This document shows, piece after piece, positions 1-52,459 of a stretch of 52,459 bases of DNA. The translations under genes and the position numbers were made by a program. How positions within the stretch are numbered: the first letter of the stretch is position 1; every line of letters begins with the position of its first letter. Origin of the DNA: a virus. Location of the stretch: UHGV virus genome UHGV-0060500. One strand, written 5' to 3'. The notes beneath the pieces were generated by a model. The model saw only the letters and a list, made by a program, of their open reading frames with translations, did not search any database and was not told the origin of the DNA.

Positions 1-171
1 TCAACAGTCGCGCCGCGCTGTTGGCATAAATTAACTGTTCCTCAAAGGGCGAAACGATCCAGACAGGACCAGCGCACTATGTTTAAAGGCGTTTAACTCT
101 GTTCAATCTCTCCACTAAAATTACTTAAAAATCATCCGGTTGCAACCAAAACCAAGCATCACGTTTCTAAT

Positions 172-200
172 TCCGTACAATACTGTTAATATCCGTACAA
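172..200. promoter_or_regulatory. Direct repeat TCCGTACAA x2 (172-180, 192-200) upstream of integrase; possible int promoter or arm-type site
   Basis: Two identical 9-mers 20 bp apart, about 45 bp upstream of the int start codon. Confidence 0.25.
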
Positions 201-242
201 CAAAAACTGTGTACCAAAACGTGACCAAAATGGGGGGGCAAC

Positions 243-1433
243 ATGCTTACGGATACCAGGTTAAGGACTATTGCCAACAAGCCATATGACGGCCCAAGCG
301 AGATAGCTGATCGTGATGGCCTGTCAGCCAGGATAAGTCCAAAAGGGAAAATTACTTTCCAGTACCGTTACAGATTCAACGGTAAGCCAGTGCGAATGAA
401 GATCGGCGAGTACGGGAAAATGAGTCTGAAAGACGCCCGCTATGCGGTGGCTGAATACAGGGAGTTGCTTGCGAAAGGGAAGAATCCGGCACTGTGCGTA
501 AAGCAGGCCATAGCCTTTGAACAGGGCAAGAGATCGATAACAGACGTAGTGGAAGACTATCTATCCCTGCCGAACGTCATTAAGCTGGTGGCATATAAAG
601 AAGTCAAAAGCGCATTGATGCGCCATGTTGTCAACAAGTACGGCGACTACATAGCTGACGACGTAACGACAAAACAGTGGATGGATATATTTGGCGAGAT
701 CACTGCGGCGGGTCACGCGGTTACGGCTGGTTTGATATTGAAGCGAATGAAAATCATCGTTAACAGCGCAATCAGGCGCGGGCTAATGACTAACACGGCG
801 ATAAACAATATCCGTGTAGCTGACGTTGGCGAGCATTATGCGGTGGGGGAGCGTTACCTTTCATGTGAGGAGATAGGCCACTTCTGGCGCACGGTAGACA
901 GTTCGCAGATCTATCCGCAGAACAAAATAGCCTTAAAGCTATTATTGCTAACCGGGTGCAGGGTTGGTGAATTGCAGAAAATGAGAAGGGAACACCTAGA
1001 CCTGGACAACGGTGTGTGGACCGTTCCGGCGGCGGTGGCGAAGACAAGAAGTGAAATCAGGCGGGGATTATCTGACTTGTCGATAAAAATGCTCAGGGAG
1101 GTTTTAACCTCCCATGAGTATGATTATGTATTCCCGCCAGTGATTAACGGCGGCAACAGGCCAGTAAACGCATCAGTGATAAAAGTAGCTGCAATATTCG
1201 TGCGTAAAAGGATGGGCGGTAAATCATGGTCCTGTCACGACCTCCGCAGGACGTGCCGGACACACCTTTCAGCTATAGGTGTTCCGGTACATATTGCAGA
1301 AAAGGTCTTAGGCCATTCATTAAGGGGGATACTGGCGGTGTACGATAAATATGATTATCTTGATGAACAAAAGGAGGCACTAAATAAGTTTGCGGATTAT
1401 GTATTATCTTTGGCTGACGTTAAACCAATCTGA
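243..1433 (+). CDS. int: Tyrosine site-specific integrase (P4-like)
   Basis: 396 aa; N-terminal arm-binding-like region, C-terminal catalytic region with R...HDLRRT...H...Y pattern (CHDLRRTCRTHL, LGHS, VYDKYDY) typical of tyrosine recombinases. Confidence 0.85.
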   Translation: MLTDTRLRTIANKPYDGPSEIADRDGLSARISPKGKITFQYRYRFNGKPVRMKIGEYGKMSLKDARYAVAEYRELLAKGKNPALCVKQAIAFEQGKRSITDVVEDYLSLPNVIKLVAYKEVKSALMRHVVNKYGDYIADDVTTKQWMDIFGEITAAGHAVTAGLILKRMKIIVNSAIRRGLMTNTAINNIRVADVGEHYAVGERYLSCEEIGHFWRTVDSSQIYPQNKIALKLLLLTGCRVGELQKMRREHLDLDNGVWTVPAAVAKTRSEIRRGLSDLSIKMLREVLTSHEYDYVFPPVINGGNRPVNASVIKVAAIFVRKRMGGKSWSCHDLRRTCRTHLSAIGVPVHIAEKVLGHSLRGILAVYDKYDYLDEQKEALNKFADYVLSLADVKPI

Positions 1434-1627
1434 TCAAAGAACTGCATTACGTCCTGATAGCGGTACATAACGCCACGCCCGGTACCAAGTACATCAACAG
1501 GGGCCGGGAACGGAGTTCCGTTCCGTTCCCACTTTTTACGCCATAAATAAAACGTTCCCCTGCTAATTCCTCCCAGCATCCGGCAGATGGCAGGGCGACT
1601 AAGAAGAATTGTCCCGGTTTTATCCAT
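1397..1627 (-). CDS. AlpA-family phage transcriptional regulator / excisionase-like protein
   Basis: 76 aa; ICRMLGGISRGTFYLWRKK...RYQDVMQF resembles the AlpA/Xis HTH; convergent with and adjacent to int. Confidence 0.65.
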   Translation of the reverse strand: MDKTGTILLSRPAICRMLGGISRGTFYLWRKKWERNGTPFPAPVDVLGTGRGVMYRYQDVMQFFDQIGLTSAKDNT

Positions 1628-2286
1628 TATTCCCCCTTGTATTCAGTGAACGGGATATTGCCATCAATGATCTCGCAGGCCATGTTGCGATAATCATGCG
1701 ACCATTCGTTTTCATGATAAAAATCAATCTCTTTTGCCGCATCTTTACCAATAACGACAATAGCCAGAGATTTAGCTATTCTCCCCAACGCCTGGTTGCG
1801 CGGATCTATATACAGCTTGAAAGAGCATGTTTTCCATGATAGCGGCCTCTCGCCACCGCAATCTTCCTTGCTTTCACATATAGCCCATTTATCACCAACA
1901 TATTTAAATTTAACGACATCGAGAACCGTTCCGCTCGTAAGACCCACACAATCAAGCCATACATTAACAGGAGGTTTATCACCTGCGGCCCATTCCGTTT
2001 TTTCTGGTTGTGTTTCGCAGTCATGGCGTTCATCTTCGATTAATTCATCAATGATTTCACTTTCTTTATTCATGCCATCATCATCCTTATTAGATAAATT
2101 AGCGTATTTATCAAATTTCCAGCCCGCAGCCATAACAGAATAAGTGCCGCCAGTGTCAGCGCGAACACCCAATAAATAGTATGTTCCAAAATTATATTCT
2201 GTGCGGCATGTTGTTACCTCAAACGATGGGTAACACTCAGGGTTAGTGCGATGGCTAATCACACCGATTGCTTTTGATTTACTCAT
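1627..2286 (-). CDS. Hypothetical protein (219 aa)
   Basis: Long ORF in operon context on the minus strand; no motif recognised. Confidence 0.5.
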   Translation of the reverse strand: MSKSKAIGVISHRTNPECYPSFEVTTCRTEYNFGTYYLLGVRADTGGTYSVMAAGWKFDKYANLSNKDDDGMNKESEIIDELIEDERHDCETQPEKTEWAAGDKPPVNVWLDCVGLTSGTVLDVVKFKYVGDKWAICESKEDCGGERPLSWKTCSFKLYIDPRNQALGRIAKSLAIVVIGKDAAKEIDFYHENEWSHDYRNMACEIIDGNIPFTEYKGE

Positions 2287-2300
2287 TTGTTTATCCTCAA

Positions 2301-2477
2301 TTATGCCACTGGTACATCGTCAACTTTAATAAAATAATGTGGATGATTTCTAATATCTCTCAGGTAGTAGCATTGACACTCTCGCCACTCATTAGCCGCG
2401 CGATTAAGATAAAACACATTACCATTTTCTACCTTGTAATAAATCCCGGTCGGTTTAGCTTTAAAATACTCAACCAT
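2301..2477 (-). CDS. Hypothetical small protein (58 aa)
   Basis: ATG overlaps the NinB stop (TAATG); no recognised motif. Confidence 0.3.
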   Translation of the reverse strand: MVEYFKAKPTGIYYKVENGNVFYLNRAANEWRECQCYYLRDIRNHPHYFIKVDDVPVA

Positions 2478-2908
2478 TATTGCCCCCAGCGTTTTATGAA
2501 TTCCTCGTTTAATTTCGTATCACCCGACCATTGAACATCATGTTCAGCACCGAACGAGTAAATTAATTCGATTAGTTCACTGAATTCTGATTTACTCATT
2601 CGACTTGTAGATGTTCCCAATACAACGAAGCCGGATTTATCCAGATTAGGCACGACGCCATATTTTTTAAGCCCGGCGGTGAATACCGCTTTCCAGTCTT
2701 CCGGCGACAGCTTCTTACCGTACCAATTAACCTGATCACTAATGTCGGTTAGCAACGCCCATAGAAAGCTATTTTGGCTTAGCGAGCGGGTTTTCTCCTG
2801 GATGGTAATTATCAGCGGGCTTTTGCTATCAGGCTGGATCTCTCTTATCTGCCTGATAGCGTTTTCTTTTACGGCGTCGTTTACTATTTCAAATCTAATT
2901 TGCCTCAT
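2477..2908 (-). CDS. ninB: NinB-like recombination protein (Orf family)
   Basis: 143 aa; ITIQEKTRSLSQNSFLWALLTDISDQV...VVPNLDKSGFVVLGTSTSRMSKSEFSELIELI aligns closely with lambda NinB as recalled. Confidence 0.8.
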   Translation of the reverse strand: MRQIRFEIVNDAVKENAIRQIREIQPDSKSPLIITIQEKTRSLSQNSFLWALLTDISDQVNWYGKKLSPEDWKAVFTAGLKKYGVVPNLDKSGFVVLGTSTSRMSKSEFSELIELIYSFGAEHDVQWSGDTKLNEEFIKRWGQ

Positions 2909-3102
2909 AATACACCGTTACTGTTTTTCCACTGCGCCCGCGCATACATGATCGCCTGCAAAGAAATTAGACGTGAGCTTGTCATGAAAGCGCTTTTTAA
3001 GTATCTCATATCAACCACAACAGGTTTATCAGGATCGTCACCGCGCATGTATTCCGCAATAGTGCTAAAGTCTTCAATGGTTAAATCTAACTCCTTATTC
3101 AT
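2905..3102 (-). CDS. Hypothetical protein (65 aa)
   Basis: ORF with start/stop coupling to neighbours in the nin-like region. Confidence 0.4.
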   Translation of the reverse strand: MNKELDLTIEDFSTIAEYMRGDDPDKPVVVDMRYLKSAFMTSSRLISLQAIMYARAQWKNSNGVL

Positions 3103-3111
3103 GATCGCCCC

Positions 3112-3318
3112 TCACACAATACGCATTGTGTTTCGTAATTCACCGCGCAGCACCCGCAGTGCATCACGCATTGGTACAAAAAACCGGTTAAATTTTACGT
3201 GTTTATATTTCCGCATCAGTGGCGGTGTATACACCTTTGCGTCGTATACTTCCCACGGATAATAAACACGCGTATCGTCGACAAACGTTTCAACTGAATA
3301 AAAGATTACCCGTCTCAT
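3112..3318 (-). CDS. Hypothetical protein (68 aa)
   Basis: ORF coupled to the upstream gene (overlap at 3315-3318). Confidence 0.35.
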   Translation of the reverse strand: MRRVIFYSVETFVDDTRVYYPWEVYDAKVYTPPLMRKYKHVKFNRFFVPMRDALRVLRGELRNTMRIV

Positions 3319-3908
3319 AATTCTAACCCCGTTTCACCGTTAAGTTTTTCGATCTCAAATACTGGTTTATCCGGTAACAGTCCGTTATTTTTCCGGTATT
3401 CATTCAGGCGGCTGTCAAAATCAAACGCGAGATCATTAGCGTGACCAAAGCGACCAGGTTTAAACAGTGAGTAAAAATTAAGGCCGTGTTTATTGGTATC
3501 TATGCAAAGCGTTTCATCCAGCACCATTAAACGCAGCGTGCGCGAAAGGTAATTCCACGGAATACCAGTTTCCGCGCTAATATCTCTCATTCGCTTTCTA
3601 ACGTTGTAGTCAGTAAATAACGCGGCTACACGCTCGCGTCGTTGTTCGTATAAATATTTAATTCGATAGCCCAGCAAGCGGCGGCGCGGGCCAAAATATG
3701 TATACACCCGCTCAACCAGATTAGTGTCGATCAGGTGTTTAACTGTTTCCGGCAAGCATCCGGCTTCGTCGTATTCCGCTGATAATCCGGTTTTCTGGCG
3801 TAGCTGGTGCATTGTTGCGATGCCATCAAGTTCAAGGATATTGATAATTTTTGCTTCAAGTTCAATGCTCATTGTTTTTCGCCTCGTTTTAAGCGCGAAA
3901 ACAGCCAC
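3315..3908 (-). CDS. Hypothetical protein (197 aa), replication/nin region
   Basis: Long ORF immediately downstream of the helicase gene in the same operon. Confidence 0.5.
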   Translation of the reverse strand: MAVFALKTRRKTMSIELEAKIINILELDGIATMHQLRQKTGLSAEYDEAGCLPETVKHLIDTNLVERVYTYFGPRRRLLGYRIKYLYEQRRERVAALFTDYNVRKRMRDISAETGIPWNYLSRTLRLMVLDETLCIDTNKHGLNFYSLFKPGRFGHANDLAFDFDSRLNEYRKNNGLLPDKPVFEIEKLNGETGLEL

Positions 3909-3951
3909 CAGAAAGCGGTCAACTTTCCGGTAAGCCGTTTGCTCAAGTTAA

Positions 3952-5367
3952 TTAAAAAGATGCGTTGTTCTGGCTGTTTCGTGGGGAGAATCTACTTGCC
4001 GCCGGACGTTGTTGCATTGACTGAATGCAAGCGGACGCCGCGCGGGCCTGGTCGCATGGGATGATGTTGCCGTTATCGTCAAACCGCTGGTAAACAGTCC
4101 CCGTTTTCCCGTGACGGTTTTTTGAAACGATGATCTCCATATATTCGCGGGCAACCGATTGTTCGTTGTAGTAGCCGTCGCGGTAGACCATGATGATCCG
4201 GTCTGCGTCCTGCTCAAGATTACCGGAATCACGCAGATCAGAATTGTTCGGGCGCTTGTTCGGTCGTTCCTCAACGCGGCGGGATAATTGCGCCAGCGCC
4301 GCCACTGGCACGCGCAACTCTTTCGCCATCATTTTCAATGACCACGACAATTGCCCTACGGCGAGATCATGACGTTCGGCCTTAGCCAGCTTCATTAACC
4401 CGATGTAGTCAATCATTACCATCCCCAGGTTAGGATGGTCCTGTTTCATCCGTTCGACGGTGGCGCGTATTTCCTCGACCGTTAACTGCGATGCGTCAAC
4501 AATCCACACATCGAGATCGGCAAGGGCACTCATTCCCTGGGCGACGTGCGCCCAACCTTCGTCATCCAGTTTTACCGGATTACGTAGGCAATCCGTTGAT
4601 AAGTTCCCAGCGCCAGCGATAGCACGTTCAGTCATCTGATCGAGCGACATTTCAAGCGTGAACAGCAAAACGCCGACCCGCTGACCTTCGCCGCCAGGGT
4701 ATGGACGTTCAGCCGCCGCGCGGGCAATTGCCAACGCCAACGCCGATTTACCAGACCCTGGGCGTCCGGCGATAAGCACCAGATCAGTAGCATTAATGCC
4801 GCCTAACATTTCGTCGAGTGGGTCAATACCTGTTTTGATGTTGTCAGAGTTCACGCCACACTCCATGCGTTTACTTAGCACTTCCGTGTATTCCTGGACC
4901 GCATCGCGCAACAGCACCGGGATAATTTGATCTTTTGTTACCTTTAATTTTGAATACCGGGAATCAAAATCTTTCATCGTCTCTTTGACGACCTCAAGTG
5001 TCCCAGTTTCCAGTTTGTAGCGCATATCGTCGATGAGTTCCAACATCTGCCGCCGCTGGTGCTCTTCACGTAGTAGCTGTGCATATCCCTTCAGGTTGGC
5101 AGCAGAAGGGCACGATCGCGCCGTTTGCATTAGCGGTACAAAGTTTTCATTACCAATCTCATCACCAACCAGTAACGCGTCGATAAGATTTCTGTTTCTG
5201 GCTTGCGCCCGGATAATTTCAAAAGCCCGCTTATATAGCGGAATAGTGAATACTTCAGGATCGAGCGTAGCAAGAACGTCTTGCGCGTTAGGTGTAAGCC
5301 CGCCTAACAGGAGTCCGCCTATCACAGCAGACTCTCGTTCTTGTCGCAGTGAGTTAACAGAATCCAT
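3952..5367 (-). CDS. Replicative DNA helicase, DnaB family
   Basis: 471 aa; Walker A GRPGSGKSALALAIA, DnaB-like N-terminal and RecA-like C-terminal regions. Confidence 0.9.
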   Translation of the reverse strand: MDSVNSLRQERESAVIGGLLLGGLTPNAQDVLATLDPEVFTIPLYKRAFEIIRAQARNRNLIDALLVGDEIGNENFVPLMQTARSCPSAANLKGYAQLLREEHQRRQMLELIDDMRYKLETGTLEVVKETMKDFDSRYSKLKVTKDQIIPVLLRDAVQEYTEVLSKRMECGVNSDNIKTGIDPLDEMLGGINATDLVLIAGRPGSGKSALALAIARAAAERPYPGGEGQRVGVLLFTLEMSLDQMTERAIAGAGNLSTDCLRNPVKLDDEGWAHVAQGMSALADLDVWIVDASQLTVEEIRATVERMKQDHPNLGMVMIDYIGLMKLAKAERHDLAVGQLSWSLKMMAKELRVPVAALAQLSRRVEERPNKRPNNSDLRDSGNLEQDADRIIMVYRDGYYNEQSVAREYMEIIVSKNRHGKTGTVYQRFDDNGNIIPCDQARAASACIQSMQQRPAASRFSPRNSQNNASF

Positions 5368-5385
5368 TATGGCATTACCTCCGGT

Positions 5386-6504
5386 TTACAAAATGGAATA
5401 TTCAGGGTAATAAACAAAGCGCCCGATTTCCCCGTGATCAGGACTGTAAATTATTACCGCCGCCAGACGCCGCGACCGCCAGCCGCCATTCGTTGAATAA
5501 GCGTCTTTGCCCGCTAACGTGCCGTGATACTCAACAACGCCTAACGATGATTCAATCAACCGTTGGTGGTGCCAGTGCCCGCAATGAGCATAAACCGCCG
5601 CAGACTTACCGAAATCTTCCCGCCAGTCAGAGACGCAGGCAGACAACAAATTTTCTGGTTTTTTGATGGTGTGTCCGTGGTGGTAAGCAAGGAATGTTTT
5701 GCCGTACTGTGTGTGGTGTACGATAGCAGGTGACACGTCAACCGTTACGCGCGGTTCATCTTCGTAAAAAGCCGCCAGCGCAGCACGTAGCCAAATCATC
5801 CCCGACTGATCGTGATTACCTGATAATACCTGGATTTCGATTTCTTTGTGGTTTAACAACATCTTTCCTACAGCACGGCGGACTGACCGGATCGCCACAT
5901 AAACAAGTTTTGCGTAGCGTGAATCGCAATCAAGTACGTGATTGCTTGATGGCGTCACTGGCAACAGCCCATCAGTGTGAAGAACATCCCCACCGAGAAG
6001 CAATACAGCTTTTTCAGACATCGGCGCTGCGCCTACCGCGTAGTCAAAGAAATCATTTAGCACGCGTTCAGCGATCCCGGTGTCGTAGCTCTCACCGCAT
6101 TCAGCTTTATGAGCAAGCGCCCCGATATGCAGATCGAATACCGGATAAAGGGCCAGGCTTTTTTGGAAATCAATTTCCGGCACTGGCACGGCCTCCGCGC
6201 GTGGCATGTCTTCCGTGAAAGCATCGCAAGCCGCTTGCATTAGCCTTTCCATTTCATCGCGATCACGGGCTGTTTTAATCCAGCGCATAATCACATTGCC
6301 ATCCTTATCGACGAGCAATGACTCACCATTGACGCCAAAGCCCGGCGCGCGACGCGTGGATATTAAACCGCGTTTCGCCAACCGTGCGCCCAGGCGTTCG
6401 ACGTTGCGTTTTGCCATTCCATATTCTTCTGCTATTTGCTTGTAAGTTTTCCCCTTGTTGTACTCGGCGATCAGTTCCTCATCGCTGATCTTTCTTTGTG
6501 ACAT
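5386..6504 (-). CDS. HTH domain protein fused to calcineurin-like metallophosphoesterase domain (replication-module protein)
   Basis: 372 aa; N-terminal HTH (TYKQIAEEYGMAKRNVERL); phosphoesterase motifs FDLHIG, GGDVLHTDG, SGNHDQ, GHWHH. Confidence 0.6.
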   Translation of the reverse strand: MSQRKISDEELIAEYNKGKTYKQIAEEYGMAKRNVERLGARLAKRGLISTRRAPGFGVNGESLLVDKDGNVIMRWIKTARDRDEMERLMQAACDAFTEDMPRAEAVPVPEIDFQKSLALYPVFDLHIGALAHKAECGESYDTGIAERVLNDFFDYAVGAAPMSEKAVLLLGGDVLHTDGLLPVTPSSNHVLDCDSRYAKLVYVAIRSVRRAVGKMLLNHKEIEIQVLSGNHDQSGMIWLRAALAAFYEDEPRVTVDVSPAIVHHTQYGKTFLAYHHGHTIKKPENLLSACVSDWREDFGKSAAVYAHCGHWHHQRLIESSLGVVEYHGTLAGKDAYSTNGGWRSRRLAAVIIYSPDHGEIGRFVYYPEYSIL

Positions 6505-6681
6505 AACGTTATTACCTCCGGTTCGCGGAATGAGTATTTATTCATAAATAACTAATTTTTATTAACATGGATTTCACGGTGTCAAAAAATGCCAGTAGGG
6601 TTAATCAACAACTTATGCAAATTGAAATAACCACTTAATGAATAACTAATCGTATACATTGCGGTTTACAATTTGTATACA

Positions 6682-7818
6682 TTAGGATATAGCACAACGG
6701 AAAAACTTGCACCCCAAATAATCTTCAATGCGTTTTTGTCTTATCGCATCGCTTTTTACTTGCCGTTTGTGATGTGACTCATCAATTTCTACAGCAACGT
6801 TATTCACAGGATCGTAGCCATCAATAAAATACTTATTGCCAGCAACATCAACAGGATATTGCCTTATTAATTTAACTCCTTTTAGTTTTTCATACATAGT
6901 TAAGCCAGCATGTTCATAACGCTTCCTAATCATATTTTTACAATTATCTCTCATTTCTGATAATTTCGAGTCGTACTCCTTTTTTATTTCTTCAATTACA
7001 TTTTTATCGCTTTTTAATTCAATAAAGTTTTCTATGTCGTTATAATTCCCGCATTCAAAATTATTATTAAGACCTTTATTTTCACCCCATGCATGATACT
7101 TTTCTGCTATCTTATCGCTAATATATCTTTCATACCCATAATTTGTTTTAACTATAAAATATTCAATATTTAAATCAATGGTAAACTCATCATTATTGAG
7201 GTGTTCAGTTAAAAACGCATCTGGATCTGCAATATCGCTTGAATGGAACAACCTTACCCATAGCTTTTCTATTGATACTCCGCGAGTGACGAACAACCAT
7301 TTTTTGTACTTTTCAGCATCTTCTTTTGACACATACACAGAACATCGCCCAGGAGTATCACTCGTTTCAACATAATTGTTACACCATAAAATATAATTAT
7401 AAGCATAAGGACTATCTTTTTTGGTGTTATTTGAATATGTATTAAAGATATCTTGCAAGTCAACTAATCCACAAGATTCAATAACTGGCTTAACCCATTT
7501 TTCATTATATTCATAATGTCTATATTTACCAGGTGTAACGAATCTAATAAACGTTATGGGTGTGATATACACATCATCACCATCAACAATAAAATCCTTG
7601 TATTCCTCAAATCCGTAAAGATCAGAGTATTTAACAAATGATTTAAGTCTATCAATTTCAAGTTCAGAAACCAGATTATTAACAGACAGTAATTGCGTGT
7701 CCTTACAATTGAGTTTCATATGATAAGTAGCAATCACATATACCTCCTTTATTAATTTTCTATATAACGCCTCAGACGCGCTACAACGCAAAAATCCCAC
7801 CGCGTAACCCGTTTGCAC
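6682..7818 (-). CDS. AT-rich moron protein with C-terminal PD-(D/E)xK (DUF559/Vsr-like) nuclease-like domain; true start probably 7720-7745
   Basis: Markedly lower GC than neighbours; C-terminus YPVDVAGNKYFIDGYDPVNNVAVEIDESHHKRQ...RQKRIEDYLGCKFFR fits the restriction-endonuclease-like fold pattern; strong SD AAGGAGG near 7750. Confidence 0.55.
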   Translation of the reverse strand: MQTGYAVGFLRCSASEALYRKLIKEVYVIATYHMKLNCKDTQLLSVNNLVSELEIDRLKSFVKYSDLYGFEEYKDFIVDGDDVYITPITFIRFVTPGKYRHYEYNEKWVKPVIESCGLVDLQDIFNTYSNNTKKDSPYAYNYILWCNNYVETSDTPGRCSVYVSKEDAEKYKKWLFVTRGVSIEKLWVRLFHSSDIADPDAFLTEHLNNDEFTIDLNIEYFIVKTNYGYERYISDKIAEKYHAWGENKGLNNNFECGNYNDIENFIELKSDKNVIEEIKKEYDSKLSEMRDNCKNMIRKRYEHAGLTMYEKLKGVKLIRQYPVDVAGNKYFIDGYDPVNNVAVEIDESHHKRQVKSDAIRQKRIEDYLGCKFFRCAIS

Positions 7819-7890
7819 AGGTTGCAGTGTCTTATTGCGCCAGAGACGCTATCAGGTGGCTAATTTTCGGTTTACAGACTGGTAGGTAGG

Positions 7891-7992
7891 TTATGGATTA
7901 ACGAGAAGGTACAAACCGCCGAACAAAACGACGTTAACATCTATTGCCGCAGCTATGGCGAAAGCCAGGGCGAAAACGTGTTTACTATCCAT
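7891..7992 (-). CDS. Tiny hydrophobic peptide (33 aa, MDSKHVFALAFAIAAAIDVNVVLFGGLYLLVNP)
   Basis: ATG preceded by GAGAGGA; single predicted TM helix; between the O-like gene and the AT-rich moron. Confidence 0.3.
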   Translation of the reverse strand: MDSKHVFALAFAIAAAIDVNVVLFGGLYLLVNP

Positions 7993-8125
7993 TTTAAAAT
8001 CCTCTCTGTAACGCTCTCTAACGAGCTAATCGCAAAAAGGTAAGCAAGTGTAGCACCACATGCGATTTAGCTCGCTGGTGAGGTTGTTTTGTGGGTAATT
8101 TTGGATTTTTGCGGATCGTGGTTGG

Positions 8126-9067
8126 TCAAAGAGCGCCAGCGCGCGTATCACGTAGCGTTTTTGGTTTAAGCAGGAAATCAAGTGTCGCAGTGAAGCCATT
8201 GCCGAAGTAAAAATCTGAAGCCGTGTTTTTGAACGTTTCGAAGTAGGCGACAAAGCCGTTAATGCTTTTGTCTTTCAGGTAGTCAGTGAACGCATAGATC
8301 TTGCGTTCAAGATCCCGATCCAGTTCGGCAGGTGGTAACAGGCCGTCAAACGTGCTGTTAAATGCTTCCACCACGTCGGCAGCGTTTACAGTAGATGATA
8401 GCTTGCGCCATTGTTCAGCATCAGCCAGATACCCATCGAATTTAGTTACCCGGCAAATGTTAACAGGCTTAGGCACTCCACCACGGCTACGCCATTGTGT
8501 CAAAGCCCATTCGATTACTAATGTGATCTCATCCTCCGTGTATGCCTTACGTGTTTTTGTTTCTGTCAGTAGTTCGATAAATGGTTTAGCGTCACGACAC
8601 TTGCATCCTGCCTTGTCGTTGTAGAAGGCCAGGCAACGATAAGCCGCCAGATTAACCTCCCGATCTTCTTCGCTGATAGACCAGTCTTTTTCCAATACAC
8701 GGAGTGTATTGTTTTTAATGTTCTCTTTACTGGTTATATATGACTGGTTAGGGTGACTCTGTGACACTACCCCCGGTGACTCTGTGTCACTACCCCGGTG
8801 ACTCTGTGTCACTACCCCCGGTGTCACAGTGACACTACCATGCAATGACGGAAGGACTATTACATAGAAATTACTAGTTTGCTCTTTTCCTCCGATTAAG
8901 TATCTTGGTTGTTTAATCAACAACCCTTTTTCACAAAGTGAGTCTACAGCCCTCATAGCTGTTCTTTTGCTGATCTCACACTCCTTTGCTATGTGATGGT
9001 AAGAAGGGTAACACTCGCCGTTATCATTAGCGTTATCAGCTAACTTCAACAGCACTAGTTTGTGCAT
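8126..9067 (-). CDS. Replication initiation protein (lambda O-like, N-terminal winged HTH, conserved phage C-terminal domain)
   Basis: N-terminus LKLADNANDNGECYPSYHHIAKECEISKRTAMRAV typical of phage replication initiator HTH; iterons inside the gene; start taken at Met 9067 (SD GAGGT), longer ORF-track start to 9133 is unlikely. Confidence 0.75.
   Translation of the reverse strand: MHKLVLLKLADNANDNGECYPSYHHIAKECEISKRTAMRAVDSLCEKGLLIKQPRYLIGGKEQTSNFYVIVLPSLHGSVTVTPGVVTQSHRGSDTESPGVVSQSHPNQSYITSKENIKNNTLRVLEKDWSISEEDREVNLAAYRCLAFYNDKAGCKCRDAKPFIELLTETKTRKAYTEDEITLVIEWALTQWRSRGGVPKPVNICRVTKFDGYLADAEQWRKLSSTVNAADVVEAFNSTFDGLLPPAELDRDLERKIYAFTDYLKDKSINGFVAYFETFKNTASDFYFGNGFTATLDFLLKPKTLRDTRAGAL
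8752..8840. repeat. Origin iterons: three and a half copies of the 22-23 bp repeat GGTGACTCTGTGTCACTACCCC inside the O-like gene, followed by an AT-rich segment
   Basis: Direct tandem repeats each containing the inverted half-sites GTGAC/GTCAC; the AT-rich stretch 8690-8750 lies downstream in the O reading direction, as in lambda ori. Confidence 0.7.
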
Positions 9068-9232
9068 TGGGTCGCCGACCTCAGTATGGAAGACCTCTAC
9101 CATTAGCCGCATACTCATAAGCATTAACCTCATGGCGAACTAAAACATTAACTGATAAACACAGAAGAAACCTGGCAGCTGGCTGATTAGGCCGCTTCTT
9201 TTCAGTTGATGCAGTGCAGAGATAGTGTCGCG

Positions 9233-9385
9233 TTACGAAATTTCGCACATTTCCGCGATCTCTTCTGGCGTTACTTCGCTTTTGCCGTTGCATCCAGCCT
9301 TTGTTGCCAGTGCAATTAAGATGAGTTTTTGCGCCGGATCATTGTTATTCAGGCGAATATCAAAAGCCTTGCGCACGTAATACAT
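9233..9385 (-). CDS. Small protein (50 aa) paralogous to the N-terminal HTH segment of the O-like initiator
   Basis: DPAQKLILIALATKAGCNGKSEVTPEEIAEMCEIS aligns with O residues DPMHKLVLLKLADNANDNGECYPSYHHIAKECEIS; strong SD AGGAGA 8 nt upstream of the ATG at 9385. Confidence 0.45.
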   Translation of the reverse strand: MYYVRKAFDIRLNNNDPAQKLILIALATKAGCNGKSEVTPEEIAEMCEIS

Positions 9386-9427
9386 ATTCTTTTCTCCTAT
9401 GGTTAGAGTGAACGCGCGGGCGGGCAT

Positions 9428-9690
9428 CCCATTAGCATTAGATAGCAGTGACTGACCGCTGAACAGATCCCGCCGTTGCGTGATATTTGTTTTTCGCTTC
9501 GCAGCGACACCGGATTTTTAAAGAGCTTAAGGTAAGTGCCTTTTTGTGCCTTCAGTTATCTTTTTCCTTGCGTCTTTGCAAGTATGGCCTTACCTTGTCT
9601 GCAAGTTTACAAAATGGAATTTTAAGATCAAGGCTTAAAATACACGTTTTGTGACTTGCATCAAACTTTTTGAGGTTATAGGGTAGCGAC
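9428..9690. promoter_or_regulatory. Divergent immunity-region control region between the replication operon and the cI-like repressor
   Basis: 263 bp non-coding region between divergent operons; contains the repeated TGCAAGT elements and one copy of the dispersed GTTTACAAAATGG motif (9605-9617). Confidence 0.5.
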
Positions 9691-10338
9691 ATGAAAACAA
9701 AATGGTATGACTTAGCAAAGCAGCTCATGCGGGCGCAGGGCATGAGCCAGGATTCACTCGCGGATCGTATGGGGATAACTAAAGGCGGCCTGTCACACTG
9801 GCTGAACGGTCGCCGAGAGCCAAATCTTGAAGATATTGCGCGGATTATGCGCGAGCTTGGTCGTCGGCAGTTTACTGTTACACATGATGGCATGGTCATT
9901 GATGATTCTGTTTCTAATACACTTCAGGCCGTGCCGCCGCGTGATTTAGGTAGTTACCCGGTTATTGACTGGAAGGACACAGTAAACAATATGGATGACG
10001 CAAGGCGTTCAGCATTACGACACGTTACGACTAGCGTTATTTGTTCAGATGACAGTTACTGGCTGGTTGCCAAAGGTGAATCAATGAACGCGCCGCAGGG
10101 GTTGAGCATCCCGGCGGGGACGATGATACTTGTGGACCCGCACGCGCCAGCTATTGACGGCAAACTGGTTATAGCCCAGCTTGAGGAAGGGCAGATACCG
10201 ACGTTTAAACAGTTGATTATTGATGGAGGTCAAAGGCTTTTACGTTCGCTCAATCCGCTGTATCCGCCAATCCCTATGAATCCAGAATCAAAAATTATAG
10301 GCGTGGTGGTTGATGCGAAGATCGTAAACCTGCCATAA
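9691..10338 (+). CDS. cI: CI-like repressor (HTH_XRE plus S24 LexA-like peptidase domain)
   Basis: 215 aa; N-terminal HTH (QDSLADRMGITKGGLSHWLNGRREP); C-terminal GESM...K self-cleavage motif pattern. Confidence 0.85.
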   Translation: MKTKWYDLAKQLMRAQGMSQDSLADRMGITKGGLSHWLNGRREPNLEDIARIMRELGRRQFTVTHDGMVIDDSVSNTLQAVPPRDLGSYPVIDWKDTVNNMDDARRSALRHVTTSVICSDDSYWLVAKGESMNAPQGLSIPAGTMILVDPHAPAIDGKLVIAQLEEGQIPTFKQLIIDGGQRLLRSLNPLYPPIPMNPESKIIGVVVDAKIVNLP

Positions 10339-10343
10339 ACATT

Positions 10344-10369
10344 AGCCGCCGAATGGCGGCTTTTCTTTG
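10344..10369 (+). terminator. Rho-independent terminator after the repressor gene
   Basis: Hairpin AGCCGCCGAATGGCGGCT followed by TTTTCTTT. Confidence 0.55.
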
Positions 10370-10838
10370 CCTGGGAAACACCAAAACGTAAACAGAAAAC
10401 GTTATTTATTATTTAAATATCAATGGCATATAAAATATTTTAAAAAAGTATACAAAATGGATTGACTCGATGTTTTACGGGGCGTATATTGCGAGTCAAA
10501 GGAAGGGCGCAGGTAACAAAAGCAACTTCCTGGCACTTTAAAAATCAGGCTTAACACCTTGTCAACCGTGGAGTAACTCCCCGATGGGGGACCGAAAGCG
10601 GCACTGATAACAAGGCGCATGGGGTGTTTAAAGCGTTACATCCCCCACGAAACCGCACGCAAGGCGACGAGTCAGCTTGCTTGGAGTGAGCAAGGTCACG
10701 CCGGGAACGGCGATGATTGCGGGATTAGTTGAAAGATGTTAAGCCGCTCATTAACAATCTGGTCAGCCGCTGGAAGTGCGGCAATTAACGAAGATGATTT
10801 TTTATTAAGTATCATCAAGGATATACGGAGATCAGATT
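10370..10838 (+). promoter_or_regulatory. Long GC-rich untranslated region (candidate early leftward-type promoter and antitermination/structured RNA region)
   Basis: About 470 bp without a plausible ORF, several GC-rich hairpins (CCCCGATGGGGG, GGGGTGTTTAAAGCGTTACATCCCCC), one dispersed-motif copy at 10448-10460. Confidence 0.3.
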
Positions 10839-11129
10839 ATGAGCGTTACAATTATATATGGTAAATGTGATAGCAAAATGAATGCCAGGGAACGCAGAAG
10901 GATAAAAAGAGAAAACGAAAGAAAATCATCACCTGCAATCAATAAAACAGACAATGTGGATAAAGCTATTCGATTTGCAAACGAGGAAAGATGCAAACCA
11001 AATAGCATTAAAGAACGTCGCAAAGGATCAGTAAAATGGTATACGGAAAATGAAAGCGGCAGCTACTACCACGCAACGCAACCACGCCATTTAGGGGAAA
11101 AACCCCTGGATAAAGTCCGCTACCATTAA
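10839..11129 (+). CDS. Putative N-like antitermination protein (arginine-rich motif)
   Basis: 96 aa; MNARERRRIKRENERK resembles N-family arginine-rich RNA-binding motifs; first gene after the repressor; start may be the internal Met at 10878. Confidence 0.4.
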   Translation: MSVTIIYGKCDSKMNARERRRIKRENERKSSPAINKTDNVDKAIRFANEERCKPNSIKERRKGSVKWYTENESGSYYHATQPRHLGEKPLDKVRYH

Positions 11130-11159
11130 TACAAAATGTAAACATCCGGAGATGACATT

Positions 11160-11282
11160 ATGGTTATTCAGGCGCTTCAATTCAAACTGGCAGTAGCGGA
11201 AATGCTTCACGATGCCGAAATGTGGAGCGCCGCGAATAAAGCCTTATACATAGTGTTAACAGCACGGGAGATTAAATGGTGA
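11160..11282 (+). CDS. Hypothetical small protein (40 aa)
   Basis: ATG with GGAG 9 nt upstream; stop overlaps the erf start. Confidence 0.3.
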   Translation: MVIQALQFKLAVAEMLHDAEMWSAANKALYIVLTAREIKW

Positions 11283-11920
11283 AAACAGAGTTACATAAAA
11301 AGCTATGGACGATTCAGCAAACGCTGAACGCGCCGAAAAATCAGCGTAATAATTTTGGTGGATATAATTACAGGTCGGCGGAGGATATTTTAGAGGCGGT
11401 TAAACCACTGCTTCAAAGTATTACGCTGACTGTAAGCGATGAAATTGTCCTGATCGGCAATCGCTATTATGTGAAAGCTACGGCGACGCTAAGCGACGGT
11501 GAAGACGAAATAGCGGTAACGGCTTACGCCAGGGAAGAAGAAAGCAAGAAGGGAATGGACGCAAGCCAGCTAACAGGTGCGACATCAAGTTACGCGCGAA
11601 AATATGCTTTGAACGGTTTATTCTGCATTGATGATGCGCGAGATCCTGATACTGACGCATACGCTAAGCAGACAGGCCAGCAGCCTCGCCAGCAGAAAAA
11701 CCCACCAAAACAACAACCACAGCAGCAGAAAGCGCCGCCAAATCCTGATGAAGTATTAGCACGTTTCTGTGATGCAGCAGCGAAAGCGCAGGACGCTAAC
11801 AAGCTGCGTGAAATATTTGGCAAATGCTGGAAATTACTACCGGAAGGATCGGAACATCGAATCAAGGCAAAAGATGTTTATGACATCCGGGTAGCAGAGC
11901 TTAACGGGGAGATGGGTTAA
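11276..11920 (+). CDS. erf: Erf-family single-strand annealing protein
   Basis: 214 aa; N-terminal region (GGYNYRSAEDILEAVKPLL...VTAYARE...GATSSYARKYALNGLF) matches the Erf family as recalled; Q/P-rich linker. Confidence 0.7.
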   Translation: MVKTELHKKLWTIQQTLNAPKNQRNNFGGYNYRSAEDILEAVKPLLQSITLTVSDEIVLIGNRYYVKATATLSDGEDEIAVTAYAREEESKKGMDASQLTGATSSYARKYALNGLFCIDDARDPDTDAYAKQTGQQPRQQKNPPKQQPQQQKAPPNPDEVLARFCDAAAKAQDANKLREIFGKCWKLLPEGSEHRIKAKDVYDIRVAELNGEMG

Positions 11921-12324
11921 TGAGTTTAAATTCAATCACGCTGGGCGGGAATATCGGTAATGATATGGAGGTTCGCTACACACAAAACGGGAAAGCGATT
12001 GGTAGTTTTCCGTTAGCTGTAACGAATGGCTACGGCGATAATAAGCGGACAATGTGGGTCACTTGCCTGGTATTTGGTGAGCGTGCGGAAAAATTAGCGC
12101 CACATATCCGCAAGGGTGGAAAAATAGTGGTAAGCGGTCGCCTGGATGTTCGGCAATATGACCGGAACGACGGCACGAAGGGAACGGCGGTAGAAGTGGC
12201 GGTTAACGAATTTGAATTCATGAACGTTAACCAACAAGGCCAGCAGCAGAAAGCGCCTCCGCAGCAGCAGAATAATAACGGGAATAATCCGCCGATGGAC
12301 TTTGATGACGATATCCCGTTTTGA
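11920..12324 (+). CDS. ssb: Single-stranded DNA-binding protein
   Basis: 134 aa OB-fold protein with Gln/Pro-rich tail ending in the acidic DFDDDIPF, as in bacterial SSB. Confidence 0.9.
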   Translation: MSLNSITLGGNIGNDMEVRYTQNGKAIGSFPLAVTNGYGDNKRTMWVTCLVFGERAEKLAPHIRKGGKIVVSGRLDVRQYDRNDGTKGTAVEVAVNEFEFMNVNQQGQQQKAPPQQQNNNGNNPPMDFDDDIPF

Positions 12325-12339
12325 TCCAATAGGTTAGCG

Positions 12340-12618
12340 ATGGTTGATTATCTAAAACCGCCACCACCGCCACGAACAAAAGAGCAAGTATTAAAAGAAG
12401 CCCGTGATCAAATCGATCGCGGGCTTTTTTTATGCGGCACGGCAGCGGAACGGATGGCAAAAAGATTTAGTGACCTGTACGCAAAACAAATATGGTTCGA
12501 CAACTGGCAGGCAAGTTTTTATCCGCTGCAAAGAAAACCGGATATGCACTGGCCTGAATATGTCGATCCACGTATGCGCAAATATCGCGGGCGTATGGGC
12601 CAGGTCATTAACGATTAA
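12340..12618 (+). CDS. Hypothetical protein (92 aa)
   Basis: Plus-strand ORF in the tightly packed early operon. Confidence 0.4.
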   Translation: MVDYLKPPPPPRTKEQVLKEARDQIDRGLFLCGTAAERMAKRFSDLYAKQIWFDNWQASFYPLQRKPDMHWPEYVDPRMRKYRGRMGQVIND

Positions 12619-12630
12619 TGAGGTGTTATC

Positions 12631-12855
12631 ATGATTGAAGAAAAAGAAGTAGACAAGGAAATTCCTGACGGTTGTGATGAGCTTATTTGTTTTGACGGCG
12701 GCCTGTATGAGTTCGAAACGTCTGCAGGGTGGCACGATAAATGGCCTAAGCCTACTCGCCAGGAATTAAGCGACCGTAAATCATTCGGCGAAGATGCCGA
12801 ACGGCTGGCTAATAACAAATGGCTTGATAAGTTAATTGCGGAGGGTGGCAAATGA
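12631..12855 (+). CDS. Hypothetical protein (74 aa)
   Basis: ORF with coupled stop/start to the next gene. Confidence 0.4.
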   Translation: MIEEKEVDKEIPDGCDELICFDGGLYEFETSAGWHDKWPKPTRQELSDRKSFGEDAERLANNKWLDKLIAEGGK

Positions 12856-12965
12856 GCTTTGCAAAAATTGCCGCATTGCTTGCGGCTTTATCTATCGCCG
12901 TGCTGTATCTCAGTGTATCTCTTTATATCACGGTAGCGATCATTAAACTCATTACTAACATGTGA
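12852..12965 (+). CDS. Small membrane protein (37 aa)
   Basis: MSFAKIAALLAALSIAVLYLSVSLYITVAIIKLITNM; ATGA overlap with the upstream stop. Confidence 0.35.
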   Translation: MSFAKIAALLAALSIAVLYLSVSLYITVAIIKLITNM

Positions 12966-12973
12966 GGCCAATC

Positions 12974-13093
12974 ATGAAAGTCGGTAAGGATATTGTGACT
13001 GTCGCGTTTTGCATTATTTGCTTCCTGTTTGTGGTTGTTTCTTGTGGCGCATTTGCTGCGTTGGTTAGCTTTATTTTTAGAGGGTTGCCGTGA
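12974..13093 (+). CDS. Small membrane protein (39 aa)
   Basis: MKVGKDIVTVAFCIICFLFVVVSCGAFAALVSFIFRGLP; follows the previous small membrane ORF. Confidence 0.35.
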   Translation: MKVGKDIVTVAFCIICFLFVVVSCGAFAALVSFIFRGLP

Positions 13094-13365
13094 TGAAAAC
13101 ATGGGATGCAAAGGCTGGTGATCTTGTTGTGTTGCCTGAATATCGTGATGACCCTGGCCTGGTTGTACTGAATAAGATATATAACGATCTCGAGCGCCCG
13201 CTAGTGGTTAAATACCTGGACGGAACAATCATAGAACCGCGCTACTTTGATGAGATTGAACTAAAGGCCCACAATGTTCGCGTTAAGCCGTTCCGTGCTT
13301 ATGTTGAAAACCACTGGCGGAAATTGTTCGCCGGACTGAATGGGATGTTTGGCGTATGGCTATAA
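13093..13365 (+). CDS. Hypothetical protein (about 90 aa)
   Basis: ORF; ATG at 13093 preferred over the GTG at 13090. Confidence 0.4.
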   Translation: MKTWDAKAGDLVVLPEYRDDPGLVVLNKIYNDLERPLVVKYLDGTIIEPRYFDEIELKAHNVRVKPFRAYVENHWRKLFAGLNGMFGVWL

Positions 13366-13547
13366 AATTAGTGAAAGTTAAAGACCTGAAAGGCGGCGAA
13401 AAGATCCGCACGTGGTATGGCTATAAATTTATTGTCGCTGCCTTTTCTTTCGGGTCAGGGGGTCAAGTAACATTATTTGATGAAGAAGACGACGAGGTGG
13501 GTAAATGGCATCTTGAACAATATGTTGAGGTGTTAAATGAAAATTAA
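13356..13547 (+). CDS. Hypothetical protein (63 aa)
   Basis: ORF in operon. Confidence 0.35.
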   Translation: MAIKLVKVKDLKGGEKIRTWYGYKFIVAAFSFGSGGQVTLFDEEDDEVGKWHLEQYVEVLNEN

Positions 13548-13869
13548 ATTACATAAGGCCTATGATAGCGAAACAAATAAGCTATCACTATTTATTGAGT
13601 TCGAACGCCGGATCGTGTGTGTACCGTGGGCGCGTCGCTTTAATGATGCAGCAGGGCGGCGACAGTTCGCGTTAGACATGTTGTTGCGCGGTTGCGGCCT
13701 TATGCGCCCGCTATCTGATTTAAAACGGATGATGCCGGGATCGTTCGGTCAGATTGATGAAATAGAAATAAGCCCGGAAGAACTGAAACGTGAGCGTGAT
13801 TTATTCCTTTCAAGCGAAGGAAACCCGTTTAATTCAGAAACTGAAATGAAATGGCATCATCCACTATAA
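13537..13869 (+). CDS. Hypothetical protein (110 aa)
   Basis: ORF in operon. Confidence 0.4.
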   Translation: MKIKLHKAYDSETNKLSLFIEFERRIVCVPWARRFNDAAGRRQFALDMLLRGCGLMRPLSDLKRMMPGSFGQIDEIEISPEELKRERDLFLSSEGNPFNSETEMKWHHPL

Positions 13870-14501
13870 GGGTAAATATTATGAACAATATCAAAACGGC
13901 TTATTCACTCGGCAGCGAAGGCATGTTAATTACTCGCTACACAGAGGACGCGAGCTTTCACGAAGTGGTAACTAAGGATTATCACGAAGTTTTAAAAGAT
14001 ATGGAAGCAGGAGTGTATGACAGTGACTTAAATCTGGCGCTACAGATTGTTGATATTATGATGGATGCATCAATCCGCGATTACGTGTCTTTAAGCATGG
14101 AAGAAAAAACATCGGTAGCGCGTTATGTGTTCTGCCTCACTTTCGTAAGACGCATGGAGGAGGAATTCGGACGCGCACCAGTGCCGGAAGATGTTGATCC
14201 GCTCGCGTTCGGAAGTGCTGTTATTTTCCCGTTGAACAAGGATCGGCTTGGCAGTGTTTCACTGCATTCTATGCGCGCCCTGATGAAAAAGGTCTTTGAG
14301 GTTAAGATGTTGCAGAAATTTATTGAGGAAGGACACGAAGAAGTGAACGTTAAGGCGTTTATTCCGGTGCTTTACGGAAATTTTGTTGGCGATGATATGC
14401 GCGCTAATGAATTAGGCGTACAGGCGGCTATAGCTACGCTTAACGAAGCAATGAAAAGTGCACAGCCTATTCATGAACAGGAAAAACGTGTACTGCATTA
14501 A
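13851..14501 (+). CDS. Hypothetical protein (about 200 aa; start uncertain, possibly 13881)
   Basis: Long ORF, no motif recognised. Confidence 0.45.
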   Translation: MASSTIRVNIMNNIKTAYSLGSEGMLITRYTEDASFHEVVTKDYHEVLKDMEAGVYDSDLNLALQIVDIMMDASIRDYVSLSMEEKTSVARYVFCLTFVRRMEEEFGRAPVPEDVDPLAFGSAVIFPLNKDRLGSVSLHSMRALMKKVFEVKMLQKFIEEGHEEVNVKAFIPVLYGNFVGDDMRANELGVQAAIATLNEAMKSAQPIHEQEKRVLH

Positions 14502-14543
14502 CAGCGTGATTGCGATCACATAAATATACATTTTGTATTGTGA

Positions 14544-14819
14544 TTGCATATCCGTTTTGTAAGCCGAAATCAAAAGGTTTACGGTGCGGAGGAAGCAAAA
14601 ATGGAACGCGAATTGATGCTTTATTGCGTAGAAGGTGGCGTAGGTCACGATGCCTACGTCGCCGGGAAAGGCTATCCAGCCGATGAAGTGCTTTCTAATA
14701 TGCACTTCAGAGAAAATGAAAGCCAGGTGTCTGTGTGGAAACGGTGCATTGATGGTATTGAAGTTGTAAGTATCGAGCGGTATTTAGGCACGTTTGATTA
14801 CGGTGTTATTGAGGCTTAA
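14544..14819 (+). CDS. Hypothetical protein (start possibly 14601)
   Basis: ORF after an intergenic region carrying repeat motifs. Confidence 0.35.
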   Translation: MHIRFVSRNQKVYGAEEAKMERELMLYCVEGGVGHDAYVAGKGYPADEVLSNMHFRENESQVSVWKRCIDGIEVVSIERYLGTFDYGVIEA

Positions 14820-14917
14820 TTATGGACGATACATTGTTTTATATGTGCTGTTGCTGGGGTTTTATTGCTTTATGCCTGTTTATCAGGTGGTTTATTGAAT
14901 ACCATATGAGGTGATTT

Positions 14918-15109
14918 ATGAAATGCGTTGCATATTACAGGCTACCGGATAACGCCAAGTTAGCTGGGATCGGTCAATTTGGCTGTTATTACTATAACTC
15001 AATCGGTGATATTTACTTTGTAAATATTGTTGGTGGTGTGCAGCATTTTCGCTTGATGACTTGCACATTAAAAGAACTAAAACAGGCGGTAAAAATGTAT
15101 GAAGTATAA
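14918..15109 (+). CDS. Hypothetical protein (63 aa)
   Basis: ORF. Confidence 0.35.
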   Translation: MKCVAYYRLPDNAKLAGIGQFGCYYYNSIGDIYFVNIVGGVQHFRLMTCTLKELKQAVKMYEV

Positions 15110-15302
15110 ACGCTATAAAGAATGGAAAATACCGGAATCAGCAACAAAAGCAGCGCCAGGAAATTATTCTGGCGTTTACTTTTTTATGGATGGCAAATGG
15201 TATTTCGGCAGCAGGCCAGATCGCTATTATCAGGAAATATGCAAGCCTCACGTATGGGATATTAAAGAGCGCGTGAAAGGCGGGGTAATTGAGGACGTTT
15301 AA
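15099..15302 (+). CDS. Hypothetical protein (67 aa)
   Basis: ORF. Confidence 0.35.
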   Translation: MKYKRYKEWKIPESATKAAPGNYSGVYFFMDGKWYFGSRPDRYYQEICKPHVWDIKERVKGGVIEDV

Positions 15303-15303
15303 A

Positions 15304-15540
15304 ATGCTTAAGAGCTTTTTTAACTGGTTGGGGGCGTGGCTTTTGGCTACGCTTTTTGTTTTACTGGCGGCCCTGACTGTTATCGGTGTTATTATGCTGG
15401 GGGCTATGTTTATTACGTGGTCGCTTCCTGAATTTAACGACATTGGGAATATTCTTTTTGCAGCCCGCGCTTTATTGGCTGTTAGCGCATTCATTGGTTT
15501 TTGCTGGACTGCCGCGCCTGATTGGGCTGACACATGGTGA
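15304..15540 (+). CDS. Small membrane protein (about 78 aa, two predicted TM helices)
   Basis: MLKSFFNWLGAWLLATLFVLLAALTVIGVIMLGAMF...; SD GAGGACG. Confidence 0.4.
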   Translation: MLKSFFNWLGAWLLATLFVLLAALTVIGVIMLGAMFITWSLPEFNDIGNILFAARALLAVSAFIGFCWTAAPDWADTW

Positions 15541-15544
15541 TCCT

Positions 15545-15778
15545 ATGGCTTTATTCAATATGTCAGAGCCGCAATTTAACGCCGTAAAGACTGCCGCCCG
15601 CGCCGCGCTTTCGGCCTGCAAAGCGGAGGTAGAGAAGAACGGCTACAGCGATAAAGCCACGCGGCTGATATTAGACAAGCATTATCGCAAGGTCGCCCCG
15701 CTAATCAGTATTGAGCGTTTTGTGTGGTTGGTGGGGTATCTGAATAACCGCTGGGGAACAGATCAGGATTATTTCTAA
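15545..15778 (+). CDS. Hypothetical protein (about 77 aa)
   Basis: ORF; internal ATG start chosen to avoid a long overlap. Confidence 0.3.
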   Translation: MALFNMSEPQFNAVKTAARAALSACKAEVEKNGYSDKATRLILDKHYRKVAPLISIERFVWLVGYLNNRWGTDQDYF

Positions 15779-15787
15779 GGGGGCGTA

Positions 15788-16327
15788 ATGAAAAATGATT
15801 ACGGCGGCAGCCATACGCCGAAAGAAATAAAGGACTTATGGCAAACGCCAAAACCCGTTTTTAGAGGAATGGATCGTGAATTCGAATTCGTCGCGGACGT
15901 GGCGGCAAACAAGGCAAACGCATTAATCCCGCGATATATAACCGAAGAAATGGACACGCTGCATTATCCGTGGGGAGCGGTGGCAATGCCTGGTGAGTAT
16001 GTCTGGCTTAATCCGCCATATTCGAATCCGGGGCCATTCGTTGATAAGGCAGCGATGGAACATCACCGAAATCATATTGGCTGTGTAATGTTGTTGCCCG
16101 CTGATATCTCTGTTGGCTGGTTTATGAACGGCGTGGAGACGGCAAACGAATGCCGATTAATCACGCGCGGGCGGCTGGCGTTTATCAATGCTGCGACAGG
16201 GAAACCAGCAAGCGGAAACAATAAGGGTAGCTTGTTTTTGATCTGGCATCCACGGTGCAGACATGAATGTATTTTCACGCAGATAACACGTAAAGAGCTA
16301 TATGCAAGAGGTGCAGAAAATGAGTAA
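15788..16327 (+). CDS. dam: Phage DNA N6-adenine methyltransferase (Dam-like)
   Basis: 179 aa; catalytic NPPY motif (VWLNPPYSNPG) and overall pattern of the phage N-6-adenine methyltransferase family. Confidence 0.75.
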   Translation: MKNDYGGSHTPKEIKDLWQTPKPVFRGMDREFEFVADVAANKANALIPRYITEEMDTLHYPWGAVAMPGEYVWLNPPYSNPGPFVDKAAMEHHRNHIGCVMLLPADISVGWFMNGVETANECRLITRGRLAFINAATGKPASGNNKGSLFLIWHPRCRHECIFTQITRKELYARGAENE

Positions 16328-16832
16328 AGCGGCTGAATTGCTAAGACTTGCGGCTGAAACTATTGAGGCAAGAGGGGAACAAAACGGATACGATCGAAAA
16401 GAAGAAAAATCAGCGCCAAAAGTAGCGGCTATTTTCAACGCTAAGATGAATGCAAATTTAACCCCGCTTGATGTATGGGATCTACTAATTTGTCTCAAGG
16501 AAGCGCGTTTAGGGGCTATTTTAAGCAATGGTAGCGACCCGCTCGATACTCTTATAGACCTTATTGCTTATAACGCGCTAAAAGCGGAGCAAATATTAAC
16601 GGAGCGGGAGGAAGAGCAAAAGAAAAAACAGGGCGTTTTTGATCTCCCTATCGGTGGATTGAAGAAAACTTTTGCTGACCTTGCCGGACCAGAACCATCT
16701 ATTGTACCGGGGACAATCCCACCTGTGATGTTTAACGGTGGTGAGATTACTAATCGGCTTGATGTGAAGTTTGACAACGAATCGCTATTACGCGCGGCGG
16801 GGTATCATAAAAATGGAAAGGGTGACAATTGA
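16320..16832 (+). CDS. Hypothetical protein (about 170 aa)
   Basis: ORF between the two methyltransferase genes; SD GAGGTG before the ATG at 16320. Confidence 0.4.
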   Translation: MSKAAELLRLAAETIEARGEQNGYDRKEEKSAPKVAAIFNAKMNANLTPLDVWDLLICLKEARLGAILSNGSDPLDTLIDLIAYNALKAEQILTEREEEQKKKQGVFDLPIGGLKKTFADLAGPEPSIVPGTIPPVMFNGGEITNRLDVKFDNESLLRAAGYHKNGKGDN

Positions 16833-17316
16833 TAGGTTATTAGCCTGCGTTTATGTCGCCGTTTTTGTGATCATCAATCTTATTGTTAATCATTGCGGCC
16901 CGTGGGTAATTCCGATCACCACGGTAGCCGCCGTGTGTGTCAATATGATGATCCGTGACCTCCTGTTATATGACGGCGGCCTGAAATGGTCGGCTACAAC
17001 ATGCGCCGCCGCTGGCGCAATCACGGTGCTGATAAATTACGACGCCGGGATGGTGGCGATCGCGTCATTCGTCGCGGTTGTTTCCGGTGCGCTTATTTCT
17101 GGCGGCGTTTACCGGGTTTTGCCTGGTGGCTTTGATTCTAAACGTTGGCCTGCAAATATAGCGTCCGCCATTGGTGATGCGTTAATTTTTCCTACGCTAT
17201 CGTTTATGGCGTTTATGCCGGAAATATCAGCTATGCAATTCATCTCAAAAATGGCAGCGGTAACGGTGATTACTATCATCATGCGACGCTACTTCACGTT
17301 TGAGGGTAGAAAATGA
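16771..17316 (+). CDS. Multi-pass membrane protein, tentatively VUT/YhhQ-like (queuosine-precursor transporter family); start possibly 16813
   Basis: 4-5 predicted TM helices; loose resemblance to YhhQ segments (PANIASAIGDALIFPTLSFMAF versus YhhQ PTASTLFGNVSDTLAFFFIAF as recalled); assignment is tentative. Confidence 0.35.
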   Translation: MTTNRYYARRGIIKMERVTIDRLLACVYVAVFVIINLIVNHCGPWVIPITTVAAVCVNMMIRDLLLYDGGLKWSATTCAAAGAITVLINYDAGMVAIASFVAVVSGALISGGVYRVLPGGFDSKRWPANIASAIGDALIFPTLSFMAFMPEISAMQFISKMAAVTVITIIMRRYFTFEGRK

Positions 17317-18095
17317 GCAGGGCTAAACATTGGTTAAATAATTGGCTTAGAAGTTGGGTGGTGTGGTCGCTGTACGACGGCAGCGGGTACGCCGTTAAAG
17401 ATTGGGCGGAAGCAGGATATAAGTGCTATTGCTTCAACTATGACGGCGCAAATCACGGCGATTATGAAGGCGTTAAAATCATTCATCCAAATATTGAATA
17501 CGTTAACGTATGGATTGACAACCATTTCCTGGTAATGTTCTCCCCTGAATTGTCTGTTTATCCAGAGCCTGACATTATCTTGGGCTTTCCTCCGTGTGAT
17601 GATCTTGCCGTGTCCGGCGCTCGTTGGTTCGCTGACAAGCGGAAGAAAGATCCTCACTTCCAGCAAAAAGCAGCGTACAACGCAAAGTTAGTAGAAACGC
17701 TGGCGAGTATGTATAACGTCCCGTGGATGGTGGAAAATCCGGTGGGCGCACTGTCAACGCTATGGCGTAAACCGGATTTTATCTTCAATCCGTGCGCTTA
17801 CGGTGGCTACCTGCCGGAAGATGACAAACATCCTGCTTTCCCGGATGTTTACCCGCCGCGCGACGCGTATACGAAGAAAACTTGTATTTGGTGCGGCAAC
17901 GGATTTAAGCAGCCTCTTTTTAGGCCTGTAGATCTTAACTCTGGTGATAACCCTGGGTGGGCGAAAACCGGAGGCAGGACGAAACGAACAAAGATGATCC
18001 GCTCACTAACACCGCGTGGCTTTGCCCGTGCTGTATTCCTGGCTAACGACCGGGCCATCACGCGGACTACGCTTAACCGCGTTTTACCGGACTAA
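17313..18095 (+). CDS. DNA cytosine-5 methyltransferase-like protein (short)
   Basis: 260 aa; motif I-like LYDGSGY, motif IV-like GFPPCDDLAVSG (PC catalytic dipeptide), motif VI-like VENPVG. Confidence 0.55.
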   Translation: MSRAKHWLNNWLRSWVVWSLYDGSGYAVKDWAEAGYKCYCFNYDGANHGDYEGVKIIHPNIEYVNVWIDNHFLVMFSPELSVYPEPDIILGFPPCDDLAVSGARWFADKRKKDPHFQQKAAYNAKLVETLASMYNVPWMVENPVGALSTLWRKPDFIFNPCAYGGYLPEDDKHPAFPDVYPPRDAYTKKTCIWCGNGFKQPLFRPVDLNSGDNPGWAKTGGRTKRTKMIRSLTPRGFARAVFLANDRAITRTTLNRVLPD

Positions 18096-18254
18096 AGTTT
18101 ACAAAATGGCGTCATTGCGTGATATGGATCACATAATGGCGCTTTTCGCCTTGTTCTGGTGTATCCATTTTGTATACTTCAAGCAAACAAAATGCTCTTT
18201 AAAAATCCGGCAGCGCTGAAATGCGTAGAAATCACCTGAAAAGGAGAGAGCATT

Positions 18255-18431
18255 ATGTCTTTTGATGATTACCAATGGCATGACGACTATGAAAGAGAAA
18301 GCGTCATGCGTGCAATGTGCAATGTATGCAGCACGAAGAAAGGAGGCTGTAACGAGTGCAACGAATGCTTAGAACATTGGCTAAGGGCCGGACACGCCGA
18401 AAGGCTGAACGAAACAGAGAATCAAAAATAA
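18255..18431 (+). CDS. Small Cys-rich protein (58 aa)
   Basis: MSFDDYQWHDDYERESVMRAMCNVCSTKKGGCNECNEC...; strong SD AAGGAGAGAG. Confidence 0.4.
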   Translation: MSFDDYQWHDDYERESVMRAMCNVCSTKKGGCNECNECLEHWLRAGHAERLNETENQK

Positions 18432-18445
18432 TCGGGGTGGTTTTT

Positions 18446-19051
18446 ATGCAGAACCCTAAAAAACCCATAAGACGCCGTTGCAAATGCTGCGGCGTTTTTT
18501 TTGAGCCTAAATATCACAATCAAACGTGGTGCAGCGATGAATGTCTGGAAGAACTGAAGTTTGATCAGCTATGTCGCGACCGTGAGAAGGCTATGAAGGC
18601 TATGGAGCGGAAGAAACGCCGTGATAGCCAGCGTGAAGAACGCAACCGGAAGCGTAAACAGTTAAATCCGCGTAGTTATTGGATCAAACAAGTTCAAAAT
18701 GTATTTAACGCCTATATTCGCGAACGTGACGCGCGCTTGCCGTGTATATCTTGCGGGACTTACTACGGTGAGCAATGCGGGTGGGATGCGGGCCATTATA
18801 GGACGGTTGCCGCCGCCGGACACCTTCGCTTTAACGAGGATAATTGCCATAAACAATGCAGGCACTGCAACCAGACATTAGACGGAAACATAGGAGGGTA
18901 TCGCCCGGCACTGATTCGAAAAATTGGCCTCGCCAGGGTGGTGGCGCTGGAAAACAACAATGATACGCATAAATGGACGATCGCAGAATGTAAGGAGCTA
19001 ATAAACATCTATCAGGCTAAATTGGACGCCTTAAGGAGAAAGGCAGCATGA
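18446..19051 (+). CDS. ninG: NinG/Rap-like recombination protein
   Basis: Zinc-binding RRRCKCCG...WCSDEC and PRSYWIKQVQNVFNAYIRERDARLPCISCGT...WDAGHYRT...LRFNEDNCHKQC match lambda NinG closely as recalled; ORF-track start at 18356 is an upstream extension. Confidence 0.8.
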   Translation: MQNPKKPIRRRCKCCGVFFEPKYHNQTWCSDECLEELKFDQLCRDREKAMKAMERKKRRDSQREERNRKRKQLNPRSYWIKQVQNVFNAYIRERDARLPCISCGTYYGEQCGWDAGHYRTVAAAGHLRFNEDNCHKQCRHCNQTLDGNIGGYRPALIRKIGLARVVALENNNDTHKWTIAECKELINIYQAKLDALRRKAA

Positions 19052-19455
19052 ATGAATATTCTTTTAGCCTGCCTTACCCGCCATCGAATAATCGCTATTA
19101 CCGACATTCGCGCGGTTTTCACTATATCAGCAAAGTGGGGAAGGAATACAGGGAACAAGTAAGAGACATCATCGAGCTATTAAATTTAAATATTAACCTA
19201 CCTTGCCGACTGGCAATTGCCATTTACGCCGCGCCGCCGGATAACCGGATCAGAGATCTGGATAATATCCCTAAATGCCTTTTTGACAGCCTTACTTATG
19301 CCGGATTCTGGAGGGATGACGGGCAAATCGACTCAATAAAAATTGTTCGCTGCCGGAAGGCAAAAGGCGGACGCTTGTTTATTAAGATCCGCGAACGCGG
19401 CGACCTACTACCGGATATTGACGAATACGCGACTAATATGTGGGGTGAGCAATGA
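19048..19455 (+). CDS. rusA: RusA-family Holliday junction resolvase
   Basis: 135 aa; LPYPPSNNRYYRHSRG...DLDNIPKCLFDSL...WRDDGQI matches the RusA pattern. Confidence 0.8.
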   Translation: MNEYSFSLPYPPSNNRYYRHSRGFHYISKVGKEYREQVRDIIELLNLNINLPCRLAIAIYAAPPDNRIRDLDNIPKCLFDSLTYAGFWRDDGQIDSIKIVRCRKAKGGRLFIKIRERGDLLPDIDEYATNMWGEQ

Positions 19456-19634
19456 AAAACGAAGTTAAAGATCTGCAAATAGATATTCAGCGCGACGAGC
19501 GTGATTTAGAGACGGTCCGACAAATCCAGGCTTTCCACATGCGCGAATTACTTGCGCTGAAAGAGTTCGAAAGAAAGCTGGTGCAATCCATTTCTGATCG
19601 TAAACGTCTGGCGGCACGTTATGAGGGCAAATAA
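19452..19634 (+). CDS. Hypothetical coiled-coil protein (60 aa)
   Basis: ORF coupled to rusA. Confidence 0.35.
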   Translation: MKNEVKDLQIDIQRDERDLETVRQIQAFHMRELLALKEFERKLVQSISDRKRLAARYEGK

Positions 19635-20362
19635 TGAATTTAGAATCCATTCTAAAATTCCACTTTCCTAAATCACCGCGATTATCTGACGAAAGCCGGG
19701 GCACGTCCCCGGACGCTCTTAATACGACGGATGCGCTAACCGCTGCGGGTATGGCGCAATCGCGCGTAGAGCTTGGATATAGCGCTTTTTTAGGGAAGAT
19801 GGAACTATCACAAGCCGAAAAACACAGGGCCGTAGTTTTGCTTACAGAGCGTTTAAGGGCTATGGCGAAAGATTACGAATACGTGATGGAGTTAAACGAG
19901 GCACAACGCAATGATCTTATTATTCTTGTTGCCGTTTTCGCATTTCGGGATTATTGCCAGAGTGCGGCGACCGAAAAAGTTTGCCCTAAGTGCGGCGGTC
20001 ACGGGCATTTACCAAATCCATATGGCGAATACACATCAACAATTTGCGCACGGTGCGGCGGCAAAGGCTACGTTAAAAACCATTGCCAACGTTGCAAGGG
20101 GCGCGGCGAAGTACCGGATAAAACAGCCAGCGAAGCGGCGGAAATGCCAGTATTCAAAACGTGCCAGCATTGCGGCGGGCGCGGGTACTCGCGTTACCCT
20201 GTAGATCTTGTCCGGCAGGCAGTTAATCAGCTTGTTTTCCCGGTGAGCCGATCAACATGGTGGAAGAAATACCGTGCTTTCTATGAAGACGCCATTGCTG
20301 AATTGTTCAAAGAAGAGGCGCGGGCTGACAACGAAATTAAACGAGTGACGCGGGGTGAATAA
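19634..20362 (+). CDS. Putative late-gene antiterminator Q-like protein with DnaJ-type CxxCxGxG zinc-finger repeats
   Basis: Four CxxCGG(H/K/R)G repeats (CPKCGGHG, CARCGGKG, CQRCKGRG, CQHCGGRG); position after ninG/rusA as in lambdoid phages; assignment is tentative. Confidence 0.4.
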   Translation: MNLESILKFHFPKSPRLSDESRGTSPDALNTTDALTAAGMAQSRVELGYSAFLGKMELSQAEKHRAVVLLTERLRAMAKDYEYVMELNEAQRNDLIILVAVFAFRDYCQSAATEKVCPKCGGHGHLPNPYGEYTSTICARCGGKGYVKNHCQRCKGRGEVPDKTASEAAEMPVFKTCQHCGGRGYSRYPVDLVRQAVNQLVFPVSRSTWWKKYRAFYEDAIAELFKEEARADNEIKRVTRGE

Positions 20363-20565
20363 TGGATAAGTTAGAAATAAACGATCAGTTTGCCGTTATC
20401 TTGTTCGAAGATAAAACAGGCGGCGCATGGTGTAAGAAAGTCACTGGCGCAGAAGCGCGTTTGGTGTTGGGTATGGCAAGCGCGTTAAATGAAGGTGAAT
20501 TGCCAGCCGTACCTATTGAGCCTGTTCACATTTACGGGAGGAATAGAGAAGATGAAAATAATTAA
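20362..20565 (+). CDS. Hypothetical protein (67 aa)
   Basis: ORF. Confidence 0.35.
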   Translation: MDKLEINDQFAVILFEDKTGGAWCKKVTGAEARLVLGMASALNEGELPAVPIEPVHIYGRNREDENN

Positions 20566-20899
20566 TATCGGGTGGTTATATTGCAAAAACTGCGACGACG
20601 ACGGCATGGTTGTTAAGACTGAAAAAGGTTGCGGCTTCTTTTTGTATCAAGGCGATAAGTTTGTTTGTCCGCGATGCGGTGGTCATGGTGAGATAGAAAT
20701 TATTGAAGATAATGCTACAGCACCAGAGCCGGAGCGCATTGTTCTTGACGAAAAAATAAAAATTCATCCTGATTTATTGCAGCAAATTATCGATCACATA
20801 TCGGCAGCAGCAATCTATGCAGATAATAATTATCATCGTGAAATGAACGTAAAACGTGTTCTTGAGCAGTATTTCGAGGGTGGTGATAATGAAGCCTAA
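20552..20899 (+). CDS. Small zinc-ribbon protein (about 115 aa)
   Basis: CKNCDDDG...CPRCGGHG pair of CxxC motifs; SD GGGAGG. Confidence 0.4.
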   Translation: MKIINIGWLYCKNCDDDGMVVKTEKGCGFFLYQGDKFVCPRCGGHGEIEIIEDNATAPEPERIVLDEKIKIHPDLLQQIIDHISAAAIYADNNYHREMNVKRVLEQYFEGGDNEA

Positions 20900-21158
20900 A
20901 TTAAAAGAACATGAATTTAGGGATCTTGTAAACGGAATAACTGATAAGACCAGGACGTACTCAAATACACAACAATTAAGGGCGATGATAATTACGGAAT
21001 TAAGGAAATACATTGAGCCAGGCGGGCCAGGCGACGAAATGACTATGGACAAGGCCATCAAGCGCCGTTCGGCTGATTGGTCAGTCAGTAACACTGGATT
21101 AACCGGATACATCGAAGGCTATAACGACTGTTTACAGGATCATAGCAATGGCAAATAA
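20889..21158 (+). CDS. Hypothetical protein (about 89 aa)
   Basis: ORF; SD GAGGGTGGTGA. Confidence 0.35.
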   Translation: MKPKLKEHEFRDLVNGITDKTRTYSNTQQLRAMIITELRKYIEPGGPGDEMTMDKAIKRRSADWSVSNTGLTGYIEGYNDCLQDHSNGK

Positions 21159-21447
21159 ACACTTACATTTAAATTTAAAAGGGGAATACTTTCACGCTAT
21201 CCGGGCGGGAAAGAAGGTGGAGGAATACCGGCTTTATAATGACTATTGGCGTAAACGCCTGGAAGGGCGGGAATACACAAGATTAATCATCAAATGGGGA
21301 TACCCGGCTAACGACGAGAAGGAACGAATACTGATTCTTCCTTATATGGGGTACACAATCAAGACAATTCAGCATCCTTTATTTGGTGACGATCCTGTTA
21401 AAGTTTTTGCTATCAAATGCGATATTTATTGGCAATATAGGTTTTAG
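21148..21447 (+). CDS. ASCH/DUF3850-like PUA-fold protein
   Basis: HLNLKGEYFHAIRAGKKVEEYRLYNDYW...LIIKWGY resembles ASCH-domain proteins. Confidence 0.4.
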   Translation: MANKHLHLNLKGEYFHAIRAGKKVEEYRLYNDYWRKRLEGREYTRLIIKWGYPANDEKERILILPYMGYTIKTIQHPLFGDDPVKVFAIKCDIYWQYRF

Positions 21448-21450
21448 AAT

Positions 21451-21663
21451 ATGAAAAGTAACCGTAAACGCCTTGTAAGGGCATACGACAAAGCATTAAA
21501 GGCTTTTGATGATCTGCGACGCAATAAGCGCCAGCGCCGCAAATGGGCGCGAATGCTTGTTAGTGAATGGCATAACGAAGATTTCTTTCTGGAAGCGCGG
21601 CACATGACGCAAGAAGACGCGGATCAATTAGCTTACGATAACGTTTACTATATGATGTGGTGA
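21451..21663 (+). CDS. Hypothetical protein (70 aa)
   Basis: ORF. Confidence 0.35.
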   Translation: MKSNRKRLVRAYDKALKAFDDLRRNKRQRRKWARMLVSEWHNEDFFLEARHMTQEDADQLAYDNVYYMMW

Positions 21664-21667
21664 TAAT

Positions 21668-22033
21668 ATGCAGATAATCATTGATTACCTTTGCCACGCT
21701 GCAAATACAATTTTCGGTATGTATCAACAACCGTTTCTCAAAGAATGGGATGATATGCTAAACGACATCCTCGACAAAGGATTAATAATGGAGGTTGACG
21801 AGCTTACAATCAGATTTAATTATGAAGGTGAAGAATATCTAATTTGGGTGGGTAATAGATGGTATTCATACGGTCATATTTATTCAATTGGTGGTAAGTT
21901 CATTAAAAGAAACCAGGAATTCAGACCGCGCTTCCGCACTATGCGCCGCCTGCATGATCTGCATATAAAGCTATTCGAAGATCAGGAAGCGCGGGAATTA
22001 TTCAAAATTTACGGGGATAAATCATGGAGCTAA
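21668..22033 (+). CDS. Hypothetical protein (121 aa)
   Basis: ORF. Confidence 0.4.
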   Translation: MQIIIDYLCHAANTIFGMYQQPFLKEWDDMLNDILDKGLIMEVDELTIRFNYEGEEYLIWVGNRWYSYGHIYSIGGKFIKRNQEFRPRFRTMRRLHDLHIKLFEDQEARELFKIYGDKSWS

Positions 22034-22254
22034 AAATCTGGCAGGCTATCGACGTTGTTGATAACGAATTGTCTATGTTCGCCACTAACGGGAAACGCGT
22101 TGTGATCGCTACATGGACACGTAACCATGATGATATTGCTTTTCGTCGCGCTGCGGCGGAATTGCTTTTCTCTGATGGCGGCTACACGATGAACATCGCA
22201 CAGCTTGCCAGAATGAAAGATGAAAAGCTGGTGGACAGCTACACAACTGCGTAA
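22024..22254 (+). CDS. Hypothetical protein (76 aa)
   Basis: ORF. Confidence 0.35.
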   Translation: MELKIWQAIDVVDNELSMFATNGKRVVIATWTRNHDDIAFRRAAAELLFSDGGYTMNIAQLARMKDEKLVDSYTTA

Positions 22255-22264
22255 CGGGGTAAAT

Positions 22265-22498
22265 ATGCGTATCTATGAACACAAGCGGGATAAAACCCGC
22301 TTTTTTGTTCGTGCTGGCGTGGCGTACCAGTATCACGAATGCGGTTACATTGAGGCGCTAGCCTACGATCTGGATTTCGAACAGGAAAAAGCATGGTTCG
22401 ATTTTAAAATTTACCGGAAGCGCAAACCAACGCGCGACGAGCGACACGCTATCCGTGACTTTTTAATCAGTATTGAGCGCTGGGAGACAGAGGAATGA
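22265..22498 (+). CDS. Hypothetical protein (about 77 aa)
   Basis: ORF. Confidence 0.35.
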   Translation: MRIYEHKRDKTRFFVRAGVAYQYHECGYIEALAYDLDFEQEKAWFDFKIYRKRKPTRDERHAIRDFLISIERWETEE

Positions 22499-22722
22499 AG
22501 GTAAAATTCTTGCACGATCACGGTTATCCGTCACTGAAACAGGTTGTTGGTAAGGTGGTTAATGTCGTTCATGGCGATGATGTCACTTGCATGATTAACG
22601 GTGCTGATTTAATCGCCGCTGGCGCTGATGGCCATTACATAAATCCGGCATGGTCGTATACGTTCAGCCTGGGCGACTTCGTTGGCGATAAGGGGCGCGG
22701 GCTGGAAGTAGTCGAGGGTTAA
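22495..22722 (+). CDS. Hypothetical protein (75 aa)
   Basis: ORF. Confidence 0.35.
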   Translation: MKVKFLHDHGYPSLKQVVGKVVNVVHGDDVTCMINGADLIAAGADGHYINPAWSYTFSLGDFVGDKGRGLEVVEG

Positions 22723-22726
22723 CATC

Positions 22727-22975
22727 ATGGACGTTTACGAAGATCTATACCTCCAGACAAACACCCGCACTTTTTATTTTCTGAAAAACGGCGTCGTATA
22801 TCGCAGCGACGACGGGGTAATAATGAAGGAGTGGTTATTTAAGCGTAAAGACCTACTCGACGATTTGGTTTTTGCCGGAATATTTCGTAAACGTCCGGCT
22901 AACCTGGAAGAAGAAATGTTGATTGAGGTTATTAAAAATGAAAATCAGGGTAAGTTATTTCCGGGCGAAAGATAA
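22727..22975 (+). CDS. Hypothetical protein (82 aa)
   Basis: ORF. Confidence 0.35.
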   Translation: MDVYEDLYLQTNTRTFYFLKNGVVYRSDDGVIMKEWLFKRKDLLDDLVFAGIFRKRPANLEEEMLIEVIKNENQGKLFPGER

Positions 22976-23189
22976 GGCAACAGGAAAGCAGATGGCGATC
23001 CTGGTTAACGAGGCCAATTACATGTTTGTGCTTCAGCCGTGGTGTATAGCTGACTATAACGATGATTATCGCCGTCACGCGGCGCGGAGTGCGGTCGGGA
23101 TGAAAGGGTGGCAACCGCGCGACATGGAAAATTATTGCGACTGGAAACTGATTGCTAAATATACGGTTAATTATAAAGGGGTTTTCTGA
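22938..23189 (+). CDS. Hypothetical protein (about 83 aa)
   Basis: ORF; SD GAGGT. Confidence 0.35.
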   Translation: MKIRVSYFRAKDKATGKQMAILVNEANYMFVLQPWCIADYNDDYRRHAARSAVGMKGWQPRDMENYCDWKLIAKYTVNYKGVF

Positions 23190-23191
23190 TT

Positions 23192-23407
23192 ATGTTTGCA
23201 AGATGTGTTTATTCTGACACTACGTGCTTTACTACTGGCGAACTATATAGCGTTGATCTTCTTAATGGGTGCAAGCGCGGCGCTGGCCGGATTTATTATG
23301 TAAAAGATAATGATGGTGATGCGTGGCAATTTTACGGCGAGCATGCGAAAGGGGTTGTTAAGAGTAGTTTTGATAATCGTGTAATGGCGCATTTTGTTAA
23401 GTGGTGA
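23192..23407 (+). CDS. Hypothetical protein (71 aa)
   Basis: ORF. Confidence 0.35.
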   Translation: MFARCVYSDTTCFTTGELYSVDLLNGCKRGAGRIYYVKDNDGDAWQFYGEHAKGVVKSSFDNRVMAHFVKW

Positions 23408-23521
23408 GGTGTTGGACAACCATAAATGTGATCTGTATCACAATGTATACGAAATGGCATTGTTCCGGCAGTGCCGTTTTGTTATATATGAGCCACAGAA
23501 AGACGGAGGGGAGGCAAGAAG

Positions 23522-23662
23522 ATGAACGCAAACGCAAAATATCCTGCCTGGGTGTTTGAGTTATATGCCAGATACTTCGAACTACTGGCACCAGGTGAAG
23601 AAGCATTAAGCATTGACGAATACGCGGAGTGTCTGGGGTTCAAAGGAGGCAAAGAAGGATAA
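23522..23662 (+). CDS. Hypothetical small protein (46 aa)
   Basis: ATG with SD GACGGAGGGG upstream. Confidence 0.3.
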   Translation: MNANAKYPAWVFELYARYFELLAPGEEALSIDEYAECLGFKGGKEG

Positions 23663-23706
23663 AGCACGGGGTCGGATGGCCCCCATCAAACCAGAAGGGT
23701 TGAATT

Positions 23707-24006
23707 ATGAAAAGCGATAAATTCATAGCGTGCTGTTTTGTTGAAGTGCCTAAAGGTGATGTTTTCTGTAATTACGAATTTAAAGACAGTTTAGGCCGAT
23801 CTCATGTTGTTGTTGGTAAGCGCGGTGACTGGTTATATATAACAGACGACGACATGATTTTTACCAGAAATCAACTATTTCACATCAACTCGGTAAATAA
23901 TTATGCGCCAGTTGCCGCTATATCCATGATGGATCTTAAATCTAATATGTGGCTTGAAAAGGACACTGTGCATAAAGCGCGTAGCTTACCTGGTGCGGAG
24001 TTTTAA
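23707..24006 (+). CDS. Hypothetical protein (99 aa)
   Basis: ORF. Confidence 0.4.
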   Translation: MKSDKFIACCFVEVPKGDVFCNYEFKDSLGRSHVVVGKRGDWLYITDDDMIFTRNQLFHINSVNNYAPVAAISMMDLKSNMWLEKDTVHKARSLPGAEF

Positions 24007-24008
24007 TT

Positions 24009-24266
24009 ATGGTTGTGTTCAGGCTGTGGCGCGGCAATAGCATACTCGATGGCGAGTACAGCCGCGTGATTGAAGATGTTAATCGCGGGCGTTTTTATGA
24101 ACTGGCATACAGGGAGGCAATGGAGAACACCTATTTTGATGAGTCAATCCCTATGTGGCGGAAGATGTCTGGCGAAATAGCTTTCGCAATGCGCCACGGG
24201 TTTTATACAGATCATAACACGCTAATTGATGCCGAACTGGTGACAATTCTTTACGAAGGAGAATAA
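24009..24266 (+). CDS. Hypothetical protein (85 aa)
   Basis: ORF. Confidence 0.35.
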   Translation: MVVFRLWRGNSILDGEYSRVIEDVNRGRFYELAYREAMENTYFDESIPMWRKMSGEIAFAMRHGFYTDHNTLIDAELVTILYEGE

Positions 24267-24269
24267 CAA

Positions 24270-24593
24270 ATGTCTAAATTTATCAGCGTTAAGGTTTTCC
24301 GTGGCACTATTCCAGAAGATAAAAAATATGGACAATTCGCCGGACAACCTGGCGCATGTTTCCGTGTAGCCACTGACGACGAAGTTAGTGTCAAATGCTT
24401 CCATGTAGCTGAACCGCCTTTTGACGTGAAAGACCTTGATAATGCAGATCACGTTAAACATTTTGTTTTCGCATCGGTAGTGCTTAATCCTTGCCCTGAT
24501 GCTGAAGTGGAATTGCTTGGGGCTGAACTGGTTGCAGAATACCAAATGACTGAAGGAGAAAACGGAGGGATTGAAATTGAGCGCATCAAGTAA
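24270..24593 (+). CDS. Hypothetical protein (107 aa)
   Basis: ORF. Confidence 0.4.
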   Translation: MSKFISVKVFRGTIPEDKKYGQFAGQPGACFRVATDDEVSVKCFHVAEPPFDVKDLDNADHVKHFVFASVVLNPCPDAEVELLGAELVAEYQMTEGENGGIEIERIK

Positions 24594-24822
24594 GCTATAC
24601 AAGATCAGGTGTAAAGGCGAATATCCTGGCTTTACGATTGGTTGCGAATACATGGGCCACATTGGGTACGGCCCTTTCGGTGAATTAGGGATGAATACGC
24701 TGGACGACGACGGCGACAGCAGGACGCTTGATCTTGATTCTGATGATTTCGAATACATCCCGCCGATAACTTACCGCGACGTTGATGATTTCATGGCTGA
24801 ACATGACGACGAGGACGATTAA
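24571..24822 (+). CDS. Hypothetical acidic protein (83 aa)
   Basis: ORF with Asp-rich C-terminus. Confidence 0.35.
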   Translation: MKLSASSKLYKIRCKGEYPGFTIGCEYMGHIGYGPFGELGMNTLDDDGDSRTLDLDSDDFEYIPPITYRDVDDFMAEHDDEDD

Positions 24823-24954
24823 ATGGAAGAGTGGTATAAAAATTTATTAATCATGTTTCTTTCTGAAAATTGGGCGCTATTTGAGCGTTTTTGCGAGGAA
24901 CATGGTGAAGACCCTAACGATATTTATCACGATCTTGGTGGTGAAGATGACTGA
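24823..24954 (+). CDS. Hypothetical small protein (43 aa)
   Basis: ATG immediately after the upstream stop. Confidence 0.3.
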   Translation: MEEWYKNLLIMFLSENWALFERFCEEHGEDPNDIYHDLGGEDD

Positions 24955-25144
24955 ATGCCTTATTGTTGCGGTAGTTATAATTTACCTGGCTGGTGTCATT
25001 TTAATGGGCGCTTTTCAGAAGGCTGTTGATAGTGACGGCGTTATTTGGTTCGAGCTAGTCTTCTGGCCTTTCATTACGATATACGCATTCAGTGATGCTA
25101 TGCGTATTAACATCATGCGAGCCATTAAGGAGCGCAAAAAATGA
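24947..25144 (+). CDS. Small membrane protein (about 65 aa)
   Basis: MTECLIVAVVIIYLAGVILMGAF...; two hydrophobic helices. Confidence 0.35.
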   Translation: MTECLIVAVVIIYLAGVILMGAFQKAVDSDGVIWFELVFWPFITIYAFSDAMRINIMRAIKERKK

Positions 25145-25323
25145 TTGAAGATGGGGTGTACGCAGCAACAGTAGTCGACGGGTTGTTTTACCGCGTGGAA
25201 GGTGATGATATTCGTATCCGTGTTGGCGGTGGCGAGTGGGTAGCGCCAATCATTAAGACGACGCGAGAAACAATTAAAATATTTCTTGATGCTGGTGAAC
25301 TGGTAAAGGTTAGCGACCTATGA
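25141..25323 (+). CDS. Hypothetical protein (60 aa), paralogue of the next ORF
   Basis: MIEDGVYAATVVDGLFYRVEG... shares the IEDG.Y pattern with the ORF at 25320. Confidence 0.35.
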   Translation: MIEDGVYAATVVDGLFYRVEGDDIRIRVGGGEWVAPIIKTTRETIKIFLDAGELVKVSDL

Positions 25324-25496
25324 ACGAGATCGAAGATGGCATCTATTTGCATAAGGTATTTGACATCGCCTATTTGGTAAGAGGCGAAGAGGTGATGATA
25401 AGGAATGAAGATGTTCCTTATTGGGAATTAAGCGACATGGATCGCGAACACATGCAAACATTGCTTGATAACGGACTGATATACAGAACTGCGTAA
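25320..25496 (+). CDS. Hypothetical protein (58 aa), paralogue of the previous ORF
   Basis: MNEIEDGIYLHKVFDIAYLVRGEE...; ATGA overlap with the upstream stop. Confidence 0.35.
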   Translation: MNEIEDGIYLHKVFDIAYLVRGEEVMIRNEDVPYWELSDMDREHMQTLLDNGLIYRTA

Positions 25497-25560
25497 AGCC
25501 GTATTTGTGGGTCGAAAACAAACAGATTAAAATATTACCTAACAATGCGAAACTGTAACT

Positions 25561-25586
25561 ACCCGGCCCAGTGCCGGGTTTTTGCT
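25561..25586 (+). terminator. Hairpin plus T-tract immediately upstream of the lysis cassette (candidate late-operon terminator/antitermination site)
   Basis: ACCCGGCCCAGTGCCGGGT followed by TTTTGCTTTG, 18 bp before the holin start. Confidence 0.4.
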
Positions 25587-25603
25587 TTGTTGGAGGAAAA
25601 TCT

Positions 25604-25804
25604 ATGTTCGACAGAATACGGGAGGCGTGTGCGTATGTGACTGGGGCCGTAACTGCTTTTTTCGGCGCGATAACCATCAATGACATTGCCGTCTTTGTGG
25701 GTATTTTATCAACCGTAGGCACATTTGCCGTTAATTATTACTTCAAATCACAGGAGAACAAGCGAGCGCAAGAGGAACACGACGCGCGAATGGGGAATAA
25801 GTAA
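25604..25804 (+). CDS. Class II holin (pinholin-like)
   Basis: 66 aa, two TM helices then charged C-terminus (YFKSQENKRAQEEHDARMGNK); followed by a SAR endolysin; SD GGAGG. Confidence 0.7.
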   Translation: MFDRIREACAYVTGAVTAFFGAITINDIAVFVGILSTVGTFAVNYYFKSQENKRAQEEHDARMGNK

Positions 25805-26296
25805 ATGATTAGCCAATCGCTGAAAAACAAGATTGTTGCGGCGGCGGCTGGTGGGGCGATCGCTATTGCGGCGGTGATGATTAAGCCATTAGAGGGCGTG
25901 GAACACGATCCTTATCGTGATGTTGTTGGCGTATGGACTGTTTGCTACGGTCACACCGGAAAAGACATCATGCTTGGGAAGACTTACACGCAATCAGAAT
26001 GCGATGCTTTGTTGAACAAAGATCTACATAAGACCGCAAAAGCGATTGACCCATATATCAAAGTCGAAATATCAGATTTTACCCGCGCTGCACTTTATTC
26101 GTTCGCCTATAACGTAGGCGCAACCAACTTCAAAACATCAACCTTATTAAAGCTACTCAATGACGGCAAGAAATCAGAGGCGTGCGCACAGCTTAAGCGC
26201 TGGGTATACGCTGGCGGTAAGAAGTGGCAAGGCCTGGTTAACCGCCGCGAGGTTGAATATGCCGTTTGCGAATGGGGTGAGAAATGGACAAGGTGA
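25805..26296 (+). CDS. SAR endolysin (lysozyme, T4-lysozyme-like catalytic triad region)
   Basis: 163 aa; N-terminal signal-anchor-release helix [17 protein letters not shown], then E...D...T catalytic spacing ([16 protein letters not shown]). Confidence 0.8.
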
Positions 26297-26754
26297 AGAC
26301 GTTAATCATCGCCGTTGTTGTTTGCATTATTGCCGGACTAACCGCCGTAACGTGTTATTACCAGGGTGAGGCGGCAAGGTTACAGGAAGAAGTCACGGTG
26401 ACGAAAGGCGCACTGAAGACAGCAAGTAACACTATTCAGCAGATGAAGGAGCGAAACGCCGAACTGTCAAAACTTGATAAGAGGTATCACGATGAGATTA
26501 AAGCTATCAGATCTGACATTGCCGATCTGCGCACTGGCATTGATAACGGCACTATCAGGCTGCGCGTCAACGCAATACCGGTGCGAGTGTCTGACCCCAC
26601 CGGAACCGCCAGCGCCATTGATGGAGCCGCCTGTAGACTCACTCCCGACGCTGAATCGGCTTATCTATCCCTCAGAGAACAACTAAAAACGAAAGACGCT
26701 CAGATTACTGGTCTTCAGGACTACATCAAAACTCAGTGCTTACGCAAAGAATAA
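26284..26754 (+). CDS. Rz: Rz-like i-spanin
   Basis: 156 aa; N-terminal TM helix, coiled-coil periplasmic domain; embedded Rz1-like ORF in another frame. Confidence 0.75.
26474..26686 (+). CDS. Rz1: Rz1-like o-spanin lipoprotein (embedded in Rz); start probably the Met at 26492
   Basis: Lipobox LSGC followed by a Pro-rich sequence, entirely inside the Rz gene in the +1 frame. Confidence 0.7.
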   Translation: MIRGITMRLKLSDLTLPICALALITALSGCASTQYRCECLTPPEPPAPLMEPPVDSLPTLNRLIYPSENN

Positions 26755-27032
26755 CAGCGCGTGGACGTGTCGCCGTTTCTGCCAGCCAGCCATAACCGGG
26801 CCAATCCTTCCCGCGAGCGACGGCGGAAATTCAAAAACACGTAATACCGGATCAACAGTCCCATTAACAGGTCAGGCGCTACCTGGGTAGAAGAAAGCGC
26901 CATCCACCAATTTTATAAAATTCTGTAAACGGTACTCACACAGCGCCGTTTTCAGTGTTTTATAGCTGTTTTCACTCCCTGCGGTGTCCAGTTTTGCGGG
27001 GGTTATATTTTTCAGGATAGAGGAATATTCTG

Positions 27033-27575
27033 ATGGCTAAGGGTAAAGGCATTAAGTTGCCTCAATTCAAAGTCCCGCTCTTTGAGCATACAACAGTTTT
27101 CTTCTGCCCGACTCGCGACATGTTCTATGAATTTTGCGAAAAGGCAGGGATCCCAATCGAACCTGATTTCGAACTGGCTGGAGGATTGACGCTTACTTGC
27201 ACTGGTGAGAAAGGCGGTAACTTCTACGTGATCGCAGTATTCGACAATGAGTTGGGTACGCTGGTACATGAATGCGCCCACACTACATTCCACGTCTTAA
27301 GTGATGTAGGCGTCGTGGCGACCACTGATCCAATTCATCCGGCAAACGAGACTTACGCTTACATGGTGGGCCGCATCTTTGACGCATTCTTCCCAATCCT
27401 GGCTGAATCAAACGAAGCGCAGGTTGCAGCAATGCAGGCGGCTGAAGTCGTAGAGAAGGCATTAGAACAGGCAGAACAGCCGAAGGAAGAGGAAAAGCCC
27501 GCTAAGAAAGGCAAACGCAAGCCGAAAGCAAAAGATGCGCTTGTGCCGCGTGTAATGAGCTTTAAACGAGGCTGA
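27033..27575 (+). CDS. Hypothetical protein with HExxH motif and lysine-rich acidic/basic C-terminal tail
   Basis: 180 aa; LVHECAHTTFH (HExxH) and C-terminal EQAEQPKEEEKPAKKGKRKPKAK; SD GAGGAA. Confidence 0.5.
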   Translation: MAKGKGIKLPQFKVPLFEHTTVFFCPTRDMFYEFCEKAGIPIEPDFELAGGLTLTCTGEKGGNFYVIAVFDNELGTLVHECAHTTFHVLSDVGVVATTDPIHPANETYAYMVGRIFDAFFPILAESNEAQVAAMQAAEVVEKALEQAEQPKEEEKPAKKGKRKPKAKDALVPRVMSFKRG

Positions 27576-27577
27576 TT

Positions 27578-28154
27578 ATGGACGCTTACATCATCGCCGG
27601 ATTAATTGGTATTCTGTATTTCTGGTGAGTTTTGTTATTGCCGTACTGATAACCGTAAAGAGCAAGTATTAGATGTGGTGGCAATATGATTGACCCGCTA
27701 ATTATCCTTTCTGCCTGCGTCGCTGTATGGCTGGCGATCATGATATTCATTGAAAGCTGAAGGTATCCACAATGAACGCATACGAAATGCTATTGCTGGT
27801 GGCTGTTATTACAGTTATTGCCGTAGATGTTTATCGGGAGTTTAAAAAATGAAATGGCTTGATTTCTTTTTCCTGATCGTTGCGATTGTTCTCACTATGA
27901 CCGCGCTTGCTCAATAGGTGAAAGCATGAACGCTATTGATATTATGTTGATCGTGTGTACCGTTGCATTAGTTATTATTGGGGTGATTATCAATGTCTGA
28001 TGGTGATTTCTTAATCATGGCTATATGCACGCTGTTAACTGTTATTGTTTTCTTCGCGTAAAGGTAAACAATGAAAGAATTATTCGATTGGTTGGAAGTA
28101 TTAACATACTGTGCAAGTTTTGTTGCTTGCGTATATATCATCAATAAATATTGA
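27578..28154 (+). other. Array of seven tandem micro-ORFs encoding 16-27 aa hydrophobic peptides (27578-27628, 27686-27760, 27772-27852, 27849-27917, 27926-28000, 27993-28061, 28071-28154)
   Basis: Each ATG is preceded by an SD-like purine run; peptides MDAYIIAGLIGILYFW, MIDPLIILSACVAVWLAIMIFIES, MNAYEMLLLVAVITVIAVDVYREFKK, MKWLDFFFLIVAIVLTMTALAQ, MNAIDIMLIVCTVALVIIGVIINV, MSDGDFLIMAICTLLTVIVFFA, MKELFDWLEVLTYCASFVACVYIINKY. Confidence 0.4.
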
Positions 28155-28164
28155 GAGGTGAATT

Positions 28165-28680
28165 ATGGCCCGCACTAAAAAGGCAAAAGCTGACGACAAA
28201 AAGCCAGCCGCAAAAAGGGTGGGCCGTCCGCATGGTTATACCGAAGAAAAGGCGTTAGAAATCTGTGAACTGGTGGCGGACGGTCAGAGCGTTAACAAAA
28301 TTTCGAAGATGCCTGGTATGCCTACCCGTTCAACAATCCTGAAATGGTTTAGAGACGTGCCGGAATTCTCGGACATGTACATGCGCGCGAAGGAAATCGG
28401 CTTCGAGGTATTAGCTGATGAGATCCTCGATATAGCTGATGATGCTAAGAACGTTGATAAAGACCAACTACGCCGCCACCAATTAATGATTGAAACGCGT
28501 AAATGGTTATTGGCTAAGCTACAACCGCGCAAATACGGCGAACGCGTCACACAGGAGATCGTCGGTAACAAGGAAGAAGCACCCGTCCAGGTAGAAGTAA
28601 ATCAGACTACTGTCCTTGAGATAATCGATAACCTGAATAAGGAGTACAATACTCATGGAGACTGCGACGACAAAGATTGA
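28165..28680 (+). CDS. Terminase small subunit
   Basis: 171 aa; N-terminal basic HTH-like region (GRPHGYTEEKALEICELVADGQSVNKISKMPGMPTRSTI), immediately upstream of and overlapping the large subunit. Confidence 0.75.
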   Translation: MARTKKAKADDKKPAAKRVGRPHGYTEEKALEICELVADGQSVNKISKMPGMPTRSTILKWFRDVPEFSDMYMRAKEIGFEVLADEILDIADDAKNVDKDQLRRHQLMIETRKWLLAKLQPRKYGERVTQEIVGNKEEAPVQVEVNQTTVLEIIDNLNKEYNTHGDCDDKD

Positions 28681-30169
28681 CAGAGAGGTTCTAAGGGGGT
28701 TGTGTGTTAAAGGTTGTGCTCCCAAAGACATATCAGCACCTTTGTTTTTTAGTTCCTACTTTTATAAGCAACAGGTTGGCAAGGACTTTTTGGTTGGGCG
28801 TCATCACAGAATAATTGCCGATACGCTACAACGAGTTATTAATGGTGAAATCACCAGGTTGATAATCAACATCCCACCGGGCTATGGCAAAACAATGATT
28901 GCCACAATTCACATGATGGCCCGCTGCCTCGCAATAGAACCCCGCACCAGATTCCTGCATGTATCGTATTCACACGGACTCGCCTTGCTTAATTCCTCAG
29001 AGACAAGAAACATAATCACGATGCCGCAATATCAGGAATTGTGGCCTATGCAAATGCGCAACGATTCGAACGCGAAAAACCTGTGGTGGACCACTCAGGG
29101 TGGCGGCGTGTATGCGACGTCATCGCTTGGACAGGTGACAGGGTTCCGCGCCGGGTACATGGAACCTGGGTTTAACGGCGCAATGATTATTGATGACCCC
29201 CTGAAACCAGCTGACGCTTATTCTGATGTGGTGCGAAAGCAGGTTAATACCAATTACAACGACACGCTTTCTTCGCGCCTGGCTGTGCAAACAACGCCAG
29301 TGATCGTCATCATGCAGCGTATCCACTACGATGATTTATCCGGCTACCTGTTACGTGGCGGTAGTGGTGAGAAATGGCATCACCTTTGCCTGCCAGTGAA
29401 GATCGACAACAGTCTTGACTATTGGGATCTGTACCCGGAAAACAAATTCGCTATTCCTGTTCCTCACAACCTGCCGGATGGCTGGCTATGGTTGCATAAG
29501 CATAGTGATAAAGATGAATCAACTCTTAAATCACATCGCCGAACATTCGAAGCTCAATATATGCAGTGTCCGCGCAAGTTCGATCAAGAGGGCGCATTGT
29601 GGACTGAAGCGATGATAACCGCCGCGCACATGATGCAGATAACGCAGGAGAAAATTCGCACGGTGATAGCCATCGACCCGGCGACAACATCATCTGATGA
29701 GTCAGACGAAACAGGGATTGTAGCCTGTTCCGCTTATGGTGGTGGCAAGAATGCTCAGTATTCAGTAGACGGTGACTACTCAGGCCGCATGTCACCTAAT
29801 GACTGGGCGCAAGCAGCAATGAACGCCTACAACATCCATGAAGCTGACGCGATGGTTATCGAAACCAACCAGGGTGGTGATATGGCAGAGGCCACACTAC
29901 GCAATGCAGGATTTAAGGGCCGCATTGTTAAGGTGCACGCAAGCAAGGGTAAATTTGCCCGCGCCGAACCAATATCTGCATTGTATGCACAGGGTAGGGT
30001 AGCCCACACTGGCAGCCTGTACACGCTGGAAAATCAAATGATGGAATATGTGCCAGCCACCGCTAAAAAATCCCCTGACCGTATGGATGCTATGGTATGG
30101 GGTATCACTGAACTAAGCCAGCCACAGGCGATGGGCCTCATGTTACCTAAGCGCCTGCGAGGGTTTTAA
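28655..30169 (+). CDS. Terminase large subunit
   Basis: 504 aa; Walker A-like PPGYGKTM, ATPase then nuclease domain arrangement. Confidence 0.85.
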   Translation: METATTKIDREVLRGLCVKGCAPKDISAPLFFSSYFYKQQVGKDFLVGRHHRIIADTLQRVINGEITRLIINIPPGYGKTMIATIHMMARCLAIEPRTRFLHVSYSHGLALLNSSETRNIITMPQYQELWPMQMRNDSNAKNLWWTTQGGGVYATSSLGQVTGFRAGYMEPGFNGAMIIDDPLKPADAYSDVVRKQVNTNYNDTLSSRLAVQTTPVIVIMQRIHYDDLSGYLLRGGSGEKWHHLCLPVKIDNSLDYWDLYPENKFAIPVPHNLPDGWLWLHKHSDKDESTLKSHRRTFEAQYMQCPRKFDQEGALWTEAMITAAHMMQITQEKIRTVIAIDPATTSSDESDETGIVACSAYGGGKNAQYSVDGDYSGRMSPNDWAQAAMNAYNIHEADAMVIETNQGGDMAEATLRNAGFKGRIVKVHASKGKFARAEPISALYAQGRVAHTGSLYTLENQMMEYVPATAKKSPDRMDAMVWGITELSQPQAMGLMLPKRLRGF

Positions 30170-30317
30170 GTTATTGATTATTATCAACTTCGAAAAATTT
30201 TCGAAGATGAACAATAATAATTCTCAATTAGCTACACAAAATCTGCCTCACAATCCCTCACGAATTTTTCTATTTTTCGCGTAGCAACGCGTAAACATGT
30301 ATTCAGGAGTAAACATT

Positions 30318-31688
30318 ATGCCATCCAATTTAGAATTGGCGGTTAATGCTGCCTTGTCTCAACGCCAGGCGGCCTTTGCCCGCTATGCAGCGGCACATCC
30401 GTTCACTATGGGGATAGATGCCAAACGTGATGCTGCGTGGAGTGAATACGGATTTAAAGAAGAGATCACGTATCACGATCTATACAAACTGTACAGACGC
30501 GGCGGCATCGCTCACGGTGCTGTAGAAAAGATTGTTACTACTTGCTGGCGCACCAAGCCAAAGATGATTGAAGGAACTGAAGACGAGAAAGCGAAAAAGG
30601 AAACACCGTGGGAAAGAGAAATCAAGAAGAAATTTAACAACAGATTTTGGCGCACTGTTGCTGAATGTGATCGCCGCCGCCTCATTGGTCGTTACTCTGG
30701 TCTGTTAATTCATATCAGAGATAACAAGCCGTGGGATCAGCCAGTGACAAAAGGCGTAGGCATTGCAAAATTTACCCCTGTGTGGGCTGGCGCTCTTACA
30801 CCGAAGGACTTCGAAGAAAACCCGGATAATGAAAACTATGGCCTGCCAACGTGGTGGGAATACAAAGAACGCATTAACAGTAAGACCATTGCCAGAAAGA
30901 TCCACCCTGACCGCATATTCATCTTTGGCGACTATTCTGATGATGTCATCGCTTTCCTTGAACCTTCCTACAACGCATTCGTATCACTGGAAAAAGTGGA
31001 AGGCGGTAGTGGTGAATCATTCCTGAAAAACGCAGCGCGTCAGCTTGCCATTTCGTTCGATAAAGAGATTGACTTCCGTTCCCTGGCTGCAACATACGAT
31101 TGCGACGTTACAGAGTTACGCGAAAGATTCAATGAGGCTACGGCTGAAATGAATAAGGGTAATGACGTAATGATGGCGTTACAGGGTGCGACAGTAAGCC
31201 CGCTGGTTACTGCCGTATCTGACCCGTCATCAACCTATGACGTAAACCTGCAAACCGCCGCCGCTGGTGTTGATATTCCAACCCGCATCTTGGTTGGGAA
31301 CCAGCAGGGAGAACGCGCATCAACCGAAGACCTGCGTTACTTCAACAGCCGCTGCATGACCCGCAGGGAGGAAATCGGTGGCGAGATTGAAGATCTGTTT
31401 CGCAAGATGGCAGATCTACGCCTTATCAGTATGCCAGTAGATGTATCAGTGCTATGGGACGACCTTAACGCCATGACCAAAGCAGAGCTACTGGAAGCCG
31501 CAGACAAGATGGCGCAAATCAATCAGGCTTGTTTGGCTACTGGTGAAGAAATATTTAGCGGCGATGAGATCCGCGAGGCTGCCGGATACGATGGCCCAGC
31601 CAGTGAAGTAGAAACGGAAGAGGATGACGATGATGAAGGTGAAGAAAATAATCAGGCGAATACCTCCAGCCGCGATAATGCCATCTAA
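30318..31688 (+). CDS. Portal protein
   Basis: About 456 aa following terminase, acidic C-terminus; SD AGGAGT before the ATG at 30318 (ORF-track start 30297). Confidence 0.7.
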   Translation: MPSNLELAVNAALSQRQAAFARYAAAHPFTMGIDAKRDAAWSEYGFKEEITYHDLYKLYRRGGIAHGAVEKIVTTCWRTKPKMIEGTEDEKAKKETPWEREIKKKFNNRFWRTVAECDRRRLIGRYSGLLIHIRDNKPWDQPVTKGVGIAKFTPVWAGALTPKDFEENPDNENYGLPTWWEYKERINSKTIARKIHPDRIFIFGDYSDDVIAFLEPSYNAFVSLEKVEGGSGESFLKNAARQLAISFDKEIDFRSLAATYDCDVTELRERFNEATAEMNKGNDVMMALQGATVSPLVTAVSDPSSTYDVNLQTAAAGVDIPTRILVGNQQGERASTEDLRYFNSRCMTRREEIGGEIEDLFRKMADLRLISMPVDVSVLWDDLNAMTKAELLEAADKMAQINQACLATGEEIFSGDEIREAAGYDGPASEVETEEDDDDEGEENNQANTSSRDNAI

Positions 31689-32574
31689 CACCGAAGACCC
31701 GACCATGACAGGGAAGTTAAGGTCGGGAGCTATTAAGCGTTTTAAAGCCTGCCTGAAGAAAGTTGCGGATCCGTATATCGCCATATTGGACAGAATCCAA
31801 TATAGCCTGGCTGTTAATAAGAAATACACCTTTCAGATTTACATGGATGAATTTCACGACATGCTGGAGGACGCAAGCGACATGATTGATGAGATATTCG
31901 AGTTAACAGACCCGGAAAACTTCTGGTTCTGGCAGAATTACGTGAAGGTGGCCTATCAGCGCGGCACGGCACAGGAATATGCCAACCTCGCTAACCAGTC
32001 TGTCACGTACTCAAGCGTTTATCCCGATGTATCTGCCGTACTATCAAGCACAACCTACCGCACGCGCCTTGCCCTGGTCCGTACCCGTGTATTTGAGGAA
32101 ATGCGCGGGCTGACAGCACAGATCAAAAAGGATATGGCCCGCCGACTAACTGAAGGCATGGCCCGTGGTTTAAACCCACTGGAAATAGCGCGCACATTGA
32201 ATCAGGAGACGCAATTACCGCTATACAGGTGTAAACGTATTGCTCGAACTGAAATATGCACAGCGTTACGCACAGCGCGTATGGATGAGGCAGAAGCGGC
32301 GACAGAAGAATTTAATCTGCGCACTATGCAAATGCACATTTCGGCATTATCACCGACTACCAGGCTATCGCACGCGCAGCGGCACGGTAAAACATACACC
32401 ATAGATGAGCAGCGCGAATGGTGGAGTAGATCCCCTAATTCAATTAACTGCAAATGTAGCACGATTACCGTATTAGTTGACGAAGACGGTAACATATTAA
32501 ACGAACGAATATTAGATCGGGCGCAAGAAAACTATAAAGTTGCGCACGCTAAATATGGCGAAGATTGGGAGTAA
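31624..32574 (+). CDS. Head morphogenesis protein (Mu F-like minor head protein); start uncertain
   Basis: 316 aa; C-terminal HGKTYT...CKCS pattern typical of the Mu F / SPP1 gp7 family; position after portal. Confidence 0.6.
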   Translation: MTMMKVKKIIRRIPPAAIMPSNTEDPTMTGKLRSGAIKRFKACLKKVADPYIAILDRIQYSLAVNKKYTFQIYMDEFHDMLEDASDMIDEIFELTDPENFWFWQNYVKVAYQRGTAQEYANLANQSVTYSSVYPDVSAVLSSTTYRTRLALVRTRVFEEMRGLTAQIKKDMARRLTEGMARGLNPLEIARTLNQETQLPLYRCKRIARTEICTALRTARMDEAEAATEEFNLRTMQMHISALSPTTRLSHAQRHGKTYTIDEQREWWSRSPNSINCKCSTITVLVDEDGNILNERILDRAQENYKVAHAKYGEDWE

Positions 32575-33893
32575 AAACCGTGAGTAAAGAACTGATTCAG
32601 GTTAATACCAAATTAACCGCTAATACCATACGCCGGGAAACTTATAACGGACGCGAGCACATTGTTGTGCCATCATATACGCTGCCATTCAATATCGTTA
32701 TGAATCGTGAATATTACCCGGAAGCTGAAATTATCGCTAATTACCAGTCACTGGAGGGTACGCTTGCCCCGCTGGGCCATCCTACCGTTGACGGTAAATT
32801 TGTTTCAGCATTTAGCCCGGAAGGATTAAACACGGGTTTTTGTGGTGCGTGGAACAGAAACGTTGAGTTACGCGGCAACCGTGTTTATGTGGAAAAATGG
32901 GTGGATGTGGAAACCGCCAGCCATTCAAGCCAGGGCCGCGAATTATTAGCCCGACTGGAAGCACTGGAGAAAGGAGAAAGCAAAGATCCTATCTGGTCGT
33001 CCGTCGCTGTATATCGCCAGCGTATGCCAGCCACCGAAAAAATGAAAGCCCAGGGTGCTGACCATGTAGTGAAAATCATGTCGATCGACCATGACGCTAT
33101 CTTGCTGCATGAGCCGCCAGCCGCTTCGCCGGAACAGGGCGTAGGCTTAATGGTTAATACCGACCAGGCGAAGCCGTTAATGGCGGTGGCGATGAAAGAA
33201 AACAGCTACAGAACACTTGAGAAACAATTAACAGACGCGGCGCGGGATTTATTCCCTGATGCTGATTATGTGTATGTGGTGGACTTCACTGATAAAGAGG
33301 TGACGATCGCCACTAATGCGGAAAGTGCTCAAGTTTGCGCATATGAAAAACAGGCTGATAAAATTATTCTCAATAATGGCGAGCTTGCAACCAACGAGGA
33401 AAGTAAATCATGGTTTGCTCAGTTCGCTGAACACCTTTCTAATCTTTTCTCCCTGAATGAAAAAATTAAGGCCAATAAATCGGAGGACGATCCCATGCCT
33501 TTGACCAAAGAAGAACGCGCCGAACTGGTAAAAGAAATTAACGAAGGCTTAGCCGCCAACATCGCTAATGCAGTAGCAGAGGCATTAAAACCAGTACAGG
33601 CAAGCGTAGAAGAATTACAGACCAACCAAGAAGAATTACAGACCAACCAAGAAGAATTACAGACCAACCAGAAAGCAATTAAAGAAGAAATTGCAGCAAA
33701 CGCAGATAAAGAAGTAGCAGAAAAACGCGCCGCAGTAGCAAAAGTTCACGGCGAAATTGTTGCTAACGCATTAAGCGGTGAAGCGTTAGACGCAATGTTT
33801 AAATCCCTGGGTAAAGCAGCACCAATGGCAGCAAACTCAGCCGCTGGTGGAAATAAACCTGCCACCCCTGACATTAACAACTATTTCGCATAA
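32565..33893 (+). CDS. Putative head scaffolding protein with coiled-coil C-terminal half
   Basis: 442 aa; position between the morphogenesis and capsid genes; (EELQTNQ)x3 heptad tandem repeat. Confidence 0.45.
   Translation: MGVKTVSKELIQVNTKLTANTIRRETYNGREHIVVPSYTLPFNIVMNREYYPEAEIIANYQSLEGTLAPLGHPTVDGKFVSAFSPEGLNTGFCGAWNRNVELRGNRVYVEKWVDVETASHSSQGRELLARLEALEKGESKDPIWSSVAVYRQRMPATEKMKAQGADHVVKIMSIDHDAILLHEPPAASPEQGVGLMVNTDQAKPLMAVAMKENSYRTLEKQLTDAARDLFPDADYVYVVDFTDKEVTIATNAESAQVCAYEKQADKIILNNGELATNEESKSWFAQFAEHLSNLFSLNEKIKANKSEDDPMPLTKEERAELVKEINEGLAANIANAVAEALKPVQASVEELQTNQEELQTNQEELQTNQKAIKEEIAANADKEVAEKRAAVAKVHGEIVANALSGEALDAMFKSLGKAAPMAANSAAGGNKPATPDINNYFA
33609..33671 (+). repeat. 3 x 21 bp perfect/near-perfect tandem repeat GAAGAATTACAGACCAACCAA inside the scaffold gene
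   Basis: Direct tandem repeat read from the sequence; in frame (EELQTNQ). Confidence 0.8.
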
Positions 33894-33903
33894 GAGGTGA
33901 ATT

Positions 33904-34305
33904 ATGGCCCGTTTTCGTCGTGTAAATATTGACGGCAAATCCGTTACTGAAACAGCAGTATCTGCCGCAGCACTTAAGCCGGGTACTCCGGTAAAAATGG
34001 CGTCTGGTAAATTCGCTGCCGCAACTGATACCACAGGACGTATTTATGTTGTTAACCCTGCATACCATGAAGGTTTAGGCATTGAAGATGCGATCCCGGT
34101 TGGTCATTCCGTGGTTGCTGACTACGCAGAAGAAGGACGTGAATTTGCGATTCTGCTTCCTGAAGGTGCTTACACCAAAGACGCTGCCATCACCATTGGT
34201 GAAGGTGGCTTTAAATTGGTTACATCTGATGAACCTGTTTTCGCTTTCTGCCAGGAAACTGTAACCCTTGAAGCGGCTGATTTTGTACGTGTCCGCGTTG
34301 CATAA
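33904..34305 (+). CDS. Putative head decoration / capsid accessory protein
   Basis: 133 aa, immediately upstream of the major capsid gene. Confidence 0.4.
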   Translation: MARFRRVNIDGKSVTETAVSAAALKPGTPVKMASGKFAAATDTTGRIYVVNPAYHEGLGIEDAIPVGHSVVADYAEEGREFAILLPEGAYTKDAAITIGEGGFKLVTSDEPVFAFCQETVTLEAADFVRVRVA

Positions 34306-34324
34306 TAATAAGAGGTGAAAAACT

Positions 34325-35377
34325 ATGTTGTTTAATAAACACAACCTTGCTACCAACAGCCGCATTCGTGCCCAGTGGGATCACCTTTGGGCGCAGCGCA
34401 ACATGTTCAATGATCAGGACGGCGCTCTTATTGCCGCAAATATGGCAAACATGACCGCTGACATCCTGGCATGTAATGCCGTTGGCGGCTTCGATCAGGA
34501 GTTCTGGAAAGCTGTCGATAACCAGATTATCGAAATGAGCACCGAAGAGACTGGTATTGAAATCGTAAACGATTTGATGGCTGTGCAAACCGTATTGCCA
34601 ATCGGTAAAACCGAGAAAATGTACAGCGTATCCGGTGATATTAACGATGAAGTTGTCGTTAGTATCGATGGTCAAGCCCCGCATGGCTTCGATCACACTG
34701 AATATGGCAGCGATGGCGACCCGATCCCGATGTTCGCAGCGGGTTACGGTGTCAGCTGGCGTCATTCCGAAGGTCTGAAAACTGTTGGTATTGACCTTGC
34801 ACTGGATAGCCAGCGCCTGAAACTGCAAAAATTCAACAAGGCCCGCGTTGATTATTACCTTAACGGTAACGCAAAAATCAACGTCAACGGTAAACCTGGC
34901 CAGGGTATTAAAAATCACCGCAATACCCAGCAACTAGTCATGACCTCCGAAGATCTCACCACTGACGGATTCGATGCTCTCATCAAATTCTTCACCACTG
35001 GTGCATTCGGTGTTATGGCCCGCAACAACCGCGTTGACCAGTATGATCTCATGTGGGTGTCACCTGAAATTATGGCTAACCTGGCAGCGCCGCACATTGC
35101 AAACGGGACTGTCGTAGGCAGTGTTCTGAATATCGTTAAACCGTTCATTCCGGTTAAAGAAATCCGTCAGACCTATGCACTGAAAGGCAACGAGTTCATT
35201 GCCTATCAACGCCGCCGCAACGTCATTACCCCGCTGGTTGGTATGACTACTGGCGTAGTGCCTCTGCCGCGCACCATGCCTACCGATAACTACAACTTCA
35301 AAATCATGTCTGCCGAAGGCTTACAAATCACCTGCGACATGCTGGGCCGTTCCGGTGTTGTTTACGGTCACAAATAA
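34325..35377 (+). CDS. Major capsid protein
   Basis: 350 aa; position, size and terminator directly downstream. Confidence 0.75.
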   Translation: MLFNKHNLATNSRIRAQWDHLWAQRNMFNDQDGALIAANMANMTADILACNAVGGFDQEFWKAVDNQIIEMSTEETGIEIVNDLMAVQTVLPIGKTEKMYSVSGDINDEVVVSIDGQAPHGFDHTEYGSDGDPIPMFAAGYGVSWRHSEGLKTVGIDLALDSQRLKLQKFNKARVDYYLNGNAKINVNGKPGQGIKNHRNTQQLVMTSEDLTTDGFDALIKFFTTGAFGVMARNNRVDQYDLMWVSPEIMANLAAPHIANGTVVGSVLNIVKPFIPVKEIRQTYALKGNEFIAYQRRRNVITPLVGMTTGVVPLPRTMPTDNYNFKIMSAEGLQITCDMLGRSGVVYGHK

Positions 35378-35394
35378 TTTCGTATTTCCTGTAA

Positions 35395-35424
35395 CTCCCC
35401 GGCGCGATGCCGGGGATTTTTTTT
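35395..35424 (+). terminator. Rho-independent terminator after the major capsid gene
   Basis: CTCCCCGGCGCGATGCCGGGGA followed by TTTTTTTT. Confidence 0.7.
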
Positions 35425-35442
35425 GTATGTGGAGCAAACAAA

Positions 35443-35829
35443 ATGGTCACTACAGAACAGGCGCGGGAATATCTTGAAAGCCAGGGTATTGACCTGCCAG
35501 ACATTATCTTATCTTTGCTGGTGGAGCAGGCAAATAGCGTTAATGAATGCCTTGATGCCAACTATCCGGCCTCCACTGCAACATTGATTCAGCTTTATCT
35601 GATTGGCCTGTTAGGACTAAGCCAGGCTGATAAATACGTTTCCTCGCAGACTGGGCCGAACGGTGCGAGTCAGTCATACCGCTATGTCGATTTCAACAAA
35701 CGATGGAAGGCGGCCTATTCGTTGCTTTACTCCATTGATAAACATCACTGTACAGCCGAACTGATTCCAGCAGATCCAGAAAACACCGCGCACGCAGGGC
35801 TTTGGATAGGTAAAAGTGGGAGGATGTAA
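35443..35829 (+). CDS. Head-tail connector / DNA packaging protein
   Basis: About 128 aa after the capsid terminator; SD GGAG. Confidence 0.45.
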   Translation: MVTTEQAREYLESQGIDLPDIILSLLVEQANSVNECLDANYPASTATLIQLYLIGLLGLSQADKYVSSQTGPNGASQSYRYVDFNKRWKAAYSLLYSIDKHHCTAELIPADPENTAHAGLWIGKSGRM

Positions 35830-35831
35830 CA

Positions 35832-36017
35832 ATGTGGAACGACCTGACATTACCGGATCCGTTATTGCCGAAACTGTTTACCCGCGTATGGGTGAAGACA
35901 GACACCGGGCGACAGGTAGCCGCCTACCTCAATGATGCTGGCGAATGGGTAATTCTTTGCCCGCGCGTGGCGAAAACCCATCCGAAAATTGTTAAATGGA
36001 GCTATGGCTATGAGTAA
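35832..36017 (+). CDS. Hypothetical head-tail joining protein (61 aa)
   Basis: ORF in the structural operon. Confidence 0.4.
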   Translation: MWNDLTLPDPLLPKLFTRVWVKTDTGRQVAAYLNDAGEWVILCPRVAKTHPKIVKWSYGYE

Positions 36018-36378
36018 GATCGCGAGATTCAGTTACAAGGCATTAGCCACCATTTACCCCGTAACGCGTGACGACTGGACAAACTCCGACGTATACGGTG
36101 CGCCATACCTGGTAGATTGTGCATGGGAGCGTACTGACGGAACCGCAACAGACGCAAACGGGAATGAGGTTAGCAACACGATAACCGTATATACCGAACT
36201 GCTTCACAAGATGCAGCCAGTGCAGCTCCCGGAAAAAGGATGGATGCTTGCCACTGGTGACACTACTGCTATTTCCGACCCGCTGGCGGCTGGGGCCAAC
36301 TTTATAACCGGAATCGTTGAATGGGACATGAGCATGTTTAACGACACGCCGGATTATAAGATCGTAACAGGGGGTTAA
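35989..36378 (+). CDS. Head-tail joining protein (about 125 aa)
   Basis: ORF in the structural operon; start uncertain (36004/36010). Confidence 0.45.
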   Translation: MLNGAMAMSKIARFSYKALATIYPVTRDDWTNSDVYGAPYLVDCAWERTDGTATDANGNEVSNTITVYTELLHKMQPVQLPEKGWMLATGDTTAISDPLAAGANFITGIVEWDMSMFNDTPDYKIVTGG

Positions 36379-36380
36379 TT

Positions 36381-36845
36381 ATGCCTATTAAGGGCGTTAA
36401 ACGCGTCAGGGAGCGATTGAAGCAGGAGCTAAAGGAAATTACAGACAGAAAAACGCACGATGTATTATGGCGAGTGGGGCTTGTTGCTGGTGGATTTGCT
36501 GCAAATATGACGCCGATCGATACTGGTTTTTTAATTAACAGTCAATTCCAGTATATAGGTGACACTCCTGAGGGTATGCAATTACGTCTGGGTTATACCG
36601 CCCGCTACGCTGAATGGGTGCATGACATGCCGGGCACATTAAAAGGCCAGCCGCGCGAACATTTCGGGAAAACAAATAACCTTTCAGATTTCGGGCCGAA
36701 ACAGGTAATTGAGTTCGGCGGCGGTACTGGAAAAGGTAAATATTGGGACCCAAACGCGGAGCCGGAATTTTTGCGCAAGGCATTCGAAGATCCAAACAAC
36801 GCCGACGATATTTATAAAGAGATTGTAGAAGGTTACAAAACATGA
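36381..36845 (+). CDS. Tail component (HK97 gp10-like)
   Basis: 154 aa in the head-tail joining block. Confidence 0.45.
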   Translation: MPIKGVKRVRERLKQELKEITDRKTHDVLWRVGLVAGGFAANMTPIDTGFLINSQFQYIGDTPEGMQLRLGYTARYAEWVHDMPGTLKGQPREHFGKTNNLSDFGPKQVIEFGGGTGKGKYWDPNAEPEFLRKAFEDPNNADDIYKEIVEGYKT

Positions 36846-37228
36846 AACGCAGCGAAGTATACGACGAAATAAGGGATTGGATTAAATCCCACGGATACGA
36901 TGAGGGCTATATTTTGCAGGCCCGTTTCTGGAATGAGCGGAGCAATTCGAATAATGACAGATACATCGTAATCCAGCAAAACGGCGGCGCGGCGGGAGAA
37001 GAGGCGATAACCCGTGACTATTTTCGCATCCTGGTTATTTCAGCGCGTAACGATGCAAATATTAGTGAAGTGGAAGACCTCGCCGACGCAATACGTCAAA
37101 GTATGATAACCGAGTATAAAACTGATAAAATTACACACATGAAGCCAGTTGGCGCTATTCCCGCAATGCAGACGAGAGAAGGGCGCTTTATTTTTACCGT
37201 AGCTTTTCAAACCATAATATCCAGATAA
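36842..37228 (+). CDS. Tail completion / terminator-like protein
   Basis: 128 aa immediately upstream of the major tail gene. Confidence 0.45.
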   Translation: MKRSEVYDEIRDWIKSHGYDEGYILQARFWNERSNSNNDRYIVIQQNGGAAGEEAITRDYFRILVISARNDANISEVEDLADAIRQSMITEYKTDKITHMKPVGAIPAMQTREGRFIFTVAFQTIISR

Positions 37229-37241
37229 GAGGTAACTAAAC

Positions 37242-37718
37242 ATGTCTCAGACTTGCGAAAAAGGCACGTTTACAGGCCGTGACGTTGCTGTATTCTTCGC
37301 TATCGCTTGTCCAAATGCGAAGCCGGAAGCTGAAGCGTACAAAGCGTTAGGCATGATGCGTGGTAAAACACTTTCCGTTGAATGGGAAACCGCTGACGCC
37401 ACCGCCGATAAATCAGCCGATTACACGAAAGAATCAATGGTTACTTACAAATCCGTTTCTTTCTCCGGCGACGGTGTGTCCCGCACTGAAGAAATCCATA
37501 ATCAGAAAGCGCTGAAACGCCACGTAATTACGCCAGGTGAAACCACCGGATCACAACCTTATGTATGGCTGAAGATCGTTTCTCCTGTAGACGTAACTGA
37601 AGGCCCATTCCTTTGCACTTCCTTTAAAGAAGAAGATCCGCATGATGATGTTTCCACCTGGTCTATTGAGTGCGAAAGCGCTGGCAAGGTAACGGTAGGC
37701 GACGTTCCGCCAGCATAA
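37242..37718 (+). CDS. Major tail protein
   Basis: 158 aa; followed by a terminator and a chaperone-like gene, upstream of the tape measure. Confidence 0.6.
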   Translation: MSQTCEKGTFTGRDVAVFFAIACPNAKPEAEAYKALGMMRGKTLSVEWETADATADKSADYTKESMVTYKSVSFSGDGVSRTEEIHNQKALKRHVITPGETTGSQPYVWLKIVSPVDVTEGPFLCTSFKEEDPHDDVSTWSIECESAGKVTVGDVPPA

Positions 37719-37735
37719 CAGCCAATATTAACAAT

Positions 37736-37761
37736 CGGGGCCATTTGGCCCCTTTTCTTTT
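37736..37761 (+). terminator. Rho-independent terminator after the major tail gene
   Basis: GGGGCCATTTGGCCCC followed by TTTTCTTTT. Confidence 0.65.
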
Positions 37762-37773
37762 AAGGTGAATACT

Positions 37774-38472
37774 ATGATCCATGTTCGTACAGGACAATTT
37801 GCTGCCGTGGTGAACGGTAAGCGCTATGAGTTTAATCCTTGCTTTGCTGCGATGGCTAAAATCGGCAACGATAGTGAGCTTGTCGAATATTTCGCACTTA
37901 TCCACGGCGGCAAATATCCATCACGATTGCCAGCAGATCCAGACCTACGCAATCGCATTCTGGCGCGGTGTTATGGTGAAATAGTTAAGACATCAATGCA
38001 CATCCTGAAATGTTGCTCAGACGACGAAATAGGCCCGTTATTGGGCGAATGCTGGTTTACTCCTTCGGGTAAGTTAAAGTTAAAGCCCGGATTAATGCCG
38101 ATCGAGGATATCATCACGCTTGCGCAGCACTGCATGTACCACGGTCTTATTGGTGATGGCCCGGAAGAAGAGTCCGGGGAAATCCCGGAAGGGGAATATA
38201 AGCCGACTTTTAACGTCCTTGAATTCGTCTATTCTGCCGTTGCTCACCTGGGCTTGTCAGAATCGGAAGCATGGAATATGACAATGACCGGATATAGGGC
38301 CGCTGTACGCGCTAAAACGCCGCCAGACGAAAGAAACGAGAAAAGCAAGCCAAACATTCACATAAATAAACGTGCTTATGACGAGCAAATGGAGGCCGCT
38401 AAAAAGGCACTAGAAAGAATGAAAAATCGTGAGCAAGAAAAGCCCGGTAGATCCGGGCGTTTTGCTAATTGA
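37774..38472 (+). CDS. Putative tail assembly chaperone
   Basis: About 233 aa between the major tail and tape measure genes; SD AAGGTGA. Confidence 0.45.
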   Translation: MIHVRTGQFAAVVNGKRYEFNPCFAAMAKIGNDSELVEYFALIHGGKYPSRLPADPDLRNRILARCYGEIVKTSMHILKCCSDDEIGPLLGECWFTPSGKLKLKPGLMPIEDIITLAQHCMYHGLIGDGPEEESGEIPEGEYKPTFNVLEFVYSAVAHLGLSESEAWNMTMTGYRAAVRAKTPPDERNEKSKPNIHINKRAYDEQMEAAKKALERMKNREQEKPGRSGRFAN

Positions 38473-38839
38473 AATCTTTAATTGCTGTACCTGGTGAACT
38501 GTGTGTGATTGTATTGTATACAGACTTTGCCTTACTGCGATCTTTCCATTCTTTTAGGATGCAGTTATCAAACTTTGCGATAACCCTTGAAGGGGATAAT
38601 TCTTCAACATCCATGTAAGTAAATCCTATCGTGCTGGTTACTGAATACCATACGTGATAACTATAATTACCGTCATGCTCGATTCTTTGTGGTTCCCCCA
38701 TTATTTTATTCACTTGCTCACAAGTCATTCCAACTTGCAAATTTTTATCAGCTAACTTAACGAAATCAGTTGATCTTGCGCACCCTGTAAGAGCTAAAGC
38801 CATAACACCAATGAGAACCGCTTTGATTATTTTTTTCAT
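38465..38839 (-). CDS. Lipoprotein (124 aa), antisense moron in the tail module
   Basis: Signal peptide with lipobox LTGC (MKKIIKAVLIGVMALALTGC). Confidence 0.6.
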   Translation of the reverse strand: MKKIIKAVLIGVMALALTGCARSTDFVKLADKNLQVGMTCEQVNKIMGEPQRIEHDGNYSYHVWYSVTSTIGFTYMDVEELSPSRVIAKFDNCILKEWKDRSKAKSVYNTITHSSPGTAIKDFN

Positions 38840-38849
38840 GATTTACCCC

Positions 38850-39509
38850 TTAATTCCAGTTGCAAGCGTTTTTCACTTTGTCGATGTGGTTATAAAGACC
38901 ATCAATGTTAAACACTGCTTTCTCAATGTCGCCAGCTTCCGGCACTACTTCAATGATGAATTGTTTTTCGTTAACCAGTTTTTTAATCATTGGGATGGCT
39001 TTTTTGCCGTCCCATAATCCAAGAGCTTTATAATTAGTTGACCGCCACCACTCAGTAGCTACAGCTTTGTGAACGCCGATCCGGTAGTTAATATAAGTAG
39101 TGTCCCCGGCGTCAGTTACATGGTGTGACCATGCTACGAACATTTTTGTTTTATTACCCTGGCAAGCGATTGTTAATACCGGTTTATTCTTATCCTGTGC
39201 CTTCAGTGTCGGGAAAGCATCAAGACTTCCGCTGAATTGTTCTGCTTTCACAAAAAGGAATACGTTTTTTGCGTCCTGCATATCATCTTTTCTTTCAACT
39301 ACAAGCCACTGTTTACCAGCATTTTCTTTTTCTAACTGTGCATCGTATGCGGCTTGTTTTGCTTGTTGTTCTGCAAGCCATTTAGCATTTTTCTCTGCTA
39401 ATGCTTGTTGCTCTTGATTGGTCACTATAGGCGCTTTTTCATTATCCTCATTGCAACCAACCAGACCCAATACCGCCGCAATCATTGCCACTTTTGCTAA
39501 CCGTTTCAT
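38850..39509 (-). CDS. Lipoprotein (219 aa), antisense moron in the tail module
   Basis: Signal peptide with lipobox LVGC (MKRLAKVAMIAAVLGLVGC); Gln/Ala-rich linker. Confidence 0.6.
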   Translation of the reverse strand: MKRLAKVAMIAAVLGLVGCNEDNEKAPIVTNQEQQALAEKNAKWLAEQQAKQAAYDAQLEKENAGKQWLVVERKDDMQDAKNVFLFVKAEQFSGSLDAFPTLKAQDKNKPVLTIACQGNKTKMFVAWSHHVTDAGDTTYINYRIGVHKAVATEWWRSTNYKALGLWDGKKAIPMIKKLVNEKQFIIEVVPEAGDIEKAVFNIDGLYNHIDKVKNACNWN

Positions 39510-39636
39510 AACCCACCACGCTAACTTGATTTACTGACCATTCCCTTTAGCTTCCTTATACAAAATGGAGTCGTTGAAGTAAAGCCATTTTGTATAAAAT
39601 AGATACACAGATCACATTTTTGCATGAGGTTAAATC

Positions 39637-41979
39637 ATGGCTACCAGTGTAGGTACAATTTATTACGAAGTTGATGCGAAAACTGGTCAACTTCTCGTTG
39701 CACAACGACAGGCAGACCAGGCCTTTGATCGTATAGAGCGCGGCGCAAAACAGGCTGACCGCCAGGTAAACACCCTGAAAACATCCATCAAGGCACTGAC
39801 CAGGGTTATCCATCTGCTAATTGCTGCGGAGGCTGTGCGCCAATTTATGGATATGGCGGAGCAAGCAAAAATGCTTCGCGTAAAAATCAAAATGCTTACG
39901 GGCGATGCGGAGTCCGCCGGACGGGTTTTCGACGGCCTGAAAGCAATATCCAGGGAGACGGGGCAGAGCCTGAAAGATACTGGCGAATTATGGCAAGGCC
40001 TGGCTATCTCACTAAAAAACACCTCCGCTACGGAAGGGCAATTGCTTAACCTGGTTGGCACTATTCAGAAAATGGGTGCATTAGGCGGCGCGTCAGCGGA
40101 ACAGATGTCTAACTCAATGCGTCAATTCCGTCAGTCTATCGACGGCGGTGTTCTTCGTGCCGAAGAATTTAACAGCCTGCTTGAAAATACGCCGACCATC
40201 GTACAAACAATGGCCCGCCATATGGGATTATCAATGGGCCAGTTCCGCGCCGAAATGCTGGACGGCAAGATCACGGCTGAAAGGATGGTTAACGCAATAC
40301 AGGCGGCTACGCAGGAAACAAACGATAAGTTTGCTCAGTTGCCGCGCACATCCGGCATGGCTATCAATGAGCTTAAAGTAGAAATTATGGGCCTTGTTGA
40401 GCAGTTGGATGATCTTTTTGGCGTGTCAGATGGCGTTGTTTCAGCTATCGACTTGATCACGAAAGGCGTTAAAGGGCTTGGCGATGGCGCTAAATTCGCT
40501 AAAACCTGCTTCGACACACTCAAAACGGCTGGTAGCGAATTTATCGACATGTTTGATGATGTGGCTGTTAAGGCTGGAGAGGTGGCAGAGAAGATCATCG
40601 CAATGGTGACGCCAATCAAGGCGCTAATGGATGGCTATAAATGGATGAAGGAGGTAGTAGGAGAGCAAACCGACGAATATAACAGCAACTACGAGAAGAA
40701 ATACGGGAAGACCGTTGGCAAGGTCATGCAACTACAGGATGATCTGACCGCAGCAATCCAGGCTACAGAAGAAGCAAGGAAAAATGAACAGAATGCTGCC
40801 AATGACGGAGCGATTACCGGATTCGACAAGCCAGTAGACAAGCCGAAAAAACAGAAAAAAGAGAAGAAATCGGAAGCTGATCGGCTTGGTGACAAAGGTA
40901 TAAGCGTTTCTGATCAGTATAACAAAGACGCCGCCGCCATGCGCAAAGCGTTGGAGAACGGCAAGGCCATTGATGCTGCATTTGCCCAGGGTAAAATCAC
41001 GCTCCTTGAGTACCGCGCCGCGCAAAAAGGGATCGGCAAGGAACTGAAAGAAGAATTAGCACAAATTCCGGTAGATGAATTGCGTGATAAATGGTCACAA
41101 ATAGTAAGCCCGATGGATCAGCTAAAAGGCGAAGTTGACCCCATCCAGCAGGCGCAAAATGAATGGGCCATCCGTAAGCAAATGCTTATAGACCTGGGCG
41201 CTACTGAAGCGCAACAGAAACAGGAATTGTTAGCCTATGAGCAACAGATCCGCGATCTGAAATGGGAACAATGGCAGGCGCAAAGCGACACAAACGGCCT
41301 TATCGGTGATTGTGTTAATGGCCTTAAAGGCGGAATGAGTAATGCGCTTGTTGGCCTGTTAAACGGCACTCAATCATTGAGTGATGTTTTTGCTAACTTA
41401 GGAAGCAATATACTCGGCAATATCGGTAACAGACTCTCAGACATAGCTGCAAACTGGATAGCAGATCAGATCATGATGGAGACACAAAGCAAGGCCACGC
41501 AAACAAGTACAACAGCAAGCGCGGTAGCAGCTCAGGGAAGCATTGCTGCGGCGGCGGCCCCAGCAGCGGCGGCAACTGCGGCGTCAACTGGCGGTAGCTG
41601 GGCGGCGGCTGGTTCGGCGGCGCTCACTGCGATCATGTCGCTGGCTACGTCAATTTTCGGCGGCGGTCGCTTTAATGGTGGTAGCGTCATTGGTGGTAAT
41701 ATGTACCGCGTAGGGGAACACAACAGGCCGGAGCTATTCCAGACATCTAACGGCAATCAATATATGATCCCTGGCGAGAACGGCAGAGTTATTCCTGGCC
41801 GTGATATTGGCGGCGGTGGCGGTATTAGTATGCCTGTCAGTATCAGCATTCAGACCACGAACGGATTCAGCGACGAAGACAGCCGCAGACTTGAATTAAC
41901 AATGGAACGTGTAGCCATGAAAATGATAACAAGGGAATCTCAAAGACCAGGCGGAATGTTGCAACCTCGCCGCAAATAA
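39637..41979 (+). CDS. Tail tape measure protein
   Basis: 780 aa, helical N-terminal two thirds, Gly/Ala-rich C-terminal region; position before gpM/L/K/I/J homologues. Confidence 0.8.
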   Translation: MATSVGTIYYEVDAKTGQLLVAQRQADQAFDRIERGAKQADRQVNTLKTSIKALTRVIHLLIAAEAVRQFMDMAEQAKMLRVKIKMLTGDAESAGRVFDGLKAISRETGQSLKDTGELWQGLAISLKNTSATEGQLLNLVGTIQKMGALGGASAEQMSNSMRQFRQSIDGGVLRAEEFNSLLENTPTIVQTMARHMGLSMGQFRAEMLDGKITAERMVNAIQAATQETNDKFAQLPRTSGMAINELKVEIMGLVEQLDDLFGVSDGVVSAIDLITKGVKGLGDGAKFAKTCFDTLKTAGSEFIDMFDDVAVKAGEVAEKIIAMVTPIKALMDGYKWMKEVVGEQTDEYNSNYEKKYGKTVGKVMQLQDDLTAAIQATEEARKNEQNAANDGAITGFDKPVDKPKKQKKEKKSEADRLGDKGISVSDQYNKDAAAMRKALENGKAIDAAFAQGKITLLEYRAAQKGIGKELKEELAQIPVDELRDKWSQIVSPMDQLKGEVDPIQQAQNEWAIRKQMLIDLGATEAQQKQELLAYEQQIRDLKWEQWQAQSDTNGLIGDCVNGLKGGMSNALVGLLNGTQSLSDVFANLGSNILGNIGNRLSDIAANWIADQIMMETQSKATQTSTTASAVAAQGSIAAAAAPAAAATAASTGGSWAAAGSAALTAIMSLATSIFGGGRFNGGSVIGGNMYRVGEHNRPELFQTSNGNQYMIPGENGRVIPGRDIGGGGGISMPVSISIQTTNGFSDEDSRRLELTMERVAMKMITRESQRPGGMLQPRRK

Positions 41980-41983
41980 ACTA

Positions 41984-42012
41984 AACCCCGGTGCAATGCC
42001 GGGGTTATTTTT
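41984..42012 (+). terminator. Rho-independent terminator after the tape measure gene
   Basis: AACCCCGGTGCAATGCCGGGGTT followed by ATTTTT. Confidence 0.7.
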
Positions 42013-42065
42013 CGTATTTATAAACGACCATTCCGCGCGATATATCCCCTTTCGAATATCTCGAC

Positions 42066-42320
42066 TCACTTATGAGTGCCTTTCACGCCACATAACTTGT
42101 TATAGGCATGGTGCTCAACAATTAACCAAACCTTCAAATCTTCGCTAAACAGCCTCCAATCAAGATTGATATCCATTTTGTATCCGTAACCGTCGCGTAA
42201 CTTTTTGGGGTAAACTTCTTTTCTCAGAAAGGCTTTAAGTAATTCCTTACCTTTCTTGATGATCCGGTCCTGTGCGTTTTTCTGTGCTTTCAGATTTCTG
42301 TCAATCGCTACCAGTTTCAT
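42066..42320 (-). CDS. Small basic protein (84 aa), possible RelE/YafQ-like toxin; antisense moron
   Basis: C-terminal ...DW...GTHK loosely resembles the YafQ C-terminal pattern (EPDW...RTGTHAALF) as recalled; low certainty. Confidence 0.4.
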   Translation of the reverse strand: MKLVAIDRNLKAQKNAQDRIIKKGKELLKAFLRKEVYPKKLRDGYGYKMDINLDWRLFSEDLKVWLIVEHHAYNKLCGVKGTHK

Positions 42321-42337
42321 AACTCACCCCATCATCC

Positions 42338-42493
42338 TTAGTTAAGTGCCTTCAGGAAGAAGTCCCGGTATTCATCTTCTTTCGCATTCATCATGAATTG
42401 ACCGTATTTGAATGCGTCGTCGAAACCCTTAACGATTGCTATTTCCACTTGTTCGAATGCGTTATTTAGCATTACTACTACATAGCGTTTCAT
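42338..42493 (-). CDS. Small protein (51 aa) upstream of and coupled to the 84 aa gene (possible antitoxin)
   Basis: ORF ending 17 bp before the next start; MKRYVVVMLNNAFEQVEIAIVKGFDDAFKYG... Confidence 0.35.
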   Translation of the reverse strand: MKRYVVVMLNNAFEQVEIAIVKGFDDAFKYGQFMMNAKEDEYRDFFLKALN

Positions 42494-42660
42494 TTTGGGC
42501 CTCCTTCGTTGGTACTACTTTCTTCTTGCTTTCTATATACATCTTGTTGCGTGCTATGTGAAGCCATTTTGTAAACTAGCTATAATCATTGTGACAATGA
42601 TCTTATTTTTCGCGTAGAAGCGCGTAAAGATATATACAAAATGTAACTTGTGGGGGTTTT

Positions 42661-43014
42661 ATGCCGGAAGTGTTCAGATGGACGCCGCAAAGAAGCTACA
42701 GCGTGACCAGGAAGCCAGACGTATCTGTTGTTAAGCTGGGCGATGGTTATGAGCAAAGACAGGTAAAAGGTATCAATCCATTGCTTGATAGCTACACCCT
42801 GGTGTTTAAAGGCAGTAGCGCCGGATGTGGTGATGGTGGAAACGTAGCAATCCAGGCGGAAGCATTCTTGAGGGCGCGCGGCGCGGTCGAGGCTTTTTAC
42901 TGGTCGCCGTCAATGGATAACGTGCAAAGGCTTTTTGTCTGTCGGCAATGGAGCATGACTAAAGACGGGCCTTTGTACACGCTAAACGCAACGTTTGAGC
43001 AAGTTGTTGGCTAA
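42661..43014 (+). CDS. Minor tail protein M (lambda gpM homologue)
   Basis: 117 aa; FRW...GDGYEQRQ...FYWSP...TFEQVVG matches lambda M closely as recalled. Confidence 0.85.
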   Translation: MPEVFRWTPQRSYSVTRKPDVSVVKLGDGYEQRQVKGINPLLDSYTLVFKGSSAGCGDGGNVAIQAEAFLRARGAVEAFYWSPSMDNVQRLFVCRQWSMTKDGPLYTLNATFEQVVG

Positions 43015-43211
43015 TGGGGGTTGTTATGTACGGGACTTGTGTAGTTGACAAAACTTACGCTTTTACATTGTTTGACGACTATGAGATCAACGACCTTACT
43101 GTAAAAGCTGACAACGGCGATATATGGTATCTTCACGACGTTGGTGATGGGTACGTTGGGTGTAGATCCCGGGAAGGGAAGGAGGTTTTATTTTTGGTTG
43201 ATGGCGTATAA
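43014..43211 (+). CDS. Hypothetical protein (65 aa)
   Basis: ORF coupled to gpM and followed by a terminator. Confidence 0.4.
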   Translation: MGVVMYGTCVVDKTYAFTLFDDYEINDLTVKADNGDIWYLHDVGDGYVGCRSREGKEVLFLVDGV

Positions 43212-43213
43212 AC

Positions 43214-43243
43214 ACGACCCCGCGCGAAGCGGGGTTATTTTTA
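43214..43243. terminator. Bidirectional rho-independent terminator
   Basis: GACCCCGCGCGAAGCGGGGTT followed by ATTTTTATT; between convergent genes. Confidence 0.65.
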
Positions 43244-43367
43244 TTCTATTTCCATTAATGCTATATTTTCTGCTATCGTTTTCCAGTCCAGATCTACAGC
43301 ATGAACGCCAAATACTATCAACCCCATTATTATTAGCGCCAAAACTTCTATTTTTATAATCAGTCAC

Positions 43368-43616
43368 CTATAAGTTATCACGCAGATAATTAACGCCCTT
43401 ATCAGTGACGAATGAATGGTTAACCTGGTTTTCATCCGTCATGATGATGAATAACTTTTCATGTAGGTATTTCGCTTTCGGGTACAGCGTTAAACAGACC
43501 TGGTACAGTATCCCGCGCTCAATCAGCAAATCAATAAATTCGTGTTCATGATAACCGATGAGGCGGGCGGCCTGTTTCAACGTGTACACATAATCACCGT
43601 GATTGCGCCGCCCCAT
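43368..43616 (-). CDS. Small HTH-like protein (82 aa), antisense moron
   Basis: YTLKQAARLIGYHEHEFIDLL resembles a helix-turn-helix. Confidence 0.4.
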   Translation of the reverse strand: MGRRNHGDYVYTLKQAARLIGYHEHEFIDLLIERGILYQVCLTLYPKAKYLHEKLFIIMTDENQVNHSFVTDKGVNYLRDNL

Positions 43617-43625
43617 GTTGCCGCC

Positions 43626-43973
43626 TTATTTATCGAATGCTGAAAGGTTATCGATACAGAAATCTTTCGCCGCTTTTTCGTATTCGCGTTTTGCTTCTGG
43701 ATCGTCAGCCGGGAAACCTTTTGCGTGTATTTCACCAGGGCAAGACTGGTCCATAGAATCTGCATAATAAGCAGTGAAGCTACCATTAATATCTTTCGGG
43801 TTCATATCTTCCACCTCATCAACTATCTGTACCGGATTAGCAGCATATTTCACTGGATGGCCTAAACTACATTCAAGAATCCTGCCTTCTTCCAGGGCTA
43901 CTTCTTCGCTATCAAATAATCCGAAACACTCCTTGCTACCACTTAACCACACATCAAGACTGTATTTTTTCAT
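43626..43973 (-). CDS. Hypothetical protein (about 115 aa) with N-terminal region paralogous to the upstream small gene
   Basis: MKKYSLDVWLSGSKECFGLFDSEEVALEEGRILECSLGHPVKY; SD GAGG before the ATG at 43973. Confidence 0.45.
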   Translation of the reverse strand: MKKYSLDVWLSGSKECFGLFDSEEVALEEGRILECSLGHPVKYAANPVQIVDEVEDMNPKDINGSFTAYYADSMDQSCPGEIHAKGFPADDPEAKREYEKAAKDFCIDNLSAFDK

Positions 43974-44142
43974 TTTTGTTAGCCTCATATTTGACAGGTT
44001 CGATCTGGTATCCCAAAAGGCGGTCATCCTCAGCAAGTAAAAGCGCGTCAACCAATGCTTCACCCTCGTCGTCATACAGGGCGATAACCTTTTCCCTACC
44101 GTCTGTCATGAATACCGTCAACTTCCATAGCTTTTCAGTCAT
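43954..44142 (-). CDS. Hypothetical small protein (about 62 aa), paralogue of the N-terminus of the next gene
   Basis: MTEKLWKLTVFMTDGREKVIALYDDEGEALVDALLLAEDDRLLGYQIEPVKY; SD GGAGGTG. Confidence 0.45.
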   Translation of the reverse strand: MTEKLWKLTVFMTDGREKVIALYDDEGEALVDALLLAEDDRLLGYQIEPVKYEANKNEKIQS

Positions 44143-44271
44143 AACGCACCTCCGCGCCATTTTGTTAACTATGCTTCCGTTTGAGTAAAATATACATATT
44201 GTAAAAACCGCGATCAATCCATTTTGGTATGATTTAGCGTGACGCAGATCACAGAATGACAAGGTGAGAAA

Positions 44272-44976
44272 ATGCGCAATATTCCGAGAGAAATGATTAT
44301 TGATTCCGTCGATGCCGGAGTCGGCGCGGTAATTGACTTGTTTGAATTAGACCTCACGCCCCTGGGTGGCGAGGTTATCCGCTTCCATTCCGGCGTGAAT
44401 GGCTATTACGGCCCGGTTATCTGGAAGGGGGTGGCTTACAACAGCTACCCTATCGAGGCCACTGGCTTCGAAATGAAAAACGAGGGTGTCTATTCACGCC
44501 CGCAAATGGTTGTAGCCAACATTGGCGGCCTAATCACCGGGATGAATAACGATTTCAACGACCTGCGAGGAATGAAAGTTACACGCCGCCAGGTGGAAGT
44601 AAAATACCTGGACGCCATCAACTTCCCCAACGGCAACCCGGATGCAGATCCGTCTATCGAGGCGGTGTCTTTTTACGTCGTTGAGGCGATGAGCGAAGAA
44701 ACAGCCGACCAGGTGCAATATGAGCTGTCAACGCCAATTGATGCTGACAAGGCGGTTATCCCAGGGCGCACAATCCTTGCTGACGTTTGCCAATGGCAAT
44801 ATCGCGGCGACGGTTGCGGATACAGTGGCGGCCCTGTAGCTACTGATAAAGACGAATCGACCAGCGATCCAAAGCTGGATAAATGCAGCCACCGCCTGAG
44901 CGGTTGCCGTTTACGTTTCCCGCGCCCGAATCCGTTACCAATTTCATGTTTCCCAGGATCGAGCAAGGTGGGTTGA
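44272..44976 (+). CDS. Minor tail protein L (lambda gpL homologue)
   Basis: 234 aa; CQWQYRGDGCGYSG cysteine cluster and overall similarity to lambda L as recalled. Confidence 0.85.
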   Translation: MRNIPREMIIDSVDAGVGAVIDLFELDLTPLGGEVIRFHSGVNGYYGPVIWKGVAYNSYPIEATGFEMKNEGVYSRPQMVVANIGGLITGMNNDFNDLRGMKVTRRQVEVKYLDAINFPNGNPDADPSIEAVSFYVVEAMSEETADQVQYELSTPIDADKAVIPGRTILADVCQWQYRGDGCGYSGGPVATDKDESTSDPKLDKCSHRLSGCRLRFPRPNPLPISCFPGSSKVG

Positions 44977-44978
44977 TT

Positions 44979-45710
44979 ATGGCACTTGAAGATAAAATGA
45001 TTCGCTATGCAGCAGCCCACCCGCGCGAGGAAGTGTGCGGGCTGGTGATAGATAACGATTATTTTTACCCGTGCGCTAACGTGTCTGAAACGCCGCACAA
45101 CAGCTTTAAAATCTCGCCTGACGATTATATCAAAGCTGACGAATTGGGCGTTATAACAGCCGTTTTCCACTCTCACGTTGAAGATATTCCGGTATTGTCG
45201 GCACGGGATCGACAACAGCAGGTTATTTCCGGCCTGCCGTGGTTTTTATGTTCCGGTGGCATGGTGAGGAAATTCCGCCCGGTGGCGCACCTGTTAGGCC
45301 GTAAATTTGAACACGGGAAAACAGATTGCTACTCGCTTTTTCGTGACGCCTATCACCTTTGCGGCGTGGATCTGCCTGACTTTGAACGCCACGATGGGTG
45401 GTGGCTGCGTGGGGAAAACCTGTACATAAAAAACCTGCCATTGAACGGGTTTTTCATGGTTGATGCGCAAAGCATTCAGCCTGGTGACGTGATTATTCGC
45501 CAGCCGTTCAAGGGTGCTGACCCATGTCACGCGATGATTTACCTGGGCGATAACACTGTTTTGCATCATGACAATGCCGGACTGCTAAGCCGCCGCGAGC
45601 AAATGCGGCCCGCGTATGTTCGACAAACGCATTCAATATGGAGATCTGACAAATGCTCAAATTTAGATTTACGGGCAATCTTCGAAGATATTACGGCAAA
45701 GTGTGTTTAA
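44979..45710 (+). CDS. Tail assembly protein K (JAB/MPN plus NlpC/P60 domains)
   Basis: JAMM motif HSHVEDIPVLSARD; NlpC/P60-type Cys in DCYSLFRDAYHLCG; start Met after the L stop. Confidence 0.85.
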   Translation: MALEDKMIRYAAAHPREEVCGLVIDNDYFYPCANVSETPHNSFKISPDDYIKADELGVITAVFHSHVEDIPVLSARDRQQQVISGLPWFLCSGGMVRKFRPVAHLLGRKFEHGKTDCYSLFRDAYHLCGVDLPDFERHDGWWLRGENLYIKNLPLNGFFMVDAQSIQPGDVIIRQPFKGADPCHAMIYLGDNTVLHHDNAGLLSRREQMRPAYVRQTHSIWRSDKCSNLDLRAIFEDITAKCV

Positions 45711-46183
45711 ACGTTGATACGCCAGCACAAGGACTTAGCCTATTGACCGCGCAGAATCAGGAGTTCAAGAAGGCTTTTTTAAATACACCTTTGCGGTTAC
45801 GGATTGCCGGGAAAGATTATAACGAAAAGACGGCCCCGGCAGCGGTTAATAGTAAATACCCTGACGGAACTACCGTCATTATTGCGCCAGTAGTTGAAGG
45901 CGGTATTGCTGGGATTGGTGTTGTAGGCTGGATCCTGATTGGTGTTTCGGTGGTTAGCGTTGCGTTCTCAATCTTTATGTCCCGCAACATGAAGATAAAA
46001 ACATCGGCAGAAAGCGCACAAGATAACACCATAACGAACAACACCTACACCAGCATTGAAAACAAGGTGGGCCAGGGTAGACCAGTGCCAATACTATTAG
46101 GTGAAATGAAAATAGGTTCAAACGTCGGATCGTTAGGCATAGACACAAGCAACAATAGAGACGCCTTAGACGTTGTAAGTTAA
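45653..46183 (+). CDS. Tail assembly protein I-like
   Basis: 176 aa between K and J, hydrophobic central segment; overlaps the K 3' end as in lambda. Confidence 0.6.
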   Translation: MLKFRFTGNLRRYYGKVCLNVDTPAQGLSLLTAQNQEFKKAFLNTPLRLRIAGKDYNEKTAPAAVNSKYPDGTTVIIAPVVEGGIAGIGVVGWILIGVSVVSVAFSIFMSRNMKIKTSAESAQDNTITNNTYTSIENKVGQGRPVPILLGEMKIGSNVGSLGIDTSNNRDALDVVS

Positions 46184-46196
46184 CAGGAGAAAAACC

Positions 46197-49100
46197 ATGA
46201 GTAGCGGCGGCGGCAAAGCCAAAACACCAACATTATTGAACGATAACCTGTATCACAAACAGTTTTATCGTGTTTTAGATATTCTCAGCGAAGGGCCGAT
46301 ATACGGTCCGGTAAACCAGAAAGCGCCATTGAATGACGTGATGCTTAATGACACTCCTGTTACTGACGCAAACGGGAATACATCAATTCCGGGGATTAGT
46401 ATAGCCTGGCGCAACGGCACGGCTGACCAATCGCCGATTAATGGTTTTAACGCCATTGAGTCAACCGTTATTGTCAACGCAAAGGTAACTCACGACACAC
46501 CAATAATCAGGACTGTTTCAGATCCAAACGTTACCCGCGTCAGGTTGAATCTTGGTGTTGATGCTCTCGTTCAGTCAGATGAAAAGGGCAATCAATATAA
46601 TACATCCGTCATGTTGATGGTTGATGTTAAACCGTCATCATCTTCTACGTGGTCGCTGATTAAAGACATACACATTGGCCCTGGTAAACAAAGCGGTGAA
46701 TACCTGGAAGCTCACATCATTAAAGCGCCGGATGAAAAACCGTTTGATATTCGCGTTCGTCGCATAACACCAGACAGCAACGGCGATCTATTGCGGAATG
46801 ATACGCGGTGGAGTAGTTACAGCGAAATAATAGATGATAATCTGTCTTATCCTCATACCGCTGTAGCTGGCGCCGTAATTGACCATGATCAGTATACTGA
46901 TACGCCTACCCGCACCTATCACCTTCGCGGCCTGATTGTTGATGTGCCTGACAACTACAACCCTGAAACGCGCACATATTCAGGTTTATGGCTTGGTGGA
47001 TTTAAAAAGGCGTATACCAATAACCCTGCATGGCTTTTCCGGTATCTGGTTAAAAACGAGCGCTTTGGACTTGCTCGACATGCTGGTTACATTGATGTTG
47101 ATGATGGCGCTTTGTACGTGCTTTCTCAATACTGCGATCAGTTGGTTGATGATGGCTATGGTGGCCTTGAACCTCGCATGACGCTTAACGCTTACATTAC
47201 GGAGCAAATGAGCGCCCGCGACCTACTGGATAACATCGCAGGTATGTTCCGTGGTATCGCGTTATGGGACGGACAACGTCTTACCGTGATGATTGATGCG
47301 CCACAAGATCCAATCGCCACCATCACAAATGCAAACGTCGTTGATGGCGCGTTTACTCGTTCAAGTATCGCACGCGCAGAATGCTACAACGCCGTGATCG
47401 TATCCTGGACTGACCCTGAAAACGGCTGGGAGCAATCAAAAGAATATGTCGCAGATGATAAACTAATCGCCCGTGATGGTTATAACGAAACCACGTTGGA
47501 GGCGTTCGGTTGCACTTCACGCGGGCAAGCGCACCGCGCTGGTAAATGGCTGATCGAAACAGCGAAACGCGAGCCGTCAAAATTCACATTTAAAATGGCC
47601 CGTGACGCCATTCACTTTACGCCGGGGGATATAATCGAGATCCTCGATAATAATCGCGCAGGCGCTCGTTTAGGCGGTCGCATCGTGGCGAACAATGGCA
47701 GAGCGATCACGGTCGACAAGGTTGATTCTGAATATATCGCGGCTGGCGACACCATCAGCTTACTTGATAGCGATGGTAAATTTAAAAAACACCAGATCAT
47801 CGGAGTTAACGGGAACATTATCACCCTTGCAGCCGCCCCGGCGTGGATTCGTAACGGCACTGTTTTTGCTGTATCAACCAACGCAGCAAAACCCGTTTTA
47901 TGTCGAATCACCAGTGTAGCAGAAACAGAAAATAACAGCGTATACACCATCGAGGCCGCACAGCATGATCCACATAAGCAGGCCGTAGTCGATAATGGCG
48001 CAATCTTCGAGATCAATAACGACACGCTTAATCACTTCCGCGTGCCGAACATTGAAAATCTGAAGGTGTTAAACGTTGGATCTGAAACGGTTCAATGTCG
48101 CGCAACATGGGAAACACAGACGACAACGCGTCGCCTGACCTTTGAGATTCGCGTGTATAACGCCGAAGGCGCTGTAGTTAAAAGCTACGAAACCACGAAT
48201 TACAGTTATGATTTTTATGGCATTGATGCTGGCAACTACTCATTAGGCATTCGTGGCAGAAATGACACGGGCATGAAGGGTGCGGAAAGCATTGTCGATC
48301 TGGTTATTGGCGCACCAGCGGCCCCAGTTGGCGTTAATTGGGTTCCCGGTGTATTCCAGGCTACAGTTTACCCGATCAGCAGAACAACGCTCACCACTGA
48401 TACCAGTTACGAGTTTTATTACTCAGGTGAAACGCAGATCACTGATCCGGCATCAATAACCACTAAAGCACAATATACCGGGCGTGGTCATCAGTGGACG
48501 TTTGGCGGCATGAATACAGGTCACACATATTACGTTTATGTGCGCGCGCGTAACGCTTTTGGTGTGTCTGACTTTGTGGAAGCGTCAGGTAAGCCAACAG
48601 AAAACTTTGATGAAATTACCGATTACGTCACCAAAGACGTAATGAATTCCAAACAATTTAAAGAAATGGTTGGTGACATTAAAGATCTAGGCGACCGCAC
48701 TGATCTTATCGAAAGCGCTACGAATGACCTTAAAACTGCTACTGACAACCTCAAAACTGCAACTGATAATCTGACCAACATAACTGACGATTTAAGGACT
48801 GAAACTGACAACCTAACCATAGAAACAGGATCAATAAAAGCTGATACTGATACGCTCAAAAAAGAAACGGAAGATCTTTATAAAAAAGTTAAGGAAAACG
48901 CCGATGATATTGGACAGCATGAGTCGAGAATCGACTCGCTGGAGGTGTCTAGCGAAAAAGTTGGCAGCGAACTGGCGCAAGCAAAAGCAAGTCTGCAAAA
49001 CGCCTCACTTGCTCTTATTAATAACTCGCTTGCACAGACTAACACTCGCGTAACTCTTACCGCTCAGTACAAGAAAGGCAGGACAGAGACGAAAGCGGAA

Positions 49101-51167
49101 ATTGACCGCATTGACAACGTTATCGCTGAAGAGAAAAAAGCGACAGCGGAATCACTGGAAACCATCACGGCAGAAATGAATGTGATGGACACAAACCTTA
49201 AAGGTCAGATCTCTAATGTGCAACGCGCAGTAGCTGACGAGGCCAGCGCCCGCGCTGAAGCTATTAACGGTGTAAATGCCTCAATAAGCAATCTTGACAA
49301 GAAAACTGACGCCAGCGTAAACCGTCTTGATCAGGCAATTGCAGACGAAACAAGTGCGCGTACTCAGGCTATCAGCGACGTGAACGCAAGTATCTCAACA
49401 CTTGACAAGAAAACTGACGCCAGCGTTAAGCGCCTCGATAATGCAATATCAGATGAAACGCAGGCAAGAAGCGACGCAATAACAGTGGTTAAAGCTGATT
49501 TAACAACGCTTGAAAATAACACAAATGCCAGTGTTAGCCGTCTTGATCAAGCTATCGCTGATGAATCAAGCGCACGTGCTCAGGCGATATCAGGTATCAG
49601 CGCGACGCTTGGCGGCGTTAAAAGTGAGGTTGATAAAAACAGCGACGAGATAGATCAGGCGAAAGCAAGTCTGCAAAACGCATCTCTGGCGCTTATTAAT
49701 AACTCAATGGCGCAAAGCAAGATGAGCACTGTTATTGAGGCGAAATACAGGAAAGGACAAACAAAAACAAAAGCGGAAATAGCAAGGGTAGACACAGCAA
49801 TCGCAGATGAGGCGAGCGCACGCGCAGAAGCTATTAGCAACGTTAACGCCAGCGTCAGTAGTCTTGAAAGCAAAACCGACGCGAGCGTTTCCCGTCTTGA
49901 TAAAGCAATCGCAGATGAGGCGAGCGCACGCGCAGAAGCTATTAGCGGGGTTAATGCGTCAATTTCCACGCTCGATAGCAAGGTGACAAGCAACGTAACC
50001 AGGATGGATAAAGCGATCGCAGATGAGAAGAATGCACGCACTGACGCAATCAGCAGCCTTAACTCATCGCTTACCAGTACGATTAATTCGAAAGTATCCG
50101 AAGTGTCAACTGCACTTTCTACGCATGAAACATCAAGCGCGGAAAAATTTGGCCAGATCTCGGCATCTTTCGACGATGTAAACTCAAGCATCACGGAATG
50201 GTCACAGGCTATGGCAACGGCAGACGAGGCATTGTCAACCAGAATCGACCAGTTGAAAGTAACTATTAACGGAAACACAACGGCGATAGAAACGACATCA
50301 AAAGCACTGACTGACTTCAAAGGTAACGTTGATGCGTCATATTCAATTAAGATTGCCACTGATAAAAACGGTATGAAATACGCTACAGGAATGTCGCTCG
50401 GCCTTACTGGTAGCGGGACTAACGTTCAATCGCAGTGTATTTTCCTCGTTGACCGTTTCGTGCTTATGACTGCGGCAGGTGGCTCCTATCAGACCCCGTT
50501 CTATGTTACTAACGGTGCTTGCTACATCCGTGATGCGTGGATCAGAGACGCATCAATCACTACCGCGAAGATTGCGCAGCAAATTCAGTCAACCAACTAT
50601 AAAGCTGGTTCGGCTGGCTGGATGCTAAATAAAAACGGCAATGCGGAGTTCAACAACGTCACTGTACGCGGTACGGTGTACGCAACATCTGGTAAATTCA
50701 CTGGTGAGATTCAGGCCACAAGCGGGAAGTTTAAAGGTACAGTAGAGGCAAAGTCATTTGTCGGTGACGTTGCTAACATGGGGGTTGGTCCAGATCGAGT
50801 GCTTGGGCATAACGGAAGTTATAGCGCAACCATCACATATAAAGACAGCACGGATAATGCATTGACGAAATCAGTTATGCTTATGGCGACTATTTCATTA
50901 ATGTCTGGTGAATATAGATCCACTTATAACGTAACGTTTAGTTGCGGAGATAAAAACAAAACAATTTCATATTACGTGCCTTATGGTGGATGCACATTAA
51001 CAGTGCAATGCGCTTTTTCTGGTTTAAAAGCATCAGATATTATCGGGAAAATATATTGTCCTCAAACATCATCATCTGAAGGATACGCATATTGTACCGC
51101 GTTGTATTCTCCAACAATGATAGTAGCAAGAGGCACCGGATCATTTAGAACATCAACGACAGCATAA
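46197..51167 (+). CDS. Host specificity protein J (central tail fibre / tip attachment protein)
   Basis: 1656 aa; N-terminal two thirds typical of lambda J-like proteins, followed by a long coiled-coil repeat region and a C-terminal receptor-binding region. Confidence 0.85.
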   Translation: MSSGGGKAKTPTLLNDNLYHKQFYRVLDILSEGPIYGPVNQKAPLNDVMLNDTPVTDANGNTSIPGISIAWRNGTADQSPINGFNAIESTVIVNAKVTHDTPIIRTVSDPNVTRVRLNLGVDALVQSDEKGNQYNTSVMLMVDVKPSSSSTWSLIKDIHIGPGKQSGEYLEAHIIKAPDEKPFDIRVRRITPDSNGDLLRNDTRWSSYSEIIDDNLSYPHTAVAGAVIDHDQYTDTPTRTYHLRGLIVDVPDNYNPETRTYSGLWLGGFKKAYTNNPAWLFRYLVKNERFGLARHAGYIDVDDGALYVLSQYCDQLVDDGYGGLEPRMTLNAYITEQMSARDLLDNIAGMFRGIALWDGQRLTVMIDAPQDPIATITNANVVDGAFTRSSIARAECYNAVIVSWTDPENGWEQSKEYVADDKLIARDGYNETTLEAFGCTSRGQAHRAGKWLIETAKREPSKFTFKMARDAIHFTPGDIIEILDNNRAGARLGGRIVANNGRAITVDKVDSEYIAAGDTISLLDSDGKFKKHQIIGVNGNIITLAAAPAWIRNGTVFAVSTNAAKPVLCRITSVAETENNSVYTIEAAQHDPHKQAVVDNGAIFEINNDTLNHFRVPNIENLKVLNVGSETVQCRATWETQTTTRRLTFEIRVYNAEGAVVKSYETTNYSYDFYGIDAGNYSLGIRGRNDTGMKGAESIVDLVIGAPAAPVGVNWVPGVFQATVYPISRTTLTTDTSYEFYYSGETQITDPASITTKAQYTGRGHQWTFGGMNTGHTYYVYVRARNAFGVSDFVEASGKPTENFDEITDYVTKDVMNSKQFKEMVGDIKDLGDRTDLIESATNDLKTATDNLKTATDNLTNITDDLRTETDNLTIETGSIKADTDTLKKETEDLYKKVKENADDIGQHESRIDSLEVSSEKVGSELAQAKASLQNASLALINNSLAQTNTRVTLTAQYKKGRTETKAEIDRIDNVIAEEKKATAESLETITAEMNVMDTNLKGQISNVQRAVADEASARAEAINGVNASISNLDKKTDASVNRLDQAIADETSARTQAISDVNASISTLDKKTDASVKRLDNAISDETQARSDAITVVKADLTTLENNTNASVSRLDQAIADESSARAQAISGISATLGGVKSEVDKNSDEIDQAKASLQNASLALINNSMAQSKMSTVIEAKYRKGQTKTKAEIARVDTAIADEASARAEAISNVNASVSSLESKTDASVSRLDKAIADEASARAEAISGVNASISTLDSKVTSNVTRMDKAIADEKNARTDAISSLNSSLTSTINSKVSEVSTALSTHETSSAEKFGQISASFDDVNSSITEWSQAMATADEALSTRIDQLKVTINGNTTAIETTSKALTDFKGNVDASYSIKIATDKNGMKYATGMSLGLTGSGTNVQSQCIFLVDRFVLMTAAGGSYQTPFYVTNGACYIRDAWIRDASITTAKIAQQIQSTNYKAGSAGWMLNKNGNAEFNNVTVRGTVYATSGKFTGEIQATSGKFKGTVEAKSFVGDVANMGVGPDRVLGHNGSYSATITYKDSTDNALTKSVMLMATISLMSGEYRSTYNVTFSCGDKNKTISYYVPYGGCTLTVQCAFSGLKASDIIGKIYCPQTSSSEGYAYCTALYSPTMIVARGTGSFRTSTTA
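48960..50060 (+). repeat. Nested in-frame repeats within J: duplicated block of about 690 bp (starting near 48963 and 49661) containing repeats of a 34 aa unit
   Basis: Repeated peptide DASV.RLD.AIADE.SARA.AIS.VNASIS.LD.KT and duplicated QAKASLQNASLALINNS...KAEI segments visible in the translation. Confidence 0.7.
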
Positions 51168-51197
51168 AAAACGGGGCATAAGCCCCGTTTTTTTTTA
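51166..51197. terminator. Strong bidirectional rho-independent terminator after J
   Basis: AAAAACGGGGCATAAGCCCCGTTTTTTTTT. Confidence 0.8.
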
Positions 51198-51207
51198 TGC
51201 ATTGTTT

Positions 51208-51453
51208 TTATTTTTTACACCCATCATTTACACCAGAAAAATGGATAGGTAAATTACATTCACTGTCAATAATTTTACCTTGTAGTTGTTTTTCTTTCCA
51301 TGAGTCAGTATTGAAATAACTCGAACGTTGGTTATCAAGGCCAGTATCACCATATTGAGCAGTGCCAGCATCACTCTTATCTGTCGAATTTACAGAAGCA
51401 AAAGCACCAAAAGACAGAGCTGATAAGATGCAAGCAACAATTAGTTTTTTCAT
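51208..51453 (-). CDS. Small secreted protein (about 81 aa, signal peptide), moron downstream of J
   Basis: MKKLIVACILSALSFGAFA signal peptide; SD AAGGTGA; longer ORF-track start to 51510 unlikely. Confidence 0.5.
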   Translation of the reverse strand: MKKLIVACILSALSFGAFASVNSTDKSDAGTAQYGDTGLDNQRSSYFNTDSWKEKQLQGKIIDSECNLPIHFSGVNDGCKK

Positions 51454-51651
51454 TGTATTCACCTTACTGTTTGTTTTACTGTCATTTGTTGTTCGTGATG
51501 ATCCACCCATCCGATGAGCAAATCACCGCAGAAGCTATCATTTCGTATGTTGATATAGATCAAAAAAATACATTATGTATAAGCCCAAAGTGTAACACAG
51601 ATCACAAAATGGTAGAATTGTTTAGTTAATTAACAAAACGGAGTTATTGCG

Positions 51652-52459
51652 ATGATTTACACAACAGGCACTATAGCTGTTAGCGGAAACACAGTTACCG
51701 GGGCAGGGACTGAATTCAACGCCGCATTATCTCTGATCAGAGTGGGTTGCACTCTTATTGCCATTAGCGATCCGGTGCAGATTTTTTCAATCACAAAGGT
51801 AAAAAGCGCAACAAGTTTGTCGGTAACTCCTGCGGCAAGTCCGGCTATTCCGGCTGGAACTAAATTTAGCATCCTGCTTTCAGATTCGATCTCTGTGGAT
51901 GGTCTTGCTCAGGATGTTGCCGAAACACTGCGTTACTACCAGGGCAAAGAATCAGAAATAGCTGACGCTGTGGAGTTTTTCAGCGACAACAAAGATGTGA
52001 TTTCAGCATCAAAATTAGCATTAGCATCAGCTACCACTGCAACCAATGCGGCAACAACAGCGACAAGCGCCGCCGATTCAGCTAAGACATACAGAGACGA
52101 AGCCCACGAATACGCCAATCAGACCGCACAGCCTTACGCGTATGTTTTGCAACCGCTGCCGGACGTATGGATACCGTTTAACGATTCTCTCGATATGATC
52201 ACGGGCTACGGCCCTGGTACTAAAAAAGTAACCATTAATGGGGAAGAAAAAACAATATCATCAGATAAAGTTGTTTCTTTCTCACGCGCAAGCACTGCTA
52301 CTTACATTAACAAATCAGGTGTTTTAACTGTGGCTGGTATTAATGAGCCACGTTTTGAACGCGAAGGATTACTGATTGAGGGGACGCGCACAAACCTGTT
52401 AATAAACAGTACAGACCCTTCGAAGTGGAATAAGTCAACTTCACTGGACGTTACAGAAA
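51652..52459 (+). CDS. Putative tail fibre protein (5' part; continues beyond window)
   Basis: Open frame from the ATG at 51652 (SD AACGGAG) to the window end with no stop; Ala/Thr/Ser-rich repeats typical of fibre shafts; location after J. Confidence 0.5.
   Translation, partial: MIYTTGTIAVSGNTVTGAGTEFNAALSLIRVGCTLIAISDPVQIFSITKVKSATSLSVTPAASPAIPAGTKFSILLSDSISVDGLAQDVAETLRYYQGKESEIADAVEFFSDNKDVISASKLALASATTATNAATTATSAADSAKTYRDEAHEYANQTAQPYAYVLQPLPDVWIPFNDSLDMITGYGPGTKKVTINGEEKTISSDKVVSFSRASTATYINKSGVLTVAGINEPRFEREGLLIEGTRTNLLINSTDPSKWNKSTSLDVTE

Follow-up and report, generated by a model that had tools for sequence, protein, structure and literature searches.

Results

A short open reading frame between a repressor gene and an initiator gene

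The window, i.e. the whole stretch of 52,459 nucleotides of the virus genome UHGV-0060500 that was analyzed, contains a gene for a CI-like repressor and, diverging from it, an operon whose first ORF is a short one of 50 codons, with a gene for an O-like replication initiator directly downstream. The features discussed below are listed here in window positions.

243..1433: integrase gene, just after the host flank (1-69)
8126..9118, minus strand: O-like replication initiator, 330 aa from ATG 9118, intact; longest ORF from 9133 (335 aa)
8648..9389, minus strand: exchangeable cassette of small winged-helix gene, N-terminal domain of O and iterons, delimited by blastn breakpoints
8752..8840: origin-type iterons in the O gene, four tandem copies of ~22 nt, GGTGACTCTGTGACACTACCCC, from a repeat search and the sequence
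9140..9232, minus strand: former coding tail of the small gene, codons 52-81 and the original TAG (9142..9140), in frame and with no further lesion
9233..9235, minus strand: premature ochre TAA at codon 51 (TTA, Leu, in relatives), from a three-way DNA alignment and a codon table of 25 loci
9233..9385, minus strand: truncated ORF, 50 sense codons and the premature TAA, the nonsense allele of the mEp021 gp14-type 81-aa winged-helix gene
9385..9383, minus strand: start codon ATG of the small gene
9398..9394, minus strand: Shine-Dalgarno sequence AGGAG, 8 nt upstream of ATG 9385, conserved in mEp010 and mEp021
9494..9526, minus strand: candidate nutL in the leader, inferred from the sequence, with a boxA-like GCTCTTTAAAAA (9526..9515) and a TCGCT-GCGA-AGCGA hairpin (9507..9494)
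9691..10338, plus strand: CI-like repressor with HTH_3 and Peptidase_S24 domains, divergent from the small gene, homologue of Rep021 (PMC11893012)

The original prediction, of a 50-aa ORF at 9233-9385 with a strong Shine-Dalgarno sequence, is exact in its coordinates and in the AGGAG preceding the ATG. The frame can be extended to an upstream ATG at 9427, giving the 64-aa form found in the ORF listing. This longer form was rejected because a 1-nt deletion in the spacer of mEp010 puts the extension out of frame, and ATG 9385 is thus the likely start.

The N-terminal homology to O that had been claimed for the ORF was also found. In a single BLASTP comparison the 50-aa product and the O protein of the window share 16 of 35 residues in an ungapped alignment (E 2e-7) that stops at the CEIS motif, as predicted. 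Extended past the stop codon, the alignment of the small protein with O runs on to 22 identities in 59 positions (E 2e-10). A 14-nt direct repeat, TTGCATCC(T/A)GCCTT, was observed at 8601-8614, in the part of O encoding the C-terminal domain, and at 9288-9301 in the small gene; both copies encode 'KAGC', about 0.05 such matches are expected by chance, and the repeat is kept in a diverged relative (locus L005, at 1996-2010 and 2689-2703).

The O-like protein combines an N-terminal HTH_36 winged helix (Pfam, 5e-15) with a C-terminal domain common to initiators of the Lin1244_N type, and matches PHROG initiator families. O appears to have its own ribosome-binding site, GAGG, 9 nt ahead of ATG 9118. 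In mEp021, nutL lies between gp14 and gp15 (PMC11893012). The predicted RNA folds of the leader and of the inter-cistronic stretch were no different from those of shuffled sequence (z -0.18 and -0.26), a sigma-70 promoter scan of 8700-9750 gave no hits, and no known RNA family scored above threshold near the small-gene locus.

Assignment to the mEpimmI group

The region of the window is similar to that of coliphages mEp010, mEp013, mEp044, mEp554 and mEp021 (90-96% DNA identity), members of mEpimmI, a Nus-dependent, non-lambdoid coliphage group that was described recently and is reportedly prevalent in the human gut (PMC11893012). Bases 1-69 are 100% identical to a fragment of an E. coli diguanylate cyclase gene, and the usual attachment locus of mEpimmI is ydaM, a putative diguanylate cyclase gene (PMC11893012). 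Taken with the integrase gene that begins shortly after this flank, these similarities indicate that the window is an mEpimmI (mEp021-like) prophage in its integrated state, read from the left junction.

Apart from the small gene, the prophage appears to be in good order. All ORFs of mEp010 of at least 90 aa that have both an annotated gene and a homologue are full length in the window, including those for integrase, helicase, O, CI, Erf, SSB, the large head and tail proteins and host specificity protein J. What the comparison flagged as shortened were just antisense ORFs lacking annotation and a single case, the homologue of mEp010_104, that was considered as a second truncated gene and rejected, the start call in mEp010 being over-extended. 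No tRNA gene was found in the window, and hence no phage-borne nonsense suppressor.

Two further differences in gene content were observed in the neighbourhood. A homing endonuclease gene located in mEp010 at 5304-5894, between the helicase gene and its neighbour, is missing in the window at 5367-5386. A slot shortly downstream of O (6682-7818, minus strand) is highly variable among otherwise near-identical loci (L006-L021), holding a gene for a 378-aa protein in the window and elsewhere genes for a DUF4379 zinc-ribbon protein of 307 or 240 aa or for a 351-aa protein; in other relatives, a protein of the Rha family or with an ANT domain is encoded close to this slot.

A single base separates the short ORF from an intact gene

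The homologues of the small gene in mEp010 (mEp010_17, WWQ70180.1) and mEp021 (gp14, AXN54133.1) are 246 nt long and encode 81 aa; the latter is annotated as 'putative helix-turn-helix domain-containing protein, similar to MarR'. The 50 residues encoded in the window are 100% identical to the first 50 of mEp010_17, and translation through the stop codon matches mEp010_17 at all 81 positions except the stop itself. At the DNA level, codons 1-51 match those of mEp010 except for the base that creates the stop (window position 9234; plus-strand T here, A in relatives), a T-to-A change in the gene that turns TTA into TAA; codons 52-81 contain one synonymous difference. Following the stop, there is no in-frame ATG, GTG or TTG for a restart until two codons before the TAG.

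The 81-aa gene is intact in all five sequenced mEp phages with this cassette, hereafter type A (mEp010, mEp013, mEp044, mEp554 and mEp021), and in all four prophages with the type-A cassette among complete RefSeq E. coli genomes. Codon 51 specifies Leu in type A, His in one related protein (P0005) and Val or Leu in the alternative, type-B cassette described below, so that the stop codon is the derived state. The window copy shares synteny and sequence identity with the mEp021 gp14-type family and lacks the complete ORF of its members (81 aa, or 84-85 aa in type B). One base away from intact orthologues that are under purifying selection, it fits a young nonsense allele in this respect.

These comparisons bear directly on the original prediction, which had described a truncated paralogue of the initiator N-terminus and offered recombination between two initiator alleles as a cause. 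The homology to the initiator and the truncation, which falls inside the winged-helix domain, are both borne out; the causes proposed for the truncation are not, since a single T-to-A substitution at codon 51 of a gene that is intact in relatives accounts for it. Alignment with related phages had been suggested as one check, on the understanding that a single intact longer gene in relatives and a frameshifted, untranslated copy here would speak against a distinct short paralogue. The relatives do have a single intact longer gene at this place, and the lesion proves to be nonsense rather than frameshift.

Selection and predicted structure of the 81-aa protein

Among intact alleles, dN/dS (Nei-Gojobori) ranged from 0.05 to 0.16 in comparisons involving mEp010 or mEp021. 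For the tail alone (codons 52-81), mEp010 and mEp021 differ by six synonymous and no non-synonymous changes. This substitution pattern indicates that purifying selection covers the full length of the 81-aa gene, including the part no longer translated in the window.

The structure was modelled with AlphaFold2 for a protein (P0002) that is 96% identical to that of mEp010; the alignment was shallow and the pLDDT 69. The model has helices at residues 2-9, 17-29, 40-47 and 51-63 and strands at 67-70 and 73-76, i.e. a winged helix-turn-helix. The stop codon replaces the residue with which the predicted recognition helix (51-63) begins, so that this helix and the wing (67-76) would both be removed from the product, with helices 1 and 2 being kept. 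The N-terminal ~35 residues, the most conserved part of the family, are retained. According to the model, the 50-aa product would have lost DNA binding and probably has no activity. This makes a DNA-binding role unlikely for the small dominant-negative or regulatory fragment that the original prediction had considered.

Database searches placed the protein only broadly. Foldseek of the model against the PDB returned just generic winged helices of the CRP, MarR and LexA kind (E 3.6e-3 or higher), and a sequence search of the PDB gave weak generic winged-helix matches alone (E at least 0.18). The intact protein matched Pfam HTH_36 over residues 17-67 with 20.4 bits, under the cut-off of 25 bits, and the 64-aa product of the window had no Pfam match. 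Searches of NCBIfam and PADLOC yielded nothing meaningful.

The small gene belongs to an exchangeable replication cassette

In most mEpimmI prophages (31 of 35 matches in complete E. coli genomes), as well as in mEp515 and MagusPhagus, the small gene is part of the type-B cassette. Type B and the window lose homology at window 9390, 5 nt ahead of the ATG, and regain it within O at 8647. Type B encodes an 85-aa small winged-helix protein, 35% identical to that of type A (E 7e-16), and an initiator with a Lin1244_N N-terminal domain, different iterons and a C-terminal domain shared with the O protein of the window. One example is the following.

L004, 2205-3000: type-B cassette, iterons GGTCATGA

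Across the cassette break, the cI/operator region of the window is 99.2% identical to that of a type-B prophage. The constancy of this region next to small proteins that are only 35% identical argues against an operator-specific, Cro-like role. The expectation of a cro/cII-type regulator at this place, raised in the original prediction, therefore holds for position and fails for co-variation with the immunity region.

In type B the 3' half of the small gene (nt ~97-247 of the ORF in loci L004, L028, L029 and L030) is hypervariable. It encodes the predicted recognition helix and wing and assorts independently both of the initiator with its iterons and of the operator region. Loci L004 and L028 agree in initiator and iterons (GGTCATGA x4), and the recognition halves of their small genes show 54-66% nucleotide identity, whereas L028 and L030 share a small-protein type and have different iterons (CCATGGCA in the latter comparison). 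These mismatches speak against specific binding to the iterons, at least for type B, where the comparison is informative, type A being uninformative in this respect.

The 81-aa and 85-aa proteins match the PHROG families 'replication initiation protein' and 'O-like' over the N-terminal 70-90 positions (E 2e-10 for the 81-aa protein). In a tblastn search of phage genomes, the matches outside mEpimmI comprised only the first ~70 residues of replication proteins (SfV, ST64B, mEp460, cdtI and Stx2 phages). A profile search of 1.84 billion representatives gave 1413 matches at E up to 1e-3; the best 150 of these were mostly proteins of 200-400 aa aligned at residues 1 to ~71, and only two representative clusters had E below 1e-30. 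With relatives that are mostly initiator N-termini and just two close clusters, the intact small gene is an initiator N-terminal domain encoded on its own, and it is limited to the mEpimmI group. The small gene is not discussed in the mEpimmI paper, where no function is reported for it (PMC11893012).

Among the loci compared, that in the complete genome of E. coli strain 190 (L034, NZ_CP020520.1 2709839-2710246) has an O-like gene annotated with 408 nt beside an intact small gene, and its initiator may be truncated.

Distribution of the TAA allele

An exact-sequence look-up of the 50-aa product returned 150 index blocks, and 24 contigs were read, from NCBI E. coli assemblies, Logan and ENA gut metagenomes; the same allele, called as the 64-aa form, was on 16 further contigs, one of them a JGI metagenome. 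In a cluster table the 50-aa sequence (UniRef A0A376LRC9_ECOLX) was present on at least 61 contigs. The total for the TAA allele, with the 16 contigs of the 64-aa form, is at least 77 contigs from four data sources (NCBI, ENA, Logan and JGI). A pattern scan added SKEU01000186.1, a contig of 52,982 bp with the TAA allele; an exact-pattern scan of IMG/VR for either allele gave no matches. A 383-aa protein in the 50-aa cluster (P0023) is an unrelated sequence and was discarded as a clustering artefact.

The 50-aa allele is the commonest exact type-A sequence (at least 61 contigs, compared to 39 for the mEp021 sequence). In all 20 further loci that were read, codon 51 is TAA, the tail is unbroken and the O ORF is open, and O is full length (335 aa) in each of the 16 TAA loci that span the O gene. 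A comparison over 2.3 kb of 17 sequences, i.e. these 16 loci and the window, showed at most five variable sites in the ~1.3 kb of small gene and O, and two loci (L011 and L018) were identical to the window throughout. Around this near-clonal segment, cI comes in two variants (~20 differing sites), and the gene downstream of O is one of at least four. The allele occurs in none of the isolated mEp phages; its long records are E. coli genome contigs or phage-sized metagenome contigs. Taken together, the near-identity of the segment and the number of contigs suggest an allele that is young yet widely distributed, and unexpectedly common in E. coli prophages.

Independent disruptions of the small-gene family were observed in both cassette types (P0022, P0047, P0055, P0056 and P0057). 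They include a form of 47 aa on a background of the mEp021 type. P0047, on at least six contigs, lacks helix 2 and the start of helix 3 through an in-frame deletion between two 'VHDA' repeats, and further short forms are present in the type-B cassette.

Discussion

A probable recent loss-of-function allele of a conserved gene

The explanation that best covers the whole of these observations, to which we assign a probability of roughly 0.8, is that the ORF is a Leu51 nonsense allele (TTA to TAA) of a conserved 81-aa gene whose product is most probably null or nearly so. The point mutation cuts the winged-helix gene immediately before the recognition helix, and the remaining 50-aa peptide would be unable to bind DNA. 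The L51ochre mutation is presumably recent, and its loss of function appears to be tolerated, as would be the case if the small gene were dispensable for prophage maintenance; the independent disruptions in both cassette types fit such dispensability. The type-A initiator's own HTH_36 domain may be partly redundant with the small protein. Expression of O would be spared by its own ribosome-binding site, and antitermination by Gp17 (N-like) at the candidate nutL would limit Rho-dependent polarity. Antitermination is generally known to blunt polarity in N-type systems. The account of mEpimmI (PMC11893012) was also drawn upon for this point. The allele may have spread among E. coli prophages by descent, by recombination or by both.

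The frequency of the allele is high for a plain null, and it is possible to ask whether the mutation has been favored. If the intact protein promotes lytic growth or induction, in a Cro-like or replication-activating manner, its loss would ground the prophage, and the allele would then be passed on by vertical descent. The small gene does occupy the cro position, heading the operon that runs away from cI, the host flank at 1-69 marks the window as an integrated prophage, none of the long records of the allele is an isolated phage, and disrupted alleles occur in both cassette types. Yet a recognition half that varies widely beside a cI/operator region that is ~99% identical is not what an operator-specific Cro would lead one to expect, the remainder of the prophage is intact, and the cassette has changed partners, with two or more cI variants on one side and four or more downstream contexts on the other, which suggests ongoing exchange and not a dead end. 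We consider selection for loss unlikely, although less so than any of the readings that follow.

Alternatively, the 50-aa fragment might be a functional micro-protein, kept by selection for contacts with the initiator, with a homologue from a co-resident phage or with a host factor. Its ribosome-binding site and start codon are intact, residues 1-35 are conserved in a family whose recognition half is hypervariable, the allele is common and found in several genomic contexts, and the gene has accumulated no second lesion. Against this, the fragment amounts to about half of a small winged-helix domain, and such fragments would usually fail to fold. The allele differs from mEp010 by the stop and one synonymous site, so that the lack of decay would reflect youth alone, one derivative (P0007) already has an amino-acid change, and the allele is found in none of the isolated plaque-forming mEp phages. 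A maintained micro-protein therefore seems to us improbable. Only marginally better placed is the more inclusive proposal that L51ochre is a selected variant, be it as a partner-binding micro-protein or as an adaptive loss that alters how the prophage replicates or is induced, with the conserved N-terminal 35-50 residues contacting a partner and the recognition half acting as an independently exchanged specificity module.

Two other readings have little to recommend them for the allele itself. The ORF could be the leftover 5' end of a former O gene, a remnant of recombination between two initiator alleles: residue 1 of the family aligns with residue 1 of initiators of 200-400 aa, both in PHROG and in the phage-genome matches, and the small gene is itself part of a replication cassette that can be exchanged. 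It is indeed plausible, from the alignments, that the 81-aa family as a whole derives from the 5' end of an initiator gene. As an account of the short ORF, however, such a remnant is very improbable, for it fails to explain why the 50-aa end is a point nonsense mutation in a conserved, selected 81-aa gene, and the two forms of the family, which share only 35% identity and are both preserved as intact ORFs, point to some age. The single-base difference might bring to mind an error of sequencing or assembly, but this is excluded: dozens of separate assemblies, of isolates as well as metagenomes and from four data sources, have the same base.

The L51ochre allele thus explains away what looked like a designed short paralogue: it is a point-mutated copy of a phage gene annotated as hypothetical. 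For work on mEpimmI phages, the first leftward early gene would be of interest as a stand-alone origin-binding domain of an initiator with a hypervariable recognition half, one that appears to track neither immunity nor the origin repeats. Being natural and common, the ochre allele may serve as a ready-made knockout for probing the function of the small gene.

Comparison with known systems

The likeness of the small gene to lambda cro and cII is one of position, a small DNA-binding protein being encoded by the first early gene divergent from the repressor gene and ahead of the initiator. The predicted fold is a winged helix, in contrast to the Cro/CI-type HTH, nutL lies upstream of the small gene in mEpimmI rather than downstream, and the small protein does not co-vary with the repressor/operator module. 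No sequence relationship to Cro or CII was found with Pfam and NCBIfam.

With the O-type initiators (Pfam HTH_36, PF13730, and Phage_rep_O, PF04492; PHROG 4617, 8540 and 391) the intact small protein aligns from residue 1. It differs from them in having no linker, no iteron-encoding segment and no C-terminal domain; its variable half does not co-vary with the iterons, and the window copy is predicted to lack the recognition helix as well.

Forms of initiators that consist of the DNA-binding domain only are known to act as repressors, e.g. E2-TR and E8^E2 of papillomaviruses and the short pi proteins of plasmid R6K. The intact 81-aa protein resembles these in being, as it appears, the DNA-binding domain of an initiator without an effector domain. 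It is encoded by a separate gene, whereas the others arise from an internal start or as a splice form; moreover, the co-variation with iterons was negative in type B, and the window allele would be without the DNA-binding helix.

The gene order of the window, with a nutL leader, a small gene, an O-like gene and a divergent CI-like repressor, is that around mEp021 gp14 and mEp010_17. Unlike the window copy, these two genes have no TAA at codon 51 and encode 81 residues instead of 50.

Follow-up and report, generated by a model that had tools for sequence, protein, structure and literature searches.

The window (the whole stretch of DNA analysed here, 52,459 nucleotides of virus genome UHGV-0060500) derives, judged from its sequence, from a temperate mEpimmI-group phage or prophage of E. 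coli, similar to phage mEp021. The interval of interest, 10339-10838, comprises the 500 bp between the stop codon of the repressor gene (10338) and the ATG of a gp17 homologue (10839). It shares 99.4% DNA identity with phage MagusPhagus and 93.8% with mEp021, also matches phages mEp515 and mEp010, and is found in 35 of 5426 complete E. coli genomes, at a single prophage site in each. The mEpimmI phages are described in the accessible text of PMC11893012 as Nus-dependent and non-lambdoid, and are reported there to match lambdoid phages in frequency among isolates from human faeces (PMC11893012).

The repressor gene (9691..10338, + strand) encodes a CI-like S24 repressor, and the terminator scan placed a hairpin, AGCCGCC-GAAT-GGCGGCT followed by a T run, directly 3' of it (t1, 10344..10361, +). 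This terminator is annotated in mEp021, mEp515, and mEp013, and is among those shown experimentally, as far as the accessible text of PMC11893012 describes them. On the other side of the interval lies the gp17 homologue (10839..11129, +), which encodes an N-like antiterminator of 96 aa, and beyond it a Kil-like ORF, erf and ssb, an order that agrees with the annotated relatives. The DNA identity, the order of repressor, terminator, gp17 and erf, the placement of nutR1 given in the accessible text of PMC11893012, and the PHROG match of the downstream gene together identify the locus as the gp17 region of mEp021. There is strong support for the interval being the region of rightward early control in a phage of the mEp021 type (mEpimmI), with a promoter, a leader bearing nutR1, and an N-like gene.

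The original prediction held that the interval contains no credible ORF, which agrees with what is found, as the only ORFs present are of 30–66 aa and have no PHROG match, and PGAP leaves the interval blank in the 35 E. coli genomes. The further description of an unusually long, GC-rich leader of about 470 bp applies only in part. As a whole, the interval is not GC rich (44.4%, compared with 46.0% for the window); the description fits only 10548-10746 (55.8%), and the GC content of 10370-10496 is as low as 29.9%. The first ∼130 bp are promoter and operator DNA lying upstream, and the untranslated leader itself is probably ∼341 nt long, with transcription starting near 10498 as judged from the promoter sequence.

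The DNA between t1 and the leader is an AT-rich operator and promoter part. Within it, the candidate for the early rightward promoter, TTGACT-17-TATATT at 10462..10490 (+), agrees with the consensus at 10 of 12 positions, and in seven diverse relatives both hexamers are invariant and the spacer is variable. This is a strong sigma-70-type match, in line with the early promoter that had been suggested for the interval, and one that, following AT-rich operator DNA, would be under repressor control. The single copy of the dispersed motif that had been recorded in the interval (TACAAAATGGATT at 10451-10463) was recovered as well. This copy (10451..10463, +; TACAAAATGGAWT) adjoins the -35 hexamer and the stretch is invariant in seven relatives; across the window, the motif has 21 matches where 4.9 are expected. 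An internal promoter at 10729-10758 was considered and rejected, as its -10 hexamer is weak and its transcript would be without a boxA.

The nut Sites and the N-Like Protein

The 96-aa protein matches PHROG 271, "anti-termination protein N-like" (E 1.3e-13), is 93% identical to mEp021 Gp17, and carries an arginine-rich motif (N15-A16-R17, R20-R21, K23-R24) that is invariant in 7 homologues. The match and the conserved motif confirm that the downstream gene is N-like, as originally proposed. The protein family appears narrow in the protein search, with identities of at least 60%, and the only sources named are E. coli or unclassified Caudoviricetes. Two lineages of Gp17 can be distinguished, an A-type, which is the window's own, and a B-type, with ∼70% protein identity between them. 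According to the accessible text of PMC11893012, mEp021 Gp17 acts in early antitermination at three nut sites, namely nutL, which precedes the repressor gene, nutR1, which immediately precedes gp17, and nutR2 further to the right, and Nus- and N-dependent read-through of terminators is reported for Gp17 together with these three sites (PMC11893012).

A search of the window with a boxA pattern returned 6 matches where 0.95 were expected. Four of these 6, with no more than three mismatches, are nutL (9510-9525, -), nutR2 (18195-18228, the boxA match being at 18195-18210), nutR1, and a second boxA-like sequence, termed boxA', between the promoter and nutR1. The boxA of nutR1, CGCTCATTAACAA, is located at 10745..10757 (+; pattern match at 10747-10762), and a boxB hairpin, GCCGC-UGGAAGU-GCGGC (10766..10782, +; pair probability of at least 0.995), begins 8 nt after it. 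Compared with what is required of an N-type nut site, nutR1 has a boxA of the CGCTCTTTAACAA type, which occurs in relatives as the perfect boxA CTCTTTAACAA, a boxB with a purine-rich loop shortly 3' of boxA, and, encoded by the same phage, a cognate N-like protein that carries an arginine-rich motif. In the B-type lineage, boxB is GCUAC-UGAAAUG-UAGC, alongside a different Gp17 arginine-rich motif. At the level of sequence, nutR1 therefore qualifies as an N-type nut site, and the idea of an early promoter followed by a nut site was essentially right; both the site and this arrangement are already published for mEp021. Of the nut/put-like antitermination RNA that had been envisaged, it is the nut site that is present in the interval, but this nut site is not the GC-rich hairpins at 10560-10650.

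A long-range helix is predicted between AAUCUGGUC (10756-10764) and GAUCAGAUU (10830-10838), spanning 10756..10838 (+) with pair probabilities of 0.93–1.0. BoxB lies inside this helix, whose 3' strand includes the last G of the Shine-Dalgarno sequence (GGAG, 10827-10830), and the same helix is predicted in the leader of mEp013, which is of the short form described below. From these folds, we infer that the spacer between boxA and boxB may pair with the bases that separate the Shine-Dalgarno sequence from the gp17 ATG.

The second boxA-like sequence, boxA' (GCACTTTAAAAATCAGG), occupies 10533..10549 (+; pattern match at 10534-10549). When a 231-nt query containing the element was compared by BLAST, its first 17–18 bases, which include boxA', matched the boxA of nutR2 at 16 of 18 positions and that of nutL at 15 of 17. 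The boxA' sequence is invariant in all long-form sequences, apart from a change of 1 nt in the length of its A run, and the boxA of nutR1 varies at 4 positions in the long-form sequences. With 12 of 16 positions identical, the two are diverged direct repeats, and they flank the block of sequence that is considered next.

A Structured Domain in the Long-Form Leader

The distance from t1 to the gp17 ATG was measurable in 39 of 43 Gp17 loci from IMG/VR, and takes two forms, with a long gap of 476–480 nt in 29 of the 39 and a short gap of 239–265 nt in the other 10. The difference between the forms is a block at about 10548-10745, and this block is the GC-rich hairpin region. This indel and the fold together delimit a GC-rich structured RNA domain of 198 nt (10548..10745, +), which is confined to long-form phages and absent from about a quarter of related phages. 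Whilst the block is flanked by the two boxA-like direct repeats in long-form phages, the short-form phages (mEp013, mEp044, mEp554, and E. coli PAR) have one boxA at the junction, TGCTCTTTAACAAT. The short-form sequence at the place of the nutR1 boxA reads TGCTCTTTAACAA, and this boxA equals the rrn boxA consensus. Upstream of the block, the long-form leader is a homologue of the short-form leader, ∼27% diverged from it by a count on the aligned sequences, which argues that neither form arose recently from the other. Both the A-type and the B-type lineage of Gp17 are found with and without the block, and divergent members of the family have either the same 198-nt element or none. When the long and short forms were compared with the gene clusters within 2.5 kb, no association was complete, the weaker ones observed fitting the lineage structure.

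The element was found only at this site and in this phage group in the collections searched. Among complete E. coli genomes, each of the 35 that match has one copy, and the position in matching genomes is always the gap between the repressor gene and gp17. Four seed scans of IMG/VR returned the same 35 contigs each time; three further IMG/VR loci matching a single 18-mer (L038, L040, and L041) were rejected as chance matches with unrelated flanks. A metagenome scan yielded 11 loci, and the 10 full-length leaders among them are 87–100% identical to that of the window, the leader of the eleventh (L099) being cut by the end of its contig. No carriers beyond mEpimmI phages were present in the INPHARED phage collection and no copy was present in the PLSDB plasmids, and the one match among the GTDB species representatives is a chance 20-mer, 37% identical overall. 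Sensitive BLAST detected no paralogue of the element within the window. No family of Rfam 15 matched the window at gathering thresholds, and none matched inside 10548-10745 with permissive filters and E values up to 10; the search for tRNA and tmRNA genes likewise found none. A MITE was considered and rejected: the element has inverted ends and flanking boxA repeats, but it lacks multiplicity, with one place per genome and no plasmid copies.

Folding of 10525-10750 gave an MFE of -78.8 kcal/mol (z -2.06), folding of the whole leader (10497-10845) gave a z of -5.03, and pair probabilities in the domain are mostly >0.9. The hairpins originally recognized at 10560-10650 are real, and they belong to this larger fold, that is, to a discrete, optional structured domain of 198 nt upstream of nutR1. 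The domain is closed by helix P1 (10548-10566/10728-10745), which has 17 bp, one 1x1 mismatch, and one bulged G, and which starts with the last two G residues of boxA'; in the predicted fold, P1 brings the two boxA sequences side by side. Inside P1 there are two sub-domains of three helices each. The sub-domain 10567-10649 consists of P2 (10567-71/10645-49) and the hairpins P2a (10578-82/10587-91) and P2c (10621-27/10638-44), and the sub-domain 10653-10722 of P3 (10653-57/10718-22) and the hairpins P3b (CUUGCUU-GGAGU-GAGCAAG, 10676..10694) and P3c (10695..10716), all on the + strand. The loop of P3c is a GNRA tetraloop, GGAA at 10704-10707, which is GAAA in 7 variants, and its stem tolerates one CG to UG change.

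In 18 distinct sequences, 99.7% of cells are paired, compared with 37–46% when the partners are slid by 1–3 columns, a control that is biased in that the structure was derived from those same 18 sequences. Three rare variants break a pair. Covariation across homologues, which had been put forward as a check on the structure, is seen in P3b, where three pairs have changed on both sides in the B-type lineage (CG to AU, UA to CG, and GC to AU) and a UA to UG change occurs in seven sequences, pairing being maintained through six substitutions in all. True covariation is limited to this hairpin, as nine of the ten helices never vary and are neutral with regard to the fold, and a single event may account for the three compensatory pairs, which are inherited together in one lineage. 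At three substituted positions, pairing is retained only on the + strand, as G.U or G-C, and the - strand would have A.C, which favors an RNA of the + strand over one of the - strand or a DNA cruciform.

The loops of P3b (GGAGU/GGAUU) and P3c (GGAA/GAAA) are similar to those of boxB at the three nut sites (UGGAAGU, UGAAAU, and UGCGAA), a likeness judged by eye and one involving GNRA-type loops, which are common in structured RNAs. The allele of P3b tracks the type of Gp17 and of boxB in every sequence, something that linkage alone could explain. The element contains 5 GGA motifs, which is about chance level. A role as a CsrA sponge was rejected on this count of GGA motifs, and a CRISPR repeat mimic was rejected because the similarity was poor by eye.

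Nucleotide diversity was calculated in 50-nt bins along 2.3 kb for 39 distinct long-form haplotypes, and the 198-nt domain is the least variable stretch of these 2.3 kb. Values of pi were 0.006 for 10541-10590, 0.004 for 10591-10640, 0.022 for 10641-10690, and 0.043 for 10691-10740, and those of the flanks of these four bins were 0.04–0.17. By region, pi was 0.04–0.12 in the repressor coding sequence, 0.05–0.11 in the operator and promoter DNA, 0.10–0.17 from nutR1 to the ribosome-binding site, and 0.08–0.17 in gp17. The 5' edge is sharp, with pi dropping from 0.061 at 10491-10540 to 0.006 in the adjacent bin. Two 18-mers from the element are exact in 35 of 35 IMG/VR copies, and the conservation extends to stretches predicted to be single-stranded, such as GCGGCACUGAUAACAAGGCG. 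The very low diversity of the block could reflect recent spread by recombination, rather than purifying selection, but we prefer constraint, given the abrupt 5' edge, the long-standing divergence of the leader next to it, and the pairing that has been preserved. Taken together, it is strongly supported that boxA' and the 198-nt domain form a discrete, optional, and highly constrained structured RNA with its own boxA.

Possible Function of the Domain

The short-form phages mEp013, mEp044, and mEp554 can be cultured, from which it follows that the unit is dispensable for viability and is a modulator, not a core part; viable short-form phages also show that the nutR1/Gp17 system works without it. 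We consider the accessory unit to be a cis-acting leader domain that modulates Nus/Gp17 antitermination or the expression of gp17, and would assign this interpretation a probability of about one half. Situated between the promoter and nutR1, boxA' and the 198-nt domain would act in cis on the nascent early transcript. Recruitment of NusB/NusE by boxA' would take place once ∼50 nt of RNA had emerged, and such early loading would shield the 341-nt untranslated leader from Rho. The complex at boxA' would also keep the 5' half of P1 close to the polymerase until its 3' half has been transcribed, much as the boxA arrangement of rrn leaders holds the 5' strand of a helix near the polymerase. The folded domain would then tune the use of nutR1 and of the gp17 ribosome-binding site, either by offering extra boxB-like hairpins (P3b and P3c) to Gp17 or through processing of the RNase III type where P1 is stacked on P2 (∼22 bp), as in the lambda N leader; the susceptibility of P1 to RNase III is not reliably predictable.

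More tentatively, the unit may represent a new class of structured RNA in gut coliphages, acting either as a "super-nut" (N-independent or N-boosting) or as an immediate-early RNA in trans. The near-invariant sub-domain at 10548-10650 would then bind RNA polymerase, the Nus complex, an RNase or a defence protein, and the sub-domain at 10653-10722 would co-evolve with the phage's own Gp17. Another possibility, which we regard as unlikely, is that the element is the gene of a stable trans-acting RNA. This RNA would be the first to be transcribed after infection or induction, would be cut from the early transcript at P1, and would then act on a target in the host or the phage, for instance by titrating a host protein or defence system as a decoy or by regulating the lysis–lysogeny decision. 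Such an RNA would fit a self-contained domain closed by a 17-bp helix, an accessory, moron-like element at the extreme 5' end of the early operon, and an extreme conservation over ∼100 nt that takes in single-stranded parts and goes beyond the needs of a simple cis hairpin. On the other hand, the terminator and promoter scan found no promoter or terminator belonging to the element, no known sRNA family was matched in Rfam, there is no convincing complementarity to other parts of the window, and the fusion of an invariant boxA' to P1 points to co-transcriptional action in cis. That the element is a relic without function is improbable in our view. It would have arisen by insertion or duplication at boxA, for example through illegitimate recombination between nut regions, and being of recent origin would have spread by recombination within the immunity group; the two diverged boxA-like direct repeats at its flanks, its restriction to one site in one phage group, and the viability of phages without it are all compatible with this. 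The drop in diversity at the 5' edge is sharp, however, and not the gradual decay that hitch-hiking gives, the ∼27% divergence from the short-form leader speaks against a recent event, P3b has kept its pairing through its six substitutions, and the element is retained in both Gp17 lineages in spite of their ∼70% protein identity.

An antiterminator of the put type, which would act without further factors by binding RNA polymerase before any Gp17 is made, was part of the original suggestion and now appears quite improbable. The element is a conserved structured RNA just past an early promoter, as are HK022 putL and putR (PMC9378689), and it is transcribed before the N-like gene, but its architecture does not fit: put RNA is ∼70 nt long with two stem-loops (PMC9378689), whereas the element has 198 nt, a closing helix, and two sub-domains. 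Sensitive blastn against a 7-kb stretch of HK022 that includes the immunity region (record positions 24000-31000, compared as a whole, as putL and putR are unannotated in this record) found no significant similarity, the best match being 14 nt (E 1.6). Moreover, the phage encodes an N-like protein of its own and contains three nut sites, going by the accessible text of PMC11893012, and short-form phages manage without the element. It is very improbable that the stretch encodes a small protein, even though a 37-aa ORF (10619..10732) is annotated as a CDS, in the style of PHANOTATE, in the GenBank records of mEp021 (mEp021_16) and mEp515 (mEp515_22) and is open in nearly all copies. Its 7 synonymous and 13 non-synonymous distinct substitutions do not indicate purifying selection on codons, only 5 of 16 variable sites in an earlier set of 25 sequences are at codon position 3, the hairpin swap of the B-type turns LAWSEQG into ITWIEWC, and one variant has lost the stop codon; the ORF has no PHROG match and is not called by PGAP in the 35 E. 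coli genomes. The variation follows RNA pairing, not codons. It is just as hard to credit a function at the level of DNA, for instance as a cruciform-forming site for recombination or protein binding. The element ends in inverted repeats that contain a bulged G, and these ends (GCTTAAC...GTTAAGC) fit the R''/R' consensus of integron attC sites, RYYYAAC/GTTRRRY, but only these outer boxes fit and the inner (L) boxes do not; known attC sites are shorter than its 198 bp, there is one copy per genome with no integrase or cassette context, and the stem substitutions are of the G.U type on the + strand only, as expected of RNA and not of a symmetric DNA structure. In architecture and sequence the element does not match put RNA, and it likewise fails as a member of an Rfam family, as a MITE, and as a protein gene; the most likely reading is modulation in cis of the Nus/Gp17 system or of gp17 expression.

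N/nut antitermination is a textbook model, and long leaders (mEp021, mEp515, and mEp010) and short leaders (mEp013, mEp044, and mEp554) occur naturally in cultured sister phages. These variants are a ready-made experiment on what an added structured RNA and a duplicated boxA mean for Nus-dependent antitermination, leader stability, or the timing of early genes. The element is more conserved than the repressor gene, and would count as a new RNA effector of phages if this is due to its binding a host machine.

Comparison With Known Systems

The closest known system is the nutR1-gp17 module of mEp021 (Valencia-Toxqui et al., 2023, Arch Virol 168:92, as summarised in the accessible text of PMC11893012), which is the same locus in a close relative, with the same gene order and with nutR1 (boxA and boxB) directly upstream of gp17. 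The accessible text of PMC11893012 gives the nut boxes only, and has no mention of a 198-nt domain, a second boxA, or a split into long and short forms.

The HK022 put RNAs share with the element the position of a conserved structured RNA just downstream of an early phage promoter, but put needs no N protein and belongs to a phage lacking N (PMC9378689), whilst the multi-branched element coexists with an N-like system. Small RNAs such as P4 CI RNA and the c4 RNA of P1 and P7 are cut from the 5' part of their own operon, and offer an analogy for the trans-acting alternative; in contrast to these, the element has no match to the C4 family of Rfam, and no target repeats are present in the window.

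In the rrn leader, as here, a structured RNA is closed by a long-range helix and a boxA directly precedes the first strand of that helix, and Nus dependence is common to rrn and the mEpimmI group. The rrn arrangement encloses rRNA, whereas here an RNA of 198 nt is enclosed and a second boxA and a boxB follow it, and in complete genomes the element has no similarity to E. coli DNA outside the prophage.

The lambda N leader is arranged as PL, nutL, an RNase III-sensitive structure, and then N, and is autoregulated. Both leaders are long, untranslated, and structured, with a nut site ahead of the antiterminator's own gene, and the predicted helix between the nut spacer and the ribosome-binding site could, by analogy, allow autoregulation in the style of lambda and modulation by RNase III. 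There is no sequence similarity between the two, and the large structure of lambda lies between nutL and the start of N, whereas here the large domain, with a boxA of its own, precedes the nut site. The element is best described as an N/nut leader in which a second boxA and a large conserved RNA domain precede the nut site.

Ends and internal repeats of the 198-nt element

The closing helix (P1) of the 198-nt element, an optional structured RNA domain found in the long-form phages, ends in GCTTAAC at 10549-10555 and GTTAAGC at 10739-10745, with a bulged G at 10561. These ends agree with the R''/R' consensus of integron attC sites, which is RYYYAAC/GTTRRRY, but the inner boxes do not fit, and the likeness was judged to be due to chance. 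The same bases are also similar to the boxA core CTTTAAC, and the 3' strand of P1 is therefore partly complementary to boxA. Three CAAGG pentamers occur within the element (positions listed as 10611, 10660, and 10690) and CCUUG occurs in the 5' strand of P1 (listed as 10557); an alternative pairing, replacing the middle of P1, could form between ACAAGG (10610-10615) and CCUUGU (10557-10562).

Exact 18-20-mer matches to the element were returned by the collection scans at L088, in a metagenome-assembled genome labelled Acutalibacteraceae, and at L038, L040, and L041. These are not copies of the element but chance matches, as the flanks are unrelated at all four loci, with 37% identity at L088.

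Further probable nut sites and other sequence motifs

Two further stretches, 9510-9525 (-) and 18195-18228 (+), are probably the nutL and nutR2 sites, respectively. Both carry the boxA GCTCTTTAAAAATCCGG followed by a GNRA-type hairpin, which is CGCU-GCGA-AGCG in nutL and GCGCU-GAAA-UGCGU in nutR2. Between nutL and the repressor gene, the interval 9600-9660 contains an imperfect palindrome of 27 nt, TGCAAGTTTACAAAATGGAATTTTAAG / CTTAAAATACACGTTTTGTGACTTGCA, which is probably the region of the leftward operator and the divergent promoter.

When up to two mismatches are allowed, the dispersed motif TACAAAATGGA(W)T is matched 21 times in the window, against 4.9 expected. Among these matches are copies at 5387, 9608, 10451, and 39559 and at 18162, 39582, 42170, and 42561, the latter four on the (-) strand, with those at 39559 and 39582 forming an inverted pair spaced by 23 nt. 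Copies adjoin all three nut-associated promoter regions, and the motif may serve as an operator or as a protein site associated with promoters.

The gp17 leader and the following ORF

A short distance 3' of gp17, the N-like antiterminator gene, lies an ORF of 40 aa (11160..11282, +) that matches PHROG 34942 (E 3.7e-32). It also has a weak match to the Kil family of septation inhibitors (phrog_2055, E 1.4e-3).

Upstream, a 9-bp helix is predicted between 10756-10764 and 10830-10838 with pair probabilities of 0.93-1.0, joining the boxA-boxB spacer of nutR1, the nut site preceding gp17, to the interval that separates the Shine-Dalgarno sequence from the gp17 ATG. The same helix is predicted for the leader of mEp013, a short-form relative lacking the 198-nt element. 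If formed, this helix could allow autoregulation of gp17 translation in the style of the lambda N leader.

What the first reader, a model, noticed from the sequence alone, without database searches (positions are those of the whole stretch)
12340..25500. About 13 kb block of roughly 40 tightly coupled small plus-strand ORFs of unknown function
Between ssb and the lysis cassette nearly every ORF is 40-120 codons, with overlapping stop/start codons and no recognisable motifs apart from Dam, C5-MTase-like, NinG, RusA, Q-like, ASCH-like and zinc-ribbon proteins. It includes paralogous pairs (25141-25323 and 25320-25496), Cys-rich proteins and small membrane proteins (12852-13093, 15304-15540, 24947-25144). 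Blocks like this often hold host-takeover and anti-defence genes, so it is a likely reservoir of uncharacterised functions.
Basis: partly seen in the sequence, partly recalled or inferred. Interest (0 to 1): 0.45.

Follow-up and report, generated by a model that had tools for sequence, protein, structure and literature searches.

The report
Early accessory-gene operon of mEp021-like coliphage
This 13 kb stretch is the densely packed early-gene region of a temperate E. coli phage of the already described mEp021 (mEpimmI) group: 44 real, conserved, mostly tiny genes, about a dozen of which belong to known families and about thirty of which have no known function, so it is a genuine but ordinary pool of unstudied phage genes.

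Summary
Window 12340-25496 carries 44 plus-strand genes (median 77.5 aa, 96% coding). Twenty-two junctions overlap and 17 have gaps of 15 nt or less. Forty-three of the first 45 candidate ORFs are under purifying selection across 49 related loci (pooled dN/dS 0.155, against 1.5-1.8 in shifted frames). Two candidates (18106-18219, 23428-23559) are not genes.

The window is a member of the published mEpimmI (mEp021-like) phage group, at 86-91% nucleotide identity and in synteny. It holds Abc2 anti-RecBCD, an Ipe orthologue, Dam, DUF6378, a VUT-like membrane protein, a protein with a C5-methyltransferase fold, NinG, RusA, a Q-lambda-family antiterminator, an ASCH protein and a virion protein orthologue. 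About 30 ORFs were found only in this phage group.

The array is not continuous. Three conserved non-coding elements (14502-14600, 18096-18254 with nutR2, 23408-23521) split it into four sub-blocks. Each repeats a pL-like module with a CRP-consensus palindrome.

A pR'-like promoter and terminator at 25497-25603 mark the right end, 5.1 kb downstream of Q. The anti-defence interpretation is plausible but untested. Verdict: a new member of a known kind, of modest interest.

The parts
12340..12618 (+). Abc2-like anti-RecBCD protein (92 aa). It sits directly after erf and ssb, completing a P22-type recombination module.
   Evidence: phrog_656 'abc2 anti-RecBCD', E 4e-31, full length. 94.5% identical to mEp021 gp21 'putative anti-RecBCD'. 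dN/dS 0.11. No Pfam hit.
12631..14501 (+). Sub-block 1: seven ORFs of 37-206 aa with no family assignment. Includes two single-helix peptides (12852-12965, 12974-13093), a homologue that PGAP names 'toxin-antitoxin toxin subunit' (13093-13365), and 13537-13869, which is a paralogue of 22024-22254.
   Evidence: dN/dS 0.08-0.37 and present in 46-47 of 49 loci. Hydropathy. PGAP name only. For 13881-14501, 453 homologue clusters are all E. coli 'hypothetical'.
14502..14600 (+). Non-coding element A. Palindrome CGTGA-N6-TCACA at 14505-14520, then TTGTGA (14538-14543), 16 nt, then TAAGCC (14560-14565). A hairpin GCGATCACA...TGTGATCGC is also possible.
   Evidence: Aligns with pL, B and C with one gap. 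Conserved in 48 loci. Consensus hairpin with one compensatory pair (A-U to G-C in 2 sequences). Single-sequence fold z = -4.7.
14601..15540 (+). Five small ORFs: 14601-14819; the 30-aa membrane peptide 14822-14914; 14918-15109; DUF7274 at 15099-15302; and the two-helix membrane protein 15304-15540.
   Evidence: dN/dS 0.14-0.49. PF23939 DUF7274, E 1.3e-5. Hydropathy.
15545..15778 (+). Orthologue of Ipe ('inducer of pleiotropic effects') of mEp021, 77 aa.
   Evidence: 94.8% identical to the mEp021 ipe gene product at the syntenic position. dN/dS 0.05. phrog_303. 30-47% identical homologues in many E. coli and Klebsiella siphophages. The published phenotype is cited in PMC11893012.
15788..16327 (+). 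Phage Dam-type N6-adenine DNA methyltransferase (179 aa, NPPY motif).
   Evidence: PF05869, E 5e-50. TIGR01712, E 1.7e-40. PADLOC 'orphan MTase', E 1e-22.
16320..16832 (+). DUF6378 protein (170 aa). The N-terminal domain is conserved; the C-terminal half is variable between relatives.
   Evidence: PF19905, E 2e-6. Only 32 of 49 loci cover 80% or more of it, with median identity 65%. N-terminal homologues in other coliphages.
16813..17316 (+). Membrane protein of 167 aa with five to six helices. A distant, short relative of the VUT (YhhQ-type) transporter family. One of the most conserved genes of the block.
   Evidence: Pfam Vut_1, E 0.18 over the full length. Six of 7 family members hit Vut_1, best E 5e-4. 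36% identical to the 'putative VUT family protein' of phage Phleasolo, E 1e-18. Foldseek top viral hit is 'Putative vitamin uptake transporter', probability 0.97 (model pLDDT 67). dN/dS 0.05, median identity 97%.
17313..18095 (+). Short (260 aa) protein with a C5-cytosine DNA methyltransferase fold. Motif I is FDGSG, motif IV is PPC (Cys95) and motif VI is ENP.
   Evidence: phrog_757, E 2e-86. More than 7,700 homologue clusters, some with PF00145 or named DNA cytosine methyltransferase. Invariant G23 S24, P93 P94 C95, E141 N142 P143. Profile against PDB finds DNMT3B motifs I-IV, E 0.08. AF2 pLDDT 85.6. Foldseek finds DNMT3B/3A, E 7.6e-8. No Pfam hit on this protein itself.
18096..18254 (+). 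Non-coding element B. It contains a 15-bp conserved hairpin (18108-18143) around the palindrome CGTGA-N6-TCACA (18118-18133), followed by TTTT; this is the predicted terminator t4 of mEp021. Next comes TTGTTC (18151-18156), 16 nt, then TATACT (18173-18178). Then nutR2, with boxA TGCTCTTTAAAAA (18193-18205) and the boxB stem-loop (18213-18226).
   Evidence: Alignment of 36 distinct sequences: stem invariant, loop variable, boxB with 4 compensatory G-U to C-G changes. mEp021 TERM_4 lies at the same place. The paper places nutR2 downstream of the methyltransferase gene. A 37-nt inverted similarity to the nutL region 9490-9526 and 17/17 identity to 10446-10462.
18255..18431 (+). Cys-rich 58-aa protein, labelled 'NinF' in the mEp021 record.
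   Evidence: 91% identical to mEp021 gp34. dN/dS 0.27. No Pfam match at E 0.01 or better, so not confirmed as NinF.
18446..19455 (+). NinG (18446-19051) and the RusA Holliday-junction resolvase (19048-19455).
   Evidence: PF05766, E 1.5e-65. PF05866, E 1e-13. PDB 1q8r RusA, E 4e-30.
19452..20362 (+). A 60-aa ORF (19452-19634), then a Q-lambda-family late antiterminator (19634-20362, 242 aa) carrying four CxxCxGxG zinc motifs.
   Evidence: PDB 7ubm/4mo1 'Antitermination protein Q', E 8e-33 and 9e-20. PF03589, E 4e-28, and PF00684. phrog_127, E 4e-78.
20362..23407 (+). Sub-block 3b: twelve small ORFs between Q and element C. Includes a zinc-ribbon protein (20552-20899), an ASCH protein (21148-21447) and the orthologue of the mEp021 gp41 virion protein (22727-22975). 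20362-22033 and 23192-23407 are absent from mEp021.
   Evidence: dN/dS 0.05-0.29. Presence and absence. ASCH homologues in Stx, P22-like and other phages. gp41 is 96% identical and was detected by mass spectrometry in virions according to PMC11893012.
23408..23521 (+). Non-coding element C. Palindrome TGTGA-N6-TCACA (23427-23442), then a terminator-like hairpin GGCATTG/CAGTGCC (23456-23475) followed by GTTTTGTT. This overlaps TTGTTC (23460-23465), 16 nt, then TTATAT.
   Evidence: Fold z = -4.4. Present in 39 loci; the hairpin is conserved, while the second half of the palindrome is degenerate in many. ARNold terminator T8 of mEp010 lies at this position. Aligns with pL, A and B.
23522..25496 (+). 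Sub-block 4: nine small ORFs, the most variable part of the block. Includes an 81-83 aa protein with a strongly acidic tail (24571/24577-24822), an acidic 43-aa protein (24823-24954), a membrane protein (24947-25144) and the tandem paralogues 25141-25323 / 25320-25496.
   Evidence: Present in 18-44 of 49 loci; dN/dS 0.04-0.40. Net charges and hydropathy. Paralogy.
25497..25603 (+). Right boundary: a candidate Q-dependent late promoter. TAAAAT (25528-25533), 7 nt, then the -10-like AACAAT (25541-25546). This is followed by the intrinsic terminator 25561-25579 plus a T-run (t5 of mEp021), then the holin RBS.
   Evidence: The strongest terminator in the scan. Nearly invariant in 31 distinct sequences, while the stem's loop and the upstream part vary. 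mEp021 TERM_5 and mEp010 T9 lie at the same place. The paper lists t5 as experimentally demonstrated. The promoter reading is inferred.

Best explanation
The block is the delayed-early accessory part of the rightward early operon of a temperate siphophage of the mEpimmI (mEp021-like) group.

Shown here:
- It holds 44 genuine protein-coding genes on one strand, packed so that most stop and start codons overlap or nearly touch. This favours translation as polycistronic units.
- It is syntenic with mEp021, mEp010, MagusPhagus and dozens of E. coli prophages.

Shown in the literature for mEp021 and matched here by sequence:
- Transcription from the early right promoter is carried through terminators by the N-like protein Gp17 (93% identical here). 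Gp17 acts at nutR1, upstream of gp17, and at nutR2, which lies inside the block at about 18193-18226.
- A demonstrated terminator (t5, 25561-25579) closes the block.

Functional content:
- a recombination helper that disarms RecBCD (Abc2);
- a DNA-modification cluster (Dam, DUF6378, a VUT-like membrane protein, a C5-methyltransferase-fold protein), which would protect progeny DNA from restriction;
- the toxic effector Ipe;
- a lambda-nin-like module (Cys-rich protein, NinG, RusA, Q);
- about 30 small lineage-restricted proteins, several of them membrane or strongly acidic. Their most likely role, by analogy only, is to modulate host processes and defences early in infection.

Inferred:
- Three conserved non-coding elements divide the operon into four sub-blocks. 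Each repeats the layout of the leftward early promoter pL: a TGTGA-N6-TCACA palindrome, 17-18 nt, a TTGnnn hexamer, 16 nt, then a -10-like hexamer. Each also contains hairpins that can act as terminators. I read them as terminator-plus-internal-promoter junctions (about 40% for the promoter part).
- The Q protein acts not next to its own gene but 5.1 kb downstream, at a pR'-like promoter and terminator just before the holin gene. All 21 ORFs between Q and the lysis cassette would then be early genes, not late genes (about 65%).
For: Identity of the phage: megablast gives 86-91% identity over 73-96% of the block to mEp010, MagusPhagus, mEp554/044/013/515/021 and 35 E. coli prophages. Gene order matches theirs. 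The group is described in PMC11893012.

Coding: conservation and dN/dS, with the frame-shift control.

Packing.

Families.

Antitermination: Gp17 is 93% identical, with its arginine-rich motif intact. boxA and boxB of nutR2 are conserved, with compensatory changes in boxB, at the position the paper gives. nutR2 resembles nutL in inverted orientation.

Internal elements:
- They are the only three gaps longer than 50 nt.
- They hold three of the six TGTGA-N6-TCACA matches in 52 kb, where 1.5 are expected.
- They align with pL and each other with a single gap.
- The core motif TCCRTTTTGTWWAC occurs 22 times against 3.4 expected.
- Outside the block, that motif sits upstream of genes in the matching orientation, including a divergent pair at 39556/39584.

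Right boundary: a conserved promoter-like sequence plus terminator. Q belongs to the Q-lambda family. There is no intergenic space after Q, since 20362 is both the end of Q's stop codon and the first base of the next start codon.
Against: No expression data exist for this window. Transcription start sites, promoter activity of A, B and C, CRP binding and the site of Q action are all inferred from sequence.

The -10-like hexamer of element A is poor here (TAAGCC) and has G at the critical second position in several relatives. The second palindrome half of element C is degenerate in many relatives. The consensus promoter scan did not flag A, B, C or pL, which score 8 of 12 or fewer. Hairpins in A, B and C are equally compatible with plain terminators.

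The orthologue of 22727-22975 was found in purified mEp021 virions. This fits late expression better than early expression.

For about 30 ORFs there is no functional evidence of any kind.
Confidence: 0.75

Rival explanations
1. The block is above all an anti-defence and host-takeover arsenal. On this view, most of the roughly 30 unassigned small proteins inhibit bacterial immune systems or shut off host functions.
For: An Abc2 anti-RecBCD homologue, two methyltransferases and the toxic Ipe orthologue are in the block. Several ORFs are very acidic (net charge -16 and -11 over 43 residues) or are small membrane proteins. The most variable cassettes (20362-22033, 23192-23662, 24270-25323) differ between close relatives, as counter-defence genes often do. 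Most ORFs are restricted to this phage group.
Against: No unassigned ORF matches any characterised anti-defence or takeover protein in PHROGs, Pfam, NCBIfam or PDB. PADLOC gives only the Dam hit and one weak restriction-enzyme-like hit, E 9e-5. Many of these ORFs are core genes with very low dN/dS (0.04-0.1), which does not look like an arms race. One is a virion component in mEp021.
Confidence: 0.3
2. The three internal elements are plain intrinsic terminators, analogous to lambda tR2-tR4 in the nin region. Their palindromes are only hairpin stems. There are no internal promoters and no CRP input, and the whole block is a single pR transcript that depends on Gp17.
For: B has a 15-bp invariant stem with a variable loop followed by TTTT, and it is annotated as a predicted terminator in mEp021. 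C has a GC-rich 7-bp stem followed by GTTTTGTT and is predicted as a terminator in mEp010. A shows a compensatory pair. nutR2 inside the block fits a need to reinforce antitermination.
Against: The pL copy shares the palindrome half-sites and spacing but cannot form the hairpin. What pL, A, B and C share is TGTGA/TCACA plus TTG plus CC(R)TTTTGT at fixed distances, not a stem. The core motif lies upstream of genes in the correct orientation at six other places in the genome. nutR2 lies right after the promoter-like part of B, just as nutL follows pL.
Confidence: 0.4
3. The 5 kb between Q and the lysis genes is a late or independently expressed 'moron' region, like the stx region downstream of Q in Stx phages. 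It would not be part of the early operon.
For: The orthologue of 22727-22975 is found in virions. Element C could supply its own promoter and terminator. This is the most variable part of the block.
Against: The first ORF starts on the last base of Q's stop codon, which leaves no room for a promoter. The only sequence resembling a lambda-type late promoter with a following terminator is downstream of these ORFs, at 25497-25603, and it is nearly invariant. GC content and GC skew are continuous with the upstream early genes.
Confidence: 0.2
4. Many of the small ORFs are chance reading frames in non-coding or regulatory DNA.
For: Only two candidates behave this way: 18106-18219 and 23428-23559.
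Against: Forty-three of 43 remaining genes have their lowest dN/dS in the annotated frame. Pooled dN/dS is 0.155 against 1.48 and 1.76 in the shifted frames. Almost none of the orthologues contain stop codons.
Confidence: 0.02

Closest known systems
Early-right ('regulation/recombination') region of the mEpimmI phages (mEp021, mEp010, mEp013, mEp044, mEp515, mEp554; Negrete-Mendez et al. 2025, PMC11893012)
   Same: Same gene order from erf-ssb to holin, at 86-91% nucleotide identity. Same N-like Gp17 (93%), the same nutR2 position and sequence, and the same terminators t4 and t5. Ipe, gp21 (anti-RecBCD), gp32 (membrane protein), gp33 (methylase), Q and the gp41 virion protein all have orthologues.
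   Different: This window carries 14 ORFs that mEp021 lacks (20362-22033, 23192-23662, 24270-25323). It is closest to mEp010 and to prophages such as the one in E. coli MLI107 (91%). The published work does not describe the repeated pL-like module, the CRP-like palindromes or the location of the late promoter. CRP is not mentioned in that paper at all. The 2023 antitermination paper could not be read.
nin region and delayed-early pR operon of phage lambda and lambdoid phages
   Same: A run of small, overlapping, mostly dispensable ORFs. It is transcribed from pR through internal terminators with the help of an N-type antiterminator, contains NinG and a junction resolvase, and ends with Q (own knowledge of lambda; families confirmed).
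   Different: It is about four times larger (44 genes against about 10). It is preceded by recombination genes rather than replication genes. It has a second nut site inside the operon. Twenty-one ORFs lie between Q and the presumed late promoter. The protein labelled NinF does not match Pfam NinF. By the authors' phylogenomics the phage is not lambdoid.
P22 erf / abc1-abc2 recombination and anti-RecBCD module
   Same: Erf-family annealing protein (PF04404, E 7e-42), SSB, and an Abc2-family protein adjacent on one strand.
   Different: No Abc1 homologue was recognised. RecC binding is untested.
Class I CRP-dependent promoters (lac type, CRP site centred near -61.5; own knowledge)
   Same: TGTGA-N6-TCACA lies 17-18 nt upstream of a weak -35-like TTGnnn hexamer, with a 16-nt spacer to a -10-like hexamer, in pL and in elements A, B and C. 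This places the palindrome centre about 60-62 nt from the inferred start site.
   Different: No start site is mapped and no CRP binding has been shown. In B the palindrome is the core of a long hairpin, and in C its second half is not conserved. A phage-encoded binding protein is equally possible.

Membership tests
mEpimmI (mEp021-like) phage group | High nucleotide similarity and conserved gene order with the six described phages | tested here: met
   86-89% identity over 73-96% of the block to all six phages plus MagusPhagus. Orthologue positions are collinear in mEp021 and in 46 IMG/VR loci.
mEpimmI (mEp021-like) phage group | N-like antiterminator Gp17 with an arginine-rich motif, and three nut sites including nutR2 downstream of the cytosine methylase gene | tested here: met
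   Gp17 is 93% identical, with ARERRRIKRENER retained. boxA and boxB lie at 18193-18226, downstream of 17313-18095. A nutL-like inverted copy lies at 9490-9526.
mEpimmI (mEp021-like) phage group | CI-lambda-like repressor with an S24 autocleavage domain | tested here: met
   9691-10338: HTH_3, E 1.5e-12, plus Peptidase_S24, E 6e-19.
Lambdoid nin region | NinG, a junction resolvase and Q in that order at the end of the pR operon | tested here: met
   PF05766, PF05866 and PF03589 at 18446-20362.
Lambdoid nin region | NinF-family protein upstream of NinG | tested here: not met
   18255-18431 has no Pfam match at E 0.01 or better. Only the mEp021 record labels it NinF.
Lambdoid nin region | Located between the replication genes (O/P type) and Q; Q immediately followed by pR' | tested here: not met
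   The block follows erf-ssb, and no replication protein family was found in it. Q is followed without a gap by 21 more ORFs.
Q-lambda-type late antitermination | Q protein homologous to lambda Q | tested here: met
   PDB 7ubm chain Q, E 8e-33, and 4mo1, E 9e-20.
Q-lambda-type late antitermination | Late promoter with a -10-like pause element in the initially transcribed region, followed by a terminator upstream of the lysis genes | tested here: inconclusive
   TAAAAT, 7 nt, AACAAT and then the terminator 25561-25579, nearly invariant in 31 distinct sequences. The resemblance to lambda pR' (TAAATT ... AACGAT) is from memory. No start site or Q-binding element has been mapped.
Abc2 anti-RecBCD | Sequence membership in the Abc2 family | tested here: met
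   phrog_656, E 4e-31, residues 1-92 against profile positions 7-98 of 98.
Abc2 anti-RecBCD | Binds RecC and modifies RecBCD activity | not testable with these tools
   Needs biochemistry or a genetic assay.
C5-cytosine DNA methyltransferase | Catalytic motifs I (FxGxG), IV (PC) and VI (ENV) | tested here: met
   FDGSG, PPC (Cys95) and ENP are invariant or nearly so in 37 homologues. They align to DNMT3B motifs I-IV.
C5-cytosine DNA methyltransferase | Methyltransferase fold | tested here: met
   AF2 model pLDDT 85.6. Foldseek against DNMT3B/3A catalytic domains gives E 7.6e-8, probability 1.0, TM 0.4-0.5.
C5-cytosine DNA methyltransferase | Match to the Pfam DNA_methylase model (PF00145) at family threshold | tested here: not met
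   No Pfam family at E 1 or better for this protein. Only a few distant homologues carry a precomputed PF00145 hit. The protein is about 100 residues shorter than typical enzymes, so its target-recognition part is atypical.
VUT (YhhQ-type) transporter family | Match to Pfam Vut_1 at the gathering threshold | tested here: inconclusive
   12.6 bits against a cutoff of 27.2 for the window protein. Six of 7 relatives hit, best E 5e-4. 36% identity to an annotated phage VUT protein. Structural top hit has probability 0.97 but TM only 0.52, from a model of pLDDT 67.
Class I CRP-dependent promoter | CRP consensus half-sites TGTGA and TCACA separated by 6 bp | tested here: met
   14505-14520, 18118-18133 and 23427-23442 (0-1 mismatch), plus 9650-9665 at pL. 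Six matches in the window against 1.5 expected.
Class I CRP-dependent promoter | Site centred near -61.5 from a mapped start site; activation by cAMP-CRP | not testable with these tools
   The distance is inferred from -35-like and -10-like hexamers only.
Anti-defence gene island | Several genes homologous to experimentally validated anti-defence proteins | tested here: inconclusive
   Only Abc2 and the two methylases qualify. The tools hold no dedicated anti-defence library. PADLOC, a defence library, gave nothing relevant.

The most novel reading that the evidence does not exclude
The early accessory genes of this widespread gut coliphage group may not form one N-dependent transcript. They may instead be four units, each headed by a copy of the pL promoter module carrying a CRP-consensus site at about -61.5. 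One of these copies (element B) is followed by its own nut site. Expression of pL and of the accessory sub-blocks (methylases, Ipe, nin/Q and the variable ORFan cassettes) would then be wired to host cAMP-CRP, or to an unknown phage factor that binds the same palindrome. Some of these genes could also be expressed independently of pR. A 14-nt promoter-associated motif marks at least ten transcription units across the genome. None of this is mentioned in the accessible literature on these phages.
Probability: 0.3. Interest if true: 0.55.

Novelty: new member of a known kind. Interest (0 to 1): 0.3.

Why it matters
mEpimmI phages are reported to be as common as lambdoid phages in human faecal E. 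coli. Their early region is a compact set of about 30 conserved proteins with no known function, next to proven effectors (Ipe, Abc2-type). A verified gene list, with selection statistics, core-versus-variable status and proposed transcription units, makes a targeted toxicity and anti-defence screen practical.

If the repeated pL-like modules are real CRP-responsive promoters, they would give a direct molecular link between host nutritional state and early or accessory gene expression in a temperate phage. In lambda that link is known only phenotypically.

The 5 kb separation between Q and its presumed site is also an unusual layout for a Q-lambda-type system.

Tried and rejected
- Rfam scan of the whole window at gathering thresholds: no RNA family.
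- NCBIfam added only Dam and RusA.
- PADLOC found no defence system. It gave only the Dam orphan methylase and a weak restriction-enzyme-like hit on 25320-25496 (E 9e-5), which I do not trust.
- A PDB sequence search of all 43 proteins joined together found only Q and RusA.
- My first joined-protein Pfam scan used a Gly-Ser linker, which produced artefactual 'Serglycin' hits. I ignored these and changed the linker.
- A homologue search for 13881-14501 returned 453 clusters, all E. coli 'hypothetical'. This gave no functional lead.
- A homologue search for 16813-17316 found only 12 close clusters. The VUT link came from Pfam run on family members, from tblastn and from the fold search.
- The AlphaFold-database fold library was unavailable.
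- First pattern for the palindromes used the wrong spacer and missed them. I corrected this.
- I considered that the 14-nt motif might be the prophage repressor's operator or an L5-type 'stoperator'. I set this aside. The motif also heads genes outside the early region, in both orientations. The pL and pR regions share a different repeat (TGCRAGT / TTGACTCG...CGAGTCAA), seen by eye only.
- I considered module-boundary recombination sequences for A, B and C. This is not excluded but was not tested.
- The 2023 paper on Gp17 antitermination is not held.
- The exhaustive representative-protein search was not used.

Full report
**What the window is.** Megablast of 12340-25500 finds eight phage records. 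These are mEp010, MagusPhagus, mEp554, mEp044, mEp013, mEp515 and mEp021, the last represented by two records (its complete genome and a 1.45 kb fragment), at 85-89% identity. It also finds 35 E. coli chromosomes at up to 91%. These phages form the 'mEpimmI' group described in 2025: Nus-dependent, non-lambdoid temperate siphophages from human faeces. The group has 50-59 core genes, a CI-like repressor, an N-like antiterminator Gp17 that acts at nutR1, nutR2 and nutL, and a Q-like protein. In the window I confirmed the following:
- the repressor (HTH plus Peptidase_S24), ERF, SSB, holin, lysozyme and Rz by Pfam;
- Gp17 at 93% identity to mEp021.

**Are the ORFs real?** I tiled the plus strand into 45 candidate ORFs using start codons and ribosome-binding sites. 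I then fetched 46 related loci from IMG/VR with the Q protein as bait, plus three annotated phages. tblastn found orthologues of every candidate: in 42-49 of 49 loci for the core genes, and in 18-44 for the variable ones.
- Nei-Gojobori dN/dS, pooled over distinct orthologues, is 0.04-0.49 for 43 candidates.
- As a control, the same alignments read in the two shifted frames give 1.48 and 1.76, against 0.155 in frame. All 43 genes score lowest in their annotated frame.
- Two candidates fail (18106-18219 and 23428-23559, with dN/dS 0.69 and 0.97 and stops in orthologues). They lie in non-coding elements.
- Refinements: a 30-aa membrane peptide at 14822-14914 is under selection; the ORF ending at 24822 starts at 24571 or 24577; NinG starts at 18446.
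- The final model has 44 genes with a median of 77.5 aa, and 35 of them are 120 aa or shorter. Twenty-two junctions overlap and 17 have gaps of 0-15 nt. Coding density is 96%.

**What is assignable.** I followed up individual proteins.

| Coordinates | Assignment | Evidence |
|---|---|---|
| 12340-12618 | Abc2 anti-RecBCD | PHROG, E 4e-31 |
| 15099-15302 | DUF7274 | Pfam |
| 15545-15778 | Ipe orthologue | 94.8% identity to mEp021 Ipe; Ipe overexpression is reported to cause haemolysis and cell death |
| 15788-16327 | Dam | Pfam, NCBIfam |
| 16320-16832 | DUF6378 | Pfam |
| 16813-17316 | Distant, short VUT-family membrane protein | Pfam on 6 of 7 relatives; an annotated phage homologue at 36% identity; structural top hit |
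| 17313-18095 | C5-methyltransferase fold, motifs I, IV and VI | Fold and motifs confirmed, but below Pfam detection |
| 18446-19051 | NinG | Pfam |
| 19048-19455 | RusA | Pfam, PDB |
| 19634-20362 | Q-lambda-family protein with four DnaJ-type CxxCxGxG motifs | PDB 7ubm, E 8e-33 |
| 20552-20899 | Zinc ribbon | Weak DnaJ CXXCXGXG match |
| 21148-21447 | ASCH | Weak in Pfam; clear from 50-63% identical annotated homologues |
| 22727-22975 | Orthologue (96%) of mEp021 gp41, found by mass spectrometry in virions | |

The 'NinF' label of the mEp021 record for 18255-18431 is not supported by Pfam.

Paralogy is confirmed by profile-profile comparison for 25141-25323 / 25320-25496 (probability 95.6%) and for 13537-13869 / 22024-22254 (89.8%). 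Three unrelated control pairs scored about 1%.

**How restricted the rest is.** I ran tblastn of the 37 unassigned or weakly assigned proteins against 50,697 phage genomes. In the rows sampled across the ranking, homologues outside the mEpimmI group appeared only for:
- Ipe, the DUF6378 domain, the VUT-like protein and the ASCH protein;
- weakly, 20552-20899, 21451-21663 and 21668-22033.

About 30 ORFs therefore look group-specific. Within the group, three cassettes are variable and absent from mEp021: 20362-22033, 23192-23662 and 24270-25323.

**The array is not continuous.** Only three junctions exceed 50 nt: 14502-14600 (A), 18096-18254 (B) and 23408-23521 (C). Each contains a (T/C)GTGA-N6-TCACA palindrome. 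These are three of the six such matches in 52 kb, where 1.5 are expected.

The three elements align with each other and with the reverse complement of 9590-9672, the region upstream of nutL, with a single gap. They share:
- the palindrome;
- a TTGnnn hexamer 17-18 nt further on;
- CC(R)TTTTGT running into a -10-like hexamer 16 nt after the TTG hexamer.

B is followed at once by nutR2 (boxA 18193-18205, boxB 18213-18226, with compensatory changes in boxB), just as the pL copy is followed by nutL.

The 14-nt core TCCRTTTTGTWWAC occurs 22 times in the window against 3.4 expected. Outside the block it lies in intergenic DNA upstream of genes, in the matching orientation. Examples are back-to-back copies between the divergent genes ending at 39509 and starting at 39637, and copies before 42661, 44272, 51510 and 5367. 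This points to a promoter-associated motif.

The elements also contain hairpins:
- B has an invariant 15-bp stem with a variable loop followed by TTTT. This is the predicted terminator t4 of mEp021.
- C has a GC-rich stem followed by a T-run. This is predicted terminator T8 of mEp010.
- A has a conserved stem with one compensatory pair.

I therefore read A, B and C as terminator-plus-promoter junctions. I cannot exclude that they are only terminators. With the inferred hexamers, the palindrome centre falls about 60-62 nt upstream of the start site. That is the geometry of class I CRP-dependent promoters (own knowledge). This is an inference without any binding or start-site data. The -10-like hexamer of A and the second palindrome half of C are poorly conserved.

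**Right boundary and Q.** The next ORF starts on the last base of Q's stop codon, so no late promoter can sit there. The 107-nt gap before the holin gene contains TAAAAT, 7 nt, AACAAT, and then the strongest terminator of the region (25561-25579). In 31 distinct relatives these parts are almost invariant, while the terminator loop and the upstream part vary. mEp021's t5, listed as experimentally demonstrated, is this terminator. The layout resembles lambda pR' with its -10-like pause element and tR' (from memory), and the Q protein is of the lambda type. I therefore propose that Q acts here, 5.1 kb from its gene. The 21 ORFs in between would then belong to the early operon. The presence of the gp41 orthologue in virions is the main observation that does not fit easily.

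**Interpretation and verdict.** The block does contain an anti-RecBCD homologue, DNA-modification genes and a toxic effector, but for the remaining roughly 30 ORFs nothing beyond conservation can be shown with these tools. Many of them are core genes under strong purifying selection rather than fast-evolving ones.

The block as such is already present and annotated, mostly as 'hypothetical protein', in GenBank records of a described phage group. I therefore file it as a new member of a known kind, with modest interest.

The parts that appear unreported in the literature I could read are:
- the repeated pL-like module with CRP-consensus palindromes;
- the promoter-associated 14-nt motif;
- the distant placement of the presumed Q site;
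- the VUT-like membrane protein embedded between the two methylases.

Noticed in passing
window-wide; copies with at most 1 mismatch at 5384(-), 9605(-), 9982(-), 10448(-), 14551(+), 18097(-), 18164(+), 39556(-), 42172(+), 42563(+), 44156(+), 51629(-): The 14-nt motif TCCRTTTTGTWWAC occurs 22 times (2 mismatches or fewer) against 3.4 +/- 1.8 expected. Most strong copies lie in intergenic DNA upstream of a gene on the same strand, including a divergent pair at 39556/39584. It looks like a phage-specific promoter signature or a regulator binding site.
   Followed up: partly
window 10446-10462 (minus strand), next to the pR -35 TTGACT at 10462-10467: A 17/17 identical copy of the element-B core (ATCCATTTTGTATACTT) points leftward, back to back with the early right promoter. 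It faces the 3' end of the repressor gene and the bidirectional-looking terminator at 10344-10361. It could drive a short antisense or regulatory RNA.
   Followed up: no
window 9640-9693: Upstream of the repressor gene: TTGCAT (9656-9661), 17 nt, TAGGGT, and then ATG at 9691 a few bases later. This suggests a leaderless repressor mRNA, as for lambda cI. The CRP-like palindrome 9650-9665 overlaps this -35-like hexamer and lies about 61 nt upstream of the inferred pL start on the other strand.
   Followed up: no
window 10462-10498 and 9575-9665: An inverted repeat TTGACTCG ... CGAGTCAA brackets the pR core promoter. A related heptamer TGCAAGT / ACTTGCA occurs three times around pL. These are candidate repressor operators, seen by eye only.
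   Followed up: no
window 15788-18095: The two methylase genes enclose a DUF6378 protein and a strongly conserved VUT-like (queuosine-precursor-transporter family) membrane protein, with dN/dS 0.05 and 97% median identity. No deazaguanine-insertion enzyme was seen in the block, so the role of a transporter-like protein here is unexplained.
   Followed up: partly
window 24691-24954: Two adjacent, extremely acidic stretches: the C-terminal 43 residues of 24571-24822 (net charge -16) and the 43-aa protein 24823-24954 (net charge -11). This composition is reminiscent of DNA-mimic proteins. There is no homology evidence.
   Followed up: no
window 25320-25496: Weak PADLOC match (E 9e-5, 19.6 bits) of this 58-aa paralogue to the C-terminal end of a Type II restriction-enzyme model. 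Probably spurious.
   Followed up: no
window 19634-20362: The Q-lambda-family protein matches lambda Q in two pieces (query residues about 1-114 and 150-240) and carries four CxxCxGxG motifs of the DnaJ zinc-centre type. It is 35 residues longer than lambda Q.
   Followed up: partly
window 9490-9526 versus 18194-18230: A 37-nt inverted repeat (78% complementary) links the nutL region and nutR2. This agrees with the published remark that these two nut sites are the most similar pair.
   Followed up: partly
window 7001-8000 and 51001-52000: These are the lowest-GC kilobases of the window (0.34 and 0.40, against about 0.46). They may be recently acquired cargo genes at the left arm and the right end of the prophage.
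   Followed up: no
window 39598-39616, 44238-44253, 51591-51606: Further TGTGATCTGTGT-type half or full palindromes lie next to copies of the 14-nt motif in the late/tail region, but at different relative positions than in the early region.
   Followed up: partly

What the first reader, a model, noticed from the sequence alone, without database searches (positions are those of the whole stretch)
15788..18095. DNA-modification mini-cluster: Dam-like N6-adenine methylase, membrane protein (tentatively VUT/YhhQ-like) and a short C5-cytosine methylase-like protein
Two orphan methyltransferase-type genes flank an unknown gene and a multi-pass membrane protein that loosely resembles the queuosine-precursor transporter family. 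Orphan methylases in phages usually serve anti-restriction; a transporter-like protein in the same cluster is less expected and might indicate import of a base precursor. No transglycosylase (DpdA-like) gene is evident, so a full 7-deazaguanine pathway is not supported here.
Basis: partly seen in the sequence, partly recalled or inferred. Interest (0 to 1): 0.5.

Follow-up and report, generated by a model that had tools for sequence, protein, structure and literature searches.

The report
Phage methylases flanking orphan queuosine-precursor transporter
A temperate gut coliphage carries a tightly packed four-gene block: two stand-alone DNA methylases, an unknown protein, and a miniature relative of the bacterial queuosine-precursor importer. 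In other phages that importer almost always sits beside a DNA base-swapping enzyme, which this phage lacks, so this is an ordinary DNA-protection cluster with one unexplained passenger.

Summary
All four ORFs are real. They form one overlapping, co-oriented block that is conserved in the mEp021 group of temperate coliphages and in E. coli prophages.

- **ORF1** is a phage Dam N6-adenine methylase (Pfam E 2.5e-51).
- **ORF2** is DUF6378; its function is unknown.
- **ORF3** (167 aa, six helices) is a divergent short VUT/YhhQ (QPTR) homologue. It falls below the Pfam cutoff, but a profile comparison with Pfam-positive relatives gives 99.9% probability, and those relatives link to E. coli YhhQ at 95%.

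The new result concerns ORF3. Its viral relatives sit next to a DpdA/TGT-type guanine transglycosylase in 77-78 of 80 loci. This phage has no such gene in any reading frame, yet ORF3 is the most constrained gene of the block (dN/dS about 0.03).

DpdA is the published signature of 7-deazaguanine DNA, so I expect only m6A and m5C in the virion DNA. The transporter most likely imports a queuosine-precursor base for some other use, possibly host tRNA; that step is inferred.

This is a new member of known kinds, of modest interest.

The parts
15788..16327 (+). Phage-type Dam DNA N6-adenine methyltransferase (179 aa). NPPY catalytic motif at residues 75-78; GGGGG Shine-Dalgarno-like motif upstream.
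   Evidence: Pfam PF05869 E 2.5e-51, 174 bits. NCBIfam TIGR01712 equivalog 142 bits, cutoff 97. phrog_111 E 3e-64. PADLOC orphan MTase E 2.6e-24. dN/dS 0.06-0.08. Sequence.
16320..16832 (+). DUF6378 protein (170 aa; alternative ATG at 16302). The N-terminal ~95 aa domain is conserved and the C-terminal half is hypervariable. Function unknown. Overlaps the end of Dam by 8 nt.
   Evidence: Pfam PF19905 31.6 bits, cutoff 27.1. 238 homologues, nearly all named only 'DUF6378' in E. coli prophages. Alignment A6. No informative PDB match. dN/dS 0.19-0.52. Junction.
16813..17316 (+). Short six-helix inner-membrane protein (167 aa; the upstream TTG at 16771 is unlikely to be the start). A divergent member of the VUT / YhhQ (QPTR, COG1738) queuosine-precursor transporter superfamily. 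Here it is not accompanied by DpdA.
   Evidence: phrog_4899 'unknown' E 7e-47. Pfam Vut_1 sub-threshold, E 0.18, full length; homologue P0009 E 5e-4. 260 relatives by exhaustive hmmsearch, of which 76/80 scanned are Pfam Vut_1. hhalign 99.9%, E 6e-34 and 95%, E 4e-8 to E. coli YhhQ. AF2 model has six helices, pLDDT 67. Best BFVD hit is a 'vitamin uptake transporter'. dN/dS 0.024-0.047.
17313..18095 (+). Compact cytosine-C5 DNA methyltransferase-fold protein (260 aa). Motifs: I DGSG 22-25, III WID 67-69, IV FPPC 92-95 (catalytic Cys95), VI ENP 141-143, VIII WRK 151-153, IX RSLTPRGFA 230-238, X N245. Very short target-recognition region. Its start overlaps the ORF3 stop (ATGA).

Best explanation
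This is a conserved, translationally coupled four-gene block in the early (nin-like) operon of an mEp021-group temperate coliphage, just upstream of NinG, RusA and the Q-like antiterminator.

Shown: (1) ORF1 is a phage Dam-family N6-adenine methyltransferase. (2) ORF4 is a minimal C5-cytosine methyltransferase-fold enzyme with a complete catalytic motif set. (3) ORF3 is a small six-helix homologue of the YhhQ/QPTR (VUT) transporters, which import queuosine-precursor bases. (4) The phage encodes no DpdA/TGT-type transglycosylase. (5) ORF3 is under strong purifying selection.

Inferred: during lytic growth the two orphan methylases methylate phage DNA (m6A and m5C) without a partner nuclease, which blunts host restriction. 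ORF3 inserts in the inner membrane and imports a 7-deazaguanine base (preQ0, preQ1 or queuine). Without DpdA that base cannot be put into DNA, so it most likely feeds the host's own Tgt/QueF/QueA/QueG pathway for queuosine in tRNA, or some other use of the 7-deazapurine pool.

The ORF3 lineage appears to descend from the DpdA-VUT gene pair common in other phages. It lost DpdA and kept the transporter. ORF2 (DUF6378) has no assignable role.
For: Gene identities. Operon packing with start/stop overlaps and SD-like motifs. Synteny in 7 phages and 35 E. coli genomes, and in a relative only 52-67% identical at the protein level. ORF3 dN/dS 0.024-0.047 at dS up to 0.43, the lowest of the block. ORF3 relatives (28-37% identity) sit directly beside a DpdA-like gene (phrog_887 'queuine tRNA-ribosyltransferase', E 1e-63 to 7e-69) or a TGT+DUF6884 gene in 77-78 of 80 viral loci, and also in the cultured coliphages Opt-719 and LHE71. 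A six-frame DpdA-profile search finds nothing in the window or its relatives (best E 2.2) while recovering 70/70 controls. Nothing of the pathway is annotated in the closest phage, and the large unknown ORFs turn out to be integrase, DnaB, exonuclease, repressor and Erf. Literature: DpdA is the signature of 7-deazaguanine DNA (PMC10516641); characterised QPTR/YhhQ proteins carry preQ0/preQ1 or queuine (PMC11130926); phages with pathway genes but no DpdA were proposed to boost Q in tRNA, and phage YhhQ homologues are known (PMC6884629).
Against: No transport or methylation activity was tested. ORF3 itself is below the Pfam cutoff (12.6 bits against 27.2) and is a quarter shorter than YhhQ, so its substrate could have changed. 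Transporter specificity is poorly predicted from sequence (PMC11130926). E. coli already makes preQ0 and has its own YhhQ, so the benefit of extra import is unclear. Deleting yhhQ in phage CAjan had no detectable effect on DNA modification (PMC7544227). Phage use of the Q-decoded NAU codons shows no special bias (0.54 against about 0.53 in a small host sample). The ORF3 model is only moderately confident (pLDDT 67) and the NJ tree has no support values. The target sequences of both methylases are unknown. One of the closest structural matches to ORF4 transfers carboxymethyl rather than methyl.
Confidence: 0.55

Rival explanations
1. ORF3 kept the VUT fold but changed job after losing DpdA. It may carry a different small molecule (another nucleobase or vitamin), or act as a membrane effector such as a superinfection-exclusion or host-takeover protein. 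In that case it has nothing to do with 7-deazaguanines.
For: The DpdA-less lineage (window, L086/P0009, P0133) forms its own subclade on long branches and is only 28-37% identical to DpdA-linked relatives. Three near-invariant family positions differ in ORF3 (A123, S130, A149; sequence). Pfam Vut_1 is sub-threshold. Substrate specificity varies within the family (PMC11130926). The host already has YhhQ.
Against: Most family-defining residues are retained (Y14, N22, G29, R48-D49, A82/A84/S85, N115, D122, F126-P127, F131, K146). All characterised family members carry 7-deazaguanine bases (PMC11130926). No alternative ligand is suggested by any neighbouring gene.
Confidence: 0.25
2. The phage does modify its DNA with a 7-deazaguanine. 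It would use bases imported by ORF3 and an unrecognised transglycosylase: a host enzyme, or a non-homologous phage protein such as the ORF2 (DUF6378) or ORF4 partner.
For: The ORF3 clade is almost universally coupled to DpdA elsewhere. ORF3 is translationally coupled to ORF2 and ORF4, and that arrangement persists at 52% identity. New DpdA subfamilies that Pfam missed have been found before (PMC10516641).
Against: No DpdA/TGT-like sequence exists in any frame, and there are no QueC/D/E or FolE genes. ORF4 is a conventional C5-MTase fold found in more than 7700 clusters, most of them without any VUT neighbour. DUF6378 is a ~95 aa helical-looking domain, far too small for a TGT barrel. All known 7-deazaguanine phages encode DpdA (PMC10516641).
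Confidence: 0.07
3. ORF3 is a decaying remnant of a former DpdA-VUT module and has no current function.
For: Its normal partner gene is missing. A few database entries are truncated or fused versions (P0007, P0010, P0012).
Against: dN/dS is 0.024-0.047, the strongest constraint in the block. The reading frame is intact in all seven phages and in a relative at 52% identity, with dN/dS 0.09-0.21 even at that distance.
Confidence: 0.03
4. ORF4 is not a simple m5C DNA methylase. It may transfer another group (for example carboxymethyl from carboxy-SAM), act on RNA, or be a non-catalytic DNA binder. This rival is not exclusive of the main explanation.
Against: All catalytic motifs, including the Pro-Cys nucleophile and ENP, are invariant across the family. 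The best matches are DNA methyltransferases with similarly small recognition domains (DNMT3A/B). dN/dS is 0.05-0.16.
Confidence: 0.12

Closest known systems
E. coli YhhQ / QPTR (VUT family, PF02592, COG1738), the preQ0/preQ1 importer; also phage YhhQ homologues such as that of coliphage CAjan
   Same: Homologous six-helix membrane protein (hhalign chain 99.9% then 95%). It shares the conserved R-D, A-x-A-S and D-x-x-x-F-P-x-x-x-F motifs. Phage-encoded copies are already known (PMC6884629, PMC7544227).
   Different: 167 aa against 221 aa, lacking YhhQ's loop insertions. It is below the Pfam cutoff. It is not embedded in a preQ0 synthesis/DpdA cluster. Its substrate is untested.
DpdA-VUT two-gene modules of phages (Pectobacterium phage PEAT2, Escherichia phages vB_EcoD_Opt-719 and LHE71, and many IMG/VR contigs)
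   Same: Same short-VUT clade (28-37% identity) and the same kind of genomic neighbourhood (RusA, NinB, Erf, methylases).
   Different: Those phages have a ~245 aa DpdA-like transglycosylase abutting the transporter. The window, the rest of the mEp021 group, L086 and the P0133 lineage do not.
Phage Dam family PF05869 / TIGR01712 (phage N-6-adenine-methyltransferase)
   Same: Full-length match far above both curated cutoffs, and the NPPY motif is present.
   Different: Nothing notable. Target specificity was not determined here.
Cytosine-C5 DNA methyltransferases (PF00145; M.HhaI, M.HaeIII, DNMT3A/B catalytic domains)
   Different: Much shorter (227-260 aa against 320-390 aa for bacterial enzymes) with a minimal recognition domain. 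ORF4 itself is not detected by Pfam PF00145. No partner endonuclease.
Annotated mEp021 genes mEp021_30 to mEp021_33 (MH706966.1)
   Same: Same four genes in the same order at 87% nucleotide identity. They are annotated as putative Dam, hypothetical, putative membrane protein (6 TM) and putative DNA cytosine methyltransferase.
   Different: The membrane protein had no family assignment in that record, in MagusPhagus or in RefSeq prophages.

Membership tests
Phage Dam N6-adenine methyltransferase (PF05869 / TIGR01712) | Score above the curated family cutoffs over the full length | tested here: met
   PF05869 174.1 bits (cutoff 28.1), residues 7-176 of 179. TIGR01712 142 bits (cutoff 97.05).
Phage Dam N6-adenine methyltransferase (PF05869 / TIGR01712) | (D/N)PPY catalytic motif | tested here: met
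   NPPY at residues 75-78 in the translation.
Phage Dam N6-adenine methyltransferase (PF05869 / TIGR01712) | Methylates adenine in DNA (GATC or another site) | not testable with these tools
   Needs a methylome or a restriction assay. GATC is not avoided in the genome (253 observed against 170 expected).
VUT / YhhQ / QPTR transporters (PF02592, COG1738) | Pfam Vut_1 score above the gathering cutoff | tested here: not met
   ORF3 scores 12.6 bits, E 0.18 (cutoff 27.2), although the match spans 13-157 of 167 residues and 6-149 of 152 profile positions. Homologue P0009 scores 20.8 bits.
VUT / YhhQ / QPTR transporters (PF02592, COG1738) | Demonstrable homology to bona fide members | tested here: met
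   76 of 80 proteins retrieved by the ORF3 profile are Pfam Vut_1 at E <= 1e-3 (best 2.5e-15). hhalign of the ORF3 clade against an independent alignment of them: 99.9%, E 6e-34, 156 columns. That alignment against E. coli YhhQ: 95%, E 4e-8. A direct ORF3-clade against YhhQ comparison is not significant.
VUT / YhhQ / QPTR transporters (PF02592, COG1738) | Six transmembrane helices and the conserved family residues | tested here: met
   The AF2 model has six long helices (pLDDT 67). The mEp021 record notes 6 TM by TMHMM and Phobius. 15 of 18 invariant or near-invariant family positions are retained.
VUT / YhhQ / QPTR transporters (PF02592, COG1738) | Transports preQ0, preQ1 or queuine | not testable with these tools
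   Requires complementation of a queD yhhQ E. coli mutant, or uptake assays.
Phage 7-deazaguanine DNA-modification system | DpdA-family DNA guanine transglycosylase (the published signature; PMC10516641) | tested here: not met
   A DpdA-like profile (A5) against the six-frame translation of the window and of mEp021, MagusPhagus and LSU61 loci gives a best E of 2.2, while 70/70 positive controls are found. L086-L090 are also negative. No TGT domain in the large ORFs.
Phage 7-deazaguanine DNA-modification system | [quoted passage not shown] | tested here: not met
   None is annotated in the closest phage genome or in mEp021. Pfam and PHROG scans of the window's larger unassigned ORFs found none. 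Small ORFs were not individually scanned.
Cytosine-C5 DNA methyltransferase (PF00145) | Pfam DNA_methylase score above the cutoff | tested here: not met
   ORF4 has no Pfam or NCBIfam hit. Family members P0074 and P0114 reach 24.7 and 28.5 bits (cutoff 22), but only over motifs I-IV.
Cytosine-C5 DNA methyltransferase (PF00145) | C5-MTase fold | tested here: met
Cytosine-C5 DNA methyltransferase (PF00145) | Catalytic motifs: I (SAM loop), IV Pro-Cys nucleophile, VI ENV-type Glu, VIII Arg, IX, X | tested here: met
   G23-S24-G25, P93-P94-C95, E141-N142-P143, R152, R230-S-L-T-P-R235 and N245 are invariant in 24 diverse family members. HMM alignment to DNMT3B places motifs I and IV in register. 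The assignment of motifs VI-X is by order and inspection.
Cytosine-C5 DNA methyltransferase (PF00145) | Forms 5-methylcytosine in DNA at a defined motif | not testable with these tools
   Needs a methylome of an expressing strain.
DUF6378 (PF19905) | Score above the gathering cutoff | tested here: met
   31.6 bits (cutoff 27.1), residues 13-96. The homologues carry precomputed PF19905.

The most novel reading that the evidence does not exclude
A sublineage of the phage 'DpdA + mini-VUT' module has discarded DNA base exchange and kept the transporter as a stand-alone tool for manipulating the infected cell's 7-deazapurine pool. One possible use is to interfere with host immunity that depends on 7-deazaguanine chemistry (Dpd restriction, type IV CBASS deazaguanylation, QatABCD). 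Another is to feed an as yet unrecognised modification enzyme encoded by the co-translated neighbours (DUF6378 or the mini C5-MTase).
Probability: 0.07. Interest if true: 0.8.

Novelty: new member of a known kind. Interest (0 to 1): 0.35.

Why it matters
It assigns a family to a gene that is 'hypothetical' or 'membrane protein' in every sequenced mEp021-group phage and prophage; the group is described as prevalent in the human gut. It shows that a short, phage-specific branch of the queuosine-precursor transporter family is a near-obligate partner of DpdA. That makes the branch a useful marker for finding 7-deazaguanine-modifying phages whose DpdA is annotated 'hypothetical', such as the T1-like coliphages LHE71 and Opt-719. 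It also singles out culturable K-12 phages in which the transporter is kept without DpdA. Those phages are a clean system for asking what phage-borne Q-precursor import does when it is not feeding DNA modification. The methylase part is ordinary anti-restriction biology.

Tried and rejected
- **Direct ORF3 comparison with YhhQ.** Neither sequence nor profile comparison of the ORF3 clade with E. coli YhhQ was significant (hhalign probability 0.6%). The link needed intermediate sequences.
- **Fold search for ORF3.** afdb50 was not available. PDB holds no VUT structure. BFVD gave only a weak top hit, though it agrees with the sequence evidence.
- **Is the constant ~246 aa neighbour of viral VUT genes an ORF4 relative?** No. 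The ORF4-family profile hits 0 of 70. The neighbour is DpdA-like.
- **Is DpdA hidden in the window's 'hypothetical' ORFs or another frame?** No.
- **First count of DpdA linkage.** My initial figure of 70/80 was an undercount caused by my ORF-picking rule. It was corrected with six-frame searches.
- **ORF2.** phmmer and a 13-sequence profile against PDB gave nothing interpretable. The PHROG label 'phosphofructokinase' for related families has no support here.
- **Codon-usage test of the tRNA-queuosine idea.** No signal.
- **GATC and CCWGG frequencies.** Both are over-represented rather than avoided, which says nothing about ORF4's target.
- **Terminator and promoter scan.** Nothing convincing inside the block.
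- **C-terminal extensions of ~300 aa VUT proteins.** They are unrelated to DpdA or ORF4.
- **Literature.** I found no experimental characterisation of the short C5-MTase family.
Full report
**Observation**

The window is a temperate siphophage genome of the mEp021 (mEpimmI) group. Region 15000-19500 matches Escherichia phage MagusPhagus at 91.7% identity. It matches mEp013, mEp554, mEp044, mEp010, mEp515 and mEp021 at 87-91%, and 35 E. coli chromosomes at 87-94%.

Better start choices are ATG 16320 for ORF2 and ATG 16813 for ORF3. These give the 170 aa and 167 aa products annotated or found in relatives.

The genes are packed head to tail. The ORF2 start lies 8 nt inside Dam. The ORF3 start lies 20 nt inside ORF2. 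ORF4 starts at an ATGA that overlaps the ORF3 stop. Each start has a purine-rich Shine-Dalgarno-like motif upstream.

The block sits in the early rightward operon, directly upstream of NinG, RusA and a Q-like antiterminator. The same order, Dam-DUF6378-membrane protein-ORF4-NinG-RusA-Q, is kept in a metagenomic contig (L086) whose proteins are only 52-67% identical.

**ORF1**

ORF1 is a phage Dam-family methylase. Pfam PF05869 gives E 2.5e-51 over the full length, and the NCBIfam equivalog TIGR01712 scores 142 bits against a cutoff of 97. PHROG and PADLOC both call it an orphan methyltransferase. It has an NPPY motif at residues 75-78. Pairwise dN/dS is 0.06-0.08.

**ORF2**

ORF2 passes the DUF6378 cutoff. 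Its 238 detectable homologues are almost all E. coli prophage proteins named only by that DUF. Only the first ~95 residues are conserved. The C-terminal half is variable and rich in indels, and it is absent from the 99 aa version in L086. Constraint is relaxed (dN/dS 0.19-0.52). Neither the sequence nor a profile finds an informative solved structure. I leave its function unknown.

**ORF3: family assignment**

ORF3 has no significant Pfam or NCBIfam hit and falls in a PHROG of unknown function. At a permissive threshold its only Pfam match is Vut_1, end to end, at E 0.18. Its 52%-identical homologue P0009 scores E 5e-4. Both are below the 27.2-bit cutoff.

The word-indexed search found only 12 relatives. 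An exhaustive hmmsearch with a 7-sequence profile found 260 relatives at E <= 1e-3. Of the 80 I scanned, 76 are themselves Pfam Vut_1 (best E 2.5e-15), and one carries a QueF-like domain.

An independent alignment of 41 of those proteins, excluding the ORF3 clade, matches the ORF3 clade with hhalign probability 99.9% (E 6e-34, 156 columns). That same alignment matches E. coli K-12 YhhQ at 95% (E 4e-8). The direct ORF3-to-YhhQ comparison fails.

The AlphaFold model has six long helices at modest confidence (pLDDT 67). Its best match among viral structure predictions is a 'putative vitamin uptake transporter' (probability 0.97, TM 0.52, E 0.22). No VUT structure exists in PDB. ORF3 retains 15 of the 18 invariant or near-invariant positions of the family alignment.

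I conclude that ORF3 is a divergent, shortened member of the VUT/YhhQ (QPTR) superfamily.

**ORF3: genomic context of relatives**

Scanning IMG/VR with the family alignment returned 80 loci (of at least 540 confirmed) that encode 31-37%-identical relatives.

- In 70 loci a ~246 aa gene lies on the same strand and abuts the transporter, at a median distance of -12 nt.
- That gene has no Pfam or NCBIfam hit. It matches phrog_887 'queuine tRNA-ribosyltransferase' at E 1e-63 to 7e-69, which makes it a DpdA-type transglycosylase.
- A six-frame search found the same gene in five more loci, plus one marginal case.
- In two further loci the abutting gene has a TGT domain fused to DUF6884.
- The two remaining loci have the transporter at the contig edge.

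So 77-78 of 80 loci pair this short VUT with a TGT/DpdA gene.

The pairing also holds in cultured phages. Pectobacterium phage PEAT2 and an Acinetobacter phage are annotated that way. In the T1-like coliphages vB_EcoD_Opt-719 and LHE71 the 'hypothetical' gene after the VUT gene matches my DpdA-like profile at E 7e-64 and 7.5e-63. The surrounding genes in these loci (RusA, NinB, Erf, DUF1376, helicases, C5 methylases) resemble the window's neighbourhood.

**Absence of DpdA here**

The same DpdA-like profile, run with maximum sensitivity against every stop-to-stop segment in all six frames of the window and of the mEp021, MagusPhagus and LSU61 prophage loci, gave nothing better than E 2.2. It recovered all 70 controls.

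The larger unassigned ORFs of the window are an integrase, a DnaB-type helicase, an exonuclease, a replication initiator, a CI-like repressor, Erf and a Q-like protein. No Que or FolE gene is annotated in the closest genomes.

The next-nearest ORF3 relative, P0133 (44% identity), also lacks DpdA within 14 kb and sits near an N6/N4 methylase and a D12-class Dam. P0136 (34% identity) is followed by a DpdA-like gene.

In a neighbour-joining tree without support values, the DpdA-less proteins form a subclade inside the short phage VUTs, far from E. coli YhhQ. This fits loss of DpdA in that lineage.

ORF3 is not decaying. Within the mEp021 group its dN/dS is 0.024-0.047 at dS 0.09-0.43, the lowest of the six genes compared. 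It is 0.09-0.21 against L086.

**ORF4**

ORF4 has no Pfam or NCBIfam hit but belongs to phrog_757 'DNA methyltransferase'. Its family is very large (more than 7700 clusters) and consists of 227-260 aa proteins. Two members I scanned reach PF00145 above the cutoff, but only over the N-terminal half.

In 24 diverse members the following residues are invariant: G23-S24-G25, P93-P94-C95, E141-N142-P143, R152, R230-S-L-T-P-R235 and N245. These correspond, in order, to C5-methyltransferase motifs I, IV, VI, VIII, IX and X.

The family profile's 13 weak PDB hits are all C5 DNA methyltransferases, aligned from motif I to the Pro-Cys. The AlphaFold model is confident (pLDDT 86.9, pTM 0.85).

- Foldseek: the top 50 PDB matches are all C5 DNA methyltransferases (DNMT3A/B, MET1, DNMT1; E 1e-7 to 6e-5).

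ORF4 is therefore a compact C5-MTase-fold enzyme, most likely making m5C. The transferred group and the target motif are unproven. The ORF4 family is not specifically tied to VUT genes: only 2 of the 80 viral loci have a member nearby.

**Mechanism**

Shown: the gene identities, the operon packing, the absence of DpdA and the purifying selection.

From the literature:
- DpdA is present in every phage known to carry 7-deazaguanines in its DNA and is considered the signature of that modification (PMC10516641).
- Characterised QPTR/YhhQ proteins carry preQ0/preQ1 (E. coli) or queuine (Chlamydia) (PMC11130926).
- Phage YhhQ homologues are known, and phages with pathway genes but no DpdA were proposed to raise Q in tRNA (PMC6884629).
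- Deleting yhhQ in phage CAjan did not change DNA modification (PMC7544227).

Inferred: the two methylases protect replicating phage DNA from restriction, and no 7-deazaguanine enters the DNA. The transporter imports a Q-precursor base that the host Tgt pathway can use.

The last step is weak. E. coli has its own YhhQ and synthesises preQ0 de novo (established knowledge). The phage shows no special bias in Q-decoded codons.

The alternatives are a changed substrate or role, a cryptic transglycosylase, or interplay with 7-deazapurine-dependent host defences. Such defences exist (type IV CBASS deazaguanylation and QatABCD), but nothing here links them to ORF3.

**Comparison and novelty**

Each component belongs to a known family, and the block is already present in public phage records. 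In those records ORF3 is called only a 'putative membrane protein' or 'hypothetical'.

Three things are new:
- the family assignment of ORF3;
- the near-obligate DpdA linkage of its clade;
- the recognition that the mEp021 lineage keeps the transporter without DpdA, under strong constraint.

I rate this a new member of known kinds, with modest interest. The DpdA-less transporter is the only unexplained element.

Noticed in passing
window 6682-7818 (-): A 378 aa ORF in a low-GC patch (GC 0.34 at 7001-8000). Its C-terminal ~60 residues match PADLOC 'Type II methyl-directed restriction enzyme' (E 1.5e-8), Pfam DUF559 (21.6 bits, cutoff 20.6) and, weakly, PvuRts1I-like_N. There is no PHROG hit. 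It looks like a prophage-borne modification-dependent nuclease moron.
   Followed up: partly
L092:3462-4289 (+) (phage vB_EcoD_Opt-719) and L093:3489-4316 (+) (phage LHE71): In these cultured T1-like coliphages, the genes annotated 'hypothetical protein' right after the VUT gene match the DpdA-like profile at E 7e-64 and 7.5e-63. These Drexlerviridae probably modify their DNA with a 7-deazaguanine, but their records do not say so.
   Followed up: partly
L046:163-1440 (+) and L047:40-906 (+): The gene abutting the short VUT gene encodes a TGT-like domain (PF01702, E 1e-5, just below cutoff) fused to DUF6884 (E 3e-44). This is a different transglycosylase architecture from the ~246 aa DpdA-like partner.
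   Followed up: no
proteins P0151-P0264: About 25 VUT-domain proteins of 280-340 aa carry ~130 aa C-terminal extensions that fall into three unrelated groups, one hitting DUF5020. One relative has a QueF-like domain. None resembles DpdA or ORF4.
   Followed up: partly
proteins P0007, P0010, P0012 (relatives of window 16813-18095): Some database entries are chimeras: the ORF3 N-terminus joined to the ORF4 C-terminus (P0007), and a 115 aa protein with a Dam Pfam hit plus the ORF3 C-terminal half (P0010). These suggest frameshifts or deletions within the block in some prophages or assemblies.
   Followed up: no
L093:187-920 (-) (phage LHE71): An ORF4-family gene lies about 2 kb from the VUT-DpdA pair. 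It appears split over two overlapping frames (187-627 and 498-920), which suggests a frameshift or a sequencing error.
   Followed up: no
window 16600-16832 (C-terminal half of ORF2): The second half of the DUF6378 protein is hypervariable among close relatives. There are several unrelated-looking sequence versions, truncated 135 aa forms and a 99 aa form in L086, whereas the first ~95 residues are nearly invariant.
   Followed up: partly
whole window: GATC (253 against 170 +/- 14 expected) and CCWGG (125 against 59 +/- 8 expected) are both strongly over-represented relative to dinucleotide-preserving shuffles.
   Followed up: no
L087:1-454 (+) and L087:9356-10258 (+): The DpdA-less relative P0133 sits in a phage contig that carries both a D12-class Dam and an N6/N4 methylase, with a YunG-like gene two genes upstream. 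This is a second case of a DpdA-less short VUT close to DNA methylases.
   Followed up: partly
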